From the IMG/VR virus record IMGVR_UViG_3300033233_000004, positions 107,837 through 171,836 of that record: a DNA stretch of 64,000 bases. The stretch is one strand, 5' to 3'. A model generated the notes under the pieces. The model searched no databases and was not told where the DNA came from. It worked only from the letters and a program-made list of their open reading frames with translations. How positions within the stretch are numbered: the first letter of the stretch is position 1; every line of letters starts with the position of its first letter. Positions 1 through 64,000 of the stretch are shown here, piece after piece. The stretch comes from a virus. Both the position numbers and the translations under genes were made by a program.

Positions 1-249
1 CAATGCAATTCCAACAAGCATTCCGCTCATTGAAATATCAGAAGAATTTGCTACTCGGCCATCTATTGTAACAACATCATAAGCTGAGATTAATTCAGTA
101 GCTTGAATTGCTACAGTATTTGTACCACCAGTAAATTGCAGTAGTCGTTCAATATTATCAACAGCTTCGGCAAGTAATAATACCTGATTTCTATTAGCTG
201 CCCATGTATGCTCGCCGTAATTATCAAGAATGAATTTATTAATTGGCAT
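1..249 (-). CDS. Partial ORF downstream of major capsid gene; putative virion structural protein (runs off window)
   Basis: ATG at 249, open to window edge (MPINKFILDNYGEHTWAANRNQ...); position in head module. Confidence 0.55.
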   Translation of the reverse strand, partial: MPINKFILDNYGEHTWAANRNQVLLLAEAVDNIERLLQFTGGTNTVAIQATELISAYDVVTIDGRVANSSDISMSGMLVGIAL

Positions 250-271
250 AAGATAGGAAGTATTAAAACGC

Positions 272-309
272 AAAAAGGGTTAACCCTCGTTAAGAAGGTT
301 AACCCCTTT
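272..309 (-). terminator. Rho-independent terminator after major capsid gene
   Basis: GGGGTTAACC...GGTTAACCC stem followed by T-run on minus strand. Confidence 0.75.
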
Positions 310-347
310 GAAGGTTTCTTAAAAATTACAGATTAAATTACCCTATG

Positions 348-1142
348 TTATTGGGTAATTGTACCTGAATGCGTACCACGAGCAACGCCGTTAGCAACCA
401 AAGCCGCCATACCAAGTTCCTCATAAGCTACGTAACCGATACTTGCCTGTTTTGGAGCATCGTCTGGCATAAGCATAAGCTCAGTACGGACAGGCATAAC
501 ACCAAAGAATCTTGGCTCTGCCAATGCGTACACTGAACCACGCTGTACCTGACGGCTGACAATAAGGTCAATACCCCAAATGGAACCGTACAGACCAGTT
601 TCCAATACCTCACGAAGAGATACAGGGTCGAGGTCTTTGTTCGACCAAACACGGATGTCTGCGAACGAACGGAAACGCATAAGGAATGCGTACTGTGGGA
701 GGTCGAAGTCCATGATAGACGTAGATAAGTCGTTCAAGAAAATCTTGCTTGCACCAGCCGTACCAACTGTGTAAGGAACATTGGCAAGGTTACCTGCCGT
801 TGTACCATTCAAAAGTGCCAAGAACTGCAAGTCTTCCTGTTCCTGAACTGCAATCTTAAGTGCTTCTTGAGTACGATCAAGAATGTTGAAACGCCTCTGT
901 TGAATCTCAGACAGACGGATGTTTGCGTCTGCGAAGATTTCCCAAGTCGTCGGTTCAACAAACTCAGCGTTGATATTAACTTCATCAACCGCACCCTTCT
1001 TTGCAACTACGAAAGCATTAACTTGTTTCTTAATGTCCCTATCGTAACGAACAATCTGACCTTGAGCCAGAATGTCAATTTCGAGGAACTTTCGGGCTAC
1101 ACCAACGTAGTCCAATTGTTCACGGATAGGCACTGCCATTTG
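348..1142 (-). CDS. Major capsid protein, exon 2 (264 aa; spliced product about 314 aa)
   Basis: QMAVPIREQLDYVGVARK...LETGLYGSIWGIDLIVSRQV...GYVAYEELGM resembles HK97-fold capsids; starts right after the intron terminal G (1143). Confidence 0.85.
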   Translation of the reverse strand, partial: QMAVPIREQLDYVGVARKFLEIDILAQGQIVRYDRDIKKQVNAFVVAKKGAVDEVNINAEFVEPTTWEIFADANIRLSEIQQRRFNILDRTQEALKIAVQEQEDLQFLALLNGTTAGNLANVPYTVGTAGASKIFLNDLSTSIMDFDLPQYAFLMRFRSFADIRVWSNKDLDPVSLREVLETGLYGSIWGIDLIVSRQVQRGSVYALAEPRFFGVMPVRTELMLMPDDAPKQASIGYVAYEELGMAALVANGVARGTHSGTITQ

Positions 1143-2166
1143 CAATATGTTACGTCTTATTCAGACGGTGACAGTATTTCTACTGCACTCTTACTGTTGC
1201 CAGTAAGCTCGGACTATCTCTTCACTTTGGTATATTCAACCAAAATGTTTCACGTATAGTCTCTGAGGAGCACAAAACTTCTTTATGCATTTTGTATTTG
1301 AAATAAGGAACATAAAATCGAGAAAGATATTTGCTCAATATATGTCTTGTATCAGCCGCAAAATACAAATACCAATAGTGGGTTTTTCCATTACTTTTTT
1401 GAATCGGTGTTGTTTTTATTCCAAATTTTTTGAAGAAGTAATACCGAATAAGTTTTACTTCTTCTAAAGTAAAGGAACATGTTGATAACCAATAACTATT
1501 TTTATCAAATGCTCCATCGTCATAGAATAAAAAGACAAGGCCAAGTATACTTAACCTATCCAACGCCTCTTCTGTAACAATTTTACGTTTTTCTTCATTA
1601 TACATCATCCTATATATACATTTCAAATCGGGATGTTGTATAGTAGAAAATCCGCAACTAACATCGTTCATTTCATATTTTATATCTTGAACACATAGAT
1701 TATTCAGCAGTAGCCTTTTAATCTTTACGTATTCTTGTTGTTTATACGAATGATGAACTCTTAGTCTAACAGAACCATTTTTATTAATATCTAAATTACC
1801 ATCTCCAAAAATAGTGCCAATAATAAAACCATATTGCCATTCTGGAATTGGATTACATCGAAGTACTTCCGCCCGTTGTTGAATATCGGCAAGTTCTGTT
1901 GTCAATCCAAAAGATTTTCTATAAAATATTATAGGGTCTATAGGAATATTCAGTATACTTGCAACTTCAACATGAGAAAGTTGCTTGATATCATTTTGAT
2001 TAAGAAAAGATTCTGTCAGTATGTTACTATACTTGTAACGATACGTTCCCATCTTAGTTTTGCTTTCCTGCTGATTGACTCTGTTCTCGGATTTTTACCC
2101 TTTGGGTACCGCTAACATTAAATGAGTTGTTCCAGCATATAGTGAAATTAGGTGCCCAAATTACTA
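1143..2166 (-). mobile_element. Group I self-splicing intron in the major capsid gene
   Basis: P1 GGUGCU|UAGUAAUUUUGGGCACC with U.G at the 5' splice site; core motifs P (AUGCUGGAA), Q (AAUCAGCAGG), R (UCAGAGACUAUA), S (AAGAGAUAGUCC); ends in G; splicing restores frame ...AVGA|QMAVP... Confidence 0.92.
1222..2052 (-). CDS. Intron-encoded LAGLIDADG homing endonuclease
   Basis: Two motifs GFIIGTIFGDG and LVFLFYDDG; lies between intron Q and R/S elements. Confidence 0.9.
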   Translation of the reverse strand: MGTYRYKYSNILTESFLNQNDIKQLSHVEVASILNIPIDPIIFYRKSFGLTTELADIQQRAEVLRCNPIPEWQYGFIIGTIFGDGNLDINKNGSVRLRVHHSYKQQEYVKIKRLLLNNLCVQDIKYEMNDVSCGFSTIQHPDLKCIYRMMYNEEKRKIVTEEALDRLSILGLVFLFYDDGAFDKNSYWLSTCSFTLEEVKLIRYYFFKKFGIKTTPIQKSNGKTHYWYLYFAADTRHILSKYLSRFYVPYFKYKMHKEVLCSSETIRETFWLNIPK

Positions 2167-2316
2167 AGCACCAACTGCTTGCCTTCCCGCTTCTGTTTGC
2201 AACGCATCAAACACTTGGTCTACGCTTACGGCATCCTGAAACGTCTGGAATCCGTCTTGTGCAGCCGTTGCCTGTGATGCTGTTGTTGCAAAACCTGCTT
2301 GTGGCTTGTTATTCAT
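2167..2316 (-). CDS. Major capsid protein, exon 1 (50 aa, MNNKPQAGF...EAGRQAVGA)
   Basis: GAGGT RBS before ATG 2316; exactly 50 codons up to the P1 splice site. Confidence 0.85.
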
Positions 2317-2430
2317 GATATTACCTCTCATGTTATTATGTGATTATATTACCTGCAAGACAAACTTGCAGTTATTGTACCGATATTGGAGCGGGATTTA
2401 AGGGAACCCCGCTCAGACCTTTTGCACAGC

Positions 2431-2913
2431 TTAGATACGGAACAAAATACCAAGCGTGTAATCGTTGGCTGCATTAGGCACCTGAATAAGCTTTGCCTGT
2501 ACAGAACCTGTCTGGCTTGCGCCACCAACTGTAACCACCGAACCAGTAAGCGTTAGCCTACCAAGAGAGTTGACCCACAAGTTATTACCAACAGAACCAG
2601 CTTCAACATCAAGTGCATATGCACGAGTTGGATCACCTGCTGCAACTTCTGCGGAGTGGTTGATATAAACCTTTGAACCAACACCATAGATACCAGTCAA
2701 CAGAGAACCTGTTGGCGGAGTCGAAAGACCCAACTGTGTGGTATTTGCAGGGTCAACACCCATGAAGAGAGCATTGTCATTTGCTGCTAATACTGCTTCC
2801 CCAAGAGAGTTTAATGTGAAAAAGTTACCCGGAACCCAACCAGTTGTAATGGTTGCTGCGGAAACTTTGAAAGTGTCTTTTGCAAACACACGATTCATTA
2901 ATACTTTACTCAT
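2431..2913 (-). CDS. Putative capsid decoration/head protein
   Basis: 160 aa, Gly/Ala/Val-rich, between scaffold-like gene and capsid; GAGGT RBS. Confidence 0.55.
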   Translation of the reverse strand: MSKVLMNRVFAKDTFKVSAATITTGWVPGNFFTLNSLGEAVLAANDNALFMGVDPANTTQLGLSTPPTGSLLTGIYGVGSKVYINHSAEVAAGDPTRAYALDVEAGSVGNNLWVNSLGRLTLTGSVVTVGGASQTGSVQAKLIQVPNAANDYTLGILFRI

Positions 2914-2965
2914 AATATTACCTCTTTACATTTGAGATTGAACGAATTTACGATTTTTTGACCGC

Positions 2966-4816
2966 TTACACTTTTTTCCTGTAATGCGGACGAACTTTTC
3001 GATACGATTCTTGTTCAGGGTCGAGTCCTTGTTTACGCAGACGATTTGCATACGTATCAAGATTATGTGCAAATGATGTCTTAGTTAACGAAGACGTTGT
3101 TTGCATCTGTGGTACTACTGCGGCTTGAGTAATCTTACCATCAGTACTTACTTCTGATGCAACACCTTCTGTATCAACATTCTTGTTATCTGGTTTACGA
3201 ACAGCTTCATGAGTATTTGCAAGAATACCTTGTTCTACTTCTTCATTATCAGGAATACGAGCTTCTTTCAAAGCCGCTTCATTGACGATTGGCATAGACT
3301 CAATAAGTTCTTTCTGTGCTGCGAACTTAGCTTCGTCATATTCGACAACCTTACGAGCATACTCTGCAATAGCCGTCTTTGTAAACTTCACAATACCACG
3401 GCTTGCTGCCAAACGAGAGAAGTCAACTGCTACGCGAGCTTTTGCCCTGCGTATTTCAACTGAAGCTTCCGTCTTTGGCTTACCAGAACCAACTGAATCT
3501 GCATCATTACCACCAGTCAAACCACCCTCTACATCGTTTGCCGACTCTTCCTCTGGCTTGTAGTTAATGTTCATATCAACACCACTCTTGGTACCTGCAT
3601 TTGCAGCAGCATCATTGATACCTGCGCCAAGATTAGCACCAGTCTTCTGACTTGATGTTAATGCTTTTGCAAACTCTGCATCACCAAATGCATCTTTGTA
3701 ATATGCACGAAGTTTTGCTTTGTCCTTTACCTTTGGTTCGCGTTCTGCCGTTGCTTCCAAACCAATAGTATCAACTTCTGCATTCAAATATGCTGCAACA
3801 GCCTCGATACCATTCTTTCTAATATGATTTACAACATTCTGTGAGAATGCTGGACTTGTGAAAATAGCATAATTTTCTGCGGTCTTATCACCAACTGCTT
3901 TTGCCAATTTATCCCACGTTACAACAGCGTACTTACCTTGTTTGTCCTTGTTCAATGCACGAAGAACAAGAGCCGAACCAAATACATTGTTCTTGTTAAC
4001 AACCTTGGCATTAACATATGCACCGAATTCATGTGGGTTACCTTCATCAGTCAAACGAGGTTCAGCAGCAGCATTTGGAAGAGCATCTTCCTTTGCCTTG
4101 TTTGTATGGAATTCTGCATTACCTGCTTCGTAGTGTTTGATTTCTTTTTTTGCGGAGTAGTTAATGTCTCCATTAATACCCTTATCACCACTAAACTCTG
4201 CACCTGTTGGTGGAACTGCGGTACCAAATACTGTACCAAGTTCTGACCATGCTTGTTTTGCTTCTTTCACGTTCTGAACAACTGCATGAAGAGGGGAGTT
4301 ATTGGAAACTTTAGTTGATGTTGATTTTCGTTTCAAAAGAAAAGCCCAATGACGAATTGCTCCACGAGCATCCTCAACTGCGGAAATAGCTTGCTGTGTC
4401 AAAAGACCAATTTCGTTTTGTGCCTTTGCACTCAAACGGAAAGTCTTACTTGAAGTCTTTTGTTCCATATCAGCACCTTGGTCGGTAATGTTGTCGATAC
4501 CCTCAACAACAGCCTTAAGGTCTGTGATAGCTTCATTAACAGTCTTCTTCGCCTCTTCAGGAGTCTTGATCTCAGGAACTTTTTCTTTACCTTCTTCTGT
4601 ACCTGCTGGTGCACCAATTTCACTACCACCTGTCATGTCAACACCACCAAGATTTGCACTATCTTCATTGGACATATCGCCTGTACCTGCACCTGTAAAG
4701 GATTCAGGCGTATCATTAGATAGTTTGTTAATTAAATACTGTGCGCTCTTTTTGACAGAAGCAAGTTCAGTCAACATTTCACGCAGACTCTGGTTAACCT
4801 GTGCAGTTGAAATCAT
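2966..4816 (-). CDS. Putative capsid scaffolding/inner head protein
   Basis: Long Ala/Lys/Glu-rich helical protein upstream of capsid genes; likely start MISTAQ at 4816. Confidence 0.55.
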   Translation of the reverse strand: MISTAQVNQSLREMLTELASVKKSAQYLINKLSNDTPESFTGAGTGDMSNEDSANLGGVDMTGGSEIGAPAGTEEGKEKVPEIKTPEEAKKTVNEAITDLKAVVEGIDNITDQGADMEQKTSSKTFRLSAKAQNEIGLLTQQAISAVEDARGAIRHWAFLLKRKSTSTKVSNNSPLHAVVQNVKEAKQAWSELGTVFGTAVPPTGAEFSGDKGINGDINYSAKKEIKHYEAGNAEFHTNKAKEDALPNAAAEPRLTDEGNPHEFGAYVNAKVVNKNNVFGSALVLRALNKDKQGKYAVVTWDKLAKAVGDKTAENYAIFTSPAFSQNVVNHIRKNGIEAVAAYLNAEVDTIGLEATAEREPKVKDKAKLRAYYKDAFGDAEFAKALTSSQKTGANLGAGINDAAANAGTKSGVDMNINYKPEEESANDVEGGLTGGNDADSVGSGKPKTEASVEIRRAKARVAVDFSRLAASRGIVKFTKTAIAEYARKVVEYDEAKFAAQKELIESMPIVNEAALKEARIPDNEEVEQGILANTHEAVRKPDNKNVDTEGVASEVSTDGKITQAAVVPQMQTTSSLTKTSFAHNLDTYANRLRKQGLDPEQESYRKVRPHYRKKV

Positions 4817-5094
4817 ATGAGAACCCCATTTTAAAAATTCATGTAAAAGAAGATGGTATATGTCCACCCTACACACTAAAAGTAATGCTGAGAGGTCGAA
4901 ATTTATAGTGGGTAAGAGAAAAAAGTAAAATAAAAAGAGATGCCACTTACAATGACATCTTTTCGATGACGAAACTTATGTTAATTGCTTAATATAGAGT
5001 AGATTGAGCTATCCCGTATGAGATGCAGTATTTAGCTTCTTTTGGAAGTTTAATACCATGCCACACAGAAATAATAAGATAAACAGAAATGTTA

Positions 5095-5907
5095 TTATAC
5101 TACAATTGAGGAAGGTTTTCCAATAACTTGTAATGTCACCAAGTCTGGAAAAGATACTGCGGTAAGAATACCTGATTGGAAACAGCCTGTATCAACTCCA
5201 CAAGCTTTTTTACTGAACTTAGGTACATCTCCTACAATTTTGTGTCCATAGAAAACAAAGAATTCCCCATCATAATTATTTTCCCAATCAATACGGTCTG
5301 GCTTACCTTCAAGAGAGACAGAACGAACAGGGCCGTATATTGCATATTCCATTGTCTTCGCTGGCCCCCATTCATTGACCATACCATAGCCATAAAAATG
5401 TGGATAAAAGGCTGCATGTACAGCTACAGCAGTTTGCGTTGGAGCAACCATCTTAATAGTTAAAGGTGTAGTTGCAAGAAATCGTTTATATGTATTTCGA
5501 GTATGCTCATCGACACCGGCAATTTGAAATAGAGTTGTATCAAGACCATGTTTTGGTTGAACTTTATTACCATTAAGTGCTCGAAGTAATTTCTCATCAT
5601 GATTTCCAAGCACATTAAAAAATGGCATAAGAAGTTGGTCTTGTGTAAATCCTGCTCCTCGAAGATATAACATAAGATGTAAACTCTGAAGAGAATCCTC
5701 ACCACGATCACAAATATCTCCAATAAATACTATTTTTGTAGTGAAGTTGTCATTCGCTCCACCATCTTTACCAAGAGCTATCTCATAGTCAGCAATTTTG
5801 AAAAGAAGGTCTTGAAATTGATTAACCATACCATGGACATCACCTATAATCCAAAATCGGTTGGCTGTCTCTTCTTGTACAAATGGCATTGTTGCTGGAA
5901 TTTTCAT
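5095..5907 (-). CDS. Calcineurin-like metallophosphoesterase (PrpE/Pnkp-phosphatase-like)
   Basis: GDVHG, GDICDRG, GNHD, YGH and VDTGC motifs. Confidence 0.9.
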   Translation of the reverse strand: MKIPATMPFVQEETANRFWIIGDVHGMVNQFQDLLFKIADYEIALGKDGGANDNFTTKIVFIGDICDRGEDSLQSLHLMLYLRGAGFTQDQLLMPFFNVLGNHDEKLLRALNGNKVQPKHGLDTTLFQIAGVDEHTRNTYKRFLATTPLTIKMVAPTQTAVAVHAAFYPHFYGYGMVNEWGPAKTMEYAIYGPVRSVSLEGKPDRIDWENNYDGEFFVFYGHKIVGDVPKFSKKACGVDTGCFQSGILTAVSFPDLVTLQVIGKPSSIVV

Positions 5908-6155
5908 TGACGGTCACCTTTGTGTATAGAATCTACTATATCCTTCATCTTTGAAAAAACGTCATTGATAGCATTCCATGAATTTTCAAGTTGAATATAA
6001 CTTTGTTTTATTTCGAATAGTTGAGTTTCTAACCATAGTTGATATTCCCAAGAAGCAAAACCTAATTCACCATGACAAACTGGATTTGTTAACCATCTTT
6101 TACCAGTAGTTCTTTCATAATCTTCTCGTATAACTTCTGTTATTTCTTTATTCAT
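5904..6155 (-). CDS. Hypothetical protein
   Basis: 83 aa, translationally coupled to neighbours. Confidence 0.6.
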   Translation of the reverse strand: MNKEITEVIREDYERTTGKRWLTNPVCHGELGFASWEYQLWLETQLFEIKQSYIQLENSWNAINDVFSKMKDIVDSIHKGDRQ

Positions 6156-6628
6156 AGTCGGTCATCCTCCACAAATGGAAAAGCGTGTTTAAAATTGTTA
6201 TGATAGCGTCGCACCACATCTTCTGATACTCGACGTTCACGATTGGCGTTTGCTATTAATGCATCTTCAAGCGTAGTACCAAGGATAATATATACAATAC
6301 GATATCCATATCGCTTTGCATAGTCGGCCATAATACGGCGAGTTTTTTGTTTGACCATGTATGCTGCATCAAAAATGACATCTTGTTTGAAACGCATTGC
6401 TTCTTCCAAACGTTGATATGCAATACGCCATGCTTCAGCATTTACTGATTGGTCAGATTCATCACCGGATATTTCTGCACGAATTTCATCAGGACATATC
6501 TCGTTGACATTATGTGGGGCATCTATTGATTGTTGTTGAAGAAGCCCCAAGGACAAAGTTCGACGAATAGTGCTCTTTCCTGTGGAGATACCACCTATTA
6601 ATAAATACAATATAGGTGTATGTGTCAT
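6152..6628 (-). CDS. Polynucleotide-kinase-like P-loop kinase (AAA_33)
   Basis: GGISTGKST P-loop, CPDEIR, VIFDA, NANRERRV. Confidence 0.85.
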   Translation of the reverse strand: MTHTPILYLLIGGISTGKSTIRRTLSLGLLQQQSIDAPHNVNEICPDEIRAEISGDESDQSVNAEAWRIAYQRLEEAMRFKQDVIFDAAYMVKQKTRRIMADYAKRYGYRIVYIILGTTLEDALIANANRERRVSEDVVRRYHNNFKHAFPFVEDDRL

Positions 6629-7053
6629 ATTGTGATTACCTTTCTTTGAATTAAATACTCTTGTAACCTATCCAAAAATACAACTTGAGTGTGATGAATT
6701 ATCGTTTTTGCTTCTTCAATAGAATAGGGTGCAAAACTATTAATCTCCCAACTAAGCTTTCCAAAGCCGATATATGGATGACAAAAACCATGTATTGTCT
6801 TCTGACCGTGTTTATACAATGAACAGCCAAGATAATACAAGTCTTTATCTTGTGCTTCAATACCAATTTCCTCTTTTACTTCTCTAATGGCACAATGACG
6901 AAAACTATTTTCATCAATAGCGTCCATCTCTCCTTTAGGAATACTCCACTTAGCTTTACTATTATCGTTGATAACAGAAGATGGATGAACTAACCAAACT
7001 CTTAGATCAAAAACACGTTGTTCATAGAAAAGAATACCCGCCGTATAAATCAC
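6625..7053 (-). CDS. Nudix hydrolase
   Basis: WSIPKGE...AIREVKEEIG Nudix box. Confidence 0.9.
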   Translation of the reverse strand: MIYTAGILFYEQRVFDLRVWLVHPSSVINDNSKAKWSIPKGEMDAIDENSFRHCAIREVKEEIGIEAQDKDLYYLGCSLYKHGQKTIHGFCHPYIGFGKLSWEINSFAPYSIEEAKTIIHHTQVVFLDRLQEYLIQRKVITI

Positions 7054-7355
7054 TTCTCGTCTTCTTCTTTCACAATAGATTTCTTGATAAGATGTTTATG
7101 TTCTGATTCTTTGTATGGAATCACCTCTGTATGTCTTGAAATAAGCTCATGTTTATACATAGGTGGATAAGTAACCATTACATTACCTAAACCAATACTT
7201 ATCAATTCGATAATTTTGTCACAATCAACAATAACATACTTTTCGCCTACTTTGCCATTTTTGATATACATTAATCCTTCCTGCAAAGGATAAGATGGAT
7301 TATCATAACTTTGGTCGATATGTTCTTCTTGTTTTGACTTCATGTTTATCTCCAC
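7050..7355 (-). CDS. Hypothetical protein
   Basis: ORF in operon-like run. Confidence 0.5.
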   Translation of the reverse strand: MEINMKSKQEEHIDQSYDNPSYPLQEGLMYIKNGKVGEKYVIVDCDKIIELISIGLGNVMVTYPPMYKHELISRHTEVIPYKESEHKHLIKKSIVKEEDEK

Positions 7356-7672
7356 GAACGCAATTGTGTATGACCTTTGACTCCACGATTATGTCTTCGA
7401 GCAAGTCTTTGAGCTTTACGAAATTTCTTTCTGGCAACAATAGCTCGCCTCTTACTTTTACTCGTTTGGTTATTAATTCTCTTATTTGGTGAAACAATCC
7501 CTCTTTTGAAACGACGCAGTATTCCCTGTACTGCATTGAGTGCACTATCACTATGTGGATATAATTCTGTACCTTCTCCACGTGAGTCTATAAAAGGTTC
7601 CGATGGTATCTTATCAGAACGTAGTGGTTGATTAGCAACCACATCAAGTTTCTCGTCTTTTTCCGAAGTCAT
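7346..7672 (-). CDS. Hypothetical basic protein
   Basis: AGGAG RBS; Arg/Lys-rich C-terminus. Confidence 0.5.
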   Translation of the reverse strand: MTSEKDEKLDVVANQPLRSDKIPSEPFIDSRGEGTELYPHSDSALNAVQGILRRFKRGIVSPNKRINNQTSKSKRRAIVARKKFRKAQRLARRHNRGVKGHTQLRSWR

Positions 7673-7726
7673 AACAAAATCTCCTGTGAATATAAATGGG
7701 GGACTTTCATCCCCCGTGGGGCTTGT

Positions 7727-8755
7727 TCAGTTCACGTTGATATTGCTGATTGGACGTTTGTCGTCAGCTAATACCAGTGCATGGTTGAATGCCAGTTGCT
7801 TCTTTTGGTAACCAGTACCAAAAAGTAAGCTATCTGCACGAGCATCAAGAGTTTTGAATGTAGTCTCGTGGTCGATGAATTCAGCTACAGCATTGAAGGC
7901 TCCCCAAACAGTTCCTTTCGCTGTTTCCAACTGAGCACCGTGCCCAACTTCAACAAGTTGAAGAACCTTGTCTCTTTTCTCTTGAACACGCCCTTTAATG
8001 AGGTCAGATGCTTCTTTCTTGATGGGAAGAAGTGTGTTTACATATCGAAGAAGTTCGTCTGGTGTAATTTTGGCAAGAGCCATCTTGTTGAAAACTTTGC
8101 CAATCTCCATATTGTATTGATTGACCAGACCCATCAAACGAGACGCTTCTTCCATACGTCCTTCCGCAGAAGCTGTATGACGTATGGAAACCTGTGAGAA
8201 ATTATTATTCAACGCCATATTAAGAGTGTTATTGCATACTACTCTTATTGGCGTGAGCATTGCAAGAAGAGATGAGGTTCCATCATGCCAATTCGCTAAC
8301 AACATGTATGGACGAATCTTATCATCTTCATGACCAAGAATCTTGATAAAGTCAGGAAGAACTGCCAACAAGAAGATTGCACGTCCCTGCTTCAGGATAC
8401 CAGCCGTCTCGTAGATAGCTTCGCCCTTACCGACCACATTGTCGAAAAACTTGAAGGCATCGACATTCTGGATAGGCGTGTAATTACGACCAACCCGCCC
8501 ACACAGAATTGACTCGGTACCATCTTGATTAATACGGACGTTGGAAAAGGAGTCGCTGAGAGCGATAGTTTCAATGCGCCCGCGCTCTCGTTTGAGAAAT
8601 GTGGTGTTCTGTCGTTTCTCGACCTTGAAGTTGAAATTGGGAACGTACTGAATTATCTCTTCCGAGGTAATCAGTTGTTGTGGGAGAACGGTTGCGATAC
8701 CATGCCACGGTACCAGACCTTTTGTGCTGACCATATTCTCGATTTTGTGTGCCAT
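7727..8755 (-). CDS. DUF932 family phage/plasmid protein
   Basis: MAH...PWHG, YTPIQN, ETAG, HDG, PIRVVCNNT, GTVWGAFNAVAEFIDH motifs. Confidence 0.9.
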   Translation of the reverse strand: MAHKIENMVSTKGLVPWHGIATVLPQQLITSEEIIQYVPNFNFKVEKRQNTTFLKRERGRIETIALSDSFSNVRINQDGTESILCGRVGRNYTPIQNVDAFKFFDNVVGKGEAIYETAGILKQGRAIFLLAVLPDFIKILGHEDDKIRPYMLLANWHDGTSSLLAMLTPIRVVCNNTLNMALNNNFSQVSIRHTASAEGRMEEASRLMGLVNQYNMEIGKVFNKMALAKITPDELLRYVNTLLPIKKEASDLIKGRVQEKRDKVLQLVEVGHGAQLETAKGTVWGAFNAVAEFIDHETTFKTLDARADSLLFGTGYQKKQLAFNHALVLADDKRPISNINVN

Positions 8756-8761
8756 AATAGA

Positions 8762-8833
8762 ATCTCCTTTTTGAGTGATTGGATGACAACTTTTGACACA
8801 TTCAATATACTACATAGAAATTTAAAAGTCAAG
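8762..8833 (-). repeat. 72-bp promoter/leader/RBS cassette, copy 1 (identical to 40801-40872)
   Basis: Exact direct repeat; TTGACT-17nt-TATATT then AAGGAGAT RBS on minus strand. Confidence 0.9.
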
Positions 8834-9575
8834 TAGCTATATGAAAATTCTTTACATTTTCTTCTGGAATAGTTATATCAGTAAAAAGACCAGTTTCTGT
8901 ATCAAATTCAAGAAATGTATACTCACTTTGCAGACAGTCAATATTGTAATTATTACCGATGGAACGTATCCCGTTTGTAATACCATCTCGCGCTGCATCC
9001 TTATGTATGTCTATCCACAATGTGTGCCCAAATACTTGCTTCAGTCCTTCTACAGGTTCGAAATCTAAATTATAATCACACCAAAGTATTCCAGAACATG
9101 GTCTTCTACCGCCCCTCGATTGACCAATCCAATGAATCGGAGATTCTACTGGTGTCGATGACCATGTAGTCAGGGTTTCTTCTACTTTGTCTAATGTCAA
9201 ACCTACATTATCCCATAACCCTTTTGAAAGACCTGCATGTGTTACCAATAATTGATGGTCTTTCAAATAGAGAAAATATTTTGATCGAGCTTTAATAGCA
9301 TCGTAATATGGTTGTAATAAATAATCTGTTTCTGGATTCCAACCAGAAGCTCTCATGTGTTGATATAAATACGATTCCTCGTGATTACCTCTGATTAAAC
9401 CACAATCACTACTCAGAATTAAACGCATACATTCAACTTGATCTCTTGGTGTGAATTTAAACGAATCCATAATATCACCAACAAAACAAAGTTGATATTG
9501 CGAGAAATTTCCAAGTAAGAATTGAACCAACTTTAAATCACCGTGGATATCGCCTATGAACAAATACTTACTCAT
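8829..9575 (-). CDS. Calcineurin-like metallophosphoesterase
   Basis: GDIHG, VGDIMD, GNHE, THAG, QVFGHT motifs. Confidence 0.9.
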   Translation of the reverse strand: MSKYLFIGDIHGDLKLVQFLLGNFSQYQLCFVGDIMDSFKFTPRDQVECMRLILSSDCGLIRGNHEESYLYQHMRASGWNPETDYLLQPYYDAIKARSKYFLYLKDHQLLVTHAGLSKGLWDNVGLTLDKVEETLTTWSSTPVESPIHWIGQSRGGRRPCSGILWCDYNLDFEPVEGLKQVFGHTLWIDIHKDAARDGITNGIRSIGNNYNIDCLQSEYTFLEFDTETGLFTDITIPEENVKNFHIAT

Positions 9576-9835
9576 TCTTCAAGAGAGCCTATTATGATAT
9601 TTCGTTTGCGAACAATATCAAAAGCTTCATCTACGTCTACAACCATTTCGGTTTTGATATCTGCTGGTTTATTTAATGAATATTGCCATTCATCTTTACC
9701 AGTCCCTTTACTCTTTTTACAAAAGACAAAGGCTCGGTCATCCTGTTTATGTGTTGCCGCAGGAAGTGTAAATCCTGTTTCAAATTGAACCTCGTTCATA
9801 ATATGCCTTATTGATTTGTTATTGAATTCACACAC
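9572..9835 (-). CDS. Hypothetical protein
   Basis: 87 aa coupled ORF. Confidence 0.5.
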   Translation of the reverse strand: MCEFNNKSIRHIMNEVQFETGFTLPAATHKQDDRAFVFCKKSKGTGKDEWQYSLNKPADIKTEMVVDVDEAFDIVRKRNIIIGSLEE

Positions 9836-10626
9836 ATATCAGTATAATAAGTTCCAGCCATAAGTTGTATCAGTAATTTATCTATAGCTTCTCTATCTGG
9901 CTGTGTAGGTAGAGTAGATGCTAACCAAGCTGATGTTAATTCTTTTTGTAAACCTTCTGCCATATCCTGAATAGCAGATAGTGAATATTTCCCACGCTTG
10001 ATCTCTGTAAGATAATCTGCATCTATATTGGTACGATCACAAATTATTTCACCAGTCCTTAAGAACTCAGTCCCTTGTCTCAATAACAAAATGAGACTAC
10101 TGGCATTCTTTGTATCATAGCCGAAGTTATCCACCATCTCTTTGCGCTTGGCACCCATATCACGTGTATGTCCACCATTCTTCATACGATGTAATTGACC
10201 AAGAGCATATTTTCCAAATGATTCATAAGCTAATTTGCTACTAAAGAGATGTCGATTAGATCGAAGTAATTGATATTGCCATTTACGAGTAATAATTTTG
10301 TTATCTGGTATCCAAAGTATTTCCATCAAATTTGGATTACATTTAAGCATTAGTCGAACTACTTTATCCATACTATAAACAATGACATCCCAATCACCAT
10401 CTTCCTCTGATGATTGATGTTCAAATTGTTCCCATTTATCAGGCGGCGCATTATTCAAACCTATGATATGTGTCAAAGGCGGTGTAACAAAACCAATAAG
10501 GTCATTATCGGAAAGACCTTGGATATAGGTACCATGAAGCATACTTCCTCTATACGCCAAGAAAACCGTGTTAGGAAGTAAATCAAACCGTGTTTCTCGA
10601 CCAAAGAGTTCAGGTATTTGTATCAT
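9808..10626 (-). CDS. Pol-beta superfamily nucleotidyltransferase (RlaP-like RNA repair family)
   Basis: RGSMLHG...SDNDLIG, CNPNLMEILW, GYDTKNA; likely start MIQIPE. Confidence 0.8.
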   Translation of the reverse strand: MIQIPELFGRETRFDLLPNTVFLAYRGSMLHGTYIQGLSDNDLIGFVTPPLTHIIGLNNAPPDKWEQFEHQSSEEDGDWDVIVYSMDKVVRLMLKCNPNLMEILWIPDNKIITRKWQYQLLRSNRHLFSSKLAYESFGKYALGQLHRMKNGGHTRDMGAKRKEMVDNFGYDTKNASSLILLLRQGTEFLRTGEIICDRTNIDADYLTEIKRGKYSLSAIQDMAEGLQKELTSAWLASTLPTQPDREAIDKLLIQLMAGTYYTDMCVNSITNQ

Positions 10627-11944
10627 ACTTAACCTTTTTTCTTTCCCAATAGCGTTTGATTGCCAATAGTTCACATTTCTTGGTAAATTGTGCACCCGTT
10701 TCACCTTCAGAGGCATTCACAAGTGGTAAAATCTCTGTTAGTGGGTCAAACTCGGTGAGAATACGATTTGCAATCATTGTTCTACCAGTCGCATCTGGTG
10801 AAATAAATTCAACCAATTTATCAATTCTACCCGGTCTTGTACTTTCACCTTGTTTATTCAATATACCTAAAGCCGAATCAATTCTCGAAATATCATTTGC
10901 TGTTATAAATGTTAAAACTCCATTCGATTGTTCAACACCAGAAATACAGTTGAGTAAACTATCAAGGGTCATAGCATTTTGGTTCATTTTATGTCCAACA
11001 TTGAAATTACCATCCTTGTCAAACAGACGGTCGATATCTTCAAATAAAGCAACACACGGAGCATGTTCAAGCATGTATTGCCAATTTTTTACTAAATCCT
11101 GATTATTCATTGAATTTAAATCAAAAGAAAAAATGGGTATATCCAATAATTGTGCAATGGCTCTAATGAAACTTGATTTACCAGTGCCAGCAGACCCATA
11201 TGCGCAAACTCCAAATCGCCAATCAAGTCCGTGGTCTAAATACCACTGTTCAGATTCTTTCCATTGTTGTAATAATACTTTCATCTCTTCTAATGAGTTA
11301 TTCAAAGCCAAATATTCAAATGGCTTTTTTGAAGTTGGTGCACCAAGGTCAGAAAGCGTATATTTTAACGGACGAATACCAGTTTCGAGTTCTGCGAATG
11401 ACTTTATATTACGTTCGTCGCCGGATGATGGAGCGGTAGTTTTATTACCTTGGTCATTTCTTAATTGGAGAATTGAACCAAACAACTTTTCAATTCTAAA
11501 TCTTGTTTTCCCGTTAGCATTTTGTTTACGATGATTATATTCATCTATAGCATTAATCAATAACTCTTCTGTATTAAACAAGCCGCGTACAAATGATATA
11601 GTAAGCATATTATTTGGGTCTCCATTATTATTAAATCCTTGAGAAACGAATAATGGTTTCCAACCTTTGAAAAATGTTAGTGCTTTACCTGAGCTTTCAA
11701 AAGGCACAGATTCATAACGATTACTTGGTTTAACAAATATATCTATGGCAATGTATCGTTTTTTTCCAATACGACTCGTTTTGAAATTACGCCATAGATA
11801 TCCCATTGTTGCTTCTGCTATTGTTCCATGTATCTCAAATGAAACAACAACATATGAAGTTAGCCGTTGAAGAAAACCACGTATTTGATTCCACATTGCG
11901 ATAATTGCAGCAATAGGGCCGAAGGTCATTAGATCAGCCATCAT
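10610..11944 (-). CDS. AAA+ ATPase with BCS1-like architecture
   Basis: GSAGTGKS Walker A, LFEDID Walker B, TAND, RPGRID. Confidence 0.85.
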   Translation of the reverse strand: MMADLMTFGPIAAIIAMWNQIRGFLQRLTSYVVVSFEIHGTIAEATMGYLWRNFKTSRIGKKRYIAIDIFVKPSNRYESVPFESSGKALTFFKGWKPLFVSQGFNNNGDPNNMLTISFVRGLFNTEELLINAIDEYNHRKQNANGKTRFRIEKLFGSILQLRNDQGNKTTAPSSGDERNIKSFAELETGIRPLKYTLSDLGAPTSKKPFEYLALNNSLEEMKVLLQQWKESEQWYLDHGLDWRFGVCAYGSAGTGKSSFIRAIAQLLDIPIFSFDLNSMNNQDLVKNWQYMLEHAPCVALFEDIDRLFDKDGNFNVGHKMNQNAMTLDSLLNCISGVEQSNGVLTFITANDISRIDSALGILNKQGESTRPGRIDKLVEFISPDATGRTMIANRILTEFDPLTEILPLVNASEGETGAQFTKKCELLAIKRYWERKKVKYDTNT

Positions 11945-11947
11945 GGT

Positions 11948-12211
11948 TTATATTTTCTCCTGCTGTTTCATTTGGTTGGTTAAATTTTTCAAAAATTCTA
12001 AGGGGTATTGTTCCATTGGATGTTCCTTTATATACTCTTCACATTGTACCCATATCCATCCTTTTCTTGGTCTATAGTGCCGAGTTGTGCCAGTATTTTT
12101 TGGGTCAACTTCCAACTTATAGACATAATAGTAATACTCATCTAAGATTTGTTGTAATTCAAATAACGCTTTTGATAGTTTGCTGGCAATATTTGATTTG
12201 AACTCATCCAT
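11948..12211 (-). CDS. Hypothetical protein
   Basis: 87 aa ORF in run. Confidence 0.5.
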   Translation of the reverse strand: MDEFKSNIASKLSKALFELQQILDEYYYYVYKLEVDPKNTGTTRHYRPRKGWIWVQCEEYIKEHPMEQYPLEFLKNLTNQMKQQEKI

Positions 12212-12289
12212 TACATAAGCTTACAAGTAATGAAACAAAGACACCAACTACAAGAAATAATGCAACAACCAATATGAGATGTTTGTATT

Positions 12290-12790
12290 TCATCTGCCAT
12301 GACACTTTTTGAATTTCTTATTTGAGCCGCAATAACATTTTTCATTACGACCGATCTTTCGATTGATATCGGTAATTAAAATTCCATCAAGATGATTTGT
12401 CTCATGTTGATATACTCTGGAATCATCCCCTGTCAGAACACAATGTCCCATAACATCATCACTAACTTCAATTTGAGAATATCGTTCTACCCAACAATAC
12501 ACATCAGGTAAAGACAAACAACCTTCTTCTGATGTAATCATCGGACGGTCAAAACGAATAATAGTCGGATTAGCAACTCGATTCAAGACTTTCTTGGCAT
12601 CTTCCAATTTGCCAGAAGCTCCCCAATATACAAAAGCTCTTTTCTTGATGCCTATTTGTGGAGCACTCAACCCAATTGCATTTTTATGTTTCTTGATTTC
12701 TTCTTCCAATTGAGCAAATATAGATTCATATTCTTCTGGATAAATCGGGTCGGACGGCTTATGTAGTTCGACGAGATCAGTTACTATCAT
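12290..12790 (-). CDS. def: Peptide deformylase with C-terminal SEC-C zinc motif
   Basis: GLSAPQIG, EGCLS, QHETNHLDG; tail GRNEKCYCGSNKKFKKCHG. Confidence 0.92.
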   Translation of the reverse strand: MIVTDLVELHKPSDPIYPEEYESIFAQLEEEIKKHKNAIGLSAPQIGIKKRAFVYWGASGKLEDAKKVLNRVANPTIIRFDRPMITSEEGCLSLPDVYCWVERYSQIEVSDDVMGHCVLTGDDSRVYQHETNHLDGILITDINRKIGRNEKCYCGSNKKFKKCHGR

Positions 12791-12801
12791 GATTACCCTT
12801 T

Positions 12802-13494
12802 CTATTTACGTGCATAACGACTCCAAATTTCATAATCCAATTGTGCGGGACTCATCTTGAGATTATCCGCACAACGTAAGAACATCTCTTCCCAATATAG
12901 ATACTTCTTACCTGTTGGCGTTGAAGTTGGTACATCTTCTTTATTATATACCTCTTTGAGAAATTTCAAGATGTGTGTGTCAAGTACTGCCAATCGTTGA
13001 TTAGGTCTGGTGTGGAGAATAAAAAATCGAGCCGTCTTAGCTCCAATGCCATGAATCTTTTCCAAATCTTCAACCGAACACATCCGTAAATTGATACCAG
13101 ATCGAACCAATTCTGCATATGATCGTGTAAGTACATCATATCTTCCAAGACTGGCCGTCTTAAGATTTCTTCTCAGTGTACGTTTTGCCAGCATACGTCG
13201 AACTCTTAAGAAAGGAGATGTCCCTTTTTCCAAAGCAAGAAACTTGTCTATTGCAAGCACAATTGTTTTTGCTGTCTTACCAGCTACTGCTACAGCAAAC
13301 AAAATGAACTTCTCAAGTTGTGCATCAGACATCTTCTTATGAGGGTCTGGACTTGCTAAATTGAACTCTATATTTACTTTGTGTTTTTGTGGCACTTTTT
13401 CTTTCTTTAGTCTGTTTATTTCACCATTTTCTTTGGAACGTTGTTTCCAGTTTTGTTGTCGAAGAAAGTATAAGTATGAATGTCCACCATCCAA
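12802..13494 (-). CDS. HhH-family DNA glycosylase-like protein (8-oxoG glycosylase-like); start uncertain
   Basis: IHGIGAKTARFF HhH motif, AVLDTHIL, LDYEIW. Confidence 0.7.
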   Translation of the reverse strand: MDGGHSYLYFLRQQNWKQRSKENGEINRLKKEKVPQKHKVNIEFNLASPDPHKKMSDAQLEKFILFAVAVAGKTAKTIVLAIDKFLALEKGTSPFLRVRRMLAKRTLRRNLKTASLGRYDVLTRSYAELVRSGINLRMCSVEDLEKIHGIGAKTARFFILHTRPNQRLAVLDTHILKFLKEVYNKEDVPTSTPTGKKYLYWEEMFLRCADNLKMSPAQLDYEIWSRYARK

Positions 13495-13571
13495 CCATAC
13501 CAGTTATACAAAGATATATTCCAAGACCAATTGTGATTATTGAAAACCAATTTATTATAAGTTTCATATCA

Positions 13572-14267
13572 TTACTCCTCAGTTGTTGGTTTTAACCATA
13601 GTTGTGGATAAAGCTTAAAAAGGGTATATGTTAACCGCCCAAACTTATTCAAAGCAAGGAGAGTCTTATATGAATTTGCTTTGAAGCATTTGGTCAACTC
13701 ATCACGTACTCGATCTACGGAGACAGTATTCAACTTGTTAATAAGCTTATCATTATAGAGACATACTTCCGTCTCATTCACAATCTGAAAGTCTTTCGTA
13801 ATAGAGAAGCGAATAGCTCTCAACATACGGAGCGGGTCTTCATTGAAGCGGTCAAATGAATTACCAACGCATCGAATAAGACCGACAGTGATAGCTGTAC
13901 GTCCATTATGAGGATCAATATACTCTCCTGTCTCGACATCTTGAGCAATGGCGTTCATGGTGAAATCTCGTCTGGCTAAGTCATCGTAGATGGTACCCAC
14001 TGTAACATTATCTGGTCGTCTGCCATCTGAATAGAAACCATCCCTGCGACATAATACAAAATCAGCATCACCCAACTTTGGCATCTTAGCCCGAATGGTC
14101 AGATACTGTTCCCGTTCCTGCCATATGGTACCACCATTGGCGAGAATGTAGTCACGCATAGCTTCATAGCTTGGAGCTTCAACAGCGTAGTCCAAATCTT
14201 TACCAATAGATAAACCAAGCAACTGGTCTCGAAGGGTTCCACCAACAAGATAAATTTTGATACTCAT
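13572..14267 (-). CDS. cca: tRNA nucleotidyltransferase (CCA-adding/poly(A) polymerase class II, short)
   Basis: VGGTLRD, DLD, RRDFTMNA, EDPLRMLRAIRF. Confidence 0.88.
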   Translation of the reverse strand: MSIKIYLVGGTLRDQLLGLSIGKDLDYAVEAPSYEAMRDYILANGGTIWQEREQYLTIRAKMPKLGDADFVLCRRDGFYSDGRRPDNVTVGTIYDDLARRDFTMNAIAQDVETGEYIDPHNGRTAITVGLIRCVGNSFDRFNEDPLRMLRAIRFSITKDFQIVNETEVCLYNDKLINKLNTVSVDRVRDELTKCFKANSYKTLLALNKFGRLTYTLFKLYPQLWLKPTTEE

Positions 14268-14285
14268 GAAGTTCCTTTATGACAC

Positions 14286-14315
14286 AATATAACACATGAA
14301 AGTGTCAATGTCAAG
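14286..14315 (-). promoter_or_regulatory. Sigma70-type promoter (one of about 10 similar sites)
   Basis: TTGACA-17nt-TATATT. Confidence 0.7.
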
Positions 14316-14385
14316 TAAAATTAAAAAAAAACTCAACATCTACAATTTCTTGTAAACATTGAGTTTAACAATGTTAATAGTTACT

Positions 14386-15048
14386 TTATCTGATTTTTGC
14401 ACTATCTATATTATTTGCAATTTGTATTTTGGTTAATAATGTTTCAAAAGCCGATACTTGAGCGGCTACACCATATACGATTTGATTATCTATACCAACA
14501 GACTTTTCTATTATACCTATCAATTCGCCGTCAGTATTGAAAACTCCACTACCAGAGGCTCCCGGTAATATCGCTTGATTAATTGAGAAATGATTAGTAT
14601 AGATACGATTGATATAACCAGTATTATGATAAAGGTGCAAGTGTGGTACATTTAATGAGTCATAAAATGTTAAAGGTTGTATCCAATAAATAATTTCACC
14701 TAAGTAAACATGTTGATTAACAACAATAGGAGATTTACTTTTACAATATGTACCCTTTAGTAAAGCTTGGTCTTCAACACTATCAACTACAGATACAACA
14801 CTATCAATTAATTCATCATTAATTATAGCCCAATGACTACAATTAATTACGACATGTTGTGCTGTGATAACATATTTGTTTCCTATTTGTACGCCAGACC
14901 CAAAGCCGTCATCTGTCCATACAATAACATAACGTGATATCATCTCACGAGTATCAATTCCGTTTCTATAAAAACAAGAAGAAAGAAACGGAATTATGAC
15001 AATGAATAGAAATGCTTTCACAAAAAAACGCATGGATTTTTCCTTCAA
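14386..15048 (-). CDS. Trypsin-like serine protease, possible lipoprotein
   Basis: GSG, ITAQHV, DQALL, PGASGSG; hydrophobic N-terminus with LSSC. Confidence 0.85.
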   Translation of the reverse strand: MKEKSMRFFVKAFLFIVIIPFLSSCFYRNGIDTREMISRYVIVWTDDGFGSGVQIGNKYVITAQHVVINCSHWAIINDELIDSVVSVVDSVEDQALLKGTYCKSKSPIVVNQHVYLGEIIYWIQPLTFYDSLNVPHLHLYHNTGYINRIYTNHFSINQAILPGASGSGVFNTDGELIGIIEKSVGIDNQIVYGVAAQVSAFETLLTKIQIANNIDSAKIR

Positions 15049-15497
15049 TATATGAAAATGAATTTTAACCGATGATACAAACCAGTTGCACCAAGTGGTG
15101 GTATAAAGACTTTTGTCTTAGCCATGTGTTGTAATGTTTCATTAGGAAGAATCACAGATTTTATAGAAACAAATTGTGGGTCTTGAATATTAATAAATGT
15201 ATCTACATGACCAATTTGTCCAGTACTCACAAGGTCTGGTCTGTCATTATCATATGCTTGAAGCGTGAAATATACTTCCAAATAAGGTACAACCCGTAGA
15301 GGTATAGTTCCTGTATTTGTAATATCACCGCCCGTAAATACGAAATAACTTAATCCTGTATCGGTTCTAATATAGAAGCCATAATTAAATTCGTATTGAG
15401 GATATACTGAAGTGACGATATCTCCTTTACAACTAAAGAGAGATGTGCAGAGTATAAGTAAGAAGAAAAAAGAAAAGTATTTGAAAGAAGGATTCAT
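15045..15497 (-). CDS. Putative lipoprotein
   Basis: Hydrophobic N-terminus ending LFSC. Confidence 0.55.
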   Translation of the reverse strand: MNPSFKYFSFFFLLILCTSLFSCKGDIVTSVYPQYEFNYGFYIRTDTGLSYFVFTGGDITNTGTIPLRVVPYLEVYFTLQAYDNDRPDLVSTGQIGHVDTFINIQDPQFVSIKSVILPNETLQHMAKTKVFIPPLGATGLYHRLKFIFIY

Positions 15498-15499
15498 AG

Positions 15500-15585
15500 T
15501 ACCCTCAGTAGGATTCGAACCTACACGCTACTATTACTTCGCACTGGCTTCTAAGGCCAGCATGTCTGCATTTCATCATGAGGGC
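15500..15585 (-). tRNA. tRNA-Leu(UAG)
   Basis: Cloverleaf, loop CT-TAG-AA, long variable arm. Confidence 0.85.
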
Positions 15586-15775
15586 AGTAATAAGTACTAT
15601 GGTGACATTGCATTTGCAGCGAAGGACTTACTCTTAAAGTTACTGGCGGAAAAAGCACAAGAAGCAGGCGAAAGTATACCTTCTTGTGTAAGACCAGCAA
15701 GTAAACGAGCGGACAATGAACGAACTATACTTGAAGAGCTATCATTTGCTACGCCAGTACACATTACAACTATTG

Positions 15776-15848
15776 TCAAGGTGTTGGGAATCGAACCCAA
15801 ATTATTCCAATTTCCGATACTGGTACCATACCATTAGGCGACACCCTG
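15776..15848 (-). tRNA. tRNA-Pro(CGG)
   Basis: Cloverleaf, loop AT-CGG-AA. Confidence 0.75.
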
Positions 15849-15920
15849 AAATTTTTGAGGAGTCACGGTCGCACACGCTTCGTGCATCCAAGTTAACCGT
15901 TTGTGAGTTGACTCCTCATT

Positions 15921-16415
15921 TTATAACTCTCTTCGTACTATTTTATCCGCCGCATAAGATGCAGCATATGCTTCTGGCTTAGGCGTACATGGAAAACCAC
16001 AACCTCGAACCCATCCTATTGCCCAATCATACATTTCATTGCTTTTGAATTCTTTCTCTTTGTTGAAGTCTAAATGCATGTCATACTCCACAATATTTGG
16101 TAATTCAAATGTACCAGTATCTCTGAAATAAGTAGCCATCTCAATGATAATTTCAACTTCACGACTCAATCGTTTGAAATCATCTCGATGATATTCTCTT
16201 GTCATAGTCCCAACAATGTGTGCACCTTTACCATAACGGTAAAGTACAATAGCGATACCAAATTCTGCCCATCCCGCATCTTTTGGAAGAGAATCACATC
16301 CTACCCAAAGAGAAAATGGTTCCTGTCGATACTCAGCAACATATGCTTTAATATATTGTGCCAAGTCAGTAATATGAACACGAGAGAGACCAGTTGTTCT
16401 AAACTTGAAATCCAT
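15921..16415 (-). CDS. YkuK/DUF458 RNase H-like protein
   Basis: WVGCDS, RYGKGA, HLDFN, KPEAYAASYAAD. Confidence 0.85.
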   Translation of the reverse strand: MDFKFRTTGLSRVHITDLAQYIKAYVAEYRQEPFSLWVGCDSLPKDAGWAEFGIAIVLYRYGKGAHIVGTMTREYHRDDFKRLSREVEIIIEMATYFRDTGTFELPNIVEYDMHLDFNKEKEFKSNEMYDWAIGWVRGCGFPCTPKPEAYAASYAADKIVRREL

Positions 16416-16455
16416 GTCTATGGTTTCCTTTCTTTGTCAGCGTAACTTATTATTG

Positions 16456-16526
16456 CTGCCCCACAGAGATTCGAACTCCGATAAACACCTTCAAAGGGTG
16501 CCGTCCTTCCGTTGAACGATGAGGCA
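16456..16526 (-). tRNA. tRNA-Gln(UUG)
   Basis: Cloverleaf, loop CT-TTG-AA. Confidence 0.85.
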
Positions 16527-16532
16527 ATTATT

Positions 16533-17039
16533 TTACATAAAAATAAATGCTATAACGAATGACACAATCAAACCAATTGCTGCTTGAATCAACAAGATTC
16601 TTCCAAAAATAGGTGTCACTCTTGTTATCTTTGGTGAAATCTTCTTAAATATGAAATTGTATGCCTGTAAAAATAATCCAACCAATGTCCACGATGCCCA
16701 TACAACTTCGTTTCCCAATACTTCCAACATAAATGCAAATTTATGATTGTACCAATTGAATATGTAGCAGAACAGATAGTAAAGCAAATCTGCCAACCAT
16801 ACATCCCACATGAAAAGAAACAAAATTGCAGGAACCCAACTAAACTGCCACCAAAGTACTGTTGTAAGAAGTATCTGAAAAATGGTTTGATAGATTCGAT
16901 ATTCATTAACTTCCCATTTAAAAAATGTAACCATAATATTATTTCGCCCAAGTTTGTTATACCCTATATAATCAAATAAGGCAAACACAAACAATGCTGC
17001 AAAAGCTATTAACCATATAATAATCCATGAAAACATCAT
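16533..17039 (-). CDS. Multi-pass membrane protein
   Basis: Hydrophobic segments; start trimmed to MMFSW because the upstream part is tRNA-Lys. Confidence 0.65.
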   Translation of the reverse strand: MMFSWIIIWLIAFAALFVFALFDYIGYNKLGRNNIMVTFFKWEVNEYRIYQTIFQILLTTVLWWQFSWVPAILFLFMWDVWLADLLYYLFCYIFNWYNHKFAFMLEVLGNEVVWASWTLVGLFLQAYNFIFKKISPKITRVTPIFGRILLIQAAIGLIVSFVIAFIFM

Positions 17040-17053
17040 AGTACCTTCCTTTT

Positions 17054-17129
17054 TGGTGCATCCAGTAGGAGTCGAACCTACAACCTTTCGATTAAGAATC
17101 GAAAGCTCTACCAATTGAGCTATGGATAC
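17054..17129 (-). tRNA. tRNA-Lys(CUU), CCA encoded
   Basis: Cloverleaf, loop TT-CTT-AA. Confidence 0.92.
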
Positions 17130-17156
17130 GTATTTTTAAATTCGAACTGTATTTTG

Positions 17157-17228
17157 TGCCGCCACTCAGAATCGAACTGAGGCCTCGCTGCTTAAAAGGC
17201 AGGTGAGCTACCATTACCCCATGGGGGC
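17157..17228 (-). tRNA. tRNA-Lys(UUU)
   Basis: Loop CT-TTT-AA; one acceptor mismatch. Confidence 0.75.
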
Positions 17229-17270
17229 GATTTTATTTCATCCCATAAGGCGTTTCATCAATTGGTGAAA

Positions 17271-17753
17271 CTACTCATTAGGTGAAACTTCAAACGGAGA
17301 CTCCTGTTTAAGAGCCTCAGTCTGTTTAGAACGTAATTCATCAAGTTCCTGTTTGGATTCTATAACTTCTTGTTTCATTGCTTCTACAAGAGTATCCACA
17401 AGTGTAGGAGTTAATGCAACAGACTGACCAGATACTTCCGTATTTCGTTCTTGTTCATCCTTAACAAACTTATAACACGAAGACAGATTTTTCTTGATTA
17501 ACTTGGCATTATTCAAATCAGCACGAATATAACTTTCTATCTTTCCATTGAATAAATATTGTGCTTTAGCACCGTCCATTCCATTCCATATATATCGAAC
17601 AGAACCATCATTGAAAAATAATGCTAATTCAAATGCAACAGTACCTTCTGGAAGATTCAGAGCTTTAATATCTTCATTGATATCCGGTCTATTAACCAAA
17701 CCCATTTCTGCATTAATTTCTTCTGCTGATTTTGTTACTGTATTTTCTTCCAT
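17271..17753 (-). CDS. Hypothetical protein
   Basis: 160 aa, GAGG RBS. Confidence 0.65.
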   Translation of the reverse strand: MEENTVTKSAEEINAEMGLVNRPDINEDIKALNLPEGTVAFELALFFNDGSVRYIWNGMDGAKAQYLFNGKIESYIRADLNNAKLIKKNLSSCYKFVKDEQERNTEVSGQSVALTPTLVDTLVEAMKQEVIESKQELDELRSKQTEALKQESPFEVSPNE

Positions 17754-17849
17754 GATATCCTCTTTGTGTCTGGATATGTCTTGATACTTATGAATTGATT
17801 AAATACTGTCTATTTTCTGGACATTTATCTGGACATAATGTCCAAATTG

Positions 17850-17932
17850 CAGATAGTACGAGACTTGAACTCGTAATCCCAATTAAGGACACCAATATTC
17901 CAAATTGGCTCTTTTCCATTCAGTTACTCTTT
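17850..17932 (-). pseudogene. Degenerate tRNA-Ser(GGA) overlapped by the 3' end of the HNH gene
   Basis: Anticodon, variable and T arms present; acceptor 5' strand poorly paired. Confidence 0.5.
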
Positions 17933-18385
17933 ATTTACATTAGTTGTTGCTCCCCATCCACGAGCTTGTCTATATGCAGTTGTGTCTTGTTCTGGATGAA
18001 GGCTACGAAAATTTCTTTTGTTTATTATTTTACAAAGTTTACATATTCTGCTGTTTCTGTTTGGTGGTATATAAGTATTGTCTTTATCATATGCATGTCC
18101 TTTTGGACAATGTGTTTTATTGGTTCGAGGTTCTCCAACATTACACGCTAAATGACTGAAAGCTATATTACTTAAATCCCAAAATAATTTGGGGTCATTA
18201 TTTAACCATGCAGTCTTATGCTCAATCGACAAGTCTTCTACAAATTCTATACAGCGATTACATCTATAACAAATATTCTCGTTATGAAGAATAAGCAAAT
18301 GAAAGATAATCATTTTACGTAAACGTCCATTTGCCGTTCCAAATGGCATACCTAACTGTGCAGTTTTAATTGCATTAGAGTTCAT
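17924..18385 (-). CDS. Free-standing HNH endonuclease
   Basis: CYRC...SIEH...NIAFSHLACN; second Zn module HCPKGH...CKLC. Confidence 0.8.
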   Translation of the reverse strand: MNSNAIKTAQLGMPFGTANGRLRKMIIFHLLILHNENICYRCNRCIEFVEDLSIEHKTAWLNNDPKLFWDLSNIAFSHLACNVGEPRTNKTHCPKGHAYDKDNTYIPPNRNSRICKLCKIINKRNFRSLHPEQDTTAYRQARGWGATTNVNKE

Positions 18386-18417
18386 TTTAAGTCCTTTGAC
18401 ATTATGAACAAATAGAG

Positions 18418-18506
18418 CGGAGAGGTAGGGACTCGAACCCTATTGGGAGCTTTCGCCCCCCACGGTTTAGCAGACCGTTGCGACGCACCATCTTCGCCGC
18501 CTCTCC
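18418..18506 (-). tRNA. tRNA-Ser(GCU)
   Basis: Loop CT-GCT-AA, long variable arm. Confidence 0.88.
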
Positions 18507-18559
18507 ATGCAAGTTTTCAAATAATGTCAATACTTAGGAGACCTTGCAACCCATACGAA

Positions 18560-18868
18560 CTAATTCAACATTTCCATCCGTTTCACAGATAATAACATTC
18601 TTACAGTAAATACATTGGCTTCATCTTCCATATCATGACATTCACAAACAGGAAAGAAGACCAATCTTGAAGTACCATCACCACGAGACCCAAATCCAAG
18701 AGCAGCCTCATCACCATCTGGAAGAATTACACCCCAATTATTAGTCGATGCTGTACAAATCCAGCAAGATGCATAACTGTTCTTTAATGAAGCAATCTTA
18801 TTTTTGATAGCTTTGCTGAATTCTTCTATAGTTGGTATATTCATACAGTTTTCGCCAATCCTGTTCAT
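18560..18868 (-). CDS. Hypothetical protein with Cys pairs
   Basis: CWIC and CECH. Confidence 0.5.
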   Translation of the reverse strand: MNRIGENCMNIPTIEEFSKAIKNKIASLKNSYASCWICTASTNNWGVILPDGDEAALGFGSRGDGTSRLVFFPVCECHDMEDEANVFTVRMLLSVKRMEMLN

Positions 18869-19360
18869 TATTTATCTCTGTTCACAAAAAATGAACATAT
18901 CAAAAAATGAACACAATGAGCTTACGCCAACTTCTGCTTTAGGTCATGATTTCTCTTGCGGCCTGTACCCGCCTTCATCGGTAAAGAATGCGTCTACCTC
19001 TGGCTGTTTCAGTTGCACACATACTGGTGGTACTATCGAACTGACCGTAGCTTTCAGGGCTACGACCAGTTCTCCCGCTCATTCTTAGTGTGGTCGGACG
19101 TTTCTCTCATCCCTATTCCTACAGGGATAGAGCCATGACTTCTCTGTTGTGTTTCATTTCATACTTCTCGTTCAAACAATACAAACACATTTGTTGCGTT
19201 GCATAACCGTTATCCAATTCATATCTCTTTGTTTCAACATATGCATGATGTTTGAATATATGACACAGTATTGCTCTACCGAGAGGTTTCAACGAACCTA
19301 CATATATCACTATCCTCGGAAAAAGATACGGAATTCGTATGACAATTGGATTTTTCATTG

Positions 19361-19433
19361 TGTAGGTGAAGAGATTCGAACTCTCACGCCAGCGTTGGCA
19401 ACGCCGTATGCTAACCATTAACATCACACCTAC
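19361..19433 (-). tRNA. tRNA-Gly(GCC)
   Basis: Loop TT-GCC-AA. Confidence 0.88.
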
Positions 19434-19518
19434 AAAAACTTAGCTGTCTCATATTGCTCTATCGTGCGACATTCAACCCATACGAATCTTAATAGGCACT
19501 CCTATCCGAATGGGTTTG

Positions 19519-19593
19519 TAGCCTCAGAAGGAGTTGAACCCTCAAATCTCTGCGTTCGAAGCGCAGCATGTTATCCAGTTACACCATGAGGCC
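19519..19593 (-). tRNA. tRNA-Arg(UCG)
   Basis: Loop CT-TCG-AA. Confidence 0.88.
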
Positions 19594-19803
19594 AAAATGA
19601 ATCTTTTACAGTTCGACCAACATCAAGGTCAAAGTCGAGTTCAAAATAGAAGCAACTTACGTTACCTTGTATTTAACAAGTTCCACCGACAGAAAGCGTT
19701 TGGTAGTAAGTAAGGGAGACTATTATCGACTGGCGGTGCCATAACCGTTAGTCCAGTTGATGCTTTCGTCTTCTTCTTTATGGCAAGTACTCCTATTTTT
19801 TTG

Positions 19804-19874
19804 AGCGGGTAGTGGTAGTTGAAACCACGTCCGATGGTTGGAAGCCACCTATAATACCGTTATACGATACCCGC
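19804..19874 (-). tRNA. tRNA-Gly(UCC)
   Basis: Loop CT-TCC-AA. Confidence 0.85.
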
Positions 19875-19875
19875 A

Positions 19876-20130
19876 TTATTCTTTATCCCAAAAATTCACA
19901 TTAGAAAAATCGTGTGGTAAACCTAATGAATCTTCTAATTTATTCAATTGATAATTTTGATAATCTAATTGCTGTTGTTGAAGCTTGTATAGAGACTCAT
20001 ATTGCATACGTTGAGCTTTTGCTGTTACATATGTTCCATGTTCTTTAACAAGAGAGTTTAATTCAATACAGAACCAAAGAAGTGCAGTAACTAATAAAAG
20101 AGTCATTACTACTTTTATAACATTCATCAT
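19876..20130 (-). CDS. Small membrane-anchored coiled-coil protein
   Basis: N-terminal TM segment, Gln-rich. Confidence 0.55.
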   Translation of the reverse strand: MMNVIKVVMTLLLVTALLWFCIELNSLVKEHGTYVTAKAQRMQYESLYKLQQQQLDYQNYQLNKLEDSLGLPHDFSNVNFWDKE

Positions 20131-20189
20131 GCAACCTTATTTGATTGTTTTCTCTGAAAATCAACCATTAAAGGTTGATTATAACTTTG

Positions 20190-20263
20190 TACCCATGGCG
20201 AGACTCGAACTCGCATCGACGTAGGGTTTAAGCCTACCGAATATGCCATTCTTCTACATGGGC
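20190..20263 (-). tRNA. tRNA-Leu(UAA), short variable arm
   Basis: Loop CT-TAA-AC; directly after TTGACT-17-TACATT promoter. Confidence 0.8.
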
Positions 20264-20346
20264 ATAATGTACACAAACGAAAATCAAAAGTCAAGAGAAA
20301 TCTAAATAAAAATAGAGTTGCTGGCAGGATTCGATACCTGCCATTG

Positions 20347-20901
20347 TTATACGCCATGCGTTGCGGCAACTTCCAGCTGCACATCGCTGGCAATCTCGTT
20401 TCCCCATGTATCCCACCCGTCAACTCTTCGACGGGCGAACAATTCAACGCGAGGATTCAATCCTTTCGTCGCTCGTTCAATTAACTGGCGAAATTCTTCT
20501 GGCTTCTCACTGTGTCGCAATGCTTTCAACTGGAGAAAATTCGGTTCTTGACATCTAAAAGCCTTCACACGCCCACGTACACCAACAAGGATATGCTCTG
20601 TTTGTCCTCTGAACCAATAGCCCATTCCGAGACTCATTATCTTGCGCCACGTCAGCATTGTCTTGAAGGAATATCCCCACGCCCTGAGAACTTGAAACCC
20701 TTCTTCCATCATCGGAACGGTTACCCAAAGAAAAAGCACACTGTTGTTATCAGCAATTTCGCGCACGTTCAATCGACAAATTTCATCAACAGTCATTGTC
20801 TTGTATTGGTATTCTGCCCCGCTTTGCATAGACTCACCCGTTTTCTTGTTTCGATATGTCCACGGGGGGTCTGCATATATTATCTGATATCGTTTTTCCA
20901 T
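20347..20901 (-). CDS. MT-A70 family N6-adenine methyltransferase
   Basis: IIYADPPW, GMGYWFRGQTEH, HSEKP, ELFAR, WGNE. Confidence 0.92.
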   Translation of the reverse strand: MEKRYQIIYADPPWTYRNKKTGESMQSGAEYQYKTMTVDEICRLNVREIADNNSVLFLWVTVPMMEEGFQVLRAWGYSFKTMLTWRKIMSLGMGYWFRGQTEHILVGVRGRVKAFRCQEPNFLQLKALRHSEKPEEFRQLIERATKGLNPRVELFARRRVDGWDTWGNEIASDVQLEVAATHGV

Positions 20902-21025
20902 TGCTCAAATCGTTGCCGCAAAACACGCACGGCGTATAACAAGCGGGTTAACGCAAGCCCTACCCAAATTGGTTTTGAAAAGCATCGTCTGGCAAGCCCT
21001 TCGCCTGCTCCAACCCGACTGGACG

Positions 21026-21289
21026 TTAGCCGCCATTTCGCTTACGCACATTTTCTTTACGCCAAAGTGCAAGCCCTGATCGTCCAGCAAGTTTGTCAAC
21101 AACCGTAAATGCACCACGTATAAATTGACGACGTTCTTCTTCTGTTGCAAACCCGTGATGTTTTGGGAAATCGGCTGGTATAGCCCAGCAGTTAAGTTTA
21201 GTCCACCACCGTGCCAACCGAGCGCGCAAACGGCGGCTCACAATCGTGCTTACGTCGCTCACTCTTTTAGATTTCTTCATAGAATTCAC
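21026..21289 (-). CDS. Hypothetical cassette-borne protein
   Basis: Stop codon coincides with inverted-repeat end. Confidence 0.45.
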   Translation of the reverse strand: MNSMKKSKRVSDVSTIVSRRLRARLARWWTKLNCWAIPADFPKHHGFATEEERRQFIRGAFTVVDKLAGRSGLALWRKENVRKRNGG

Positions 21290-21350
21290 TCAACACCTTT
21301 CTCATTCATAAAAAGCGTGGAGTTCGGTGTGTGCATTGTTGGCGCACACG

Positions 21351-21641
21351 TTAACTGCAAGGTGGCGGTGGAAGTGGCATCCAATGCGTTATATTGAACG
21401 CAAACTCCGTTCCTTCCCATTCGCAATTATGGCTTATTCCTTCTCTTGTTTTCATTGTCATAAATGATGATAAGTAACCAACCCTAATATCTTTCCTTTC
21501 CTCTCCCGTATGCGTTTTCCAATCATCAAACAATAGAACTTCTTTTCCTAATTCAGGTAGTTTGTCAACCACCGCTACCCAGTTAACACCACCTTGCTGC
21601 AATGCGGGTTTCTTCTTACTTTTTGAGTTTGTAGTTTTCAT
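21351..21641 (-). CDS. DUF551-like phage protein
   Basis: WVAVVDKLP...ITHWMPLPPPP. Confidence 0.8.
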   Translation of the reverse strand: MKTTNSKSKKKPALQQGGVNWVAVVDKLPELGKEVLLFDDWKTHTGEERKDIRVGYLSSFMTMKTREGISHNCEWEGTEFAFNITHWMPLPPPPCS

Positions 21642-21855
21642 ATTATTTTGTTTTTATAGTTAAGTTTTCCACTTCACAGTCAATCCTGCCAAGTTGTATC
21701 ATCAGGCCGTCTGTCTTTGATTTCGTGCCAAGCAATTAGTCGAATGAAATCAATCTGTGTAAAAGCGTCCATTGCTCACTCCTTTGATGTTTGAATTGTG
21801 TTCGCAACGTCGGACTTACGCCGTCACGCTGGTTGCCATGCGGTGCATTTTATAG

Positions 21856-22089
21856 TCACCGCTCGACAAGCGTATCGTGCAAATCTCGGTCTGGTTTCGG
21901 TACAACCTTTGCATTGCCGGGGACATATCCCCACCGAGTCCCACAGCAAAGGCATTCGTACTGTATTACACCGATCAGTGGCGTTCCCGGAGGATCACCA
22001 GTTCCAGCTATTCTTGAATAATCTGGAATGTATGAATCATCAACTCTCATCACGTATTTACAAACACATTCTCTATGGCTCATTTTCAT
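21856..22089 (-). CDS. Small Cys-containing hypothetical protein
   Basis: CVC...YECLCCG. Confidence 0.4.
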   Translation of the reverse strand: MKMSHRECVCKYVMRVDDSYIPDYSRIAGTGDPPGTPLIGVIQYECLCCGTRWGYVPGNAKVVPKPDRDLHDTLVER

Positions 22090-22254
22090 TTTACCCCGCT
22101 CAAATTATTGTACGCACCGACAACTAACAATGCAAAAGTACGGCACTGGCCGAAAGGAACTTATCTCCTCGATTTACCACGCCCCGATAAGTGGATGACG
22201 TAGACAAGCATAAGGCACAATCTGCTTTAGCGTCTATCTTCCGCCACAGCACCT

Positions 22255-22330
22255 TGGTGCTCCCACTACGAATCGAACGCAGGTCTCTTGAGTGTAGGTC
22301 AAGCGTGATACACCACTCTACTATAGGAGC
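22255..22330 (-). tRNA. tRNA-Val(UAC), CCA encoded, C33
   Basis: Loop CC-TAC-AC. Confidence 0.82.
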
Positions 22331-22339
22331 AAAATTATG

Positions 22340-22411
22340 TACTCTCAAAAGGAATTGAACCTTCATCTTAGATTTAGGAAATCCATATCCTATCCATTGG
22401 ACGATGAGAGC
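22340..22411 (-). tRNA. tRNA-Arg(CCU)
   Basis: Loop TT-CCT-AA. Confidence 0.82.
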
Positions 22412-22499
22412 AAATGCAATGGTCAGACGACTCCCGATAGCCTTATACAGATTCATCTTGCGACTGGTAGAAGCTACCCTTTAACGTTCGTATTAATAG

Positions 22500-22573
22500 T
22501 ACCCACGGTCAGACTCGAACTGACACTGTACGGCTTCTCGAACCGTTCCCTCTACCAATTGGGCTACGAAGGC
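22500..22573 (-). tRNA. tRNA-Leu(GAG), short variable arm, C33
   Basis: Loop TC-GAG-AA; weak acceptor stem. Confidence 0.65.
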
Positions 22574-22628
22574 GGTACGAGTGATTTTAACGAAGATGAG
22601 TAAAATCAAATCCGCCAAACGGTCTTAG

Positions 22629-22702
22629 TACTACGTAGGAGCCTCGAACTCCTAATCTCCTGATTGAAAGTCAGGTGAGTTATCCATTTCCTCTAACGTA
22701 GC
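22629..22702 (-). tRNA. tRNA-Glu(UUC)
   Basis: Loop CT-TTC-AA. Confidence 0.85.
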
Positions 22703-23055
22703 ATTTAGTCGAATCTGAAAGTTCAACTCTATTCGTCGCCCTTTTTCGTACAAGTGCAGGGTGAATATCTTTTGCACTTGCAATTATTACATTGATGCTC
22801 TGGCTGTTTATTTGTTGAAGCCCGAAGTTGTCGAAGACCTTTATACTTAGTTGGGTCAAATGCTGTAACTACACCGCGCATATCTACTGTTGTTCCATTA
22901 TTCATCGAGTTCTTTCCGTTTCATGTAACCGCATAATTCTCAGACTCTCGGATCGCCAATTGTCCCTCTGCTATCCGTCTGCTAATACTATTCCGTCCCT
23001 TGCCATCAAACGAAGTACTTCTTGCTGCCGAGCAGTGAGTATCACATAAGGATGG

Positions 23056-23308
23056 TTAATAGTCTTCACAGTCATAACATCTGCACTCTGCACAATGCTT
23101 AACACCATGGTTGTGTTCGTCTGCCAGTTCAGCATCGTTACACCACGTACCACATTTCTCACATTCTACGACACTGTTCTCCGAAAGATAGTGCTCCAAC
23201 TCTTCGAGGTCAGAAAACGCCAATCCATACTTTTGGAGTATGTCAGCTATGCTTTGAGCAGTTCCTAACAAGTCGTCAGCAATCTTCGCTTTGAGTTCGA
23301 GTTCCATC
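23056..23308 (-). CDS. Small zinc-finger protein
   Basis: CEKCG...CAECRCYDC; probable start MELELK. Confidence 0.5.
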
Positions 23309-23311
23309 AAC

Positions 23312-23821
23312 TTAGACCTTGATACATAGATAACTGAACCCGCTACCTTTTCTGTACATCTTGGTGATTTGACAACCACCAAAGACTCCATGCACCCATT
23401 TCATATATACATGTAAACGTTTGTTTGCTTGCCATGTGCCTGTTTTCCCGATACAAGGTCTTCCACTACGATTTCCTTCATATACAGAAATGTAGATGCA
23501 ACCACCAACCTTCACATGTCGTCTTGCCAACCAAAGCACTTCTGTAATACCAGTAGATGTCTCGATGACATTTAGAACATTACACAAAGTAACAGTGTCA
23601 TAGTCATATCGTTCGAGCATTCTGGCATTGTGGTCGGATGTTCTATTGTAGGGGTCATAGATGAAGTTCCCTACACTTCGTTCCGCCAAATATTTAGTTG
23701 CTTCCTCGAACTTTCCACCACCAATATCCAGATTGCTGGTATGTGGATACCAGTTTACTAACTTAAACACTGCTGGTATCTGCTTGATACAGGTTCGTGC
23801 TGAACGATGTATTGTATCCAT
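23312..23821 (-). CDS. SAM-dependent methyltransferase-like protein
   Basis: NLDIGGG, YDPYNR, CNVLNVI. Confidence 0.75.
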   Translation of the reverse strand: MDTIHRSARTCIKQIPAVFKLVNWYPHTSNLDIGGGKFEEATKYLAERSVGNFIYDPYNRTSDHNARMLERYDYDTVTLCNVLNVIETSTGITEVLWLARRHVKVGGCIYISVYEGNRSGRPCIGKTGTWQANKRLHVYMKWVHGVFGGCQITKMYRKGSGFSYLCIKV

Positions 23822-23835
23822 GGTATCTCCCTTTG

Positions 23836-23924
23836 TGCCCTAAGTGGGACTCGAACCCACAATCGTTTCTAATGTTTGCCGTAGGGTTTGAGCCTACCGA
23901 CTTTGCCAGTTTGTCTACAAGGGC
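23836..23924 (-). tRNA. tRNA-Leu(CAA)
   Basis: Loop CT-CAA-AC, long variable region. Confidence 0.82.
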
Positions 23925-24100
23925 GTTACTGTATGCATCCGATACTTGTATGTCTCTTCGTGTTATCGCATATCGCATATTGCGATATGCAAATGCTCGT
24001 TTGGACGGTTTCTTTGTCTTGTGGCTTCACAAGCTCTTTGCGATGCTTAAGAGCCAGATGAACCAATTGTCGTATCAAACTTCTGCTTGGCTTTTCCATG

Positions 24101-24174
24101 TACCACATAAGGGCCTCGAACCCTTAATCTTCTGCTTGAGAGGCAGATGTGTTAGCCTATTCCACTAATGTGGC
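24101..24174 (-). tRNA. tRNA-Glu(CUC)
   Basis: Loop CT-CTC-AA. Confidence 0.85.
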
Positions 24175-24408
24175 ATTTCCGCTCTTTGCTCCCCACTTCA
24201 TCATCTTCCAGACTCTGTGGTAGATGAAGTACAGCATAATGCGTATACCGATATATGTGAGACTTGTTTGAATAGAGTGTATTAAGATGTAAATAAGAAT
24301 CAATCCGAATAATTCCCACACAACGCCTTTTACAAACGTCCGAATATAGCTACGCTTCTTATCTGTCATCTTATAGTATCCACTTTTCTCCACATTCTTG
24401 ACATTCAT
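24157..24408 (-). CDS. Small membrane protein (DUF2061-like)
   Basis: RTFVKGVVWE...LYFIYHRVW. Confidence 0.6.
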   Translation of the reverse strand: MNVKNVEKSGYYKMTDKKRSYIRTFVKGVVWELFGLILIYILIHSIQTSLTYIGIRIMLYFIYHRVWKMMKWGAKSGNATLVE

Positions 24409-24555
24409 ATAATGACGACTTTGGACGAATGGGTTTGAACTTGACTTCTGGTAAACCTATCAGCATTCTTCCATTACTTAGATGAAAGAATCTGCACCAC
24501 ATTCGTCGCCAGAAACTTGGGTCTCTTTTTTCCATATGGCCTTTCTACTTGTTTG

Positions 24556-24630
24556 TACTCGGTGTAGGATTCGAACCCACGTTGACGCAGAATATAAGTC
24601 TGCCGCCTTAACCTGTCGTGCCAACCGAGC
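24556..24630 (-). tRNA. tRNA-Ile(UAU)
   Basis: Loop CT-TAT-AT. Confidence 0.8.
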
Positions 24631-24741
24631 ATAAAAACCGACAAATAGAATCGAAAACCAAACTCGTTTAATATACAGTTCGACTATAAATATTGGTCAT
24701 ATCCCTCTATATATATACTATATAGAAAGGATAACTACATC

Positions 24742-25353
24742 ATGACAAATTCCAAACAACGACAAGTCGAAGGACAACACATTACTGCGGCAATGTCTCA
24801 TCAACGTTATCTAATACGAATAGAAACATACAAGCAAACTCCAAACTTATGTGCACAGTGTTATGCACCGCTTGCTTATAGCCACCGAAAAAACAAATTC
24901 TGTTCTCATTCTTGTGCAGCTATTGTTACTAACAGGCTTTTTCCAAAAAGACAACAAACAAATGGAACAAGAGAATATCGAAGACAAGGAAAATGGCGTA
25001 AACAATTTAGAAAAAAAAGGCTCCGTGACCTGACATTACTGGAATATTTAGAACGAACACACGTTAAACCTCTTCCAGCGATGATAAAGAAATCTGCTCT
25101 TCGTTCTTTTGCTCGACATTGGAATCAAGACATTCTCAAAAAACCGTGTGCAAATTGTGGATATGATAAACACGTTCAATTAGCACATATAAAAGCAATT
25201 CGAGATTTTCCATTAACAGCAACTTTGGGAGAAATTAACTCTCGAACAAACGTCATACAACTTTGCCCAAACTGTCATTGGGAATTCGATAATACCTTCC
25301 TTAAAATCTCTGTAGGGACAGAAGGATTTGAACCTTCAATTTCTCGATTATGA
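24742..25353 (+). CDS. Free-standing HNH endonuclease (opposite strand)
   Basis: CAQC...FCSHSC; CANCG...AHIK...NVIQLCPNCH; AAAGGA RBS. Confidence 0.85.
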   Translation: MTNSKQRQVEGQHITAAMSHQRYLIRIETYKQTPNLCAQCYAPLAYSHRKNKFCSHSCAAIVTNRLFPKRQQTNGTREYRRQGKWRKQFRKKRLRDLTLLEYLERTHVKPLPAMIKKSALRSFARHWNQDILKKPCANCGYDKHVQLAHIKAIRDFPLTATLGEINSRTNVIQLCPNCHWEFDNTFLKISVGTEGFEPSISRL

Positions 25354-25385
25354 GCCGAGCGGATTAGCCATTCTCCTATATCCCT
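25313..25385 (-). tRNA. tRNA with CAU anticodon (Met or Ile2)
   Basis: Loop CT-CAT-AA. Confidence 0.78.
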
Positions 25386-25462
25386 AAAAAGTACGTACCC
25401 CCAAAGAGGACTCGAACTTGGATGTTACTCGCTACTGCCGACCTCAACCCCACTATAATTTT

Positions 25463-25927
25463 TTACGGAACAGGTCGTAATGATGTTATATTTCTATTAC
25501 CATCTACTCCAATTCTGAATGTTGCACCAACTTCGACAAACTGAGCAAGCAACTCACTGTATGGACTAATTACAGTAATGCCAAATTCTTTATTACCTTG
25601 CTCGTTACCAATCTGGTCATTCCATTGATTAACTAATGAAAGTACTGGCTCCTGAAATTGATTTACCGGAACTCCTCGTAAAACATTGGTGTTGGATTGA
25701 ACCACGCCAACAAAACCTTCAGTACTATACAAAAATGCTTGTCCATTATCCCAAGCAGAAAGTGTTACAACACCTACTTTCTCCAAAGACTGTACAGTAG
25801 TGGAGATTGGATTAATGTTTGAATCTGATGCTTGTGTACAGCCAGAACAATACAAACAAACTGCTGTAAACAAAAGCAACAAACTGGCTGAAAATATCTT
25901 AACTGCTTTAGCCGTTTGACTCTTCAT
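25463..25927 (-). CDS. Secreted protein or lipoprotein
   Basis: Signal peptide with CSGC; AGGAG RBS. Confidence 0.65.
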   Translation of the reverse strand: MKSQTAKAVKIFSASLLLLFTAVCLYCSGCTQASDSNINPISTTVQSLEKVGVVTLSAWDNGQAFLYSTEGFVGVVQSNTNVLRGVPVNQFQEPVLSLVNQWNDQIGNEQGNKEFGITVISPYSELLAQFVEVGATFRIGVDGNRNITSLRPVP

Positions 25928-25985
25928 ATAAGTATCTCCTTAAATTATGTGATTTGTTATTTTAGTGAATTAGTGTTGTGAATTG

Positions 25986-26062
25986 TACCCTTGATGGGAA
26001 TTGAACCCACATTTTCATCCGTTATGCACGTTCTGCTTAGAAGGCAGAGCCATTACAAGGGC
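25986..26062 (-). tRNA. Atypical tRNA-Arg(UCU) lacking a D arm
   Basis: Acceptor, anticodon (CT-TCT-AA) and T arms intact; only TAATGGC between acceptor and anticodon stems. Confidence 0.65.
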
Positions 26063-26150
26063 AAATCTAATTGTGACTGGCTTACAGCATATCATAAGTT
26101 CACTTACAAACGAAGCTACTATCATGCAAGGGTTTGTCTGTAAGCCATCG

Positions 26151-26221
26151 TCCGCCCAAGAGGAATCGAACCTCTATTACCAGTATATCGGACTGGCTTC
26201 CTACCGTTGAAAGACAGGCGG
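26151..26221 (-). tRNA. tRNA-Ile(GAU), C33
   Basis: Loop CC-GAT-AT. Confidence 0.8.
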
Positions 26222-26297
26222 AAAAGTATATCTTATTTACTTGGTTCATCAAGGTTAATACGAGTAAACTCATCAATGTCGATGTTGTGCGCCATGC

Positions 26298-26507
26298 TTA
26301 GTTTATCCCCTGCCGACATCCACAATTCTGACAGTAATCGGTATATTCGGGCCGATCAATGTGTACCACCATTTCAGCGTGGGGATCGCCGCACAGAATC
26401 ACTTTTCGATGAACTCGATCATACACAATCGAATCTGCGGGTCGATCACAGTCATCGTCGGGATATTCGCACTTGTCTTTTCCAGTCAAATGTCGTACTT
26501 CGCTCAT
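26298..26507 (-). CDS. Small zinc-binding hypothetical protein
   Basis: AGGAG RBS; several Cys/His. Confidence 0.55.
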   Translation of the reverse strand: MSEVRHLTGKDKCEYPDDDCDRPADSIVYDRVHRKVILCGDPHAEMVVHIDRPEYTDYCQNCGCRQGIN

Positions 26508-26659
26508 AAAGTTCTCCTTTCATTTAATCGGCATCGCACTACCCACTAAAAATACAAAGAATAAAGGGACAATGTGGAACCCAAAGTCAACTTAGCCGCC
26601 TTACCATGCTGTGTACGGGAGACAGGAGTAAACCGTACATGAGAACATTGTCCATTGAG

Positions 26660-26733
26660 TGGACACAGGTGAGATTCGAACTCACAACCTCCGCATTGCA
26701 GGTGCGGCGCATTCCCATTAATGCTACTGGCCC
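26660..26733 (-). tRNA. tRNA-Ala(UGC), C33
   Basis: Loop CC-TGC-AA; bulged acceptor. Confidence 0.78.
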
Positions 26734-26852
26734 CAAAAAGTCATTACACTGGTCAACCACTGCGCTACCCATCTGGATTGCTCTATGCGGTTATGGATTG
26801 TCTCCGCCGAATAGTCCAGCATAAGCCTTGTCCGTTGTATGCAATGACTTTG

Positions 26853-26925
26853 TACCATCATACAGATTCGAACTGTATCTTTGAAGTCCACAACTTCACG
26901 TGCTATCCATTAACACTATGATGGC
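26853..26925 (-). tRNA. tRNA-His(GUG)
   Basis: Loop TT-GTG-GA. Confidence 0.8.
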
Positions 26926-27222
26926 ATAATACTTCCAGACCCAACGTTTGAGGGTTATAAAGACCCAAGTCTGGAAGTTATTTTTATACTATGTTCCCAT
27001 CCACCGCTTATGCAGCAGATACACTGTCCATTCAGCCTCACAATTATGACGACCGTTAAAGTGGGAACTTCTTTTTTTAACCTCTGGCGAAGTTGTCTCC
27101 GCTTTCCACTCGACTGGCGAACGATTTGAGAAGTAGGTTTCGAGCCTTGTTTCATTTGTCGTTCCTAAATCAGAGGGTGTTACCTGAATCATTCTCTTAA
27201 ATTGTCGTCCAATGATTCATTG

Positions 27223-27299
27223 CAGGACGTAGAGGAATCGAACCTCTTCGCTATTTGCACAGGTTTTGGAGACCTGCCGGAGACCATCTCCCACGTCCC
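27223..27299 (-). tRNA. tRNA-Trp(CCA) with enlarged variable region
   Basis: Loop CT-CCA-AA. Confidence 0.75.
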
Positions 27300-27520
27300 A
27301 TTTGTGGTACCTTCCATAGAACCTCTTAAGATGCTGAGAAAGATACCATAATTTTATTAAGTCCCTTATCTGCGGTTTTTGCACAGTGAACTGTGCAAAA
27401 ATACTCACAAAGGGACTATAAATACGGGATAACCTACAGGTGCGACCTGCTTCTGTATCGTCGGATTATCAGCGACTATCCAATATCAAGATTCCCTTGA
27501 ATCCTGTTCTTGGAGTGGTG

Positions 27521-27596
27521 TAGCAAGAGCAGGATTCAAACCTGCGATTTCTTGATTATGAGTCAAGCGAGGACGGTCAGACTCCTCTATCTTGCA
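27521..27596 (-). tRNA. tRNA-Met(CAU), initiator-like
   Basis: Loop CT-CAT-AA; unpaired U1:U72. Confidence 0.78.
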
Positions 27597-27597
27597 G

Positions 27598-27671
27598 TCA
27601 AGGTGACAGGATTCGAACCTGCGACTTTCTGGCCCCAAACCAGACGCTCTACCAGACTGAGCCACACCCTG
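27598..27671 (-). tRNA. tRNA-Pro(UGG)
   Basis: Loop TT-TGG-GG. Confidence 0.92.
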
Positions 27672-27761
27672 AAGTTATCTAAAAAACAAACCATTTTGAC
27701 TACGCTCTGAATCTCGTTTACAACCATTGCAGAATTTGACCATAAAAATCAACTACCTTAG

Positions 27762-28174
27762 TGGACGTGTCGGCAATCGAAGCCGAGTCCAAAGTACTAC
27801 TAATAAAAAATCATTCACAGGTTTAGTCAGGCTTAGAACTCTTTGGTGCCACTACAAACCCGACGAACTCAGGCAACCGCAACAAAGCATTTGTTCAGTC
27901 CACGGTGCTTTGTACCTTCCGTGTTTCGCCATCTCCACCATCTGGTTTTTTGTCGTTGTGAGGTGTGTCAAACAGACCATATACCAGAACCTCACGAACT
28001 TATACCATTACTGGCACAAGTTCACTCTCGTCTGCAAAGACCAAAATACCAGCCTCGTCAACGAAAGCCGTAGAAGATTTAGCTTCTGCGTTTGTGTTTT
28101 TTAGTTACATTACGGTGTAACAACCCCGACCTGCATTCTTTACTAATTTTACCCTGTCGAATCCTTTCACGCCC
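27762..28174 (-). ncRNA. ssrA: tmRNA
   Basis: 5' GGGCGTGAAAGGATTCGAC; 3' T arm and CACGTCCA with G3.U70; tag ORF 28089-28000. Confidence 0.92.
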
Positions 28175-28210
28175 ATTGTATTACAACTATCTCTTTTTTC
28201 TCTGCTCTTT

Positions 28211-28483
28211 TTACAAGTGTCGATGACCAGTGTATACAAAATGCTTTCTGTAAATTTCTCGTGTTGGTTTCCTATTACTACCATTTGTTAAGAACAACTC
28301 AGGATGCTCATCTCCTTGTTTGGTAACAAATACCGAAAAGGTATTACAAGCTAAGAATTCGTCAGCACATCTTTTCTGGAATACACATGTATCACAAGGC
28401 GACGGAACCAGAAGTTCACCCATGGATGCTTCAATTATGGATGCTTCTTCCTGCGTAAGATATTTTTGAATAAGATTACTCAT
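28211..28483 (-). CDS. Hypothetical protein with Cys cluster
   Basis: Promoter and AAGGAG RBS; PCDTC...C...C. Confidence 0.6.
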   Translation of the reverse strand: MSNLIQKYLTQEEASIIEASMGELLVPSPCDTCVFQKRCADEFLACNTFSVFVTKQGDEHPELFLTNGSNRKPTREIYRKHFVYTGHRHL

Positions 28484-28550
28484 GTATCTCCTTGTTTGAG
28501 TAATATACTCATATCATCTGTAAAAGTCAAGTGAAGTCTAAACTTTTTTG

Positions 28551-28623
28551 TGGGGCAAGTAGGAGTCGAACCTGCTTATCTGGATTTTCAGTCCAGCACA
28601 CTGACCACCAGTGTTATCACCCC
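28551..28623 (-). tRNA. tRNA-Phe(GAA)
   Basis: Loop CT-GAA-AA. Confidence 0.85.
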
Positions 28624-28812
28624 AATAAGAGGCTGTCTCTAATGTATGTCTCCTACAGTGCAACAGCCTCTTGGCTCTCGAAGGAGTCCTTTATTTGCTT
28701 TGTAGGCTAACAGCTTGTTTTTACCACAACGTCTTGTAGTATGGGTCAAGCATTATTCCCATGTCCTGTATCTCAACATCCCATAGAACGTTGAGGTTCA
28801 GTTTTTTGAAAA

Positions 28813-28885
28813 TCGTCCCTGTCGGAATCCGACCGACATCTCTCCTTGAAAATAAGGAGTGTTCTAAGCAGTTAAACTAAGGGCA
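28813..28885 (-). pseudogene. Degenerate tRNA-like element
   Basis: Cloverleaf-like with 8-nt anticodon loop and non-consensus T loop. Confidence 0.45.
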
Positions 28886-28888
28886 TTT

Positions 28889-29747
28889 CTATGATTTCGA
28901 TATTTCATTTACACCATGTTTTTCTAAGCAGTCTGGCGTAATACAATTTCCTTCTGAATCAACTTGTATTGGGCCACAACCTTCACAGAGAACTACAGCA
29001 TATAATCCTTGTGCTTCTTCTTCTATTGTTGTTATTCCAACAAAATCACCTTTATGAATGTCACCACCATTATGTGGATATAAATTCTCTGCACATTGTC
29101 TACAGAATTCTGCCATATTATCTCCTCTTTGGTAATCTTATTTCACTACGTCCATCATTAGGGTCGAAAGACTCGTATCCACGATACCTAAAGAATTGTT
29201 GTGACTTTTTATTCTTATCTAACACAACGTTATTCTTGACTATTCTAAAACCAGTTGGATATTGGTCAATAAGTTTTCGCTGTTGTTTATTATGCTTTTC
29301 ATTGCTTAAAAATGTCATCTGAGGCTCCAACTAAAATCTCTCCATGGGCACCTTTTAAAAGAATAACATTTACACCCTTTTCAAATAGGTTTCGTGCCAC
29401 TTTATACTCATCGACATTAGTCAGAACCTGATTGTGTTTGTAACCAGAGTCTTTGATAGCTTTAATTTCTCGATGAGAGGTATGCCATGCAAACACTGTT
29501 ACTTTTTCAGCCATATTTACCCTTTGTCAAAATGTTTGTATTTTTCGGTAAAGGATACAAATCTGACTTCTATATCTTGCAATGCATCTGAAACACAAGC
29601 GTAAGGGCCATACGTAGTAATCATATTACCATGAATCACCATAGTAGCATACCAACAACCATTTCCCTTGTCCCAATAGATACCACAACCATCTTGTTCA
29701 GTACCACAGGTAAAATGTCTTGTTCTTTTATCATATGTCCATACCAT
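28889..29747 (-). CDS. Run of four small hypothetical ORFs (28889-29116, 29118-29330, 29299-29514, 29517-29747)
   Basis: Tightly packed co-oriented ORFs with RBS-like sites. Confidence 0.55.
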
Positions 29748-29764
29748 AGAATCTCCTGTTTACG

Positions 29765-29855
29765 CGGTAAGTGACGGATTCGAACCCTCAAAACATCTTT
29801 CGACGTTCAACCAATTTTCAAGATTGGGCCTCGCACCAATGAGGTCAGACTTACC
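29765..29855 (-). tRNA. tRNA-Ser(UGA)
   Basis: Loop CT-TGA-AA, long variable arm. Confidence 0.8.
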
Positions 29856-30263
29856 AAAACTAACCTATTTTGAATACTATCTATAATTTGAACATTTGTG
29901 CAAGGCAAAACAGACACAAATACCCAACCGTTATCTGCAAGCCGTTGTCATTCGTAGCGGCTCACTGCCATCACCTAATTTCCGTTGTGGCACGACCTAT
30001 CCGCTTTTTTCTGTCAAGCCAAATTCGTTGTTTCCGACAATGAAAAACTCATGCTCTCTGTCATCAATGAGATAATCATCGTCCTGTAATTCCGGTTTGT
30101 TCTTGGTGACAAATACTACTCCGTTGGGTTGTAATGCTAACCATACCTTTATCTTCATGTCTTTCGCTCCTTTTCAAAATCTAAACAGGTGAGGTTTTGA
30201 ATCTCTGGTTCATCTGCTGATACTACAGATGCGTCTTCTTCTCTTTAGACGATACCTGTTGTG

Positions 30264-30335
30264 AGCCGCAAATGTGAATCGAACACACACCACCTGACAT
30301 ACCAAGTCAGTGCACTACCATTATGCTACTGCGGC
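30264..30335 (-). tRNA. tRNA-Thr(GGU)
   Basis: Loop TT-GGT-AT. Confidence 0.85.
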
Positions 30336-30349
30336 ATTACTTATTATTA

Positions 30350-30421
30350 GGCCAACGACTTGACTTGAACAAGCATCTCTCGATTACGAAACGAGAATTC
30401 TACCACTTAAACTACGCTGGC
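30350..30421 (-). tRNA. tRNA-Thr(CGU)
   Basis: Loop TT-CGT-AA. Confidence 0.78.
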
Positions 30422-30625
30422 GTTTCTTTCTTCCACATAATGGTAGATAATCTCACCAAATGGAACGACAGTGACCTTTGACTTCATTTGAGAAGTTTGA
30501 GGAGTCTTTGGATGTCCAAAAAAAGCACTATAAATCCAAGCTCCAATTAACATTGATATAAGGTTAAGTCCCATGATGTAATGTACATAATCGTAAATCA
30601 AAAGTCAAGGTAAATCTGAACTATT

Positions 30626-30700
30626 TGGAGCCACAAATCCGATTCGAACGGATGCCATTATCTTACAGGGATAATATACTTCCAACTATACTATTGTGGC
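30626..30700 (-). tRNA. tRNA-Thr(UGU), CCA encoded, C33
   Basis: Loop CC-TGT-AA. Confidence 0.8.
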
Positions 30701-30704
30701 ATTG

Positions 30705-30776
30705 AGACCAGAGTGGAATTCGAATCCACATACGTAGTTTTGCGGACTACTACCTAAGCCCTTCGGTCATCTGGTC
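30705..30776 (-). tRNA. tRNA-Cys(GCA), C33
   Basis: Loop CC-GCA-AA, U73. Confidence 0.82.
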
Positions 30777-30987
30777 AATGTCTAATTAAACGTTGCTACT
30801 TCAACAACCAATTGGGATTTCTGTCATAGTTGTTGCGAGCATAAAGTATGACAGAAATAACATTCGCCTTTTGGAAACTTTGGTAAAACTTTCATATGCT
30901 CAATTTCAATCTCAAAGAATGCTTCCAACTCTTCATTTGATTTAAGATGGAATTTCTTTTTATTTCATCAATGAATCTACCCATGTG

Positions 30988-31059
30988 CTGCGGACGAATG
31001 AATCGAACATTCATGATAGGCTTCAGAGACCTACATCTTATCCATTAGATGAATCCGCA
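30988..31059 (-). tRNA. tRNA-Gln(CUG)
   Basis: Loop CT-CTG-AA. Confidence 0.85.
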
Positions 31060-31060
31060 A

Positions 31061-31366
31061 TTATTTCTTTTTATCAGTTTTCTCACGAGTACGAAGCTCA
31101 TTAAATAGAGCTACAACAGCGTCCGCCGATTTCAAATCCTTCTTGCGTTCTATTGCTCCTACTACAGCGTAAGGATAAAAACTTCGCCAAGTATCTGTAC
31201 TCGCAAAGTACGTGATACTGAATCTATGTTCCCAATTTTGTAATGTAACTACAAGATGGGGTGTACCATTGAGTGAAAATCTGAATTCCGCACCTTCAAT
31301 TTTTTCACCCAACTCTTTAATCTTGGCTTCAATAACTGCTGAGAATTTGGTTATTCTGTTTCCCAT
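31061..31366 (-). CDS. Hypothetical protein
   Basis: Likely start MGNRIT after GAGG RBS. Confidence 0.6.
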   Translation of the reverse strand: MGNRITKFSAVIEAKIKELGEKIEGAEFRFSLNGTPHLVVTLQNWEHRFSITYFASTDTWRSFYPYAVVGAIERKKDLKSADAVVALFNELRTREKTDKKK

Positions 31367-31387
31367 ATTAGGTTCCTCAATCTGTTG

Positions 31388-31462
31388 TGGCTCCGACAGC
31401 AAGAGTCGAACTTGCAACTCCACGGTTAACAGCCGTGTACTCTGCCATTGAGTTATGTCGGA
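31388..31462 (-). tRNA. tRNA-Asn(GUU), CCA encoded
   Basis: Loop CT-GTT-AA. Confidence 0.92.
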
Positions 31463-31920
31463 ATAAAATCTGATGTTCTATTTCCCGCCAAGAGTAGGAT
31501 AGGTAACTCTAACAAGTGTTACTCTCACCCGCATACTCGGTGCCTATCTATGTGTATGCGACCCAAGGTAACACAGCGTACATAGATACATCAGAAAGCT
31601 TCAAATTCTCCTATATAACTAATACCATATTCCAAAATAGGAAAATCAGAAGTCATGATTTCATCTTCCATACGAAAAGCTTCTATAACAGCTTCTTCTT
31701 TTGTCTGAAATACTTTAGAAGTTCCAAAATAACTTCTCAAAGTATCTTTTCTTTCTTGAGAACCTTCTGGATAATAATCTATATTCTCATTAGATCGTCA
31801 GAGGTCTACTCAAAGTGTCTTCTCGACACATCCAGTATCAACAATTCAAAGTAGCGAACTTCAAATTTACACTGGTCTTAGTTTTCACCAACGATTGATA
31901 CCTTATCACGTCCCAAAATA

Positions 31921-32018
31921 GTTCTTTTGACTGGATTCGAACCAGTAATCATTCGCTTCTTGTGCACATGGGCGAATACGGGTATTCCGCTCGGCTGCCA
32001 GTTTCGACACAAAAGAAC
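31921..32018 (-). ncRNA. Non-canonical tRNA-like RNA
   Basis: Perfect acceptor and T arm, D loop; tiny anticodon arm and long extra arm. Confidence 0.55.
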
Positions 32019-32207
32019 ACGATATATCTCCTTTTTTTATGAACCAATAGAATAACCACGCTCTTTTAAAGCAGCAAGTATCTTTTTTGCTTCAGAAATA
32101 GCTGCTTCTTTTGTATAACTTTCGTCGCTTATTGAACGAAATCCATACAGAATAGTTGCGATGTCTTCAACAAATAATTTTTCCATAAAAGTATCCTTCT
32201 TTCTTTG

Positions 32208-32292
32208 TGTATCAGGATGGATTCGAACCACCAAGGATTTCTCCTACTTGTGGGTTACAGCCACATGCCTTACCAATTGAGGCTACAGATAC
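32208..32292 (-). tRNA. tRNA-Tyr(GUA)
   Basis: Loop CT-GTA-AC, long variable arm. Confidence 0.85.
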
Positions 32293-32321
32293 AAACTTGT
32301 AATGGACTCCCAAATTTAATG

Positions 32322-32392
32322 CGGAGCCAGAGAGAATCGAACTCTCAATCCTTGCGTGACAGGCAAGCAGTTTGCCATTAACTTATGACTCC
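32322..32392 (-). tRNA. tRNA-Asp(GUC)
   Basis: Loop CT-GTC-AC; first tRNA after promoter at ~32428-32457. Confidence 0.88.
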
Positions 32393-32711
32393 AAATATTA
32401 ACATTAGAATCTCCCTTATACTTCAACAATATACACACTGAAAACGTAAAAGTCAAGAGAAATCTGAACTATTTTTTAAAGTGACTGGTGGAACAGATGT
32501 GTAATTATCAGTCACTTCGGGCAGCTTCTCCCCAATGACCAATAAGGTAATTAGGTGAGTTTTTTAGTTGAAAAGCAATAATTAGGTGTGCGGGTTATGC
32601 CCATGGTGGAATGTATCCACACCGATTCTTGTTTTGTGATATGTGATGCTGCTTTCATGTATAATAGTTAGTAGTAATATTTTCTTTTTATAGAGGATTT
32701 GGAAGATTTTT

Positions 32712-33170
32712 TTAGTCTTTCAGGACACCTATAAATTTGGGGTTTTTGAGCAGTTCATTCATCAATTCTACAACAGGTTCCCGTTCTAATTCTCCATTAC
32801 CAGTACCCAATACTGGTACATATACCGATGTATTAGAAAACTCATTAGCATGCTCCTCAAGCCACATCAAGGATTCAGTAATGATGAATATATCCGAAGG
32901 TTGTTTCCATGACAACTGTGGTTTCTTCTTATTGAGACCTTTTGATGGAACACAAATCAGTCGATATTCTTTGAAATATTGATGTGGTTGATATGCCTGA
33001 CAGAAGGCACCATATATAATTGGAAGTTCTGGAAACATCTGTGCAGCATCTCGTGCCAAACCTCGACCCATAACATTCTCGCCAGAATTTTTCCACCCTG
33101 CATTCGTCGGAATAACGATTACTCTTCCAATACTGTGAAACTGCCAAATATTACCAGTAACCCATTGCAT
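32712..33170 (-). CDS. Macro-domain-like (ADP-ribose processing) protein
   Basis: GNIW, IPTN, VMGRGLA, PVLGTGNG. Confidence 0.75.
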   Translation of the reverse strand: MQWVTGNIWQFHSIGRVIVIPTNAGWKNSGENVMGRGLARDAAQMFPELPIIYGAFCQAYQPHQYFKEYRLICVPSKGLNKKKPQLSWKQPSDIFIITESLMWLEEHANEFSNTSVYVPVLGTGNGELEREPVVELMNELLKNPKFIGVLKD

Positions 33171-33175
33171 ACAAA

Positions 33176-33568
33176 TTATTCCTCTTTAGATTCTTCTGAT
33201 GGTGGAACATGCGGCTTAACAATCACACCTTTATCAGATACTTCTATTTCGCCAAGTTCATCCTCTTCTTCAACCAATTCGAATTGTTCACAACCACATT
33301 CACACGACAATGGAGTATTATGGACTTTATTAAGAAGCTGAATTAACATATCTTCAACAGCATGCTTACTACCAAATGCTGCTTTGAAGTTGAAAACATT
33401 TCCTTTCTCATCAGCAACAGCAACTCCAATATGAGCATGAACAAGTCTGCCAGCATCATCTGCATTTATTACTTCCTGTAATTTGTTGATAGTACTTTCT
33501 ATCTCTTCACGTGCAGTTTCCATTGCTTTTTCAAACTCTGGATTGGGTTGTAATATTTCGTCGCTCAT
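33176..33568 (-). CDS. Hypothetical acidic protein
   Basis: 130 aa ORF in run. Confidence 0.6.
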   Translation of the reverse strand: MSDEILQPNPEFEKAMETAREEIESTINKLQEVINADDAGRLVHAHIGVAVADEKGNVFNFKAAFGSKHAVEDMLIQLLNKVHNTPLSCECGCEQFELVEEEDELGEIEVSDKGVIVKPHVPPSEESKEE

Positions 33569-33577
33569 AGTATCAAT

Positions 33578-33835
33578 TCAGGATGGTTTTTTTGGTAGTT
33601 CAATAGTTTGTTTTGGTTTTGTTCGTGGGTCTGGCTTTCCACCGGAGAATGCGCCGCCATTGACAAGATGAAACCATCCATTAATAGGTTTCAATTTCAT
33701 CATACATTCTGGACATACACAACCGTCCCATATCAGTTCCCACCCAAGAGGACAAAATATACCAGAAGCCTGTATGTAACAATAATCACATGTCCACACA
33801 GGTAACGATGCCGACAAATTCTCCTTTATGCCCAT
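33578..33835 (-). CDS. Small zinc-finger protein
   Basis: CDYC...CPEC. Confidence 0.5.
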   Translation of the reverse strand: MGIKENLSASLPVWTCDYCYIQASGIFCPLGWELIWDGCVCPECMMKLKPINGWFHLVNGGAFSGGKPDPRTKPKQTIELPKKPS

Positions 33836-34422
33836 GGATTTTCTTTCACTGGATAATCTTTGAAGTCATCAAACAACGACACACCTTCGATTAACCGCGC
33901 AATAGCCTCTGCTTCCCAAATTGCCCCGTTAAGTGCGTAATGCGGTGTTGGCTCATTAGGAATACCAAGCTTCTCATAGATAAACGATGCTGACATATCC
34001 TTGGGATACCAGAAACCTTTCCACTGACGATAATGCGTATGCGCAACTGTATGCAGGTCATATACTCGATGCGTGAATATATTCAAAGTCTTCTTGAGAC
34101 CACAACGTTCCATTTCTTGTGTGATAAAATCAAGGTCAAACTTCGAATTATGTCCAGCCAGAACAGGTGATGTATTTTGCTCCCGGCACCACGCAAAAAA
34201 ATTAGATAATACAACTACTATTGGGTCTGGTAACGCTTTCAAGGATTCTACTGTCATTCCATTGACATCTAAGGCACCTTGTGTAATCTCAACATTGGCA
34301 CTTGGACGACCTTCTCCATAAAAATACTGTGTTGGGTCATCATAATTAACAGCACCTATACTAATAATACCGTGAAGCCACGGTTTCAAACCTGTTGTCT
34401 CGACATCAACTACAATAGGCAT
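33826..34422 (-). CDS. DEDDh 3'-5' exonuclease (DnaQ-like)
   Basis: VDVETTG, GHNSKFD, PHYALNGA; likely start MPIVVD. Confidence 0.88.
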   Translation of the reverse strand: MPIVVDVETTGLKPWLHGIISIGAVNYDDPTQYFYGEGRPSANVEITQGALDVNGMTVESLKALPDPIVVVLSNFFAWCREQNTSPVLAGHNSKFDLDFITQEMERCGLKKTLNIFTHRVYDLHTVAHTHYRQWKGFWYPKDMSASFIYEKLGIPNEPTPHYALNGAIWEAEAIARLIEGVSLFDDFKDYPVKENPWA

Positions 34423-34430
34423 GTGATGCC

Positions 34431-35021
34431 TCACTCTGTCGTATTTGAATTGTGTTCGCCACTTTGTTGTTGCTCTCCATTTGTAGTGCCGCAAGCAGCC
34501 ATCTTGCGCTCGTAGTAGTGGAGAGACTTATTAATCTTACGAATAGCCGTCTCTGCTCTCTTTGCTTTTGTGAACCATCGTTTCTTTCGGTCATACAACT
34601 GGATGATCTTAGCTTCGTCGGTTCTTTCTTTCGGTTTTGGCTCTTGTCGGAATCGCAAAAAGAAGCCACGCACATACTCAACATTGAACGTCTCATCCTT
34701 TGCCATGTCACCATGCTTCAGTCCACGGCAATGACACAACTCATGCAAGAGCGTTCTCGCTATGTTCATTGCCGGGTCATCATCTTTCCGGCACGAGTGA
34801 ACTCGGTCTGCATCCTTCGATATTTTGAGAACAACCACCCCACTATTATAATAGGCATAACCGCCACAAAAGCCATCCCGCACTCGTCGGTAAATACAGG
34901 TGATGCTAACCCGCTCCGGCTTCGTGTGAGTTCTCCAATATTCTTTCATCACGGTGGAGACGATACGCCGGATGTCCCTGTTCTGATACTTTGTCTTATT
35001 GTAAATTGCGATTCGGCTCAT
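34431..35021 (-). CDS. Zincin/SprT-like metalloprotease
   Basis: TLLHELCH...HG; AGGAG RBS before MSRIAI. Confidence 0.65.
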   Translation of the reverse strand: MSRIAIYNKTKYQNRDIRRIVSTVMKEYWRTHTKPERVSITCIYRRVRDGFCGGYAYYNSGVVVLKISKDADRVHSCRKDDDPAMNIARTLLHELCHCRGLKHGDMAKDETFNVEYVRGFFLRFRQEPKPKERTDEAKIIQLYDRKKRWFTKAKRAETAIRKINKSLHYYERKMAACGTTNGEQQQSGEHNSNTTE

Positions 35022-35273
35022 TGCTTGGCTCTCCTTTCTTGGCTCGGACACCGTGTCCTTGCATACTACAATATAACACATGACATTTTTGTCGTTCACT
35101 CGGTTGCGATTCTGTTCTGTGTTCGCAAGTCAACACGGTCTAAGTCATTACGCATCGGTCAATAATTCTGTCAAGAGCGTTTCCCGAATTGCGCTCGATC
35201 TCGTTTGGAAGTTGCCGATTGCCGCTCACGCTCACAAGAAAATTTATTTTCAAGAGCCTGATTCCTGTTCCGA

Positions 35274-35507
35274 CTGTCATCTCATACACACGTGCGAGTT
35301 GCAACGGGGAATCATGAATCAAATCAGAATCTCAGCAAACTGTCATCTCATACACACGTGCGAGTTGCAACATCTGACCGAGCCGTAAGATGTTGATCGC
35401 AGCATTCCTGTCATCTCATACACACGTGCGAGTTGCAACACGAACACTCTCTTCTATGAGGATGATTACCACAAGCTGTCATCTCATACACACGTGCGAG
35501 TTGCAAC
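35274..35507. CRISPR. CRISPR mini-array: 4 identical 32-nt repeats, 3 spacers (34, 36, 36 nt)
   Basis: CTGTCATCTCATACACACGTGCGAGTTGCAAC at 35274, 35340, 35408, 35476. Confidence 0.95.
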
Positions 35508-35533
35508 CACTATACAAATCTGTCAACACCAGT

Positions 35534-36814
35534 CTATACAATCTGTATAGCTTCCGCTAACCCAAACTTTTGAGACCCTTCTGACTCGATACACCCGTCA
35601 GTCGGTGAGACGAACGTCTCTTTACAGGCTTGCGCCTGTTGGCTCTGACCGAGCCTTAAGATGTTAATAGCAGCATTCAAATCTCGATTTATTTCAAGCC
35701 CACATTCGCATGTATATATTCGTTCCGCTAACGTCTTCTTTTGCACACGACCACACTGTGAACATGTACTTGTTGTTCCTGCTGCTTTTACTTTCACAAA
35801 GACCCTACCAGCTTCTTCCGCTTTGTAGGCAATCTGATTCAAAAACTGTGACCAACCAGCATCAGCAATAGACTTATTCAATCCGTTCGGTAAACTTGAT
35901 TTTGGCTTACATCGCTTAGACATTGTTTTTACGTTCAAATCTTCAACAGCAATCAACCCATACTGATTTACAAGCGTTCGAGACAATTTATGGTGAAAAT
36001 CTGCTCGTTGTCTACGAATCTTGGTATGTAAAGCAACAACTCGTTTTTTAGCGTTTTGACGACGATTAGAGCCTTTGGCCTTGCGACTCAAACTTTGTTG
36101 TGCTTCGGTTAGCGCAACCGCCGCCTTACGATACCAACGAGGGTTTTCTATTGCCTGTCCAGTAGATAACATAGCAAAGGTGTTCAAACCAACATCAATA
36201 CCGACTTGTTTGTCGGTATTAGGTAATCTTTGACAAGGTACATTATTACAAGAAAATACAACATACCACTCATTTGCTTCTCGTTTGATTATTGTAGTCT
36301 TGATTGTCCCAAGAATACTGCGGTCTATCTTGACACGAACAAGACCAATGTTCAAGAATCTTACAACGAATCTACCACTTGGGAGCTTCACAAGTTTACA
36401 ACCAGAACCGTATGTTGGATACACAAGACTATCCCATCTATCTCGTCCTTTGAATCGAGGAAAACCTGCGGCTTTACCTGCACCTACTTGTACACGTTTC
36501 TCGAATGCCTTGTAAGCCTTATGTAGACGGTCTAATACCGCATTACAAGTTTGTGCTGGTACTTGACCAAGACCAGCAGGGTCAGAAATACGGGCTTCTG
36601 GATAAAATCTCATCTGGTCATACGCAGTAAGCGATGATACAGAAGACGTATATTTCTTTTTGTTCTCATTCCAAAACTTGGGTGTAGACTTGTACTGATG
36701 TATACGCTGTTCCAACGCAGCATTATACAGAGACCGAGTTGCATTCAATTGTAACTCAAGTTTCTGAATTTGAACCTTGTTAGGATACAAACGATATTTA
36801 AATGATTTACGCAT
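35534..36814 (-). CDS. tnpB: TnpB-like RNA-guided RuvC nuclease, CRISPR-adjacent (candidate miniature type V effector)
   Basis: KYRLYP HTH start, GFPRFK, RuvC-I GIDVG, RuvC-II VEDL, Zn ribbon CSQC/CEC, RuvC-III RDLNAAINI; 26 nt from the array. Confidence 0.92.
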   Translation of the reverse strand: MRKSFKYRLYPNKVQIQKLELQLNATRSLYNAALEQRIHQYKSTPKFWNENKKKYTSSVSSLTAYDQMRFYPEARISDPAGLGQVPAQTCNAVLDRLHKAYKAFEKRVQVGAGKAAGFPRFKGRDRWDSLVYPTYGSGCKLVKLPSGRFVVRFLNIGLVRVKIDRSILGTIKTTIIKREANEWYVVFSCNNVPCQRLPNTDKQVGIDVGLNTFAMLSTGQAIENPRWYRKAAVALTEAQQSLSRKAKGSNRRQNAKKRVVALHTKIRRQRADFHHKLSRTLVNQYGLIAVEDLNVKTMSKRCKPKSSLPNGLNKSIADAGWSQFLNQIAYKAEEAGRVFVKVKAAGTTSTCSQCGRVQKKTLAERIYTCECGLEINRDLNAAINILRLGQSQQAQACKETFVSPTDGCIESEGSQKFGLAEAIQIV

Positions 36815-36824
36815 AGTACAAGTC

Positions 36825-37250
36825 CTAAATCATAAGTACGTCTATACTGACTTGATACGCCAGTACTGTATGTTGATTGTAATATTGTTTCGTGAATTTG
36901 GCAATCTTAATAATATCTTCTCTGGAACAACTAATACGCACTGGTATCATTGGCTCAACAATAAGAGTTTTTGTTTGTGGATGTATCCAAGTACCTTTGG
37001 CTGTTTTGAGTAATGTCATTCCTTCTGAAAGTGAATAAACGAAATCATCCCATTGTTGATGGTAAGAAACTGAAATTTCATTACCATCCTTATCATTTGC
37101 TGGTACCAAAATCTCCCACATCATTACAGGAATAGATGGCAATTCAAAAAAAGCACGCGCATGACGAATACGATCTTGTTCTGCAAAAAGAGTATGCACT
37201 AACAAACTGCCATTACTAAGCCGTTGTTTTAAACATTTAAAACTACTCAT
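36825..37250 (-). CDS. Hypothetical phage protein
   Basis: WEILVP...GTW...EPMIPVRI. Confidence 0.65.
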   Translation of the reverse strand: MSSFKCLKQRLSNGSLLVHTLFAEQDRIRHARAFFELPSIPVMMWEILVPANDKDGNEISVSYHQQWDDFVYSLSEGMTLLKTAKGTWIHPQTKTLIVEPMIPVRISCSREDIIKIAKFTKQYYNQHTVLAYQVSIDVLMI

Positions 37251-37315
37251 TCTTCCTCGCCTTCAGTATTAAATTCATTCACAACTGACCAACACCCGAT
37301 ACCACATTTTGATAT

Positions 37316-38157
37316 CTATTGGTTTATCCAATCATGAATAGCAATACCGACCAATGTCACCGGCCCACCAATTACCGAAACCGCCACACTATAGACCACA
37401 TTTATTTTATGCTCCCTATCTTGAATTTCGGGATGGTATGTGCGGTTTATTTCAGCATCATAATAACGAACCATCGGACGAAGTGCCAATAAGACACAAA
37501 CAATCCACAAACAAGCTATGGGATGCTTTAAAAGGAATCGTGTCATTTGTTTACTGCCACCTTTCTTTGTTTATTTTTGATATAAGTAATTTTAATATAC
37601 ACAAATAAAAAATCAAAGTCAAGTTCTTGGTACTTTTTCTTTATCGAGAAACGAAATCCTCATAGAAGGATAAGAATGACCATCTACAACCTTTAAGTTT
37701 TGCTCAATAATGTAGTTTCGATAACCCGTATTAAATAACAGATTATGTAATCGTTGTAATTCTCCATCAGGAATCAATTGACATTGAACATACATCTCAT
37801 GATGACAAGAACATTCAGTATTGAAGCCATTATCCCGTAGAAGCTTTACTTCTGGACGAATGTATTCCTCTATAACTTCTTCCAACCATGTCATAGTTTC
37901 ACTGCCATGTAAATAAACAGAATGAGATAAACAATCTGGACGACATAGCTCTGAACAGTACTATATTTCTTATAATACTCTGGTTGCATCATTTTTTTCA
38001 ACTGTTTGGAAAGAACTGAATTAATGATATATAATACAACCACGCTTACAGCAGCGTAACGCAGATTAGGAACATACAACAGAATATAACCAAGCGTTAA
38101 AATAGTCAAAGCAAATATTGGCAGAACGATACAAATAGCAAACAAAGTTCCTTTCAA
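37316..38157 (-). CDS. Three small ORFs (37316-37546 and 37891-38157 membrane proteins; 37619-37894 with GFNTECSCH)
   Basis: Co-oriented short ORFs with hydrophobic segments. Confidence 0.55.
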
Positions 38158-38942
38158 ATTCTGGTTTTAAGACAATTTGGACAAGTATCAAAACCATTCT
38201 CAACATCTACAGGTACTTCGTGACAAATAGTACAAAGATGTGATATATCTTTTCCTTTATCAATAAGATTTACAGGAACTGCACCTTGAGCAATAGCTGT
38301 CAAACCATTTTCCCGAATCTTACGAGCAATAAAAGCGTCAATCTCGCCTTTAGCTTCTGTAACAGCATTAGTCATTTGCTCGTGAAACTGACCGAGCACA
38401 AATGGCATATTGTTAGCAATACCCATGGATGCGCCTTCCAACTTTGAAAGTACTTCCTTAAGCTTCGTCTTGGGAATCGTCGGTTTCAACATCAATTCTT
38501 TGAGATCATGCACTGCTGTAGCAAGGTCGGTGGATATTTCCTGCGCTTTCTGAGCGAATTCACTACGGAATTCTCGTTTGACATCACTATACTCAGGCAG
38601 TGGAAATCTCTTTTTATTGATGTGACGAATGGTTACAGGCGTACCTGAGCCTTGACCGAAACTGGTAATGACATCAGCAAATTGTGTGGGCGACATCCAA
38701 ACTTCGATGATTTCATCTCTATCGTGGAAGTAGTCGCTGTTGAATTTACGATGTTTTTCGGCATGACTGATGGTTAAACAGATAGTTTCGTGATGTTCAA
38801 TAGATGACCCAAAAAGAGCCGTAACACGACCTTGCATGCGATTGATATTCAACACACCATAAGATGGATGAGTCTCGACATAATCTGTCATGACATCACC
38901 AGTCTTAGTGCGAATAGGTGATGTTACTTGCTGTTCACTCAT
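38154..38942 (-). CDS. Hypothetical phage protein
   Basis: 262 aa, HPSYG...LFGS...MSPTQFA, coiled-coil C-terminus. Confidence 0.7.
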   Translation of the reverse strand: MSEQQVTSPIRTKTGDVMTDYVETHPSYGVLNINRMQGRVTALFGSSIEHHETICLTISHAEKHRKFNSDYFHDRDEIIEVWMSPTQFADVITSFGQGSGTPVTIRHINKKRFPLPEYSDVKREFRSEFAQKAQEISTDLATAVHDLKELMLKPTIPKTKLKEVLSKLEGASMGIANNMPFVLGQFHEQMTNAVTEAKGEIDAFIARKIRENGLTAIAQGAVPVNLIDKGKDISHLCTICHEVPVDVENGFDTCPNCLKTRI

Positions 38943-39187
38943 TACTCATTCCTTTCTGGCGTACCACCCTTGGTTTTCAGCAATGGACTACCTGTGTAAC
39001 AAATTACGATTCTACCAAACCGAAAAAATCTCCTGTGATATCCGATAAATTCATACTCATCTGTCCTGCCAAACTCAAAAGCCCACCACGAAACATTTAG
39101 CCAAACTTGTATTTTATGATTAGCTGAACTCCACAGAGTAGTTCCGATACTCCACAACGGTCGTTTACCAATATCTTGTTTGTACAT
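38942..39187 (-). CDS. Hypothetical protein
   Basis: Follows sigma70-type promoter at ~39211-39240. Confidence 0.5.
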   Translation of the reverse strand: MYKQDIGKRPLWSIGTTLWSSANHKIQVWLNVSWWAFEFGRTDEYEFIGYHRRFFRFGRIVICYTGSPLLKTKGGTPERNE

Positions 39188-39301
39188 GATTATCTCTTTT
39201 TCTTGGTACTAATATGCTACAAAAAAATGTAAATGTCAAGAGAAATTTCCACAATCTTCCACACTATTACTTTTTTGCCAAAAATAGACTTATTTAAGTA
39301 G

Positions 39302-39856
39302 TTACCAGTCTCTTAACTTGTCCAAAGTTTCCAGAAACTTCTCTAAACGGTCAAGGTCATTCCGTCCTTGTCCTTTAACCATATGGATGAGAATAGGGCC
39401 TTGGTCATGAGCATAGTGGAATATAGCATCTATACCTACAAGGATATCAATATCGGTTTGAGCTTTTTCTAATTTCTCAATACGTTCCCTAAGATATCTC
39501 ATCCAGTGTCCGTTCTGTCCACTTAATAAACCGTCAGATTTGTCACAAAATTTATCAAAAAAGTCTTCAATTAGATATTGGTTATCCTTATCTTTGCAAC
39601 TTTCTTGCCAAAGCAGGTTCAATTTCTTTGTATTGTTTAAGAACGCTCTCGCTATAGGAAGAACAATAGACCGAAGCTCAATAACATCATCCAAATAGTA
39701 ATAACCCTTACGATACTTATTATAGCATGTAAGTATCTGAGTCCTACTTGGAAGTGGCGGAATAGGGTCTGGCTTTATTTTTTCCAAATCTTTAGGAGTC
39801 ATTGGCCTTGTACTAACAGTGGATTCACTAATATTATAGAGTTTTGGTTTCTTCAT
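39302..39856 (-). CDS. Hypothetical protein
   Basis: 184 aa coupled ORF. Confidence 0.6.
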   Translation of the reverse strand: MKKPKLYNISESTVSTRPMTPKDLEKIKPDPIPPLPSRTQILTCYNKYRKGYYYLDDVIELRSIVLPIARAFLNNTKKLNLLWQESCKDKDNQYLIEDFFDKFCDKSDGLLSGQNGHWMRYLRERIEKLEKAQTDIDILVGIDAIFHYAHDQGPILIHMVKGQGRNDLDRLEKFLETLDKLRDW

Positions 39857-40341
39857 ACATCAATTTCCTTATATGGGTCTTCCAACAAACCGGCATCTAA
39901 TTCTGCTTGGAGAGCTATCTGATGCGCTTCCCAATACTCTTTTCCATCCCTCATAGCTTTGAATTCTACTATCTCATGTAGAATAGTGCTTTCGAGAAAT
40001 AAGTTTGACACTGGCTGAAAGGGTTTGACATTTATACACAAACATTCATTGTGAGCAGCAGATACCCATATTTCATTTAAAGGGATGAATTCGTATACAT
40101 AGCCATGTCCACCATGACCAAATGTGGCATTCAGATTATTTTTCACCCACTCCGAATTGACAACAAACACATCAAAACCATCTTGAACAACATATTTGCT
40201 TTTCCAAGTTCCTTCTAACTTAAATGTACTGGACTTATTCAATGCTCTTGCTTGAACTTTGCATTCAAGTTCTCGCCATGCAGGGTCTGAGATATCATTA
40301 GCCAATGTTAAAGACGACTTCAGAATATCTGTTTTGTTCAT
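39853..40341 (-). CDS. Hypothetical protein with HExxE...H metal-binding-like motif
   Basis: GGHGYVYEFIP, LHEIVE, EAHQIA. Confidence 0.6.
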   Translation of the reverse strand: MNKTDILKSSLTLANDISDPAWRELECKVQARALNKSSTFKLEGTWKSKYVVQDGFDVFVVNSEWVKNNLNATFGHGGHGYVYEFIPLNEIWVSAAHNECLCINVKPFQPVSNLFLESTILHEIVEFKAMRDGKEYWEAHQIALQAELDAGLLEDPYKEIDV

Positions 40342-40555
40342 AAAGTTCCTTTCATCTGGCTGCATCGAGCATATGATGATGATTCATATATGCCCGAATA
40401 TGGATACCTTTACTCCGAGCAATCTTGGCAACTCTATTGAGATACTTGGTGAGTCGTGCCGTTGTTATTCCATTCCAAAAGTCAATATCGAGTGAGAGAT
40501 AGAACGGCTCATTCATGTGGCTTAATTTTTCCATTGTTAATAGCAGTGACCGTTT

Positions 40556-40795
40556 TTATGGATTAACCTTTACAAGATCATGACCAACTTTTACAGAAGA
40601 ACCTATAAGTTCTGTAAGCATAGCACAACTACCATCCTTAAATACTACAATAGCGTCTGTTCCTAATCCTTCAAGAGAACGTTTAACTCCATATGAAAAA
40701 ATATCTTTCAGGTTTTCATCTCCTGATACTTCTTCACAAAAGCATAAAGAGTATTCATTTGTTCCACGGAATAGAATTTTTTTAACGGTACTCAT
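40556..40795 (-). CDS. Hypothetical protein driven by the duplicated promoter cassette
   Basis: Start MSTVKK after AAGGAGAT. Confidence 0.6.
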   Translation of the reverse strand: MSTVKKILFRGTNEYSLCFCEEVSGDENLKDIFSYGVKRSLEGLGTDAIVVFKDGSCAMLTELIGSSVKVGHDLVKVNP

Positions 40796-40800
40796 CGTTG

Positions 40801-40872
40801 ATCTCCTTTTTGAGTGATTGGATGACAACTTTTGACACATTCAATATACTACATAGAAATTTAAAAGTCAAG
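40801..40872 (-). repeat. 72-bp promoter/leader/RBS cassette, copy 2
   Basis: Identical to 8762-8833. Confidence 0.9.
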
Positions 40873-41189
40873 AGAAAAATGATGGGAGGTAAAGATTACC
40901 CGTTCGGACGGAAATATGGGCAAATATTGTCTAAATTATAAATCAAAAGACGCACTTCTATAAATTGCCCCCCTCCCGTGTAGCATCGCCGGTGCTCGTT
41001 CCTGCATCATTTGCAGGTATTGTACAAGATGCAGGGTATGATTTATTGGATCACTACGTTAACTCCAACTTAGATCAACTTGTGACCTTGCGTGGTGTTA
41101 CTCAATGTCTTGCAATTAACTTTAACGGAGCGGCTTTGGTCGCTGGTCAAATTCATGCCTACGAGATAGTCTGGATAGAGGAGTAAAAA

Positions 41190-41552
41190 TTATAGGTTAA
41201 AAATATCTGCTTCATCGAGAGTAGGAACATTATCGGTAGGAAGCCAAACTACATGCACGAGGTCGTGAGGAAGGAAGATTTCAGAAATGCCTTTGCCAAA
41301 TGCTACTTTGAGAATAATGTCTGTAGGTTTCGGAACAACGTAGTCCGGTACATGACAAATACTCCACCATTCATGTTCATGCGAATGCGGGTAAAAAATA
41401 TGAGTTACTTCGCCAATGCACTTAAGATAGCGCATCCCGTAGCGTACCATACCCACAGTTTTGAAGACAATCAAGACAGAAGCCCCTATTTTTATTGGAA
41501 GAGTTGGAACTGAACCATAATACCTTCCTTTATATTGAAATATTTGACTCAT
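41190..41552 (-). CDS. Hypothetical protein
   Basis: Coupled to thyX stop codon. Confidence 0.55.
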   Translation of the reverse strand: MSQIFQYKGRYYGSVPTLPIKIGASVLIVFKTVGMVRYGMRYLKCIGEVTHIFYPHSHEHEWWSICHVPDYVVPKPTDIILKVAFGKGISEIFLPHDLVHVVWLPTDNVPTLDEADIFNL

Positions 41553-42196
41553 AACTGTGCTGCTGCTGCAATGGTCGGAAAATTCTGTTTGAATATATGT
41601 AGTATAGATTCTGCTACTTGACGATGTTCTAATTGAGCGTGTTCATCACAACGAACCTGCAAATAATGTATCCAACTTCTCACGGAACCTTTCATATAAA
41701 GAGTAGTTTGTGTAGTAAGAGGTAATATCATTCGAGCACACTCTTTGGCAATACCTATGGATAATAAATCCTCGTATGATTCTTCGGCTATTTGAACCGC
41801 ATTTCGAACAACATCATCCGCATAAACCTTGTCATCACCTATGGGTACTATTGTCGATGACTGCCGATTCTTAGTAGCCTGATAACGCAACTGTACTGGT
41901 TCCATTGCCGATACTATAGCATAACGTTGCGAAAACTCCTGAAAAGAAAAAGAGCGATGTCGAAGTATTTGTTGTGCAATAGCTCGACTTGTTACGATCT
42001 CTACACACATATCTACTTGTTCGAAAGGCGACCAGTGTTTATTAGATATGAGATACTGAATCAATTTGGATGCAGTCTCAGTATTCAACTGATTGCTTGG
42101 GTTACTAACTCTCGCAATGTATACTATCAACTCTTCTGGTGATAGTTCTTGTTCTGTAATATAGGATTTAGTGAGAGATATAAGACGTACTTTCAT
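41549..42196 (-). CDS. thyX: Flavin-dependent thymidylate synthase
   Basis: HWSPFE, RHRSFSFQEFSQRY, AQLEH. Confidence 0.95.
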   Translation of the reverse strand: MKVRLISLTKSYITEQELSPEELIVYIARVSNPSNQLNTETASKLIQYLISNKHWSPFEQVDMCVEIVTSRAIAQQILRHRSFSFQEFSQRYAIVSAMEPVQLRYQATKNRQSSTIVPIGDDKVYADDVVRNAVQIAEESYEDLLSIGIAKECARMILPLTTQTTLYMKGSVRSWIHYLQVRCDEHAQLEHRQVAESILHIFKQNFPTIAAAAQL

Positions 42197-44208
42197 AACG
42201 TGCCTTTCGAAGTAATTTCACAGACATCGTTTGAACAATACTTCTCAATAGCAACTTCTTCCCCACGTATACGTCCTAATCTAAGCTTACCCAACTTCTT
42301 CATCTTTGCTTTGCATGTTTTCTCATCAATAGCTTCATATGGCATTTGACGATACACATGAGTCTTATGTCGTGGTAAGAAGCTCACACCTTTAAGTTGG
42401 TATTGGAAGTAATCCAATGCATGAACTAATTCTTCGCCTTCGGTCATTGGATTGAAAGATACTGTAGCGGATACTTGATTATCACTCCAATACTTCTGCA
42501 TAAATGCTGCTAAGGATAACTGTTCCCACATGGACACTTCATCCACAGAACGCATACCAACACCAATGTCCACAGGCACCTCCACAACTACCGTGGTGTG
42601 CTCCAATCCGTAACATGGTTCTACATGATAGCCAGCTTTCTTCAATGGTGCAATTAATTCAGATGTGTTATTCAGTCGGATTCGACGAATGTAGAATCTG
42701 GATTCAGGATAATGAATTCCGGGAGTTGCACCTGCTAACAGCGAAACAGTTCCAGATGGTTTCACGGAAGTAGTTTTAATGCTAAGTGGAATTGCAAACC
42801 ATTCGGAATAAACAGTATCCCATTTTTGTACAGTGTCGTAACCAGCTATAAGCCATTGGCGTAGTGTCTCAATTCCACGATAAGTCACAAACTGAGCAAT
42901 ACCACTAACCGAACAACCTATTCTTCGATTACGCAGCATGATACGATTGGTCTCTGCCCAATGTGTCTTACCTAATGTTACTGTCTTGGCATAGAGATAG
43001 GCATACTTAAGTGTGATAAGATAATCTTCCAACGTATCGTGTTTGAAAGGAAATGTCTCAACTAAACAGCAAAGCTCCATTGATTCAAGCGTTTGTTCAC
43101 CACAGGGATTAGTTCCATCAGCACGACGATCTTTATTATCTATGTCCTTATTCATACGAGAATAACCACGCATATTATCAAGCCATGCTATTCCCGGCTC
43201 TCCATTATCTATAATACGTTCCGCTATTGAAGCATATTGATCTCCCATTTTTGCAAATACGGAATTATTGGATGCCCAACCATACTCTTCTCGGTGTGGA
43301 TTTTTTTTGTAGTTCTTAAGGTCTAAATATTCTATATTGTCTATGCCACCAAGAACTAATTCTGCACTTCGACGAATATTTCCTGATACCACACACTTAC
43401 CAATAAGATTCATAATATCTACAATAGTGGTAACACTGATAGGCGACCCCACTTCTTTGTCCAATATCTTTCGCACAGCTTCGTGCATTTCTGTAAGCGG
43501 TTTATATCCTGAACTCGTACCACCAAAACCTTTGATTGGTTCTCCTTCCTTTCGAATAAGAGTATAATCAAATACAATCGGTGCTGTAGATAAAAAATAG
43601 GATTCAAGAAGAAGACGCAGACTTTCTACCCACCCCTCTCGTGTATCAGGGATTTGGAATTTCTCCACACTACGTTTGGTGTTAGGCTCCTTGATAATAA
43701 TCTGACCAGCCCCCAAAGTATCAAACGCTATACCACACCCTAACATGGACATATCCATAAGGAACATAAAAGGCTTGGCTAAATCCTCTTTCAGATTTTT
43801 AGTAGACACATACCCACAATTATTTAATGCAGCATACAAGCCCTTCTCTTCCGTAATAGAACTACCCATTGCCCATAGTCCACGACCCGGTGGAAGGAAT
43901 TTCATCTTGAACATTCGAGTATACATCTCTTGGGCTGACTTCTGAGCTTGCCATGCATTCCATCCACACCCATGTTTCTCGATGTGTTGCTTCTGCATCC
44001 GATACGTACCTTCTACAACTCTCCTACAGGTTTCAAACCATTGCTCATTGGGACACTCACACTTTTGTGTCTGTGCACAGGTTGGACTATGTTGAATACG
44101 TGAGTATGCTTGCATGTATGCCAACTCTCCCAAGCCGTTGAAACCGAATGGTGGTAACTTAGTTTTGAATGTATCAATGAAACTGTCAGACAACTGAAAC
44201 TTGTCCAT
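42193..44208 (-). CDS. nrdJ: Class II (adenosylcobalamin-dependent) ribonucleotide reductase
   Basis: FLPPGRGLW, LNNC, GNIRRSA, TNPCGEQ, VKPSGT, C-terminal C...C. Confidence 0.93.
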   Translation of the reverse strand: MDKFQLSDSFIDTFKTKLPPFGFNGLGELAYMQAYSRIQHSPTCAQTQKCECPNEQWFETCRRVVEGTYRMQKQHIEKHGCGWNAWQAQKSAQEMYTRMFKMKFLPPGRGLWAMGSSITEEKGLYAALNNCGYVSTKNLKEDLAKPFMFLMDMSMLGCGIAFDTLGAGQIIIKEPNTKRSVEKFQIPDTREGWVESLRLLLESYFLSTAPIVFDYTLIRKEGEPIKGFGGTSSGYKPLTEMHEAVRKILDKEVGSPISVTTIVDIMNLIGKCVVSGNIRRSAELVLGGIDNIEYLDLKNYKKNPHREEYGWASNNSVFAKMGDQYASIAERIIDNGEPGIAWLDNMRGYSRMNKDIDNKDRRADGTNPCGEQTLESMELCCLVETFPFKHDTLEDYLITLKYAYLYAKTVTLGKTHWAETNRIMLRNRRIGCSVSGIAQFVTYRGIETLRQWLIAGYDTVQKWDTVYSEWFAIPLSIKTTSVKPSGTVSLLAGATPGIHYPESRFYIRRIRLNNTSELIAPLKKAGYHVEPCYGLEHTTVVVEVPVDIGVGMRSVDEVSMWEQLSLAAFMQKYWSDNQVSATVSFNPMTEGEELVHALDYFQYQLKGVSFLPRHKTHVYRQMPYEAIDEKTCKAKMKKLGKLRLGRIRGEEVAIEKYCSNDVCEITSKGTL

Positions 44209-44404
44209 ATAAGAGACTTCCTTTTCAGTGTAAAATGGATATCAACAATGAATTATAATATGAGTACTATTGAGCAAATGTGCCAAGAATGAAACATATT
44301 TTGGCATACCACACCCAAATGCGAGGAAGAAGACGTTGCAGATATGTAACAAGAGAATAGGAATGCGTAATCATAGTAATTACCTTGGTATTAGAACTAT
44401 TATA

Positions 44405-44797
44405 TTAAAACTCGTTATCGAGAACGAGATAGTCGATAACGAATTCATAATTGAGTACAATTGAAAACAACGTAAGAAAACTACATCCATAAGGATAATG
44501 AGACAACGCTATTCTGTTTATATCACGATGCAATACCATGGATGCCAGTTGCAATCGAGTCGGTTCAGTATAGAAAGGAGCATACTTTCCAATGATACTA
44601 TAGTTCCTCTTGTAATCATCGAACAGTATCATCAAAATAATACGAGCCAATTCCCACCTACTGGCAGTCTTAAGATAATTCTCTGTTAATTTGAATCGTT
44701 CACATTTACATAACCAGCATTTATTTCCATCAAATGGAGAGTGTTGGTATAGTCGATGGTTACATTCGCAGAACAAATCGTGGTTTGGTTTTGACAT
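44405..44797 (-). CDS. Hypothetical protein with N-terminal Zn motif
   Basis: CECNH...H...C..CKC. Confidence 0.5.
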   Translation of the reverse strand: MSKPNHDLFCECNHRLYQHSPFDGNKCWLCKCERFKLTENYLKTASRWELARIILMILFDDYKRNYSIIGKYAPFYTEPTRLQLASMVLHRDINRIALSHYPYGCSFLTLFSIVLNYEFVIDYLVLDNEF

Positions 44798-44920
44798 GGA
44801 TTACCTCTAATATATACATTTGTTTCGAGAAAGTCAAATGTTCATAAAAATAGATGTGTACCAATTATTCATTTCTTGGTACACGTCTAAGAAACATGTC
44901 CCTAACGGGTGCATGTTCAT

Positions 44921-47350
44921 TTACATGTATTCTGCCCAAAACTCTTGACTTTCGAGTTGTTTTATAAACGCTGCTTTAGCTTCATCAACTTTGGTATCTA
45001 TTTCATTGAATGCTTTATCCATTGCTTCGGCTGCATAAGCCAAGCCATTCCATATCTTGAATTCGGGTTCTTCGCCTTGTTCTACAAGAAGTTCAGCAGT
45101 GGAATTCAAATCTGGCTCTCTTTGCCACAGCGTCTCCCATATAATTTCTGCATAAGGTAAACCAAACTTAGACTCATTAATTACAAGTTGCAACCAACCG
45201 CCTGACCGACCAGTAATTTCATAACCTTCAATCCATGGATAAGTTTCCTTCAAACTTAATACAAAATCATAAAGAGTAGTTGCTGTGTTTTGTTGGATAA
45301 TACTATTCATATTATCTGCACTTATAGCTAATCGTACATTGTCAGGAATATCTACTCTATAGTATTTGACGTTGAATGCCAATTGTCCATCTACCTCATG
45401 GAAGTGACCGTTCTGTAAGAACGAAGCAATATTCTGATAAGCAGTATTTGCCTGAGTCTTTGCTACATCAATTTGAGACGGCTGAGATATAATATCAGAG
45501 AACTTAAGAGAACCTACTAATTCCATTTCTGGTTCAGGTCGTGGAATAACATACTTAATCTTATTCTTCTCTACTATACCAAATGATTCACTCCCATCAT
45601 TCCAAATTACATACACAGAATCGCCTTCATCTTTAACCGCAGCACCCGTAGTGCCTTTTGGAATTACTCCTTGTGTAGGAATAACGATGTCCTCCAACGC
45701 TTCTACTCGGTGAGATTTATCAGTTCTTTTTGGTGGTCTTCCTCTTCGCTTTGTTACTGGCTTACCATAAGGATATGGATATTCCTCGAAATCAGGAGCG
45801 AGTGAGTCTATAAACTTACGTTCCAATGTTCTACCTACATAAGAGAACCTAAGACTGCCTATACGCTCATCCTCATATGGATTGGTTCTCAATTGCTTTG
45901 GTCGTCCAGTTGATTTATTTTCACGAGATTTTTCAACCTTCTTTCCACATTTTTTACAAGTGTAAATATACTTGTCCCCAATAGCTAAAGGATATCCCAT
46001 AGATATATGGCATTCTGGACACATTGTAGAAGCATAGACATCATGTCTATGTTCTTGTCCGATTTGGCTATCTCCACCTTCAAGCTCCAATTCTGGATAT
46101 TCTTGTGGTTTGCCAGACATTGGTGTGGATGCCTCTGGTTGTGCATTATCCTCTGTTGGTGGCATTGATGTATCTACACCTTCAGATAGACCCTCAAATA
46201 CACCTTCACGGATAAGAAGGAATGGCTCATACATACGACTTACCAACCACGGTGATGTAGAGTTAAGGAATTTACCATTCTTTTGAGGTAGTAAAGCACG
46301 AAGAGAACGAGGCCCCGTGCCCGTCCAAGCTCCTTTGAAACGAATGAATCTCGATTGTCGGCGGGTAGGGGCATTCTCCAAGAGACGATCAATACGGATA
46401 AGGCTATTTGATGTTTGCCAAATTTGTCCTGCACGAGCAATATGCTTGAACTGTTCCCATGTATACTCACCTTGATGAATTGGTCGAGCAGAAGTTGTAT
46501 TTAAAGAAGCTATTTTTTTCCACCAACCACGACCCCTAATAATGTGCTCTCCTTCTTCTTCTACATACAAGTCGCCTGCTACATAGCCTTGTCCAAGTAA
46601 TTGGGCAATATAGTCAAGACTTACTTGGTCGTTAACAAGGTCATAATCGAGAGCATTCTTTCCTGTTAACTGCCACTCAATATCATCTCGTAATACAGTA
46701 ACTACACCATGATTACTTTCATCCTCTTCATAGAAGTCTGGTAATCCAATTACATCTGCAAACTTCAACTCACCAGTCACAGCCATCAAATCCTTACGTA
46801 ATGTAAATGGAAAGTCAGATGATATAAGTGTATTAGGCTGGCTCGGTGTTAGTCGCTGATTGTCGGCTGTACGCCACTGGATACCACTCATAACTATTCG
46901 ATTATTGTCACGAGCAGTTACAGCAAAGTTTGGTTGTAGATGTAAGAAGTTACCAGATTGACTTTGCCACACCTGATTAGGAGCTACCATATTGGCAAAG
47001 TCTCCCATAGAGTTGGCAATTAATTTCTGTTGTGGTGCATTAGCAGTTGGCTGAACGGCTGGTTGTACCTCAGCAGCAGTCTTCTCTTCTGGCAAGAATT
47101 GAAGCTCTCTGATATTGACTGCCAAAGCTCCCATGTACGGTTTATCATCCCAATTTACAAACGCAGTGTCTCCCAACATATTGAAGATAGTACCTTTACT
47201 ATTAGGTGGAAGATTCAAGTCGAAGTTCACATTCTTAAGAGCTACTCTGGCTCCTTTACCAAGAATCGTAAAATGAGGTTGTCCAATGATGTCAGCAGTT
47301 TTTGGTCTGAATGGAAAATGTAATGGTATTATTTTATTGAGTAATTTCAT
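44921..47350 (-). CDS. Large modular protein with KTA-DII/SLKF-DII linkers (Zn ribbon, AT-hook, SH3-like modules)
   Basis: ATGA overlap with upstream gene at 47347-47350; CPEC/CKKC, KRRGRPPK. Confidence 0.75.
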   Translation of the reverse strand: MKLLNKIIPLHFPFRPKTADIIGQPHFTILGKGARVALKNVNFDLNLPPNSKGTIFNMLGDTAFVNWDDKPYMGALAVNIRELQFLPEEKTAAEVQPAVQPTANAPQQKLIANSMGDFANMVAPNQVWQSQSGNFLHLQPNFAVTARDNNRIVMSGIQWRTADNQRLTPSQPNTLISSDFPFTLRKDLMAVTGELKFADVIGLPDFYEEDESNHGVVTVLRDDIEWQLTGKNALDYDLVNDQVSLDYIAQLLGQGYVAGDLYVEEEGEHIIRGRGWWKKIASLNTTSARPIHQGEYTWEQFKHIARAGQIWQTSNSLIRIDRLLENAPTRRQSRFIRFKGAWTGTGPRSLRALLPQKNGKFLNSTSPWLVSRMYEPFLLIREGVFEGLSEGVDTSMPPTEDNAQPEASTPMSGKPQEYPELELEGGDSQIGQEHRHDVYASTMCPECHISMGYPLAIGDKYIYTCKKCGKKVEKSRENKSTGRPKQLRTNPYEDERIGSLRFSYVGRTLERKFIDSLAPDFEEYPYPYGKPVTKRRGRPPKRTDKSHRVEALEDIVIPTQGVIPKGTTGAAVKDEGDSVYVIWNDGSESFGIVEKNKIKYVIPRPEPEMELVGSLKFSDIISQPSQIDVAKTQANTAYQNIASFLQNGHFHEVDGQLAFNVKYYRVDIPDNVRLAISADNMNSIIQQNTATTLYDFVLSLKETYPWIEGYEITGRSGGWLQLVINESKFGLPYAEIIWETLWQREPDLNSTAELLVEQGEEPEFKIWNGLAYAAEAMDKAFNEIDTKVDEAKAAFIKQLESQEFWAEYM

Positions 47351-50300
47351 TTTTCTTCTTTCGGCTGTTGAACTACTTGTACAAAGCGAATCTGTGTCCA
47401 ACCATCTTCCGTTGGAAACCCGGTGGATACGTCTTTATCGGGACTCATAGATTCTTCAAGAGAATTACCAAATATACCATGCACTTGACCAAGCTCTGGA
47501 TTAAGACTGGTAATCTTAACAAACCTATTAATATATTGACCTTGGAGTTGCGCTTGTCCTGCTCGTTGAAAAGACCATACTTGATTTTCACGTGCATACT
47601 GCCAAAAACGTTCTACATCCAATACTTGAGCACTAAGATATCCTATCCAATCAGCTTGTGTATTCATGTCTTCTCCAAACTTAAGTGATGCTACGGCTTC
47701 TTGCGTCGGTGTCGATTCTCCAACTTTCCGAGCTTCATATATCTCTTCATGTTGTTTTGGTGGAGTAAGACTATACGTGACATCACCAATCTTCACAGAC
47801 AACTTTCTACCAAGGGCTGTAGATTCATTACGCTTAATTGTCCATGGTTGACCTTCATCATTAATGTCTGTACGACGAACCATCCATACGTCATTTACTT
47901 GCATTTGTGCATACGCGTCAGCAAGTGGTATCCAAATCTCTGGTGGTTGACGTGGAATTTCATCCCATCCCATCTCTATAGTTTCACCCCGCTCGTGTTG
48001 ACGCGTAGCTTCATCTGCCATGTCTTGTACTGGTGGTGGAACGTTTTCCAAAGGTTCACGTACAACTTCCCCACCAGCATCAATAGGCGGAGTATCTGAA
48101 TACGACCAACTTGTACCATGCCTAAAAGCAAGGTCGCTGGCAAAATTTTCAGCATCGGGTTGGTTATTAAAAGATGATACAAAAGTATCTACTTCATCAG
48201 TTGTATTTAACCACCAAACACCCCACTCTGAATTCCCCACATCCATAGGAGCTACAAGTAATGTACGTTTTGATGTAGGTGTAATTGGGTCTTGTCCTAA
48301 TTCACGGAAAGAGTCAATAATATCACCAAATTTCAAAGATGCAAAATGAGGGGGGAACTTATCGTAGATTTTCTGAGCCTTATCAATTTGGTCTTGTATC
48401 AAAGACTCGTTATAAGGCATAATCTCAGAAGGAGACAATATTTGCGTATTCCAAGAACCACCAATCACACGTTTAGATGCATCAAATTCTACCACATAGA
48501 GAAAACCTTCATCTGGTATTTGTAACCATGGAGTACCACTACTTTTTCTCCAACTATTAAGAGTACGAGTATATTGAGCTTGTCCACGTTCGTAAATCTT
48601 CTTAATAGTAGCAGGAATACCAGCAAGAAACCACACATGCCATGGTAAAGGCCAGTGCTTGGCTGCTTGCTCTACATCCAAAAGAATTCTATCACCAACT
48701 TTATAAGTCGAAAGTTGACTAATAATGTCTGCAAACTTAAGCGAGGCAACAGGATTAATCAATGGTTCTACTGGCAATGCATACCACCGAGCACCGACTA
48801 ATCCATTGGTTCTTCGAAGCTGGATTTCGGCTGCATCTGGCTGTGCTTTGAAATAAACGATAACGTCTGGCCCCGAAGAGCGATACTGGCTTTTTAAGTA
48901 ACCAACATGTCCTTCTTGAATAGCCACCGCATGTATTTGCTTCACAACTCTATTATTATACCACCCCAACATTCTATCACCACCATCAAAATATACAAGC
49001 GTACTCAATATAGAAGCTGGTTGTTCTGATTGTGGTGGCATCTCTGATTTTTCCTGCATAGATGGCTGTCCAATAATGTCAGCTTGCTTCATAAACTCGA
49101 ACGTAAGTCCAGTATAGAGATGTGGTCTCAGTTCTTTCTCTGTTTGTGGCTGTGGTAATGTTTGTCCTTCATAATCAATCATTCTATATTGACTTGGGTC
49201 TGGCTTAGGGCGTGGGTGAGGCCAGTGTGCAGGTGCATAGAATTCATGCTCATTAAATGGACGTACATGTTCATCGTCATAATGCATTTTCTTGAGCATG
49301 TTACGATACGCTGTTTCACCAGTCTCATTATAGTAATCTGGATGATAGTAATTTTCCATCAAGTCCCAACTAATGTATTCCATCGGGTCTATTTCATCAA
49401 ATTCAGTATACCCCCGTTCTTCCATCAACTCTTCAAGCATGGCCTCATTGATAAATATGTCATCCCACGGTACAGTCCAACCATATGAGGCATACAGTAT
49501 TTCTTCAACACCATGCTGATACAATGGGGTGCCTGTATCCAACCAACCTTCTACTTGAACAAGATGTACACCATCAGCGAATTTCTTGGCATAGATAATC
49601 TTTGGGTTTTCCCACTCATCATTATCTTCCAGTAATTCCCAACCGTGTCTATGAGCATATCGACTAATCTCAGTTTCAAACTCGGCAGTTATCTTATTAT
49701 CTCGGTCAACTTCATGCTTCTTACGTGCCACAAACTTCTGAAATGATTCTACATGTTTCTTATGAGCATCTAACATCTGCTGTGGAGTCATACTCGGATA
49801 GTTCTCTTGAGAAACAGTTTGTGGCGGTGGATTTTCATTCTCTTCTATATCTTCGGATTCTGGTGGATGGACATACTCAGGATACTGGTCTGCTATTTCT
49901 TGAAGATACTCATCATAATCTTTTGGTTCGATGTTCTGAATGATGTCTGCTGTCTTGGATTTTCGATAATCATTCAAAACAAGTTCATATGGTTCTTCGT
50001 TTTTATGTACACGTACATTACCCATCTGGTCATCTTGGAAATTATTATGTAAACTTAATTCCCATGTAGAATCAGAAATATCAAAATAATAATCTTTTAT
50101 ATACTTTGTTATTTGTGGGTGTTCACCAATATATAAATATTGAAGGCTACCTAAATGTGATTTCCATACTTGATATGGTCGTATCATTTTTGGTAAATCT
50201 TCCCATTTAATTATCGGTCGAAGTTGGTTAAGAATATCAGCCGTCTTTGTTGGTGATACATCTTTCAGTTTTTCAAACTCTTTCTTAAGCTCTTGATAAC

Positions 50301-51021
50301 CTGCTGTATCCTGTTGATTCTTCTTTCGTAACAATTGTAATTGGTCAATCAATTGACGCTTACGGTCGTATTTTGAATCTGCAAACTTAAGACTTCCTTC
50401 ACCTGCTAACAATCGACCTTCCCATGGAGTGAGATTTGTTACCAATCCATCATAGGTTGCTACAACAATATGGTCATCCATACGATAATATTTATCATCA
50501 GAAGACTTCACATATAGAACTGAGTTAGCGGCTTCCTGTTCTTGATGTAATTGCATCCGCTCTTCAGCAGTTGGCATATATCCCAATTCGTATGCAGTAG
50601 GACGATGATATCTACGACTTTTATGTTGCACCACGAGTGGTATACCAGCATAACTAAGAAATCTATTCATCATGATAGCTGTATATTTCGTATACCAACC
50701 ACCATTGTCCAAGTCTACCTCATTAGGAAGGAATCTAATAATATCCGTATCATGATACTTAATACGTATAGAGAAATCATCAGGTTCAAATCTCACAGTA
50801 ATACCAGTAACAGGGTCATTAATCTTTTTACGGATGATAGTCTTGGATTCAATCTCAGTAGTTTCTGGCACTTTAAGTGTTTGAAAGAAGTCATTGAACA
50901 TACGCTGATAAATCGGATGACCCATTTGTATACGATTCATTGGGTCAATCTGACTGATGATGTCCGCAGTTTTGGTCAACCCACTTATCAGCTTGTTCCA
51001 TATGGTTTTAAACGTAATCAT
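47347..51021 (-). CDS. Large modular protein (1224 aa) with repeated linkers
   Basis: About 8 KTADI/SLKF[AG]D linkers. Confidence 0.8.
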   Translation of the reverse strand: MITFKTIWNKLISGLTKTADIISQIDPMNRIQMGHPIYQRMFNDFFQTLKVPETTEIESKTIIRKKINDPVTGITVRFEPDDFSIRIKYHDTDIIRFLPNEVDLDNGGWYTKYTAIMMNRFLSYAGIPLVVQHKSRRYHRPTAYELGYMPTAEERMQLHQEQEAANSVLYVKSSDDKYYRMDDHIVVATYDGLVTNLTPWEGRLLAGEGSLKFADSKYDRKRQLIDQLQLLRKKNQQDTAGYQELKKEFEKLKDVSPTKTADILNQLRPIIKWEDLPKMIRPYQVWKSHLGSLQYLYIGEHPQITKYIKDYYFDISDSTWELSLHNNFQDDQMGNVRVHKNEEPYELVLNDYRKSKTADIIQNIEPKDYDEYLQEIADQYPEYVHPPESEDIEENENPPPQTVSQENYPSMTPQQMLDAHKKHVESFQKFVARKKHEVDRDNKITAEFETEISRYAHRHGWELLEDNDEWENPKIIYAKKFADGVHLVQVEGWLDTGTPLYQHGVEEILYASYGWTVPWDDIFINEAMLEELMEERGYTEFDEIDPMEYISWDLMENYYHPDYYNETGETAYRNMLKKMHYDDEHVRPFNEHEFYAPAHWPHPRPKPDPSQYRMIDYEGQTLPQPQTEKELRPHLYTGLTFEFMKQADIIGQPSMQEKSEMPPQSEQPASILSTLVYFDGGDRMLGWYNNRVVKQIHAVAIQEGHVGYLKSQYRSSGPDVIVYFKAQPDAAEIQLRRTNGLVGARWYALPVEPLINPVASLKFADIISQLSTYKVGDRILLDVEQAAKHWPLPWHVWFLAGIPATIKKIYERGQAQYTRTLNSWRKSSGTPWLQIPDEGFLYVVEFDASKRVIGGSWNTQILSPSEIMPYNESLIQDQIDKAQKIYDKFPPHFASLKFGDIIDSFRELGQDPITPTSKRTLLVAPMDVGNSEWGVWWLNTTDEVDTFVSSFNNQPDAENFASDLAFRHGTSWSYSDTPPIDAGGEVVREPLENVPPPVQDMADEATRQHERGETIEMGWDEIPRQPPEIWIPLADAYAQMQVNDVWMVRRTDINDEGQPWTIKRNESTALGRKLSVKIGDVTYSLTPPKQHEEIYEARKVGESTPTQEAVASLKFGEDMNTQADWIGYLSAQVLDVERFWQYARENQVWSFQRAGQAQLQGQYINRFVKITSLNPELGQVHGIFGNSLEESMSPDKDVSTGFPTEDGWTQIRFVQVVQQPKEEK

Positions 51022-54000
51022 ACTTGCACTTCTTGTTCTTCGTCCTTTTTTATTAAATTAAACCTTGGATAATCAAGACAATCACGAACTGGTTGTGGCA
51101 TGGTTGAAGTTTTAGAAGAGACTTTAATCAAGTCCGAATATACATTTTCGAACGGCATTTCCATTGTTAACAATTGCACGGGTGGTTCATGAAGTTTACT
51201 ATATACTCCAAATATAGCTGTCTTGTTTCGTAAATTAAAGCCTAAAAGAGTAATTGGACAATCATACACAAAATTGTAAATGGTTGGATATCCTGCATCA
51301 TAAACTTTCTGCTTGTAATCTGGAAGTAATTTCATATCCATATACTGCCATACTTGTTCAAAGGACTCAGTATCAGTGATGAATTCAAACGAATCACCAA
51401 TTCGATAAGTCCATACGTCACTTTGTTCCATATTCAAAATATCGGCTGTCTTGAATGCTTTGTCCACATTCTCCAATAGTTTAAGTACGCGCTTAGTATC
51501 TTCTTTTGAGTTGTTCCACTTCTTGAAATAGTCAACGTCGTTTTCAACTTTTATAATCATGTATCCTACGTCTGGATTATTCTTGTTATAATAAGCAAGT
51601 AATTTCTGTGGGTCAATTTCTCCATAGCCATCATAGAATTTACCTTTATACCATACAAAAGCATGTCCATCAGCACCGTAAGTTTCCATTTGTTCTGCAT
51701 TTGTAGCATCTACAGCAAACAATTCTGCTCCAAATAATTTACGGAACGCTCTTGCTATAGCAACGCAGTCACCGTTATCAACCAATGTCTCGGCTTGCAG
51801 TACTTCTTGATGTTTCTTGTCAAGAAATGGTAATGTTGTTCTGGTAGTATAAGGACGACGAGTTGCAGCTTCCTTAATGTTTCCTTGATATATACCCCTG
51901 TCGATTAGTATTTCATTAGGTGTATCTGGATAATAAGCTATGATACGATACGTTGGATATGATTCGGCAGAGACTTCACCGTATTCCTTGGCACTTCGTT
52001 TATCTTTCGTTACCCATATGAGTCGTTGTGCAGGGATAGATGCTAACGCCTTTTCTGACATAAGTACACGTAAATCCTTATTACCCAATTCATGACGTTC
52101 ATAGTTTATGACATCAAGTGCAGTTTTATTTCTTGGCATTGCACTGTCAGGGCCACCACGATAGAAATGAGTAGCTTCCTTCACTGAGAACTTGAGAGAA
52201 CCTAATCGTCGTGCTTTCATACGTTCTGCTATTGCAGCTAATTCTTGTGGGGTATATCCAGATAAATGATAATCTAAGTACATCTCTTCACCAGTCTCAT
52301 AATCACGTAAAGGATCAACATTCGAATATGTATCATCGTTGGCTTGTTCAGAAGCTCCGTAGTATTCTAACCACTTCACCGTTTGACCAACAATAGAATC
52401 AAACTCGGTGTCGTATTCCTCATCAGCCATATCTACTATGATTTCCTTACCTTCTTCATCTTCCCATCCTGTCTCAGCAAAATCACCAGTCTGTGCCGAT
52501 TCAGGAGTAATAATAGCATATGTGGTCTTGATACGTCTACCAGTTGGATATTCGTCGCGTAAGCCAGTGAGAATGTCAGAAAACTTTGGTACAGCAGAGA
52601 ACTTCAAACTACCAAACGCTATATTCCAATACTGTTTGAACTGAGGTGGAATTCTCGAACCATCTAATGTGTATGCAGCATAACGGTTGCCTAAATACTG
52701 AATCATATTAGCAAATAAGTACTCAAAACCCTGTGGTAGCGATGCCGATAGAATAGTCAACTCCATCTCACTTGGATTAAGCTTGAAGGTCATATTACCA
52801 ATTTTATGTTCCTTGTCTTCATATTGTGTATGTCCTTTGGTAGTCAAAATTAACTCGTATTGATTGTCTCCAACTTTTTTCACATCAAATAATTCAGCTA
52901 CTGTACCAGCAGTAGTCTCTGCTGACGATGTAGTTCGAGTCCAACCTTCCGGTGCCTCTCGTTTATCATCCAAGTATACTTTAATACCACCTAACGATTT
53001 CTTGACGATTACCTGACGATTACCTGACGATTGGGAACCTTGTTGACGTATGTCATTCTTGTACACATTGAATGCAGTAGGGTCATTTTCTTTCAACCAA
53101 TTACCAAATGGTAATCCAGATGCAAGTATTTCATTCGCTTGGTCGGCATAATGTGTCTCTGATGGCTCAAAGTCATTTAATAGTTCAATAGCACGTTTAT
53201 CCCAATCAACATCATCTTCTTGTGCACGGAAGTTCTGAATAATATCTCCAAATTTAAGTGATGCTACTGCATGGGTTAATGTATTCCTGAAATCGTTATT
53301 CACCAAACGGAACTTCATTGGTTGTACCCCATATGCATCCTTTGTCCATATAGTCGGTGGAAACTCAGGATGATTCATCCATTCCCTAATGAATTCCTCA
53401 TTGGTTAACCACGGTGCCCAAAAGCCTTGAGCTATTTTGAAACCTTTGTACTTGTAACCACCCCGATATCCTGATACATATTCATCAATAACTGTTGGGT
53501 CTATAACAAAGAGGTACTTGCCTAATTGAAATGGGTCTGATGCAGGTGACCAAACTTGATAAGGACGCATATATTGTGGCAATTCATCCCATGTAACAAC
53601 CATTTCTTCTGGTAGTTGTGCACCTATAATGTCTGCCGTTACCTGAACCTGTTTTGGCTTTAATAGATAATAAAATGCATCAATAGAGAAGAATAACCAA
53701 CTCCAACCGGAATGTGGCGTACCATAAGTTGTAAGTACTACATCATCTGGATGCAACACTGCGTCTCTCTTTGTAATACCAATATACTGGTTATTAGCCC
53801 ACAAGTCCTTCTTTAAGAATTGAGACTTAGCATGATTACCTTGTGTTTCTGGAAAGTCTGGACTGCCTAATTGTATTACAGTTACTGTCGATGTACGTGG
53901 ACTATTAGCCAAGAGTGGACGCATAGACGTATCCTTGACTTCCCATTCAGAATTTGGTAATGGTTGTGTACGTACTTCTGACATAGGGAAGTTAGATAAT

Positions 54001-55586
54001 ATATCTGCAAATTTGATATTGGTACCTATAGAGGCGGCTATCTTCCCTTCTTCATCAAATTTGTACTCATTAGCCCTAAAATTCTCCGCCATCTCTTCAT
54101 CATTAGGGGGTTGGTCTGCGGCTTCAAGCCACTTAGCATATTTCTTCTCCAAGTCAAAGAAGTAATCTGTAACGAGATTAGCAATAGCAGTTAATGCATC
54201 AGTCCAACTGAATCTTACACGTGAATATTGTTCCTCGGCTCCATGGTCTTCTACATGGGCTGTTTCATCATACCACTCAATATCAACAAGACCTTGCAAT
54301 AAGGCTTTCCATGCTGTCTTTGGAATAACTGGATGAATAGCCTGTGGAAATTTACGCTGTCGTTCACGAAAATACTTTAATAGAGATTTGGTGAATACCC
54401 CCCAATCCGAAACAATGATACCACATTCCACATTAAGTGGATTAGTACTTACCTCTTTTACCGTGAGCCTTAATCCATATGCCTTGGCATCATCTTCATA
54501 TTGAGATATTTCCTCATCAACATCCAATTGGTTCCAATAATAACGATAGTTCTCAACAGCTTTGTCCTTGATTTCATCGGGTAGTTGGTCATATGGAAGT
54601 GGAGTTTGAAAGTGCCAGTTACCTTCCTCATCTTCAAATGCAGGAGTAACAGAAATTATATCCGCAGTCTTCTTTGGTACTGGTACTAAATCCCTACGAA
54701 GATAGAACGCTCCTACTGGAATAGTTGACACGTCATATATTGGTTCATCGAGTGGAAAAGGTATTACTTGCCCTACTAAATCTTTATTATTTTCGTTCCA
54801 ATGATTCCATTCTGACGTATGCGGAAAATAAATACCAGTAACAATATATTCACGAAAAGGGGAATGCGGAATACTATCAAGACCAACACTCTTACTGATA
54901 ACTCTAACCTTATCTCCTATCTTAATATCAGGAATCTGAGAGATAATGTCTGCCGTTTTCGCCATAAACTCCTTCATTGATTCCACTGTGTCCACTGCTG
55001 AATCCCATACTAATGCATCCTTCTTGATGTATCCTGCTTTTACCAACTCGAAGACAGCATCCACCATTTGTTGACGATTAGATGCCCTCCACACACTAAC
55101 AGCAGAACCATCGGGATAGAATCGACCTATAACTGCTCCACCACCAATACCTTCATCGCCAGTTTTTGCATCACCACGATGATATTGTCCAACCATACCC
55201 ACTGTCAAGTTACCATCAGTATAAGAATAAGGAATACCAGTATCGTGCAATTGCATCAAATGTGCATTTTGATTCTCACTTAAAAAAGGATACATAGATT
55301 CGTTCTCATTTGATGCAATCTTATGCGTTGTCATGAATTTATTGAAGTGGTTCCAGTATTCAGGTAGATATTGTAGTAATCCAGCAGCATAAACTTCAAC
55401 AGCATATGCTGTCTGATACATAGGATCATTAGAGAAGCGGAAGTTCTGATAGTTAGTCTCCACCCAATCGTTTACAGCAGTTTGAAAGATGGGTATATTT
55501 TTCTCTCCAATGAGCTTTATCAATTGTCGCATAAGCTCAACTGACATAGCCGTCTTTTGGAATGTGATATTTAGGTTAGATTCCAT
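51018..55586 (-). CDS. Large modular protein (~1520 aa), polyvalent-protein-like
   Basis: About 8 linkers; C..H..D papain-like module, YLDDKRE receiver-like fragment, FYRGG...WVT ART-like module. Confidence 0.8.
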   Translation of the reverse strand: MESNLNITFQKTAMSVELMRQLIKLIGEKNIPIFQTAVNDWVETNYQNFRFSNDPMYQTAYAVEVYAAGLLQYLPEYWNHFNKFMTTHKIASNENESMYPFLSENQNAHLMQLHDTGIPYSYTDGNLTVGMVGQYHRGDAKTGDEGIGGGAVIGRFYPDGSAVSVWRASNRQQMVDAVFELVKAGYIKKDALVWDSAVDTVESMKEFMAKTADIISQIPDIKIGDKVRVISKSVGLDSIPHSPFREYIVTGIYFPHTSEWNHWNENNKDLVGQVIPFPLDEPIYDVSTIPVGAFYLRRDLVPVPKKTADIISVTPAFEDEEGNWHFQTPLPYDQLPDEIKDKAVENYRYYWNQLDVDEEISQYEDDAKAYGLRLTVKEVSTNPLNVECGIIVSDWGVFTKSLLKYFRERQRKFPQAIHPVIPKTAWKALLQGLVDIEWYDETAHVEDHGAEEQYSRVRFSWTDALTAIANLVTDYFFDLEKKYAKWLEAADQPPNDEEMAENFRANEYKFDEEGKIAASIGTNIKFADILSNFPMSEVRTQPLPNSEWEVKDTSMRPLLANSPRTSTVTVIQLGSPDFPETQGNHAKSQFLKKDLWANNQYIGITKRDAVLHPDDVVLTTYGTPHSGWSWLFFSIDAFYYLLKPKQVQVTADIIGAQLPEEMVVTWDELPQYMRPYQVWSPASDPFQLGKYLFVIDPTVIDEYVSGYRGGYKYKGFKIAQGFWAPWLTNEEFIREWMNHPEFPPTIWTKDAYGVQPMKFRLVNNDFRNTLTHAVASLKFGDIIQNFRAQEDDVDWDKRAIELLNDFEPSETHYADQANEILASGLPFGNWLKENDPTAFNVYKNDIRQQGSQSSGNRQVIVKKSLGGIKVYLDDKREAPEGWTRTTSSAETTAGTVAELFDVKKVGDNQYELILTTKGHTQYEDKEHKIGNMTFKLNPSEMELTILSASLPQGFEYLFANMIQYLGNRYAAYTLDGSRIPPQFKQYWNIAFGSLKFSAVPKFSDILTGLRDEYPTGRRIKTTYAIITPESAQTGDFAETGWEDEEGKEIIVDMADEEYDTEFDSIVGQTVKWLEYYGASEQANDDTYSNVDPLRDYETGEEMYLDYHLSGYTPQELAAIAERMKARRLGSLKFSVKEATHFYRGGPDSAMPRNKTALDVINYERHELGNKDLRVLMSEKALASIPAQRLIWVTKDKRSAKEYGEVSAESYPTYRIIAYYPDTPNEILIDRGIYQGNIKEAATRRPYTTRTTLPFLDKKHQEVLQAETLVDNGDCVAIARAFRKLFGAELFAVDATNAEQMETYGADGHAFVWYKGKFYDGYGEIDPQKLLAYYNKNNPDVGYMIIKVENDVDYFKKWNNSKEDTKRVLKLLENVDKAFKTADILNMEQSDVWTYRIGDSFEFITDTESFEQVWQYMDMKLLPDYKQKVYDAGYPTIYNFVYDCPITLLGFNLRNKTAIFGVYSKLHEPPVQLLTMEMPFENVYSDLIKVSSKTSTMPQPVRDCLDYPRFNLIKKDEEQEVQV

Positions 55587-55615
55587 ATACAAAATATAGA
55601 TAAATGTTAATGCTT

Positions 55616-58600
55616 TTACTGATACGGTTCAGTATTGCCATCCATTTCTCGATAATCAGCATAAATATGAGTACCTTCCTTGGTTACTGCCTCATAATAA
55701 TCAGGATATATCCCAATGATGGTTACTGTATCCCCAATCTCCAATCTCAGGTGTTCACCATTCGTTACTTCCACATCAAATGGCATTGTGACAATGACTT
55801 TCACTGGATTTGGTTCTATGTCACCGCCACGATCTTGATTCACCCAAGCGTAGCGGTGGTCTTTGTAGATGAGTCGGGATATATCTACGTCTTTTTCATC
55901 TGGTTGAATTATATCTGCTGTCTTACCACCAAGATGGTGTTGCTGCTGTGAGACCCAATCTGGTACAGGGTCTTTGGTTACCCAAAACTGGTTGAAGTAT
56001 TCAAGTGGAAGAATAGATGTCACACCATCGACATACTGTGGGTCTACGCCCAGTGTAACGATTACAATGTCGAAGTCCCCAATTTTACTCAAGGCATATG
56101 ATGGTAAAGAGGAATCAGGATACTTCTGTAAAGCATTAAGTTTGGTACCAATATATACAATAGAAGATTTGCCAAACGTAAGATTATGCCATACGAATTG
56201 ACCTATGTGTAAATCTGGATGTTCAGGCTGTGGTTCGCCTACTATATCTGCTTTCTTAATAGGCGGATTATATTTCTTTTCCCATTCTTCTACTGGTACG
56301 AAATCACTATAAAGTTCGTATATCGGTGTGAATATCCAAGAGTCCTTTTCGTAAGGTGCATGCATTCTCACAACAGGCGTACCCGATGGAAGTTTTCTCA
56401 AATTATCTATGTTTAATGCACCACCGGGAACATAAGGCAATACCTCTTCAATAGGACTAATCATATCCACTACCCAACTTACTTGTGCTTGTGGGTCATC
56501 ATGCATGAATTCCTTACCAAGTAGACTTTCTGATGGATTAACAATATCTCCTATAATATCTGATGTCTTTTGAAGTTGCCATGCTATACGTTGCCATTCA
56601 TCTATAGTAGCCCATCGAAGACCGTGTATACGGGTTCTTTCGAATATAACAACAATAGCATTTTTATCAGCCATACCCCATAGAGAAAATGCTGGTGAGC
56701 CATATCGTGTTGCATCACCCCACGAAGGTTTTAAATCAGCTACTCGACCGACCGCTATTACATAGAAAGAATCGGATGGTTGTTGTGGTTGAATATACTT
56801 CTCACCAACTGTAGGTATACTAATAATGTCTGCTGTAGTTTCTATAGAACTATATTGTGAGAATTCTATTTGTTCCAATACACTTTCAGGAGTTCCTTCA
56901 AAATCCATTCTACCTTTTTGGTTACCTATTATTGACCCTGTATCTTCGTTAACGTATTCCACTCTTACTTTAGTATTGGGATTGAGTGTACGCAGATACT
57001 TAATCAAGGCATTCTTCGACTTACGTATGTCTGTTATCATAATGTTATTGAAGTATGTACGCAACCAGCCTTTATCAAGAAGGAATTTAATTTGTGTCCA
57101 TCTCTCCGTACCAGACAAATCTACATTATATTCCTTCTCGGCTATTTCTCTTGCAATAGCACCATGATCGTCTATACCACTTTCGTCATAATATGGCTCA
57201 CCATTAGGGTCGATAAATCCATAATGACCTTCAAGCTCGGAATACTTCTTAACACTTTGTTTGATGTACCTTGGATATTGGCTATAATCACCATAGACAA
57301 TAGATGGATACGCCTCACCTTCCAATTCACTATTGTCAGCAGTCTTTGAAGATGTTTGTTTAACAGGGGTGTCCACAATCAATTTCCATACGACAATACC
57401 AACGTTACCTTCTGTCTCACCGTCTTCTATAGCACGAGCGATAAGGTTTACCGTTTCTGGTCGCAGTGGACGTTTAGATGGATTGCCTTGTCGAACCCAC
57501 TTCAACTTCCAGCCAGCACCAGAAGTAATACCATAACGCACCAATAAAGCAATATCTTCTTTTGGCAAAGCTCCCACCAAGCCAATAATATCGGCAGTCT
57601 TTATAGTAGACTGTTCTTGTCGAGTATTCATAAATACATCCAAACGTTCTGCGTAAGGACGACTTGTGTTAAAAGAAGCATTATATACCACGACCATATC
57701 ATCCAATGAATCAATACTATACTTATACTTATTTTCCCAATTATCCAATTCCTTAATAGACATACCAAACTTTTCTTCAGCTTCTTTTCCAGTACATACA
57801 TCAAGAACGGTAACTATAGAATATGGGTATTCTCTATGTCTCCAAGTAGTACCAATAGCAATTGGATATTGCATTTTGTTAATTATATCCGCAGTACGAT
57901 GAATAGCCGCCTTTTTGTATAGACGAAAATTCTCACTAAATAATCCTATTGGTATATATATTACATCACGGGGATTATACGTATTTTCTGAATTGAATAT
58001 CGCTACAAAAAAATCAGTATTATTGTCTTTGTATTCTTGCCATGGTCTGTCTTGATTAGCAAAAGGATGACGATAACGAATATCCTTTAATGTACCTATA
58101 TCGAGTACTTCCCACTTAATACCGCCAGTTATATCTTTATTGGTATATATTTCTCCAATAGATATATTGAAATTTGGAATGTTAGAGATAATGTCTGCAA
58201 TCTTCTTCTGTGAACTTGGTACAAAAAGATAGTTCAACTCCTCAATAGTCAATGCCATATATTTCCATGAAAGTTCGTTATCAGCATAATACATACGCAA
58301 TAAACCAAACACTAATTGAGAATCGTTTGGTAACGATGTCTGAAATAGCGATCTATTTGTGTATGGCACATGAATAAACACATGGGCATGCTTCTTGCTC
58401 AGTTCCGCCTTTGTACCAAAATCCACTATTTCAAATGTAATAGTAGTAGGAAATTCATCGTTGGGATCATGGTCATATAACAACGCTGACATCTGATTAG
58501 GCTTAACAGTATAGATTGTACCTATTACTGGTTCAGTAGGGAATTGAGATAGTATATCAGCAGTGGTATCCAAAGGTTTCTCAACGTGTTCATAATAATC

Positions 58601-59395
58601 AATAAAATCTTCAACAGGTGCCCACCAATAATGTTTCTCCTGAGTATCACTCTCACTATACCACACAATGTATGGGTTATCTTTCTTCATTTTCTGTATA
58701 GATACTCGCATATCATTGGTACTATGCATGTAGTCTTCCCCTAACTGACGAAGAGCAATATTAAAGGACTCAATTTTGTAGGGTTCCATAACACCACCAC
58801 TATGAGGAGATTTATAGTGATCATAAAGAATGACATCATGAATAGGGAATTGAGATAGTATGTCGGCAGTAGTACTTAGTGGTATTTTGGAATAGGTAGC
58901 CAATTCAGGATCATCGGGATAGAAGAATTGAAAATCCACACGACGATTGTTCCAGTGTGGTTTGGATGCATTGGTAGGGAACTTAGAGTGGTATTCTTCA
59001 GAAAGTTGTAACGATGTCTTACCTCGTATAGGTTGAACGATTACACCAATGTCAAGGTCGCTATCAGGTGTAGCCGTACCTTTAGCCTCTGAGCCAATGA
59101 TGAAGGCATCAAGGATTGGTCGGTGGGTTGGTGCATATAAACTATTACGTAAGGTATTACGCACCCACGATACGGAAGGATAGGCAGAATCAGACACTTT
59201 TCCTACTTTATCCAACTCCACTGTGGAAATCTGACTGGAATCATCATTCTCTTCTAAATTGAAGTCGGAACGTGGTTCGGTAGGCATCGCATCAGAGCCA
59301 CCAGAGGTCGGATTGGACTCTGAGTAATATCGCACAGAAGTCGGGATAGAGGATACCCCGACTTCCAAAGATGTACTTGAGGTAATTTTTTCCAT
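55616..59395 (-). CDS. Large modular protein (1259 aa) with an N-proximal minimal nucleotidyltransferase domain
   Basis: IIGSEAKG...DSDLDIGV; about 10 T[AS]DI[IL]-like linkers. Confidence 0.8.
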   Translation of the reverse strand: MEKITSSTSLEVGVSSIPTSVRYYSESNPTSGGSDAMPTEPRSDFNLEENDDSSQISTVELDKVGKVSDSAYPSVSWVRNTLRNSLYAPTHRPILDAFIIGSEAKGTATPDSDLDIGVIVQPIRGKTSLQLSEEYHSKFPTNASKPHWNNRRVDFQFFYPDDPELATYSKIPLSTTADILSQFPIHDVILYDHYKSPHSGGVMEPYKIESFNIALRQLGEDYMHSTNDMRVSIQKMKKDNPYIVWYSESDTQEKHYWWAPVEDFIDYYEHVEKPLDTTADILSQFPTEPVIGTIYTVKPNQMSALLYDHDPNDEFPTTITFEIVDFGTKAELSKKHAHVFIHVPYTNRSLFQTSLPNDSQLVFGLLRMYYADNELSWKYMALTIEELNYLFVPSSQKKIADIISNIPNFNISIGEIYTNKDITGGIKWEVLDIGTLKDIRYRHPFANQDRPWQEYKDNNTDFFVAIFNSENTYNPRDVIYIPIGLFSENFRLYKKAAIHRTADIINKMQYPIAIGTTWRHREYPYSIVTVLDVCTGKEAEEKFGMSIKELDNWENKYKYSIDSLDDMVVVYNASFNTSRPYAERLDVFMNTRQEQSTIKTADIIGLVGALPKEDIALLVRYGITSGAGWKLKWVRQGNPSKRPLRPETVNLIARAIEDGETEGNVGIVVWKLIVDTPVKQTSSKTADNSELEGEAYPSIVYGDYSQYPRYIKQSVKKYSELEGHYGFIDPNGEPYYDESGIDDHGAIAREIAEKEYNVDLSGTERWTQIKFLLDKGWLRTYFNNIMITDIRKSKNALIKYLRTLNPNTKVRVEYVNEDTGSIIGNQKGRMDFEGTPESVLEQIEFSQYSSIETTADIISIPTVGEKYIQPQQPSDSFYVIAVGRVADLKPSWGDATRYGSPAFSLWGMADKNAIVVIFERTRIHGLRWATIDEWQRIAWQLQKTSDIIGDIVNPSESLLGKEFMHDDPQAQVSWVVDMISPIEEVLPYVPGGALNIDNLRKLPSGTPVVRMHAPYEKDSWIFTPIYELYSDFVPVEEWEKKYNPPIKKADIVGEPQPEHPDLHIGQFVWHNLTFGKSSIVYIGTKLNALQKYPDSSLPSYALSKIGDFDIVIVTLGVDPQYVDGVTSILPLEYFNQFWVTKDPVPDWVSQQQHHLGGKTADIIQPDEKDVDISRLIYKDHRYAWVNQDRGGDIEPNPVKVIVTMPFDVEVTNGEHLRLEIGDTVTIIGIYPDYYEAVTKEGTHIYADYREMDGNTEPYQ

Positions 59396-59412
59396 ATAGG
59401 TACCATGAATCC

Positions 59413-61755
59413 TTACCCTAATGCGGAGAGTGTCGTCTTGTATTTTCTACCAGAGAATGAAGCAATAACCTCTTCTCCACTAATGGACTCGATAATACCA
59501 TCACCAAGGTTTACATCTTTGACAGATGAACCTACTGACCAAAAACCTCTTGATTTTGAAGGGAGACCTTTGTAACCATCGTTGTAACCACGAGTATAAT
59601 CTTCATTTGGAGAATTAAGGGCTACATTTAATGCGGGTTGTCCGTTGACTTTATCCAAATGTCCATTCCTATAGCCATCTTCATAGGTTAAAGCTGCTGA
59701 TGCTTTCTTACCCTTGGTTGTTGATACTGGTGCAGGTTCAGGGGCAGGTTGAACCTGAGATTGGTCTTGAGCACCTGCCGGTGGAACTACTGGTTGAGGT
59801 TGAGGAACACCATTGACCATATCAGATGTACCCGGTGGTGTATCTTCCATAGAGATATTTACAGTACCATCAGTCTTTCTTTGAAACTCAATGTTCGCTG
59901 CTTCCTTGGATTTCATATGAGCTTCATCTTCTTTACGAAGCTTGAACTCTTCAGAACCTTCATCTTCTACTTCCTCACCACGCTTACTGTATTCATGATT
60001 CTTATGGAAGTTCATTTGACCTTCACTGAACCCTGAATCACATGTAGTGCAATAGTATGGCTTCTTAGCAGCAGTTTTCTTCGAAGATATTACCTCCAAC
60101 TTTTGTGTACTTCGCATATCACCATATCCCAACTCATCCCAATCAACTGTAGCAACCAAACCATCTACCCGTAGTACAGTTCCGTGTAAACCACGCTCTC
60201 TATCAAGTACACGTGAACCTATTTGTACTTCTGGATTACCCGGAGTATAAGGTATATTAAGACCTGTAGCGTCATAATTACTACCATAATCAGCTACTGA
60301 CATGAGAACAGATTCCCATGAAGATTTCTTTGGCTTAGTGTCGTGAAGCTTCATACCACGATTTTTCATCCACCATGCGAGTGCGAATGGATTATCCACT
60401 TTCTTGCTCTTCTTCAATTCGTGAACTGTGTATTCCGAATGAGGTGGTGACTTGGCTAAAGTCTTCCATGAAGATTCACCATGAAGACCTTTGTCAAAGT
60501 CATCATTATCTTCCGATGGTTCTGATAAATCTTCCGATGTATCATCCTTCTTTAACTCACCATTATCCTTTGTCGGAGTGCCTATATCGCCTCTGAACTC
60601 ATTAACTATCTGAACGATGTTCTCTGCTGTAAAGAACTTTGGCTCTCCATCCTCACCAATAGCATATGCCACACTACCTTCAGGAACTTCGCAAAGATCG
60701 GTATCGTTGATAGAAGGACTATCAGTAAGCTTTTTCGCTTCATTGGCATCGTCGTCATAACCCTTTGCCTTCTCTTCCAGTTCATTGTGCTTAATACCAT
60801 CTTCGCCTTCCACTTTCTCAGGTGGTACCGTATAATCAGCCTTATATTCAAAGCTGGCTATAAAGTTACCAAGAGGGGTAAGAATTATTGCTGCATCATT
60901 ACGCTCTGGACGAGTGTATGCAACTACAATCAAATTCTCATTGGTAGGTGAGGCTTCACCATTAGGACTGACATAGATGCATTCCTTTGCAGCAATCCTC
61001 TCTTTAAACTTGGCAAATGTACCCATATCCTGCAATACAGCAATATTCTTGGATACACGAGATGCAAATTTAGAACCAATACGATACTTGGTGCCAACTG
61101 TAGATGATTTTGGACGCATATCATGAATGCCCCCATGAATACCGAATGGTTGGCGAGGACTAAATCGTCGTTCTCTATCTTCTAACGATTCGTCTACCAT
61201 AAAATCACTCCCTGTACCAGTAGGATCACCCTCACTTGGCATAAAACGGGTATCACATTTTGGACAAATTATGTTAAAGCCGTTTGTTGGAGAAAAGTCT
61301 TGACTTGCTCCTTGAAAACCACATGATGGGCAGTGATAATATCTAACCGCATTTTTATTAAGATTAAACATGTTCTTCCAAGCACCTGTCTTGTAAGTAG
61401 GTTCTGAACCCTTAGCCAACTCATCGTGTGTCTTCACAGTCTCCGCTCGACCAGCATTCTCATTAGTCAATACGTCCTTGAGATATCGCCAATTTTTCTC
61501 TTTAAGAGAATCACCATTACGGGGATTTGCCTTAAGACGATAAGTCTTATCCATGGCATTCTGTTCCTTCCAAGTGGATATTTCTTTCTTGGCGGGGTCA
61601 CCCGTAGCGGGATATTTGTCCCCTGTAAACTCAGCCCGTAAAGGTGTCTCCTTACCTTTCTCGTTCTTGAATAATACACGTTTTTGCTGTTGCGTAGTCA
61701 GGCTTGTGTTAATGCTTGACAATTTAAGTAATATTTGTTTCCAGTTGATACGCAT
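59413..61755 (-). CDS. Large putative virion protein (780 aa)
   Basis: Zn ribbons CPSC/CPKC and CTTC, SH3-like modules, low-complexity linkers. Confidence 0.7.
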   Translation of the reverse strand: MRINWKQILLKLSSINTSLTTQQQKRVLFKNEKGKETPLRAEFTGDKYPATGDPAKKEISTWKEQNAMDKTYRLKANPRNGDSLKEKNWRYLKDVLTNENAGRAETVKTHDELAKGSEPTYKTGAWKNMFNLNKNAVRYYHCPSCGFQGASQDFSPTNGFNIICPKCDTRFMPSEGDPTGTGSDFMVDESLEDRERRFSPRQPFGIHGGIHDMRPKSSTVGTKYRIGSKFASRVSKNIAVLQDMGTFAKFKERIAAKECIYVSPNGEASPTNENLIVVAYTRPERNDAAIILTPLGNFIASFEYKADYTVPPEKVEGEDGIKHNELEEKAKGYDDDANEAKKLTDSPSINDTDLCEVPEGSVAYAIGEDGEPKFFTAENIVQIVNEFRGDIGTPTKDNGELKKDDTSEDLSEPSEDNDDFDKGLHGESSWKTLAKSPPHSEYTVHELKKSKKVDNPFALAWWMKNRGMKLHDTKPKKSSWESVLMSVADYGSNYDATGLNIPYTPGNPEVQIGSRVLDRERGLHGTVLRVDGLVATVDWDELGYGDMRSTQKLEVISSKKTAAKKPYYCTTCDSGFSEGQMNFHKNHEYSKRGEEVEDEGSEEFKLRKEDEAHMKSKEAANIEFQRKTDGTVNISMEDTPPGTSDMVNGVPQPQPVVPPAGAQDQSQVQPAPEPAPVSTTKGKKASAALTYEDGYRNGHLDKVNGQPALNVALNSPNEDYTRGYNDGYKGLPSKSRGFWSVGSSVKDVNLGDGIIESISGEEVIASFSGRKYKTTLSALG

Positions 61756-61781
61756 GATATTTACTCCATTTGTTTGTTGTA

Positions 61782-63998
61782 TTAGTCTAACTCGTAGACA
61801 TATATTTCACCTTCAAATCCTCTATTAACACCGAGTGATCGAAGAACTTCTTTTGGTAAATCGTTTATGTTCATATAATATGAATCCAAAGTCCTCTGAT
61901 TAAAACCCAATACGTTAAGATATTCACCTCTACCCCGTGCGCTTATACGTCTAACATCCTCGCGAGACAAGCCATGTGCTAACTCAATGGCTTTATCTGC
62001 CATTTCGTCCGTAGCCATAGCATACATACGCCCATCCATCTGGACAACGGGTAAACTATTGTGTGTTCTACCCTGTATTAACGATACGTGTTTAGAACGT
62101 CCTCTTAACATATCCGAAAACTTCAAGTTAATATGTTTATTCGAACCATATTTAGACATAAAATCTTCTTGTGAGCCTTGAAATACAACAGCAGGGATAT
62201 ATGCATACTCATGTTCTTGTAACCATTGCTGCATTTCTGATGATAATTCTCGTCCCGCATACTCATAATATTGACCAACGATATAAGCATACTCTTCTTT
62301 TATATTTTCAGATTCATACGGTTGATAAATGTTAATCAATACTTCTTTGAATTTAACTGGTTGACTATCAAGATACTTCTTAGCTACTTCTATTACATGC
62401 TGAGTGTCAAACCCACTAAAAGCAATACCACTGCCTTGTTCTGTAGAATAATATGCTTGAGTAGCATCATTTACACGCACCCAACCACGAATTAACAGAT
62501 AATTCAAAGCTATTAAACTTACGGTTATAAAGTAATCATTATCTGTTTTCGGAGCTACTTCAAGTAAACTTTGAAGTCTCTTATATACGTCAGGAACATG
62601 CTTTATTAATTCCATAGCTAATATATTATGCACTCCAAATGCTTTTCCTTCTGCGGAATAGAACTTTCCATCGGGGGATAGTAAACCATCTGGAATAGAA
62701 GTCGTATATAATACTCTTGGATGTTGCCCCTGATGTTCCTTGGACTTATAGTAATCATCTCTGTACTGATAATCATCAGCACCTTCTGTAGTCAATGAAG
62801 CCTTGAATTTGAATTGACGTTTCCAACCTGTACCCGATGGAGTATCTTTAGAAACCCCACCTTTCTGCGGAACGAACTGATAACCGGGTATTTGTTGATA
62901 AGTTAATTCACCAGTCTGCGATGGCATATTAAGCAATTTATCTAAAGCTCCTTGAACATCGCCTTGATATACTGGTGTTTCTTCTATTAATTTGAATGAG
63001 TTAATATCATGTTTTAAAAGTATTAATTCAACTTCGGTATTCTTGGGTAAAGTGTTTAAGTATTGACTAATCAAATCACTCTGGTCTTTATTTAAACCAC
63101 TTCCACCAACACCTACTTGGATTATGCCACCATTAATGTATATATAACCTCTACTTAACAATGCGTTATCAGCAGGTACATTAAATCTATTCTGGAATTC
63201 TACTGGTGTCAATCCAAAAAGTTTTTGAACTTCAAAAGCACGTTTATTAAACGGAATCACGTTACCCTGTGGCGTAATTAACGCATCAGATATTTCTGAA
63301 AACTTTAATGATGCATGTTGTGATTTAATAGATTGTAATTCTTCAGGATATACTTGAAAAATATTTCCATCTCTATCTTTAACACGATACATTGCTTCAT
63401 ACATTTTGGTTTCAGGTGTATATTCAACCACAGTAACTATTTGCATATCATTTCTATCATCTATGTTAGTATATAATACCTTACTACCTTCTGGAAATAT
63501 CCACTTAGTATATTCTGGTTGTTCAGGAAAATTCGTAATTATGTCAGCAAGTTTCAACGAAGAAGGTGAAAATAAAACTTGTTCTATTTCTGAAAACTTT
63601 AACGATGCTGTACTTTCTTTCACATACATCCAAGCATCTTGTTCTGCCTTAATCTTTAATACCGATGCATCAAATGGTATACCCGCTAATCGTGCAGCAT
63701 GAGCAGCAGCATGAGCAACATAAGCAGCATCAGCAGCAGAAGAAGCAGCATGAGCAGCATTAGCAGCATTAGCAGCAGCATGGGCAGCATAAGCAGCAGC
63801 ATCAGCATTAGTAGCAGCATAAACAGCAGTATAAGCAGCATCAGCAGCAGCATCAGCAGTTTCTTTTGTTTGATGCTTCAACCACAATCTCGCTGCATCA
63901 ATTGCTGCACGAGGACGGTTATCATTGGGATATGCATCTTCAAATATTTTGATTACTGCTTCTGCACAATATACCGCCCATAAGACGTTAACTATCCT
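61782..63998 (-). CDS. Partial large modular protein; Imm5-like segment, Ala-rich repeat, SLKFS linkers
   Basis: Frame is open past 63887 to the window edge: WAVYCAEAVIKIFEDAYPNDNRPRAAIDAARLW. Confidence 0.75.
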   Translation of the reverse strand, partial: RIVNVLWAVYCAEAVIKIFEDAYPNDNRPRAAIDAARLWLKHQTKETADAAADAAYTAVYAATNADAAAYAAHAAANAANAAHAASSAADAAYVAHAAAHAARLAGIPFDASVLKIKAEQDAWMYVKESTASLKFSEIEQVLFSPSSLKLADIITNFPEQPEYTKWIFPEGSKVLYTNIDDRNDMQIVTVVEYTPETKMYEAMYRVKDRDGNIFQVYPEELQSIKSQHASLKFSEISDALITPQGNVIPFNKRAFEVQKLFGLTPVEFQNRFNVPADNALLSRGYIYINGGIIQVGVGGSGLNKDQSDLISQYLNTLPKNTEVELILLKHDINSFKLIEETPVYQGDVQGALDKLLNMPSQTGELTYQQIPGYQFVPQKGGVSKDTPSGTGWKRQFKFKASLTTEGADDYQYRDDYYKSKEHQGQHPRVLYTTSIPDGLLSPDGKFYSAEGKAFGVHNILAMELIKHVPDVYKRLQSLLEVAPKTDNDYFITVSLIALNYLLIRGWVRVNDATQAYYSTEQGSGIAFSGFDTQHVIEVAKKYLDSQPVKFKEVLINIYQPYESENIKEEYAYIVGQYYEYAGRELSSEMQQWLQEHEYAYIPAVVFQGSQEDFMSKYGSNKHINLKFSDMLRGRSKHVSLIQGRTHNSLPVVQMDGRMYAMATDEMADKAIELAHGLSREDVRRISARGRGEYLNVLGFNQRTLDSYYMNINDLPKEVLRSLGVNRGFEGEIYVYELD
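63695..63860 (-). repeat. Imperfect GCA-based tandem repeat encoding (A-A-X)n
   Basis: AAADAAYTAVYAATNADAAAYAAHAAANAANAAHAA. Confidence 0.85.
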
Positions 63999-64000
63999 TT

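Follow-up and report, generated by a model that had tools for sequence, protein, structure and literature searches.

TranC systems are transposon-CRISPR intermediates that carry arrays (Jin et al., Cell 2025;188:6283, in the parts relayed by PMC13565253 and bioRxiv 10.64898/2026.03.27.714800). They arose repeatedly from IS605 TnpB, their clade 3 is TnpB-sized with 3–20 repeats of median 32 bp, and one TranC, CauTranC9 (414 aa), is borne by a phage (PMC13565253; bioRxiv 10.64898/2026.03.27.714800). The idea of a TnpB-to-Cas12 intermediate, phage-borne case included, is already published. We compared a tnpB gene and CRISPR mini-array from a phage with TranC, type V-F1 Cas12f1 (AsCas12f1; PDB 8j12, 7wju), IS200/IS605 TnpB (ISDra2, PDB 8bf8/8h1j; relatives L136–L138) and viral mini-arrays that lack cas genes.

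The locus belongs to the 171,836-bp genome of an uncultured phage and lies in a window of 64,000 nt (positions 107,837 to 171,836 of IMG/VR record IMGVR_UViG_3300033233_000004). Its features are collected in Table 1. As in TranC, a short array directly adjoins the gene for a RuvC nuclease that is TnpB-sized and has no domain expansions, adaptation genes are lacking and the candidate RNA scaffold overlaps the 3' end of the ORF or comes after it; occurrence in a phage and a likely role in mobile-element conflict are further likenesses. We propose, tentatively and with slightly less than even confidence, that gene and array form a TranC-like type V system, minimal and at a very early stage, in which the phage TnpB draws on the array to attack rival elements.

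Table 1. Features of the phage tnpB-array locus (positions in the window).
Feature	Position	Strand	Description
ORF P0121, 196 aa (downstream)	34431..35021	minus	HExxHxxGxxH metzincin motif
CRISPR mini-array	35274..35507	minus	4 identical 32-nt repeats, 3 spacers
Array repeats	35274-35305, 35340-35371, 35408-35439, 35476-35507		32 nt each
Array spacers, transcription order	35440-35475, 35372-35407, 35306-35339	minus	36, 36 and 34 nt
Gap, tnpB stop to array	35508-35533		26 nt
Structured RNA region	35508..35665	minus	Spans tnpB 3' end and gap to array; four consecutive hairpins
Promoter-like site TAGACT-16-TATAGT	35509..35536	minus	Ends 2 nt before first repeat
GTGTTGACAG	35520..35529	minus	8/10 match to last 10 nt of repeat (GAGATGACAG)
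tnpB (P0001, 426 aa)	35534..36814	minus	Intact RuvC triad and zinc ribbon
Right-end-like hairpin core ACGGGTGTATCGAGTCAG (35598-35581) and tail AAGGGTCTCA	35571..35598	minus	Inside tnpB ORF
Near-cognate protospacer of spacer 2, with flank	35643..35681	minus	tnpB codons NAAINILRLGQ, RuvC-III
ORF P0122, 141 aa (upstream)	36825..37250	minus	Without family match; last codons overlap left-end-like hairpin
Left-end-like hairpin ACTGGCGTATCAAGTCAG	36847..36864	minus	Inside 3' end of upstream ORF

The nuclease and its transposon-like ends

P0001 has the architecture of a TnpB. It scores 289 bits against NCBIfam guided_TnpB (NF040570, curated cut-off 100) and matches the Pfam families HTH_OrfB_IS605, OrfB_IS605 and Cas12f1-like_TNB. 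Residues D207, E291 and D378 align with the acidic residues in the GVDVG, GTEHL and DRDENAA motifs of ISDra2 TnpB (D191, E278 and D361, numbered from the alignment), as does the CxxC...CxC zinc ribbon, which bears out the sequence-only reading that triad and ribbon are intact. The AF2 model (pLDDT 86) has a plain TnpB fold, with ISDra2 and ISFba1 TnpB (8h1j, 8exa, 8iaz) as best fold matches, and the final ~26 residues are predicted to be disordered (below about 50 for residues 401–426). Against the PDB, P0001 matches ISDra2 TnpB with E of 1e-44 and AsCas12f with E of 1e-10 to 1e-12. LaTranC is a weaker match than ISDra2 TnpB, and only the C-terminal ~130 aa align with Cas12f1 by BLASTP, at 32%. 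In the tree, P0001 nests within the transposon (IS605) TnpBs with support of 98/95, distant from the Cas12f1 clade. This position and the PDB scores rule out that P0001 is a Cas12f, and it stands outside the clade of the type V-F1 effectors whose locus design it shares.

The closest homologs of P0001 are 47–50% identical, IS-borne and free of arrays, and one adjoins TnpA; the pairing of nuclease and array is not kept among these relatives. No closer relative was found among 5.8 billion proteins or in IMG/VR, and no syntenic relative turned up when the flanking exonuclease and the 141-aa ORF were used as queries. The phage has no DNA similarity to known phages. The sequence-only reading had named closest homologs in intact, array-free IS elements as evidence against itself, and this result counts against it. 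The TranC-like reading is weakened by the place of P0001 among transposon TnpBs with array-free homologs, and by the lack of a close relative.

Neither Y1 TnpA (PF01797) nor Cas1, Cas2 or Cas4 is encoded in the whole phage genome, so that an absence first noted in the window extends to the entire phage; no other cas gene or Cas12f was found in the phage either, which favours the TranC-like reading. The phage has two tnpB genes. The Y1 TnpA partner of IS200/IS605 TnpB is missing, but non-autonomous elements with tnpB only are common, and its absence is compatible with membership of IS200/IS605.

Both transposon ends seem to be retained. The right-end-like hairpin and tail stand where transposon relatives have their homologous ...GGAGTCGTCAC right end, and the tail ends at about 35571 (an inferred boundary), 63 nt before the array. 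The left-end-like hairpin is identical to the right-end hairpin at 15/18 positions, a likeness equalled by about 2% of shuffles or genomic tiles. It occupies the left-end hairpin position of the relatives, which share this design of left and right ends. As had been noted, 10 nt separate the end of the upstream ORF from the tnpB ATG, but the conclusion that this leaves no room for an IS left end seems to fail, since the left-end-like hairpin lies inside that ORF. Together with the aligned right end, it also speaks against the earlier description of the nuclease as domesticated.

The locus looks like IS200/IS605 TnpB in its domains, triad, fold, RNA over the ORF 3' end, apparent end hairpins and tnpB-only layout. 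It differs from these elements in having a bona fide CRISPR array close to the stop codon, an ORF that runs on beyond the predicted right end for about 12 codons and a spacer that appears to target a variant of the gene. Unlike TranC, P0001 falls among the IS-borne TnpBs, apparently with both ends still in place, which weakens the TranC-like reading, as does the difference in GC content between array (0.47) and tnpB (0.41). The region 35022–35273 has a GC content of 0.46. P0121 has a GC content of 0.467, close to that of the array and of this region.

The array and its repeat family

Our definition of a CRISPR array asked for at least three direct repeats of 23–55 nt, nearly identical to one another, with unique spacers of similar length. 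The phage array has this form, its three spacers being all different, and the coordinates confirm the earlier description of four identical 32-nt repeats with 34–36-nt spacers that end 26 nt from the tnpB stop. Read on the minus strand, the repeat is GTTGCAAC...GATGACAG. Its orientation had been left open. We compared it with eight Cas12f1 loci (L022, L028, L036, L070, L075, L082, L093 and L141) and with L134, in which the repeat starts with GTTGCAAC in the direction of the gene and the gene-distal repeat is degenerate. By this comparison the phage array is GTTGCAAC-first on the minus strand and co-oriented with tnpB.

A TnpB-like effector thus stands beside a co-oriented array across the 26-nt gap, the arrangement of TranC and type V-U-like systems. 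The order of gene, RNA region starting inside the ORF 3' end and array is that of the eight Cas12f1 loci, as are the spacer lengths; this order and the likeness of the repeats favour the TranC-like reading. By a rough estimate, the chance that an unrelated array would lie within 30 nt downstream of either phage tnpB with that polarity is well under 1%. The identity of the four repeats argues against a long decay of the array. The promoter-like site ahead of the array agrees with 9/12 consensus positions, as a consensus match only.

After GTTGCAAC, the phage repeat is identical to the eight Cas12f1 repeats at 12–17 of 24 nt, while these share 8–19 among themselves, which places it within the range of the family. 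It agrees with the repeat of L082 at 25/32 positions and with that of L141 throughout the first 17 nt. By these likenesses the repeat belongs to the AsCas12f1-like type V-F1 family and not to type I; a match to a host type I system, which the sequence-only reading had named as evidence against itself, was not what we found. The phage and type V-F1 loci thus have in common a family of 32-nt GTTGCAAC-starting repeats, the spacer length, the order and polarity of gene, RNA region and array, and the lack of adjacent cas1, cas2 and cas4. No further copy of the repeat occurs in the whole phage genome, and no exact copy was found in IMG/VR, 185,579 species genomes or JGI metagenomes. In contrast to TranC, for which LaTranC was the only reference compared, the phage repeat is of the Cas12f1 family and is not visibly from the nuclease's own RNA end. 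A candidate derivation from that end (ACGTGTGTAT-GAG versus ACGGGTGTATCGAG) was rejected, with z of only about 1.9 against genome tiles.

We considered whether the array belongs to a host class 1 (type I/III) system; it would then be read on the plus strand, and GTTGCAAC would form the 3' handle. In favour are a weak hairpin within the repeat, with 7 nt to either side of it, and a resemblance of GTTGCAAC to handles of the ATTGAAAC type. Yet the class-1-type 37-nt repeats that we found have GTTGCAAC as their 5' start and ATTGAAAC as their 3' end, and the nearest repeats to that of the phage all adjoin Cas12f1 or TnpB-like genes. On the plus strand, the 5' flank of the protospacer would be TTGG/TGGC, which misfits the NTTR of AsCas12f1, and we know of no common 5' PAM of this form. 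A class 1 array is very improbable.

Spacer match, structured RNA and the link between gene and array

Spacer 2 matches the adjacent tnpB gene at 32/36 positions. The mismatches fall at guide positions 10, 13, 23 and 36; the three internal ones are all synonymous and the fourth is the last spacer base. On the minus strand the protospacer has TTT (35681–35679) as its 5' flank, which would fit type V PAMs or TnpB TAMs, as judged from this single case. The match to the adjacent gene, its synonymous mismatches and the TTT flank favour the TranC-like reading, which is weakened by deriving the motif from n=1. Spacers 1 and 3 match nothing in the phage's own genome at nucleotide or peptide level, and neither exact spacer 2 nor the 22-nt ends of spacers 1 and 3 were found in IMG/VR. 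The array has only a chance-level match to GenBank phages, and spacers from 1285 repeat units of the compared arrays gave only 15–21-nt chance matches to the phage.

The self-match also suggests a more specific use, RNA-guided allelic drive, which we regard as quite improbable. Spacer 2 would program TnpB against rival tnpB alleles in co-infecting phages, with a cut 136–171 nt from the array, while synonymous changes at guide positions 10 and 13 would shield the resident allele. The cut rival would then be repaired with the resident genome as template and so acquire tnpB and the array. Such a drive would be similar to the marker exclusion that homing endonucleases bring about in T4-like phages, but a CRISPR array taken over from Cas12f1 systems would make it programmable.

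The RNA region that spans the tnpB 3' end and the gap folds with an MFE of -54.2 kcal/mol (z -3.77), and 0/200 shuffles were as stable. Its 5' part aligns with the equivalent region of IS-borne relatives; a predicted structured RNA lies over the ORF 3' end as in IS200/IS605 TnpB, and is presumed to be an omegaRNA/tracr-like scaffold. An Rfam scan of 35000–37000 returned nothing meaningful. The strongly structured 3' region and the intact nuclease favour the TranC-like reading.

An anti-repeat was not found. Cas12f1 loci have a tracr region of 160–320 nt with an anti-repeat abutting the first repeat, and in them the ~27 nt directly ahead of the array pair with the repeat, whereas the phage locus has a 26-nt gap with no such pairing at that position. 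The best 10-mers complementary to the repeat were no better than those for shuffled repeats, and duplex energies and cofolding gave nothing above shuffled controls; the duplex z-score also failed on positive controls and is informative only for the position of the best duplex. A search of positions 34–38 kb by nhmmer with a tracr HMM gave no match to a Cas12f1-type tracrRNA. The omegaRNA of TranC is split into a tracrRNA with anti-repeat and a crRNA, and no such split was found at the phage locus. This and the lack of Cas12f1 tracrRNA homology weaken the TranC-like reading but are not decisive, since tracrRNAs for several TranC clades were also not found by bioRxiv 10.64898/2026.03.27.714800. 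GTGTTGACAG, which resembles the repeat end, ends 12 nt before the first repeat (chance estimate about 0.02–0.03 in this small region) and is a weak lead.

The missing anti-repeat, the unequal GC contents and the predicted right end short of the array would suit a tnpB element and a V-F1 array fragment that are uncoupled neighbors. The TnpB would work purely as a transposon nuclease under its own omegaRNA guide and the array would be a passenger, brought in by joint capture from a bacterial locus in which such elements adjoin arrays or met by IS insertion next to a pre-existing array. TnpB-like genes do adjoin this array family in other layouts: L134 has a terminator-like hairpin and T-run between TnpB-like gene and array, and in L139 the TnpB-like gene follows the array, with IscB and a Cas12f1 tracrRNA remnant. 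We consider mere adjacency unlikely, because the repeats are perfectly identical, the array is co-oriented and close to the tnpB stop, spacer 2 is matched to exactly this gene family, its internal mismatches being synonymous, and GTGTTGACAG matches the repeat end.

Host, proposed mechanism and meaning

One phage protein has a T9SS sorting domain, which points to a host of the FCB group. L106 lies in a Chlorobium genome; of 401 genomes sampled from the phylum to which that genome belongs, 2 have Cas12f-like matches at E <= 1e-25, and only one of the two has an array, with a repeat that differs from that of the phage. Cas12f is thus likely to be rare in the likely host phylum, which favours the TranC-like reading. 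The class II RNR of the phage is uninformative on the host.

These observations bear on a further explanation, that the mini-array feeds crRNAs to a host Cas12f1 (V-F1) with its tracrRNA and that tnpB is an ordinary non-autonomous IS beside it. Viral mini-arrays without cas genes that rely on host CRISPR-Cas and use host effectors are reportedly known from work of Medvedeva et al. in 2019 and Faure et al. in 2019. They resemble the phage locus in having a short array, no adaptation genes and a spacer against a gene of a related mobile element, but here a candidate effector is encoded beside the array and a host with the same repeat was not found. The repeat inside the AsCas12f1-like family and the transposon-clade TnpB with end hairpins agree with this explanation, and a host could supply the anti-repeat and tracrRNA that the phage seems to lack. 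It would make coincidences of the geometry and polarity of gene, RNA and array and of the spacer matching the adjacent gene. Moreover, an identical repeat is absent from the genomes and metagenomes searched, Cas12f-like matches are scarce in the sampled phylum and its sole array has another repeat. The Cas12f1 loci of this repeat family that we found come mainly from gut/rumen Clostridia MAGs (with one Eggerthellaceae and one unassigned metagenome contig); the T9SS domain points to the FCB group. We judge a host-served array to be distinctly unlikely.

The TranC-like reading also has the precedent of TranC, including CauTranC9, in its favour. Under it, P0001 would still be embedded in recognizable IS605-type ends, and tnpB would be co-transcribed with a structured omega/tracr-like RNA and the co-oriented four-repeat array, whose repeat family would descend from Cas12f1 (V-F1) arrays. 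Guided by repeat-spacer RNAs, P0001 would find its targets in rival mobile elements, at DNA that has a T-rich motif on its 5' side. The layout of the locus, its orientation, the repeat family, the intact nuclease, the structured RNA and the spacer match were observed directly; we infer that P0001 binds these crRNAs and cuts. Spacer 2 would target a variant allele of tnpB itself, the phage's own copy being spared through the mismatches at guide positions 10 and 13, and any new spacers would need host Cas1-Cas2. The earlier proposal of a compact type V-like system is upheld in part, by a gene, a structured RNA and a co-oriented array without adaptation genes; the lack of an anti-repeat or tracrRNA and the place of P0001 within IS TnpBs go against it. 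The module is probably a phage-borne minimal CRISPR-like weapon, in which nuclease and array would act together.

If the array serves a host Cas12f1 instead, it would be, as far as we know, the first reported virus-borne type V-F mini-array. [quoted passage not shown] This would suggest that arrays can be borrowed, and need not be grown from the nuclease's own guide RNA, and it would add a further 426-aa candidate for a programmable nuclease. With one spacer aimed at a variant of the tnpB gene itself, the locus would allow conflict between elements to be tested directly.

The TnpB nuclease and its insertion sequence relatives

We compared P0001, the 426-residue phage TnpB, to known nucleases. 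It matched NCBIfam guided_TnpB at 289 bits (cut-off 100) and three Pfam TnpB domains, while D207, E291, D378 and the zinc-ribbon cysteines align with the motif residues of ISDra2 TnpB, confirming the identity and intact catalytic motifs proposed in the sequence-only reading. The AlphaFold model (pLDDT 86) has its closest fold matches in the TnpB proteins of ISDra2 and ISFba1; it contains no additional domain, and residues 401-426 are disordered. In a PDB search, ISDra2 TnpB (1e-44) scored far better than LaTranC (2e-20) and AsCas12f (1e-10 to 1e-12), and a maximum-likelihood tree placed P0001 inside a clade of transposon TnpBs (support 98/95). No protein among 5.8 billion showed >50% identity to it. 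Assignment as a Cas12f1 was rejected, as BLASTP against the protein of L082, an AsCas12f1-like locus, covers merely ~130 C-terminal residues (32% identity). The earlier observation that Y1 TnpA, Cas1, Cas2 and Cas4 are lacking in the window extends to the whole phage genome.

The tree relatives of P0001 are ordinary IS elements. One adjoins Y1 TnpA, another is squeezed between guaA and dnaE, and in two more the next gene lies 44 and about 160 nt away. These elements carry the same hairpin at their left and right ends, the right end terminating ...GGAGTCGTCAC. Since the 3' region of the phage tnpB aligns with theirs, we place a right-end-like hairpin there, with a predicted right end near 35571, within the ORF, which continues for 12 codons past this point. 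A copy of the hairpin occupies the expected left-end position, where it overlaps the 141-aa upstream ORF in its final codons; the earlier argument that the upstream gene left no space for the left end of an IS thus does not hold.

The phage record (171,836 bp, IMG/VR), of which the window covers 107837-171836, has direct terminal repeats and is rated complete; it resembles no GenBank phage at the DNA level. Its sole other TnpB belongs to a tnpB-only IS of typical form, whose end hairpins match each other, and clusters (support 99/98) with an array-adjacent TnpB from L134, a MAG contig. The metzincin-motif gene has a GC content of 0.467, like the array and the 250-nt stretch between them; the phage average is lower, at 0.39. 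The genes matched by the reductase are annotated as ribonucleoside-triphosphate or ribonucleotide reductase.

Positions of features in the phage genome (window positions unless stated)
Feature	Position	Strand	Observation
Metzincin-motif protein, 196 aa	34431-35021	(-)	Perfect HExxHxxGxxH zinc motif; archaemetzincin match weak
Right-end-like hairpin	35598-35581	(-)	Alignment with IS relatives
Left-end-like hairpin	36864-36847	(-)	15/18 identical to right-end-like hairpin, P about 0.02
Ribonucleotide reductase, 671 aa	42193-44208	(-)	44-45% identity to Actinomycetia and Mycobacterium phage proteins
Second TnpB, 403 aa	G000:C1:81839-82885, outside window (L014:1375-2586)	minus	34% identical to P0001

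The array, its repeat family and its spacers

As first described, four identical 32-nt repeats (at 35274, 35340, 35408 and 35476) are separated by spacers of 34, 36 and 36 nt, and 26 nt lie between the array and the stop codon of the P0001 ORF (35534-36814, minus strand). The repeat has no further copy in the 171,836-bp genome, and was not found exactly in IMG/VR, 185,579 species genomes or JGI metagenomes. Relaxing the search to three spaced GTTGCAAC words brought up many arrays. Those with 37-nt repeats, mostly from cyanobacteria and Chloroflexi, start with GTTGCAAC at the 5' end and finish with ATTGAAAC at the 3' end; 32-nt repeats with 33-37-nt spacers are far closer to the phage repeat, that of L082 (Ruminococcus MAG) being identical at 25/32 positions and that of L141 sharing the first 17 nt. 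We assign the phage repeat to the AsCas12f1-like type V-F1 family by sequence, because a ~415-440-aa gene lies directly upstream of the array in eight such loci (L022, L028, L036, L070, L075, L082, L093 and L141) and the L082 product matches AsCas12f1 structures (E about 1e-115). Over the 24 nt after GTTGCAAC, the phage repeat is identical to these eight at 12-17 positions, and they to one another at 8-19.

Read in the gene's orientation, the repeats of every comparison locus open with GTTGCAAC, and decay, where present, hits the gene-distal repeat (L028, L036, L070 and L134). On these grounds we read the phage array on the minus strand, in the same orientation as tnpB, which settles the point previously left open.

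Spacer 2, in transcription order, is identical at 32/36 positions to 35643-35678 within tnpB. Its source was a homologous coding tnpB, since both sequences encode NAAINILRLGQ and the three internal mismatches are all synonymous (GCT/GCG, ATT/ATC, AGG/CGG). The mismatches fall at guide positions 10, 13, 23 and 36, and the minus-strand 5' flank of the target is TTT. For spacers 1 and 3, no target was found in the phage's own genome, in IMG/VR (searched with 22-nt spacer ends) or among GenBank phages.

Other arrays were seen in different settings. In L134 (CALAOR010000068.1, 6100-7765) a 462-aa TnpB (IS200_TnpB, 370 bits) precedes a terminator-like hairpin, beyond which lie 3-4 repeats of the phage array's family; no cas gene is present within 6 kb, and a nearby T4SS pilin match, although weak, suggests a conjugative element. 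L139 (JGI contig Ga0134093_1005664) holds an IscB gene, a V-F1-type array, a 404-aa TnpB-like gene and a Cas12f1 tracrRNA remnant, CTTAAATCGAGAAAGTG (4371-4388), in 6.7 kb, and is an OMEGA-element cluster around an orphan array. L143 (G086:C21:54242-58186), from the same phylum as the Chlorobium genome containing L106, has a 485-aa Cas12f-like gene and nine repeats of a different family, which read GCTGGAAG...GCTGAAAC in the orientation of the gene. The looser layouts of TnpB-like genes near such arrays at L134 and L139 support a rival reading, in which the phage array is a passenger uncoupled from its TnpB; we consider this reading fairly unlikely.

Candidate guide RNA and effector of the array

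A 158-nt stretch running from the RuvC-III codons up to the array has a far stronger predicted fold than shuffled sequences (z -3.77), consistent with an omegaRNA-like scaffold. In the Cas12f1 loci, a tracr region of 160-320 nt starts within the ORF 3' end and finishes with an anti-repeat lying immediately before the first repeat. Duplex prediction puts the best pairing at precisely this site in L082, L028 and L093, and cofolding also pairs the repeat there in L082 and L141. This layout agrees with published AsCas12f1 biology (PMC8548392; PMC11246509). The tracr start stem in the eight loci is GGTGCGAA...GGTTCGCAC, and where checked (L028, L082, L093 and L141; ...TTTTGCY in three) the end of the anti-repeat directly adjoins the first repeat, so that a read-through transcript would look much like a natural single guide carrying the first spacer.

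In contrast to these loci, the phage locus shows no comparable anti-repeat. Repeat-scaffold complementarity was no better than for shuffled repeats, duplex scans found nothing local, and an HMM built from the eight tracr regions gave no match. Two weak hints are GTGTTGACAG, 10 nt ending 12 nt ahead of the array with an 8/10 match to the repeat end, and a promoter-like TAGACT-16-TATAGT that ends 2 nt ahead of the first repeat. An array serving a host-encoded Cas12f1 would account for the missing anti-repeat; however, it requires two coincidences, array position and spacer target, and no support was found for the host type required. A phage ORF outside the window (G000:C1:5786-6013, L142) encodes a C-terminal sorting domain of type IX secretion (TIGR04183, 44 bits), which suggests a host in the Bacteroidota/Ignavibacteria/Chlorobi group. 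Of 401 genomes sampled from the phylum to which the L106 Chlorobium genome belongs, 2 gave Cas12f-like matches, the array-bearing one with a different repeat, and we view the host-Cas12f1 explanation as unlikely.

We tentatively propose that P0001 itself uses the adjacent array, the likeliest of these three readings at slightly less than even odds. The pair has exact type V geometry and polarity, identical repeats from a family of TnpB-derived effectors, an intact nuclease, a structured RNA, and a spacer aimed at the tnpB gene's own family whose target has a T-rich flank, in a phage without any other effector. Weighing against it are the anti-repeat not found, the transposon ancestry with IS ends apparently retained, a repeat family belonging to another effector clade, and the lack of relatives for testing conservation.

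Array-bearing TnpB-like nucleases are now named TranC (Jin et al., Cell 2025), and arose repeatedly from IS605 and IS607 TnpBs (PMC13565253; PMC13639567). TranC clade 3 is TnpB-sized with a median repeat of 32 bp, CauTranC9 (414 aa) is phage-borne with spacers matching phages, and tracrRNAs could not be located for several clades (2026 preprint, bioRxiv 10.64898/2026.03.27.714800). Since such systems, including CauTranC9, are published, the phage TnpB and array are of an already known kind. What is particular to this locus is that a transposon-clade TnpB with apparently retained ends is combined with a repeat of the Cas12f1 family that lacks an anti-repeat, and with a spacer against a synonymous variant of the TnpB's own gene.

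Follow-up and report, generated by a model that had tools for sequence, protein, structure and literature searches.

How can a phage carry, directly behind a nuclease gene, a CRISPR spacer that nearly matches this very gene, where did such a spacer come from, and what follows for the resident copy? This question is raised by a complete large phage genome (171,836 bp, with direct terminal repeats; rated 100% complete), of which a stretch of 64,000 nt, called the window below, was analysed; positions are those of the window, and positions marked C1 are whole-genome coordinates. Judging from sequence, we consider it fairly probable that the spacer was captured from a closely related but non-identical copy of the same tnpB gene, and the case is that of a single suggestive spacer at one locus. 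The elements concerned are as follows.

35534..36814, minus strand: tnpB-like effector gene, 426 aa (NF040570 at 289 bits, above the cut-off; ISDra2 TnpB match)
35274..35507, minus strand: CRISPR mini-array with 4 identical 32-nt repeats and 3 spacers, beginning 26 nt past the tnpB stop
35440..35475, minus strand: spacer 3, gene-proximal, 36 nt, no near-match in own genome
35372..35407, minus strand: spacer 2, 36 nt, in the sense of the tnpB mRNA
35306..35339, minus strand: spacer 1, gene-distal, 34 nt, no near-match in own genome
35643..35678, minus strand: resident near-match (self site) of spacer 2, 32/36, codons 380-390
35679..35681, minus strand: TTT, candidate PAM 5' of the self site, consisting of the third base of the D378 codon and the first two bases of L379

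Effector gene and mini-array

The RuvC residues D207, E291 and D378 and the zinc finger (C351/C354/C369/C371) of the 426-aa TnpB are intact, and the three RuvC residues are invariant in the alignments; assignment to TldR, or to any nuclease-dead repressor, was rejected because these catalytic residues are retained. ISDra2 TnpB is the best solved relative both by sequence (E 1e-44, residues 2-387) and by fold (top match 8H1J); the tail past about residue 400, which overlaps the scaffold RNA, is of low confidence (pLDDT <50 at 407-426). Membership in type V-F (Cas12f), C2c8 or Cas12f2 was rejected on the basis of the curated NCBIfam cut-offs, under which both the C2c8 profile (187 of 350 bits) and the Cas12f2 profile (69 of 450 bits) remained. 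No homolog exceeded 52% identity over the full length or 65% over the C-terminal part. The closest homologs are 44-52% identical; arrays are absent from all seven that were checked, and three of these adjoin tnpA. Because these nearest homologs have no arrays, the array-linked TnpB looks like an independent and recent capture.

Neither Cas1 nor the Y1 transposase tnpA (PF01797) was found in the phage genome. The absence of tnpA and a right end of ACAG, not TCAC or TCAA, led us to reject the status of an IS605 insertion sequence for this locus. Several other features of the genome can be mentioned here: a second, ordinary IS605-type tnpB amid virion structural genes (C1:81713-82924, minus strand), with a doubled right-end hairpin and no array; a short ORF (C1 ~18950-20400, minus strand) flanked by GGY-NN pentamer tracts that are split by CTAAA-loop hairpins; an exact 72-bp duplication (C1:116598-116669 and 148637-148708; window 8762-8833 and 40801-40872), resembling a minus-strand promoter with its ribosome-binding site; and 35 tRNA genes with a tmRNA (27761-28174) at 15499-32392 on the minus strand.

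The four repeats of the mini-array start at 35274, 35340, 35408 and 35476. The exact repeat was not found in viral contigs, and no report of it was found in the literature. Arrays sharing this repeat end were found by a scan at 14 loci, and at eight of them the array comes immediately after a gene of the TnpB or Cas12f-like kind, arranged as here. Near-unmodified IS605-type TnpBs of about 30% identity, with downstream arrays of the same repeat family, occur in two bacterial MAGs (L024, 250-2067; L017, 5900-7705), and in two viral contigs (L012, 4400-6241; L013, 11761-13421) a small array of this family comes after a Cas12f-like or TnpB-like gene, the L013 repeat having a type I-C-like ending. 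Another locus, L029, has behind its homologous tnpB (after 1658) three 10-nt units that resemble one another and are spaced by about 50 nt, perhaps a transposon-end guide array. If polarity is read from the degenerate distal repeats in L017 and L024, spacer 3 is probably the newest in the phage array.

Scaffold RNA and reading direction

The 3' end of tnpB contains the following predicted RNA elements.

35520..35670, minus strand: predicted omegaRNA-derived scaffold (putative tracrRNA), z = -5.1, overlapping the tnpB 3' end
35641..35655, minus strand: predicted pseudoknot hairpin with a 5-bp stem and a 5-nt loop, nearly all inside the self site
35544..35551, minus strand: candidate anti-repeat, tentative and weak (6 bp, -4.5 kcal/mol), in a position as in the stronger anti-repeat of L024

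None of 200 shuffled sequences folded as well as the tnpB 3' end. The scaffold ends in a residual transposon-right-end-like sequence (35520-35525), its last six bases being those of the repeat, and 12 nt follow this residual right end before the array. These 12 nt have a single 11/12 match elsewhere in the genome, which is at chance level. At 35508-35551 there is a short internal duplication at the residual right end, in which a 13-nt terminal-hairpin stretch recurs, plus one base, before the first repeat.

The last four bases of the hairpin loop, GUCA, can pair with UGAC at positions -6 to -3 of both the repeat and the residual right end. When loops and ends were chosen by eye in 12 other loci, the same pairing was found with compensating changes, with 4/4 pairs in 11 loci and 3/4 in one; L045, an ordinary IS, tolerates one loop mismatch. 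Among the loci tabulated, only the phage locus and the array-linked L024 have the GUCA loop, and ten array-less tnpBs have other loops; the scaffold and the repeat end in ACAG, and ten array-less homologs in TCAC or TCAA. L024 shares both the repeat end and the pseudoknot loop with the phage locus. Spacer 2 itself carries the GUCA loop variant that matches the UGAC end of the phage repeat. From the folded scaffold and the covarying pairing between loop and repeat end we infer for the phage locus a split guide composed of a putative tracrRNA and a crRNA, although the candidate anti-repeat is weak.

The first 16 nt of the repeat on the minus strand are shared with the direct repeat of Cb5Cas12f1, a repeat that stands ahead of its spacer (PMC10090079, supplement). 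This agreement and the loop/repeat-end pairing indicate that the crRNAs are read on the gene strand, as the earlier note had assumed for spacer and target, and the plus-strand orientation was rejected on the same grounds. With this reading, spacer 2 is in the mRNA sense and can act only on DNA, and TTT becomes the 5' flank of the self site.

Origin of spacer 2 and the resident allele

Recomputation bore out the match described in the earlier note: spacer 2 agrees with 35643-35678 at 32 of 36 nt, with mismatches at guide positions 10, 13, 23 and 36 counted from the PAM side. The three internal differences (GCG/GCT, ATC/ATT and CGG/AGG) are each silent and the fourth is the terminal base, so that both sequences encode residues N380-Q390 of the 426-aa ORF. 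The match had been placed in the RuvC-III coding sequence; this is correct as to the gene and residues, but the spacer begins just past the codon of the catalytic D378 (35683-35681) and covers the helix following the RuvC-III aspartate, leaving out the aspartate itself. In the whole 171,836-bp genome the runner-up ungapped match of spacer 2 is 22/36, against which the resident match is clearly not due to chance, and the best own-genome matches of spacers 1 and 3 are only 21-22 nt.

The TTT before the self site on the minus strand was also confirmed in the sequence (35681-35679), and it is plausible as a functional PAM. The repeat has, by comparison with L013, what we take to be a type I-C look. 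Acquisition PAMs of type I-C include TTC, TTN and TTT (PMC8482600), and TTT would fit acquisition by a type I-C-like host module.

The peptide encoded by spacer 2 is a motif of the clade, found exactly in 8 of 259 other parsed homologs and with one residue changed in 33. The view that any tnpB of the clade would match equally was rejected, because six genes with the identical peptide reach only 23-28/36; random synonymous coding of the peptide gives a mean of 25, and a match of at least 32 has a probability of 1-3e-4. These values point to a functional tnpB very near the resident gene as the source. Three random substitutions would all be silent with P = 0.011, which makes drift of the spacer itself unlikely and points to coding DNA under purifying selection as its origin. 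The phage's own second tnpB (34% identity) was rejected as the source, since it reaches 15/36 at the homologous site. The earlier proposal of a homologous gene of a rival phage or element thus stands as to a near relative (32/36 versus 23-28/36), and the choice among rival phage, host or plasmid, and own ancestor depends on the weighing that follows.

Exact and degenerate searches for a target of spacer 2 gave none in viral contigs and none in metagenome contigs, and BLAST hits in plasmids and phages were confined to pieces at the level of chance, none of them a better target than self; the perfect hit in a tnpB-like gene that had been anticipated was therefore absent from these collections. 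Two weak plasmid matches in the BLAST fall within tnpB, which a conserved motif would lead one to expect. Among co-occurring related viruses none was found with a perfect protospacer, nor was any close relative of the tnpB found among the sampled sequences; an exact search with spacer 3 gave no match, and spacer 1, run by BLAST against plasmids and phages and compared with the own genome, gave no target. In sequencing run X1, which may be the source sample, no second tnpB allele was found at >=80% in the 86% of records covered, a result that is no evidence of absence because contigs drop rare variants. The X1 contig with spacer 2 has a depth of 25 versus about 12.5 for the flanks, and a variant contig departs from the window sequence at 35267; this is a hint that the unit has a second carrier or that a duplicate was collapsed. 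Two X1 records contain related sequence next to the array: one is 99% alike at 35056-35267 and passes into unrelated sequence 6 nt short of the distal repeat, and the other is 87% alike at 35056-35126. The array side of the locus seems, from these contigs, to vary between strains.

That the captured copy belonged to a sibling cassette carried by a co-infecting phage or element has, in our estimation, nearly an even chance; that it was the IS-type donor copy, located in the host or on a plasmid, is unlikely. The sibling cassette is favoured over an ordinary IS605 element by the loop in spacer 2, which fits the phage repeat end; this is suggestive only, in view of the loop mismatch tolerated in L045. 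A close whole-genome sibling might be expected to give near-matches for spacers 1 and 3 also, which have none in the own genome. Three random spacers from a 172-kb sibling would hit the tnpB gene with a chance of about 2%, and the single case is therefore no proof of selection.

We infer the spacer source, the PAM, the cleavage and the protection of self in the following way. The near-unmodified IS605-type TnpB would use a scaffold RNA from its own 3' end and crRNAs from the small array, and this array would have been filled by Cas1-Cas2 of the host, as the phage has no cas1. Spacer 2 would have been captured from a sibling or otherwise related tnpB copy, and its crRNA would direct cleavage of that copy, which would strike both the rival's nuclease gene and the beginning of its scaffold RNA. 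Differences at guide positions 10 and 13 would spare the resident allele, and the silent pattern would have arisen by normal divergence of a sequence constrained both as protein and as RNA. For ISDra2, two mismatches together prevent cleavage when they lie within positions 1-12 but no more than weaken it at 13-16 (PMC13639567); because only position 10 lies inside 1-12 and 13 lies outside, the self-protection is borderline. The two mismatches probably protect the resident allele, and the true PAM may or may not add to this protection. Concerning the earlier idea that the resident allele escapes through silent differences, the differences are indeed silent, but selection is not needed to explain them, and position 23 lies outside a guide of 16-20 nt, which fits plain divergence of lineages.

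An extension of this mechanism is homing, in which the crRNA would cut the tnpB allele of a sibling phage during co-infection, at a point some 140-170 nt away from the array, and the uncut resident copy would serve as the repair template, so that the rival's gene end, scaffold and array would be converted to the resident version. We regard homing as quite improbable; if it were true, one cassette allele would drive itself through the phage population.

The spacer may instead have been taken from the phage's own tnpB, with the gene escaping later by silent mutation or by recombination with the allele of a relative. The closest known sequence to spacer 2 is indeed the resident gene, the candidate PAM and the pseudoknot loop are common to both, and at each of the three internal differences the spacer has G/C where the AT-rich resident (GC3 0.33) has A/T, which is weakly compatible with later drift. 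For escape from self-targeting, loss of the spacer or a single change in the seed or PAM would suffice. The resident gene, however, differs at four positions, two of which (23 and 36) lie beyond a 20-nt guide, and silent PAM-breaking changes that were possible in D378/L379 have not been used; moreover, the four repeats show no drift at all. The two guide-distal mismatches and the undrifted repeats favour a separate lineage over an own ancestor, and we consider such self-acquisition unlikely.

Selected autoregulation would mean that the crRNA binds the resident site without cutting, blocks transcription at the scaffold start and thereby lowers the output of tnpB mRNA, scaffold and array. The resident site has nine perfect PAM-proximal pairs and TTT, and these pairs could permit binding in view of TldR, a TnpB-derived protein that binds with a seed of about 6 nt (PMC10705468); the crRNA is also complementary to the template strand where the 5' end of the scaffold is encoded. 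The self site nevertheless lies in late coding sequence and not in a promoter, spacer 2 has its complete length and a central place in a normal array, and the nuclease is intact. Any binding could be an unselected side effect. The comparative data likewise give no sign of self-binding as a conserved design: in 11 other arrays of the same repeat type, none of 40 spacers (23 of them beside a TnpB/Cas12f gene) matches its own locus above 23 nt. The suggestion in the earlier note that imperfect pairing gives autoregulation has accordingly found no comparative support, and we regard it as quite improbable.

An assembly artefact, or a local duplication of the gene end mimicking a spacer, is extremely improbable: the self site lies at a distance of only 271 nt, and a single sample is the source of the locus, but spacer 2 has a normal length between perfect repeats and four differences from the gene, and a separately assembled Logan contig of run X1, possibly the source sample itself, spans repeat-spacer 2-repeat without any difference and argues against assembly error.

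Comparison with known systems

The basic parts of the capture reading have their counterparts in known systems. ISDra2 TnpB with its reRNA (PDB 8H1J, 8EXA) has the same active site, zinc finger and 3'-overlapping pseudoknotted RNA; the phage locus differs in that its genome has no tnpA, its right end is not TCAC/TCAA, and an array follows. TranC, as far as it is described via PMC13565253 (Jin et al., Cell 2025), combines an IS605-type TnpB with a short array and acts with a scaffold RNA and a crRNA. The phage locus resembles it in its unexpanded IS605-type TnpB beside a short array of 32-nt repeats, in having no Cas1, and in its ISDra2-like fold; the omegaRNA-derived scaffold and the replacement of the transposon end by the repeat end, predicted here from the sequence, are further points of likeness. 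TranC is further marked by DNA cleavage with reRNA guides as well as crRNA guides, and a possible counterpart of the former in the phage locus is its residual right end at 35520 with 12 nt behind it. CauTranC9 is similarly phage-borne and ISDra2-like (bioRxiv 10.64898/2026.03.27.714800). The phage protein is, however, far from LaTranC, to which it gives only a distant match in the C-terminal part (E 2e-20), and its nearest homologs have no arrays. We call the locus TranC-like, as a provisional assignment.

Cas12r of the Thermus Lalka phages is also a TnpB-derived phage nuclease with an array close behind and no cas1 (Cas12r has neither cas1 nor cas2), and its spacers are directed against elements with genes similar to the phage's own, i.e., integrases (bioRxiv 10.64898/2026.04.20.719267). 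It differs in having 564 aa, type I-E-like 29-nt repeats, an ARG PAM and no tracrRNA, as against 426 aa, 32-nt repeats and a predicted scaffold RNA in the present phage. In our literature search, no spacer of a TnpB array was found against its own effector gene and scaffold.

The nearest parallel for spacer 2 itself is provided by the viruses SPV1 and SPV2, whose mini-arrays target each other near the arrays and in which point mutations prevent self-targeting (PMC6858448; review PMC11656645). Common to both cases are a small viral array and a near-match to the carrier's orthologous locus close to the array, together with, on the reading proposed above for the phage, spacers added by the host and differences that spare self; here, in contrast, the effector is encoded by the phage itself, and what the spacer matches is the gene of this effector with its scaffold RNA. 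Spacers directed at kin with self-sparing differences (SPV1/SPV2) and TnpB-derived phage effectors with host-filled arrays (Cas12r, CauTranC9) are thus already known. To these the phage locus adds an uncharacterised 426-aa effector that apparently represents an independent TnpB-to-CRISPR transition. If the target is a sibling cassette, young phage TnpB-CRISPR systems would fight via a stretch that is both nuclease gene and guide scaffold, and in which the victim can change few bases; the natural pair of a perfect and a near-perfect target can in any case serve as a gauge of the mismatch that a minimal TnpB-CRISPR effector needs for distinguishing self from kin.

Follow-up and report, generated by a model that had tools for sequence, protein, structure and literature searches.

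Six adjacent giant genes of a large uncultured phage encode about 40 unrelated protein modules, and in five of the six genes the modules are joined by copies of one peptide of 12-14 residues, with the consensus S-L-K-[T/F]-[A/S/G]-D-I-[I/L]-[S/G/N]-[Q/N]-phi-P. Our best explanation, to which we give about an even chance of being correct, is that the six ORFs encode polyproteins of the polyvalent-protein type, with sequence-specific cleavage sites at the junctions. If the sites are cut, then many small effectors would be obtained from a few genes. We found no publication that describes a junction code of this kind. (A first-pass annotation of this DNA had already noticed a recurrent motif in five of the six ORFs. 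That observation is real, and it is stronger and wider than was reported, with 29 full sites and 35 junction sites. The interpretation that came with it is partly supported.)

The phage is myovirus-like and has a 172-kb genome. The two ends of the contig overlap by 81 bp, which means that the genome is either circular or circularly permuted. Within the window (the whole stretch of 64,000 nucleotides that we analysed), the giant cluster consists of six closely spaced ORFs, all on the minus strand, which we call A to F (Table 1). Together they comprise 7,966 amino acids, or about 14% of the genome. We confirmed the coordinates given earlier for all six ORFs, but ORF F, which had been described as about 700 amino acids, has a full length of 2,353 amino acids: its reading frame crosses the contig join and extends into genome positions 1-4924. 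ORFs A, B, and C are connected by ATGA stop-start overlaps. The true start of ORF A is probably the ATG at 47350, which leaves an 18-aa leader before the first junction. The cluster is surrounded by nucleotide-metabolism genes, and the head genes are about 40 kb away.

Table 1. Features of the giant gene cluster, with window coordinates; junction sites are given as residue numbers.
Feature	Coordinates	Strand	Length or residues	Content	Junction sites
ORF A	44921..47401	-	826 aa from TTG		36, 215, 635
ORF B	47347..51021	-	1,224 aa	17-aa N-terminal leader, then K-T-A-D-I-I	19, 214, 261, 358, 647, 764, 899, 1116
Example full junction site	50950..50979	-		L-T-K-T-A-D-I-I-S-Q, immediately after the ORF B leader	
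ORF C	51018..55592	-	1,524 aa		214, 310, 529, 653, 782, 999/1005 (tandem pair), 1136, 1383
Module C07b	51513..51833	-	ORF C residues 1254-1360		
Module C07a	51900..52187	-	ORF C residues 1136-1231		
Module C06	52191..52535	-	ORF C residues 1020-1134	Fold core	
ORF D	55616..59395	-	1,259 aa	N-terminal Pol-beta nucleotidyltransferase, then nine modules	177, 279, 400, 502, 601, 855, 945, 1049, 1160
Polbeta and NTP_transf_2 (Pfam)	58982-59128		ORF D residues 90-138		
ORF E	59413..61755	-	780 aa	Zinc ribbons and low-complexity stretches	
ORF F, C-terminal part	61782..63998	-	738 aa	Window part of a longer ORF	1751, 1766, 1849, 2243; two more outside the window
Imm5-like domain of ORF F	63687-63986	-	Residues 5-104 of the window part		

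The 29 full sites have K, T, or R at -2, T or F at -1, and then [AGS]-D-[IVM]-[ILV]. The aspartate is invariant in all 29. Including further S-L-K-F-[AGS] sites brings the total to 35 junction sites (3 in A, 8 in B, 9 in C, 9 in D, and 6 in F), of which 33 are inside the window. Some of the S-L-K-F sites lack the acidic residue. Tandem sites also occur, 4-14 amino acids apart. ORF E has no junction motif, as a 14-column weight matrix for the motif gives no match of 8 bits or more, and it matches no Pfam family.

With the same weight matrix, the 29 sites have a median score of 16.4 bits (leave-one-out), while the rest of the proteome (45,026 amino acids) contains just one weak look-alike at 10 bits or above. 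Similarly, the shorter pattern [AGS]D[IV][ILV] has 30 matches in the 8.3 kaa of the cluster and 26 in 44.7 kaa elsewhere, and none of the latter is preceded by K-T or K-F. Shuffled cluster sequences have 2.6 +/- 1.7 matches, so the real cluster is enriched more than 10-fold. The first-pass annotation also noted that the motif is conserved as a peptide, and we agree: the codons at the sites vary (GAT 17 vs. GAC 14; four alanine codons; AAG 16 vs. AAA 7; both TCN and AGY for serine), which indicates that conservation is at the level of the peptide and not of the DNA.

The sites mark the limits of homology blocks and of folded domains. The ends of BLASTP matches to relatives are a median of 7.5 amino acids from a junction, compared to 42 amino acids in 1,000 permutations, and 74% of the ends are within 15 amino acids of a junction (19% by permutation). 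This bears out the earlier proposal of a beads-on-a-string architecture in which the motif marks the module joints. A phmmer search with ORF C gave 372 matches, whose limits fall at junctions. In particular, stand-alone homologues of modules C06, C07a, C07b, and C08 start and stop at junctions. The family of C06, with domains of about 110 amino acids, is widespread and lacks a Pfam model. Many of the C06 matches in the phmmer search are stand-alone proteins of 110-150 amino acids. In an AlphaFold2 model of C06 (from an alignment of 80 sequences), the core has pLDDT above 90 and the motif-bearing ends have 58-73; the motif lies on either side of the confidently modelled core, not within it. Part of the motif is weakly helical in this model, and S-L-K-F is the end of the last helix. 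(A Foldseek search of the PDB with the C06 model found no match.) The modules that the motif separates are, as had been claimed, mostly unrelated to each other by BLASTP. The exceptions are F01 and F03, which are 75% identical, and B03 and C04.

Several modules can be described further. In ORF D, the modules after the nucleotidyltransferase are about 100 amino acids each, except for one of about 250. ORF A has two conserved QVW-type domains, and in the relatives, variable cassettes lie between these two. The N-terminal part of ORF F contains a winged helix, pentapeptide repeats, and a second Imm5-like copy. C07a is found elsewhere either alone or within polyvalent proteins of 1,000-4,268 amino acids from other elements, and its homology match begins exactly at the junction, between the F and the S of S-L-K-F-S. 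By eye, C07a resembles ART-PolyVal, but the BLASTP similarity is not significant and Pfam gives no such match. C07b is a candidate thiol enzyme of the papain/transglutaminase fold: Cys1276, His1310, and Asp1321 are invariant in ORF C itself, P0013, and P0014. The AlphaFold2 model of C07b is weak (pLDDT 57), with the cysteine at a helix N-terminus and the histidine and aspartate on successive strands. Its best fold matches are also weak, with Z of 5.7 or below, and all are Cys-His-Asp enzymes (SseI, with Z = 5.7; TecA; AvrPphB; and CPR-C4). C07b may serve as a processing peptidase or as an effector. In the partial contigs that were available, we found this module only in our phage and in L019.

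The cluster and its gene order (D/F-like, C, B, A) are conserved in four relatives (L017, L018, L019, and L020), with whole modules gained or missing exactly between junctions. ORF B has orthologues in all four. ORF A is orthologous to the fourth giant ORFs of L019 and L020, and ORF D to the first ORF of L017. In each phage, pieces of the motif are the most strongly enriched tripeptides, but the second half of the motif differs by phage: it is D-I-I in our phage, D-I-A in L017, D-M-[VA] in L018 and L020, and E-G-L in L019. (A further relative, P0017, has S-L-K-L-[S/G]-W.) Within each phage, the KT-type and SL-x-F-type sites bear the same second half, which points to one trans-acting reader per phage. 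Such dialects, which differ by lineage, favour a reader that acts in trans, for example a protease. ORFs A and B, like their orthologues, start with a leader of 3-30 amino acids that is not conserved, and the motif comes next; this short leader is seen in 4 of 4 orthologues of ORF B. In the orthologue from L017, only M-P-K-K is ahead of the motif, so a cut there would remove only a few residues.

In our preferred explanation, each ORF would be a chain of independently folding and mostly unrelated modules of roughly 100-400 amino acids. (Those identified are the nucleotidyltransferase, the ART-like module by eye, the Cys-His-Asp thiol enzyme, the Imm5-like domains, and the pentapeptide repeats.) The junction peptide would be the recognition site for one phage-encoded factor that acts in trans, with a dedicated sequence-specific protease as the most probable candidate. 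Its cuts would detach the modules from each other and take off the short leaders at the N-termini. The likeliest position for the cut is between the small and the acidic residue, with K or R at P3, a variable P2, A, S, or G at P1, and D or E at P1'. The products may be effectors for host takeover or anti-defence, possibly delivered with the DNA. Besides the Cys-His-Asp module of ORF C, a candidate peptidase is the stand-alone PF18894 metallopeptidase at genome positions 62071-62580.

Polyvalent proteins are known from phages and conjugative elements, and release of their domains by peptidases has been predicted (Iyer, Burroughs, Anand, de Souza, and Aravind 2017; PMC5512222). That paper describes no conserved peptide at the inter-domain junctions, and the word "linker" is absent from it (PMC5512222). 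Like polyvalent proteins, the products of the ORFs studied here are giant phage proteins built from a long series of unrelated conflict-type domains: the Pol-beta nucleotidyltransferase, Imm5-like, and pentapeptide-repeat domains in our phage, and ART-PolyVal, pyrophosphatase (InPase), Fic, deacetylase, and GNAT domains in the orthologues. There are also differences. Where other polyvalent proteins contain domains found in ORF C, they lack a recurrent junction peptide. Here the genes occur in rows of four to six, and MPTase, the peptidase most often embedded in proteins of this class, is absent.

Viral polyproteins and bacterial toxins offer other comparisons. In potyviruses (NIa) and in African swine fever virus (pp220 and pp62, cut at Gly-Gly-X), both eukaryotic viruses, cleavage is proven and the proteases are identified. 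The sites are several residues long and co-evolve with the viral protease, which leads to lineage-specific variants. Our ORFs likewise have many functional units per ORF and conserved, lineage-variant sites between the units, but they are from a tailed dsDNA phage, and both their cleavage and their protease are putative. The MARTX toxins of Vibrio are secreted bacterial toxins whose effector modules are freed by an internal cysteine protease domain, at minimal sites (a leucine and then a small residue). The resemblance includes beads-on-a-string modules that are exchanged as cassettes, a Cys-His-Asp module (in ORF C), and inter-module sites with a small residue beside the predicted scissile bond. 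Unlike in MARTX, the motif is 12-14 amino acids and the proteins are from a phage. There is also no C80 protease domain, as no Pfam family matches the ORFs at E of 0.01 or below beyond the nucleotidyltransferase, Imm5-like, and pentapeptide families.

The dialects themselves require only a trans-acting binder, not a protease. The motif might instead be an uncleaved docking tag, a short linear motif whose many copies bind a single phage partner (such as a capsid-interior, portal, chaperone, or packaging protein) so that intact giant proteins are loaded or organised; the dialects would then reflect co-evolution with that partner. The phage does encode its own GroEL-type chaperonin, and Pfam models for the S77, S78, ClpP (S14), S49, S21, and MPTase-PolyVal proteases have no match in the genome. 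The motif is amphipathic, and it exceeds most phage cleavage sites in both length and hydrophobicity (L-K-F-A-D-I-I). Its length and hydrophobicity, the weak helix, and the acid-less S-L-K-F sites would fit a binding tag as well as a cleavage site, and the N-terminal copy in L017, after just 3-4 residues, suits a tag better than a propeptide. We still consider a tag rather unlikely. Binding one giant protein does not require a copy at every module border and none inside the modules, and tandem sites with short spacers, along with leaders before the first sites, are typical of processing sites. Also, the modules exist elsewhere as stand-alone proteins, which suggests that they work separately. 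Another alternative, which we view as unlikely, is that the motif has no dedicated reader and is a passive joint: a preferred linker or capping sequence that tolerates any neighbouring domain and doubles as a recombination joint for cassette exchange. The gain and loss of modules exactly between junctions fits this, as do the S-L-K-F helix end in the C06 model and a recent duplication in ORF F (a 100-nt repeat, 98% identical, immediately after two junctions). But a passive joint would not keep the aspartate invariant or shift all copies jointly to E-G-L or D-M-x in other lineages, and the other polyvalent proteins with the same domains manage without a recurrent peptide. The differing codons also provide poor DNA homology for recombination.

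Two more explanations involve cleavage. The first-pass annotation had proposed virion cargo polyproteins that are processed by a protease. In this version, the prohead protease would do the cutting within the prohead, in the style of the internal proteins of T4 or the ejection proteins of phiKZ and SPN3US, and the modules would be virion cargo. In these phages, one head protease has many targets among the internal head proteins. It cuts them at short motifs, in some cases more than once per protein, and removes N-terminal propeptides of 20-250 amino acids (PMC10052503), which the short leaders before our first sites resemble. However, the motifs in those phages have 3 residues (L/I-x-E, S/A/G-x-E, or A-x-E) and are common to the capsid and portal proteins, whereas the 12-14 residue motif is confined to the giant ORFs and lies between whole domains. 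In our phage, neither the capsid protein, nor the scaffold-like protein, nor any other protein outside the cluster carries the motif; the capsid protein is short, of the HK97 type, and adjoins a separate scaffold-like gene; the cluster is outside the structural gene block; and no head-protease gene was found (none of the S77, S78, S14, S49, or S21 families is detectable). Thus, this part of the earlier interpretation is not supported, and we think it quite unlikely that the prohead protease is the cutter. It is very improbable that the junction acts in cis, by self-cleavage or by 2A-like separation during translation. The foot-and-mouth disease virus 2A peptide contains L-K-L-A-G-D-V-E-S-N-P-G-P, which L-K-F-A-D-I-I-S-Q-x-P resembles, and such an element would account for the lack of matches to the protease families searched. 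But 2A action requires eukaryotic translation factors, its defining N-P-G-P is in none of the copies from our phage or any relative, and the E-G-L and D-M-x-V dialects lack the S-Q-x-P part.

The six giant ORFs (A to F) lie head to tail on the minus strand, which carries nearly all of the genes of this genome. They range from 826 to 2,353 amino acids, and together they account for 7,966 amino acids, or 13.9% of the genome. ORFs A, B, and C are connected by ATGA stop-start overlaps, and the remaining gaps are 17-26 nt. When we scanned the cluster for promoters and terminators, candidate sites were no more frequent than expected by chance. ORF F, the longest at 2,353 amino acids, stays open across the contig join and also covers genome positions 1-4924. 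(The virus record is 171,836 bp long, and its final 64 kb make up the window. Because the first 81 bases are exactly the same as the last 81, the genome, with its 171,755 bp of unique sequence, is either circular or circularly permuted; the contig closes inside ORF F through this overlap.)

The recurrent short motif that the first-pass annotation had reported in these ORFs is real and is nearly absent from the rest of the proteome. We count 35 junction sites (3 in A, 8 in B, 9 in C, 9 in D, none in E, and 6 in F), and 29 of these are full sites. The conserved span runs from -5 to +8 around a small residue and reads [S/A]-S-L-K-[T/F]-[A/S/G]-D-I-[I/L]-[S/G/N]-[Q/N]-phi-P. At the full sites, the aspartate is invariant (29/29), the following isoleucine is nearly so (27/29), and position -2 is usually lysine (23/29). 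The cluster contains 30 instances of the pattern [AGS]D[IV][ILV], versus 2.6 ± 1.7 in shuffled sequences; outside the cluster, the rate of the pattern is six-fold lower and it is never preceded by K-T or K-F. With a weight matrix, the sites have a leave-one-out median score of 16.4 bits, while the other 45,026 amino acids of the proteome contain just one site of 10 bits or more, and ORF E contains none of 8 bits or more. Some sites are in tandem, with spacers of 4-14 amino acids. Every position of the motif draws freely on synonymous codons, so selection acts on the peptide. As the codons differ between copies, we rejected a DNA-level repeat or an assembly artefact.

The sites divide the cluster into about 40 segments, or modules, most of which are unrelated to one another by BLASTP. 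We therefore also rejected an origin of the motif as the conserved terminus of a single, repeated domain, as the modules belong to different families. (The modules of about 100 amino acids in ORF D share a loose pattern; the profile test of this pattern scored its own members and is not a proof of homology.) Recognisable domains are few, and most modules have no domain assignment. ORF D begins with a Pol-beta nucleotidyltransferase (Pfam; weakly MntA-like in NCBIfam), and ORF F contains a winged helix, Qnr-like pentapeptide repeats, and two Imm5-like domains. For ORFs A, B, C, and E, no family was found in PHROGs, Pfam, or NCBIfam. A small domain with a Q-V-W signature (R-P-Y-Q-V-W, G-Q-V-W-Q) recurs in ORFs A, B, and C and in giant ORFs of two relatives (contigs L019 and L020); the conserved core of ORF A is two such domains, with 50-59% identity to those contigs. 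In ORF F, two 100-nt copies that are 98% identical and 3,114 nt apart each follow a junction motif and begin the Imm5-like modules (F01 and F03, 75% identical). This repeat arose recently, by internal duplication or by gene conversion.

Several results place the sites relative to domains. A full HMMER search with residues 325-1524 of ORF C against 1.84 billion representatives gave 372 matches, and the matched stretches correspond to single segments (see the table). When we compared the six ORFs with those of relatives by BLASTP, the ends of the 42 matches lay a median of 7.5 amino acids from a junction or terminus, versus 42 amino acids in 1,000 random placements. Similarly, 74% of the ends are within 15 amino acids of a junction, versus 19% at random (maximum 35%), with the caveat that the conserved motif itself can anchor match ends. 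In an AlphaFold2 model of residues 990-1145 of ORF C (80-sequence alignment; mean pLDDT 84.6), the core of the fold is residues 1020-1134 (pLDDT >90). In the segment with tandem sites (995-1008), the pLDDT is about 70 and S-D-I-L-T-G-L-R is weakly helical; at 1132-1135, where the last helix frays out, S-L-K-F has a pLDDT of about 60. The family alignment of this module (C06) begins about 15 residues past the motif, which leaves the motif outside the conserved domain. The unrelatedness of the segments, the borders of their homologues, the permutation test, and the structural model agree, and therefore the sites mark domain borders; we did not find the motifs inside folded domains.

C06 represents a widespread family of about 110 amino acids that accounts for a large share of the 372 matches. 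Its consensus is R-I-x-T-T-Y...T-P-E-S-A-x-x-G-D...G-W-E-D-E-E-G...Y-H-L-x-G-F-T. It has no Pfam model and, despite the confident AlphaFold2 model, Foldseek found no matching fold in the PDB. For C07, the ESM Atlas search gave no usable match.

Coordinates of the features discussed. Positions beginning with C are residues of ORF C; L001, L003, L005, and L006 are pieces of this genome.
Feature	Location	Strand	Remarks
Module C02	C 325-533		Single-segment HMMER match
Module C04	C 667-790		Single-segment HMMER match
Module C06	C 1006-1130 (fold core at window 52191-52535)		Many matches are stand-alone proteins of 110-150 aa
Module C07a	C 1136-1231		Matches alone or within other giant proteins
Module C07b	C 1254-1360		Single-segment HMMER match
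Module C08	C 1378-1512		Single-segment HMMER match
100-nt copies in ORF F	genome 1-100 and 3115-3214 (L001)		Start of F01 and F03
Small conserved gene after ORF A	window 41190-41552
Major head protein gene, apparently interrupted	window 348-2343	minus
HK97-type head protein match	window 348-1145		PHROG 2522, profile positions 63-315 only
Group I intron match	window 1190-1376		Rfam, 44.2 bits (below gathering score of 50), E 1.5e-9
LAGLIDADG homing-endonuclease ORF	window 1222-2052		Within the interrupted gene region
Candidate N-terminal exon of head protein	window about 2164-2320
Scaffold-like protein, 636 aa	window 2966-4876		Upstream of capsid protein
166-aa ORF	window 12290-12790	minus	H-E-T-N-H-L-D-G as in peptide deformylase, by eye only
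GroEL-type chaperonin	L003:9995-11626 = genome 21995-23626	minus	Cpn60_TCP1, E 1.4e-71
Putative phage metallopeptidase, stand-alone, 169 aa	L005:10071-10580 = genome 62071-62580	minus	PF18894, E 4.7e-22
TnpB/Cas12f-like gene	L006:9713-10924 = genome 81713-82924	minus	OrfB_IS605 and TNB domain

HMMER found five full-length relatives of ORF C (P0009, P0010, P0011, P0012, and P0014), and the contigs of these relatives bear runs of giant ORFs: three in L017, two in L018, four in L019 (4,369, 2,481, 1,184, and 1,018 amino acids; part of a 194-kb contig), and four in L020 (1,896, 1,467, 1,113, and 933 amino acids). The orthologous ORFs add ART-PolyVal, InPase, Fic, histone-deacetylase-type (Hist_deacetyl), and GNAT domains. 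By BLASTP, orthology and order are conserved: a D-like ORF, then C, B, A, and a small conserved gene. Conserved "anchor" modules include the first and last of ORF C, B04 and B08 in ORF B, and the two Q-V-W-type domains of ORF A. Other modules are gained or lost exactly between junctions; for instance, C03 is absent from P0009, and L019 and L020 have additional cassettes between the two domains of A. Scans of IMG/VR with ORF D, ORF B, or an alignment of the C-terminal module found no relative, and neither did a metagenome scan. A degenerate DNA pattern for K-T-A-D-I-I-S-Q had nine single, isolated matches, which we read as chance. Word-indexed searches returned one partial relative for ORF D and only P0013 for C07b.

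Junction peptides recur in all of the relatives, in comparable positions and in a form particular to each, and these dialects are the most informative result of the analysis. There are two types of site, a KT type and an SL-x-F type. In this phage they read K-T-A-D-I-I and S-L-K-F-[ASG]-D-I-I; in L017, K-T-A-D-I-A-S-N and S-S-L-K-F-S-D-I-[A/V]; in L018 and L020, [R/K]-T-A-D-M-[V/A]-x-V and S-L-[R/C/T]-F-A-D-M; and in L019, [R/T]-T-A-E-[G/A]-L and S-L-F-T-F-A-E-G-L. In each of these four forms, both types of site bear the second half that is characteristic of their own phage. (In the more distant P0017, the junctions are S-S-L-K-L-[S/G]-W and the N-terminus is M-L-K-L-A-D.) In an unbiased count of tripeptides, pieces of the motif were the most over-represented in each phage: DII (22 versus 2.3 expected) and TAD (20 versus 2.2) in this phage, EGL (32 versus 4.5) in L019, and ADM (10 versus 0.8) in L020. 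It is hard to see how dozens of independent copies, encoded by different codons, could drift in concert, and this co-variation is the pattern expected of one co-evolving, trans-acting reader. In twenty-odd other polyvalent proteins that contain C07a or C06, no peptide recurs in this way, and thus the code belongs to this phage family rather than to polyvalent proteins as a class.

What might the reader do? We put the chance that the junction peptide is a cleavage code at about even. A fuller proposal is that a dedicated phage protease reads a lineage-specific code, so that true polyproteins of a tailed dsDNA phage would be split module by module, as in potyviruses or ASFV, and six genes would release at least 35 separate effectors, and that site and protease co-evolve, which would make the dialects of related phages mutually incompatible; we consider this possible, at somewhat less than even chances. 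Processing sites are favoured over a simple linker because the dialects co-vary, because sites occur in tandem, and because ORFs A and B begin with a short, non-conserved leader (18 and 17 amino acids) that is followed at once by a site (in orthologues, the leaders are 3-17 amino acids for B and 10-30 for C). We view a passive joint as quite unlikely. An uncleaved docking tag would have a trans-acting reader too, and is accommodated by the dialects; the leaders and tandem sites point towards processing, and we judge the tag unlikely. A cis-acting element is highly improbable. (Neither NPG nor PGP occurs as a tripeptide anywhere in the six ORFs or in the relatives' giant ORFs, so they lack the C-terminal signature of 2A/CHYSEL peptides, D-[VI]-E-x-N-P-G-P.) We dropped transglutaminase cross-linking of the motif's lysine, as Arg, Cys, Thr, or Phe replaces it in other dialects.

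If the peptide is cut, where? What changes least across dialects is the small residue (A/S/G) together with the acidic one that follows. One position ahead of the small residue, even orthologous junctions differ (T, F, H, Y, I, N, or L); one position further ahead, K or R is usual. Signal peptidases and assemblin-type A|S sites follow a -3/-1 logic, with cutting after a small residue. Because the motif fits this logic, we infer that the cut would be between the small and acidic residues, K/R-x-[A/S/G] | [D/E]-phi-phi, as the first-pass annotation had guessed. The cut might instead be after the Asp/Glu or ahead of the hydrophobic pair.

The first-pass annotation had pointed to the prohead protease and had cast the giant ORFs as candidate virion cargo. 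We found no support for either part. Prohead-protease cleavage would be a special case of the cleavage code, and we regard it as distinctly unlikely. Neither the capsid protein nor the scaffold-like protein has the motif, nor does any other protein (in the matrix scan at 10 bits or more, apart from the one site in 45,026 amino acids). In T4, phiKZ, and SPN3US, by contrast, the substrates of the prohead protease share their motif with capsid, portal, or scaffold proteins. The cluster is about 40 kb away from the head genes and its context is not structural: ribonucleotide reductase and ThyX genes are on one side, and an SLT transglycosylase and unknown genes are on the other. The genes for the internal proteins of T4 are likewise separate from its head genes, so distance does not exclude packaging, and by analogy with polyvalent proteins the giant proteins could conceivably be packaged in the virion. 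The head proteins of phiKZ and SPN3US do undergo processing at multiple sites (PMC10052503), and the giant ORFs would resemble them in how they work.

Which protease might be involved? Across the whole genome, PF04586 (S78, the HK97 type), PF00574 (ClpP), and PF01343 (S49) had no match; PF03420 (S77, the T4 gp21 type) and PF00716 (S21) had none either, and these two negatives are weak since control genomes were likewise unmatched. A divergent prohead protease gene may be present. We name two tentative candidates. One is the putative PF18894 metallopeptidase, which has an H-E-L-E-H motif and is the sole recognisable peptidase gene that we found in the genome, apart from the peptide-deformylase-like gene. 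The other is module C07b, where a Cys-His-Asp set is invariant in all three known members. In a low-confidence AlphaFold2 model (pLDDT 57, three-sequence alignment), Cys1276 is at the N-terminus of a helix and His1310 and Asp1321 are on successive strands. The best Foldseek/VIA-align matches are nearly all papain/transglutaminase-fold Cys-His-Asp enzymes, none at the level of significance (SseI with Z 5.7, then TecA, AvrPphB, a transglutaminase, PMT, CPR-C4, NlpC/P60, and SpvD). A number of them act as deamidases or acyltransferases and are not peptidases. C07b was seen only in this phage and L019.

Among known systems, the giant ORFs appear to fit membership in the polyvalent proteins, in which many domains (2-15 or more) are joined in one phage or plasmid polypeptide (Iyer et al. 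2017). Those proteins draw on a conflict repertoire (ART, nucleotidyltransferase, peptidases, Fic, pyrophosphatase, DNA mimics, and others) in variable combinations, and the domains recognised in the giant ORFs and their orthologues belong to this repertoire. For polyvalent proteins, release of the domains by embedded peptidases and delivery with the DNA were predicted, and no junction motif was described (PMC5512222). The embedded peptidase is MPTase in about 36% of members, and can also be assemblin-like or LonC (Iyer et al. 2017). In our check for embedded peptidases, neither the assemblin family (PF00716, unmatched in the control genomes too) nor MPTase-PolyVal (PF18818, which has no match in the genome) was found; what we did find is the Cys-His-Asp module with weak papain-like fold matches. 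Full-text literature searches turned up no account of such proteins with a conserved junction peptide. Viral polyproteins that are cut by a sequence-specific protease (potyviruses, ASFV) are a working likeness, with cleavage only proposed here, and so are the MARTX toxins with their cassette effectors.

The junctions are well documented at the level of sequence, and the mechanism is a proposal. If the sites are cut, then this phage family would rely on polyproteins, a strategy that to date is known from RNA viruses and a few DNA viruses of eukaryotes, and about 14% of the genome would be six precursors that are split into dozens of small proteins. The processing of polyvalent proteins, long predicted, would gain its first concrete sequence rule that can be tested, and functional screens would have a simple way to find the borders of about 40 uncharacterised effector or anti-defence domains. 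There might also be a new pair of protease and site, with a specificity of 8-12 residues and natural orthogonal dialects, that could serve as a tool. Should the sites stay uncut, a tag of 12-14 residues, in 35 copies and co-evolving across phages, is still the signature of a recognition system yet to be identified.

The structural genes, which include a tail sheath and baseplate wedge (PHROGs), indicate a large contractile-tailed phage. It is very distant from cultured phages: GenBank phages gave no match by blastn, and no phage protein is more than 45% identical to the class II ribonucleotide reductase that adjoins the cluster. The gene for the major head protein appears to be interrupted. 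The TnpB/Cas12f-like gene is located inside the tail gene region, and the deformylase-like ORF ends with C-Y-C-G-S, which (by eye only) resembles a SEC-C zinc motif.
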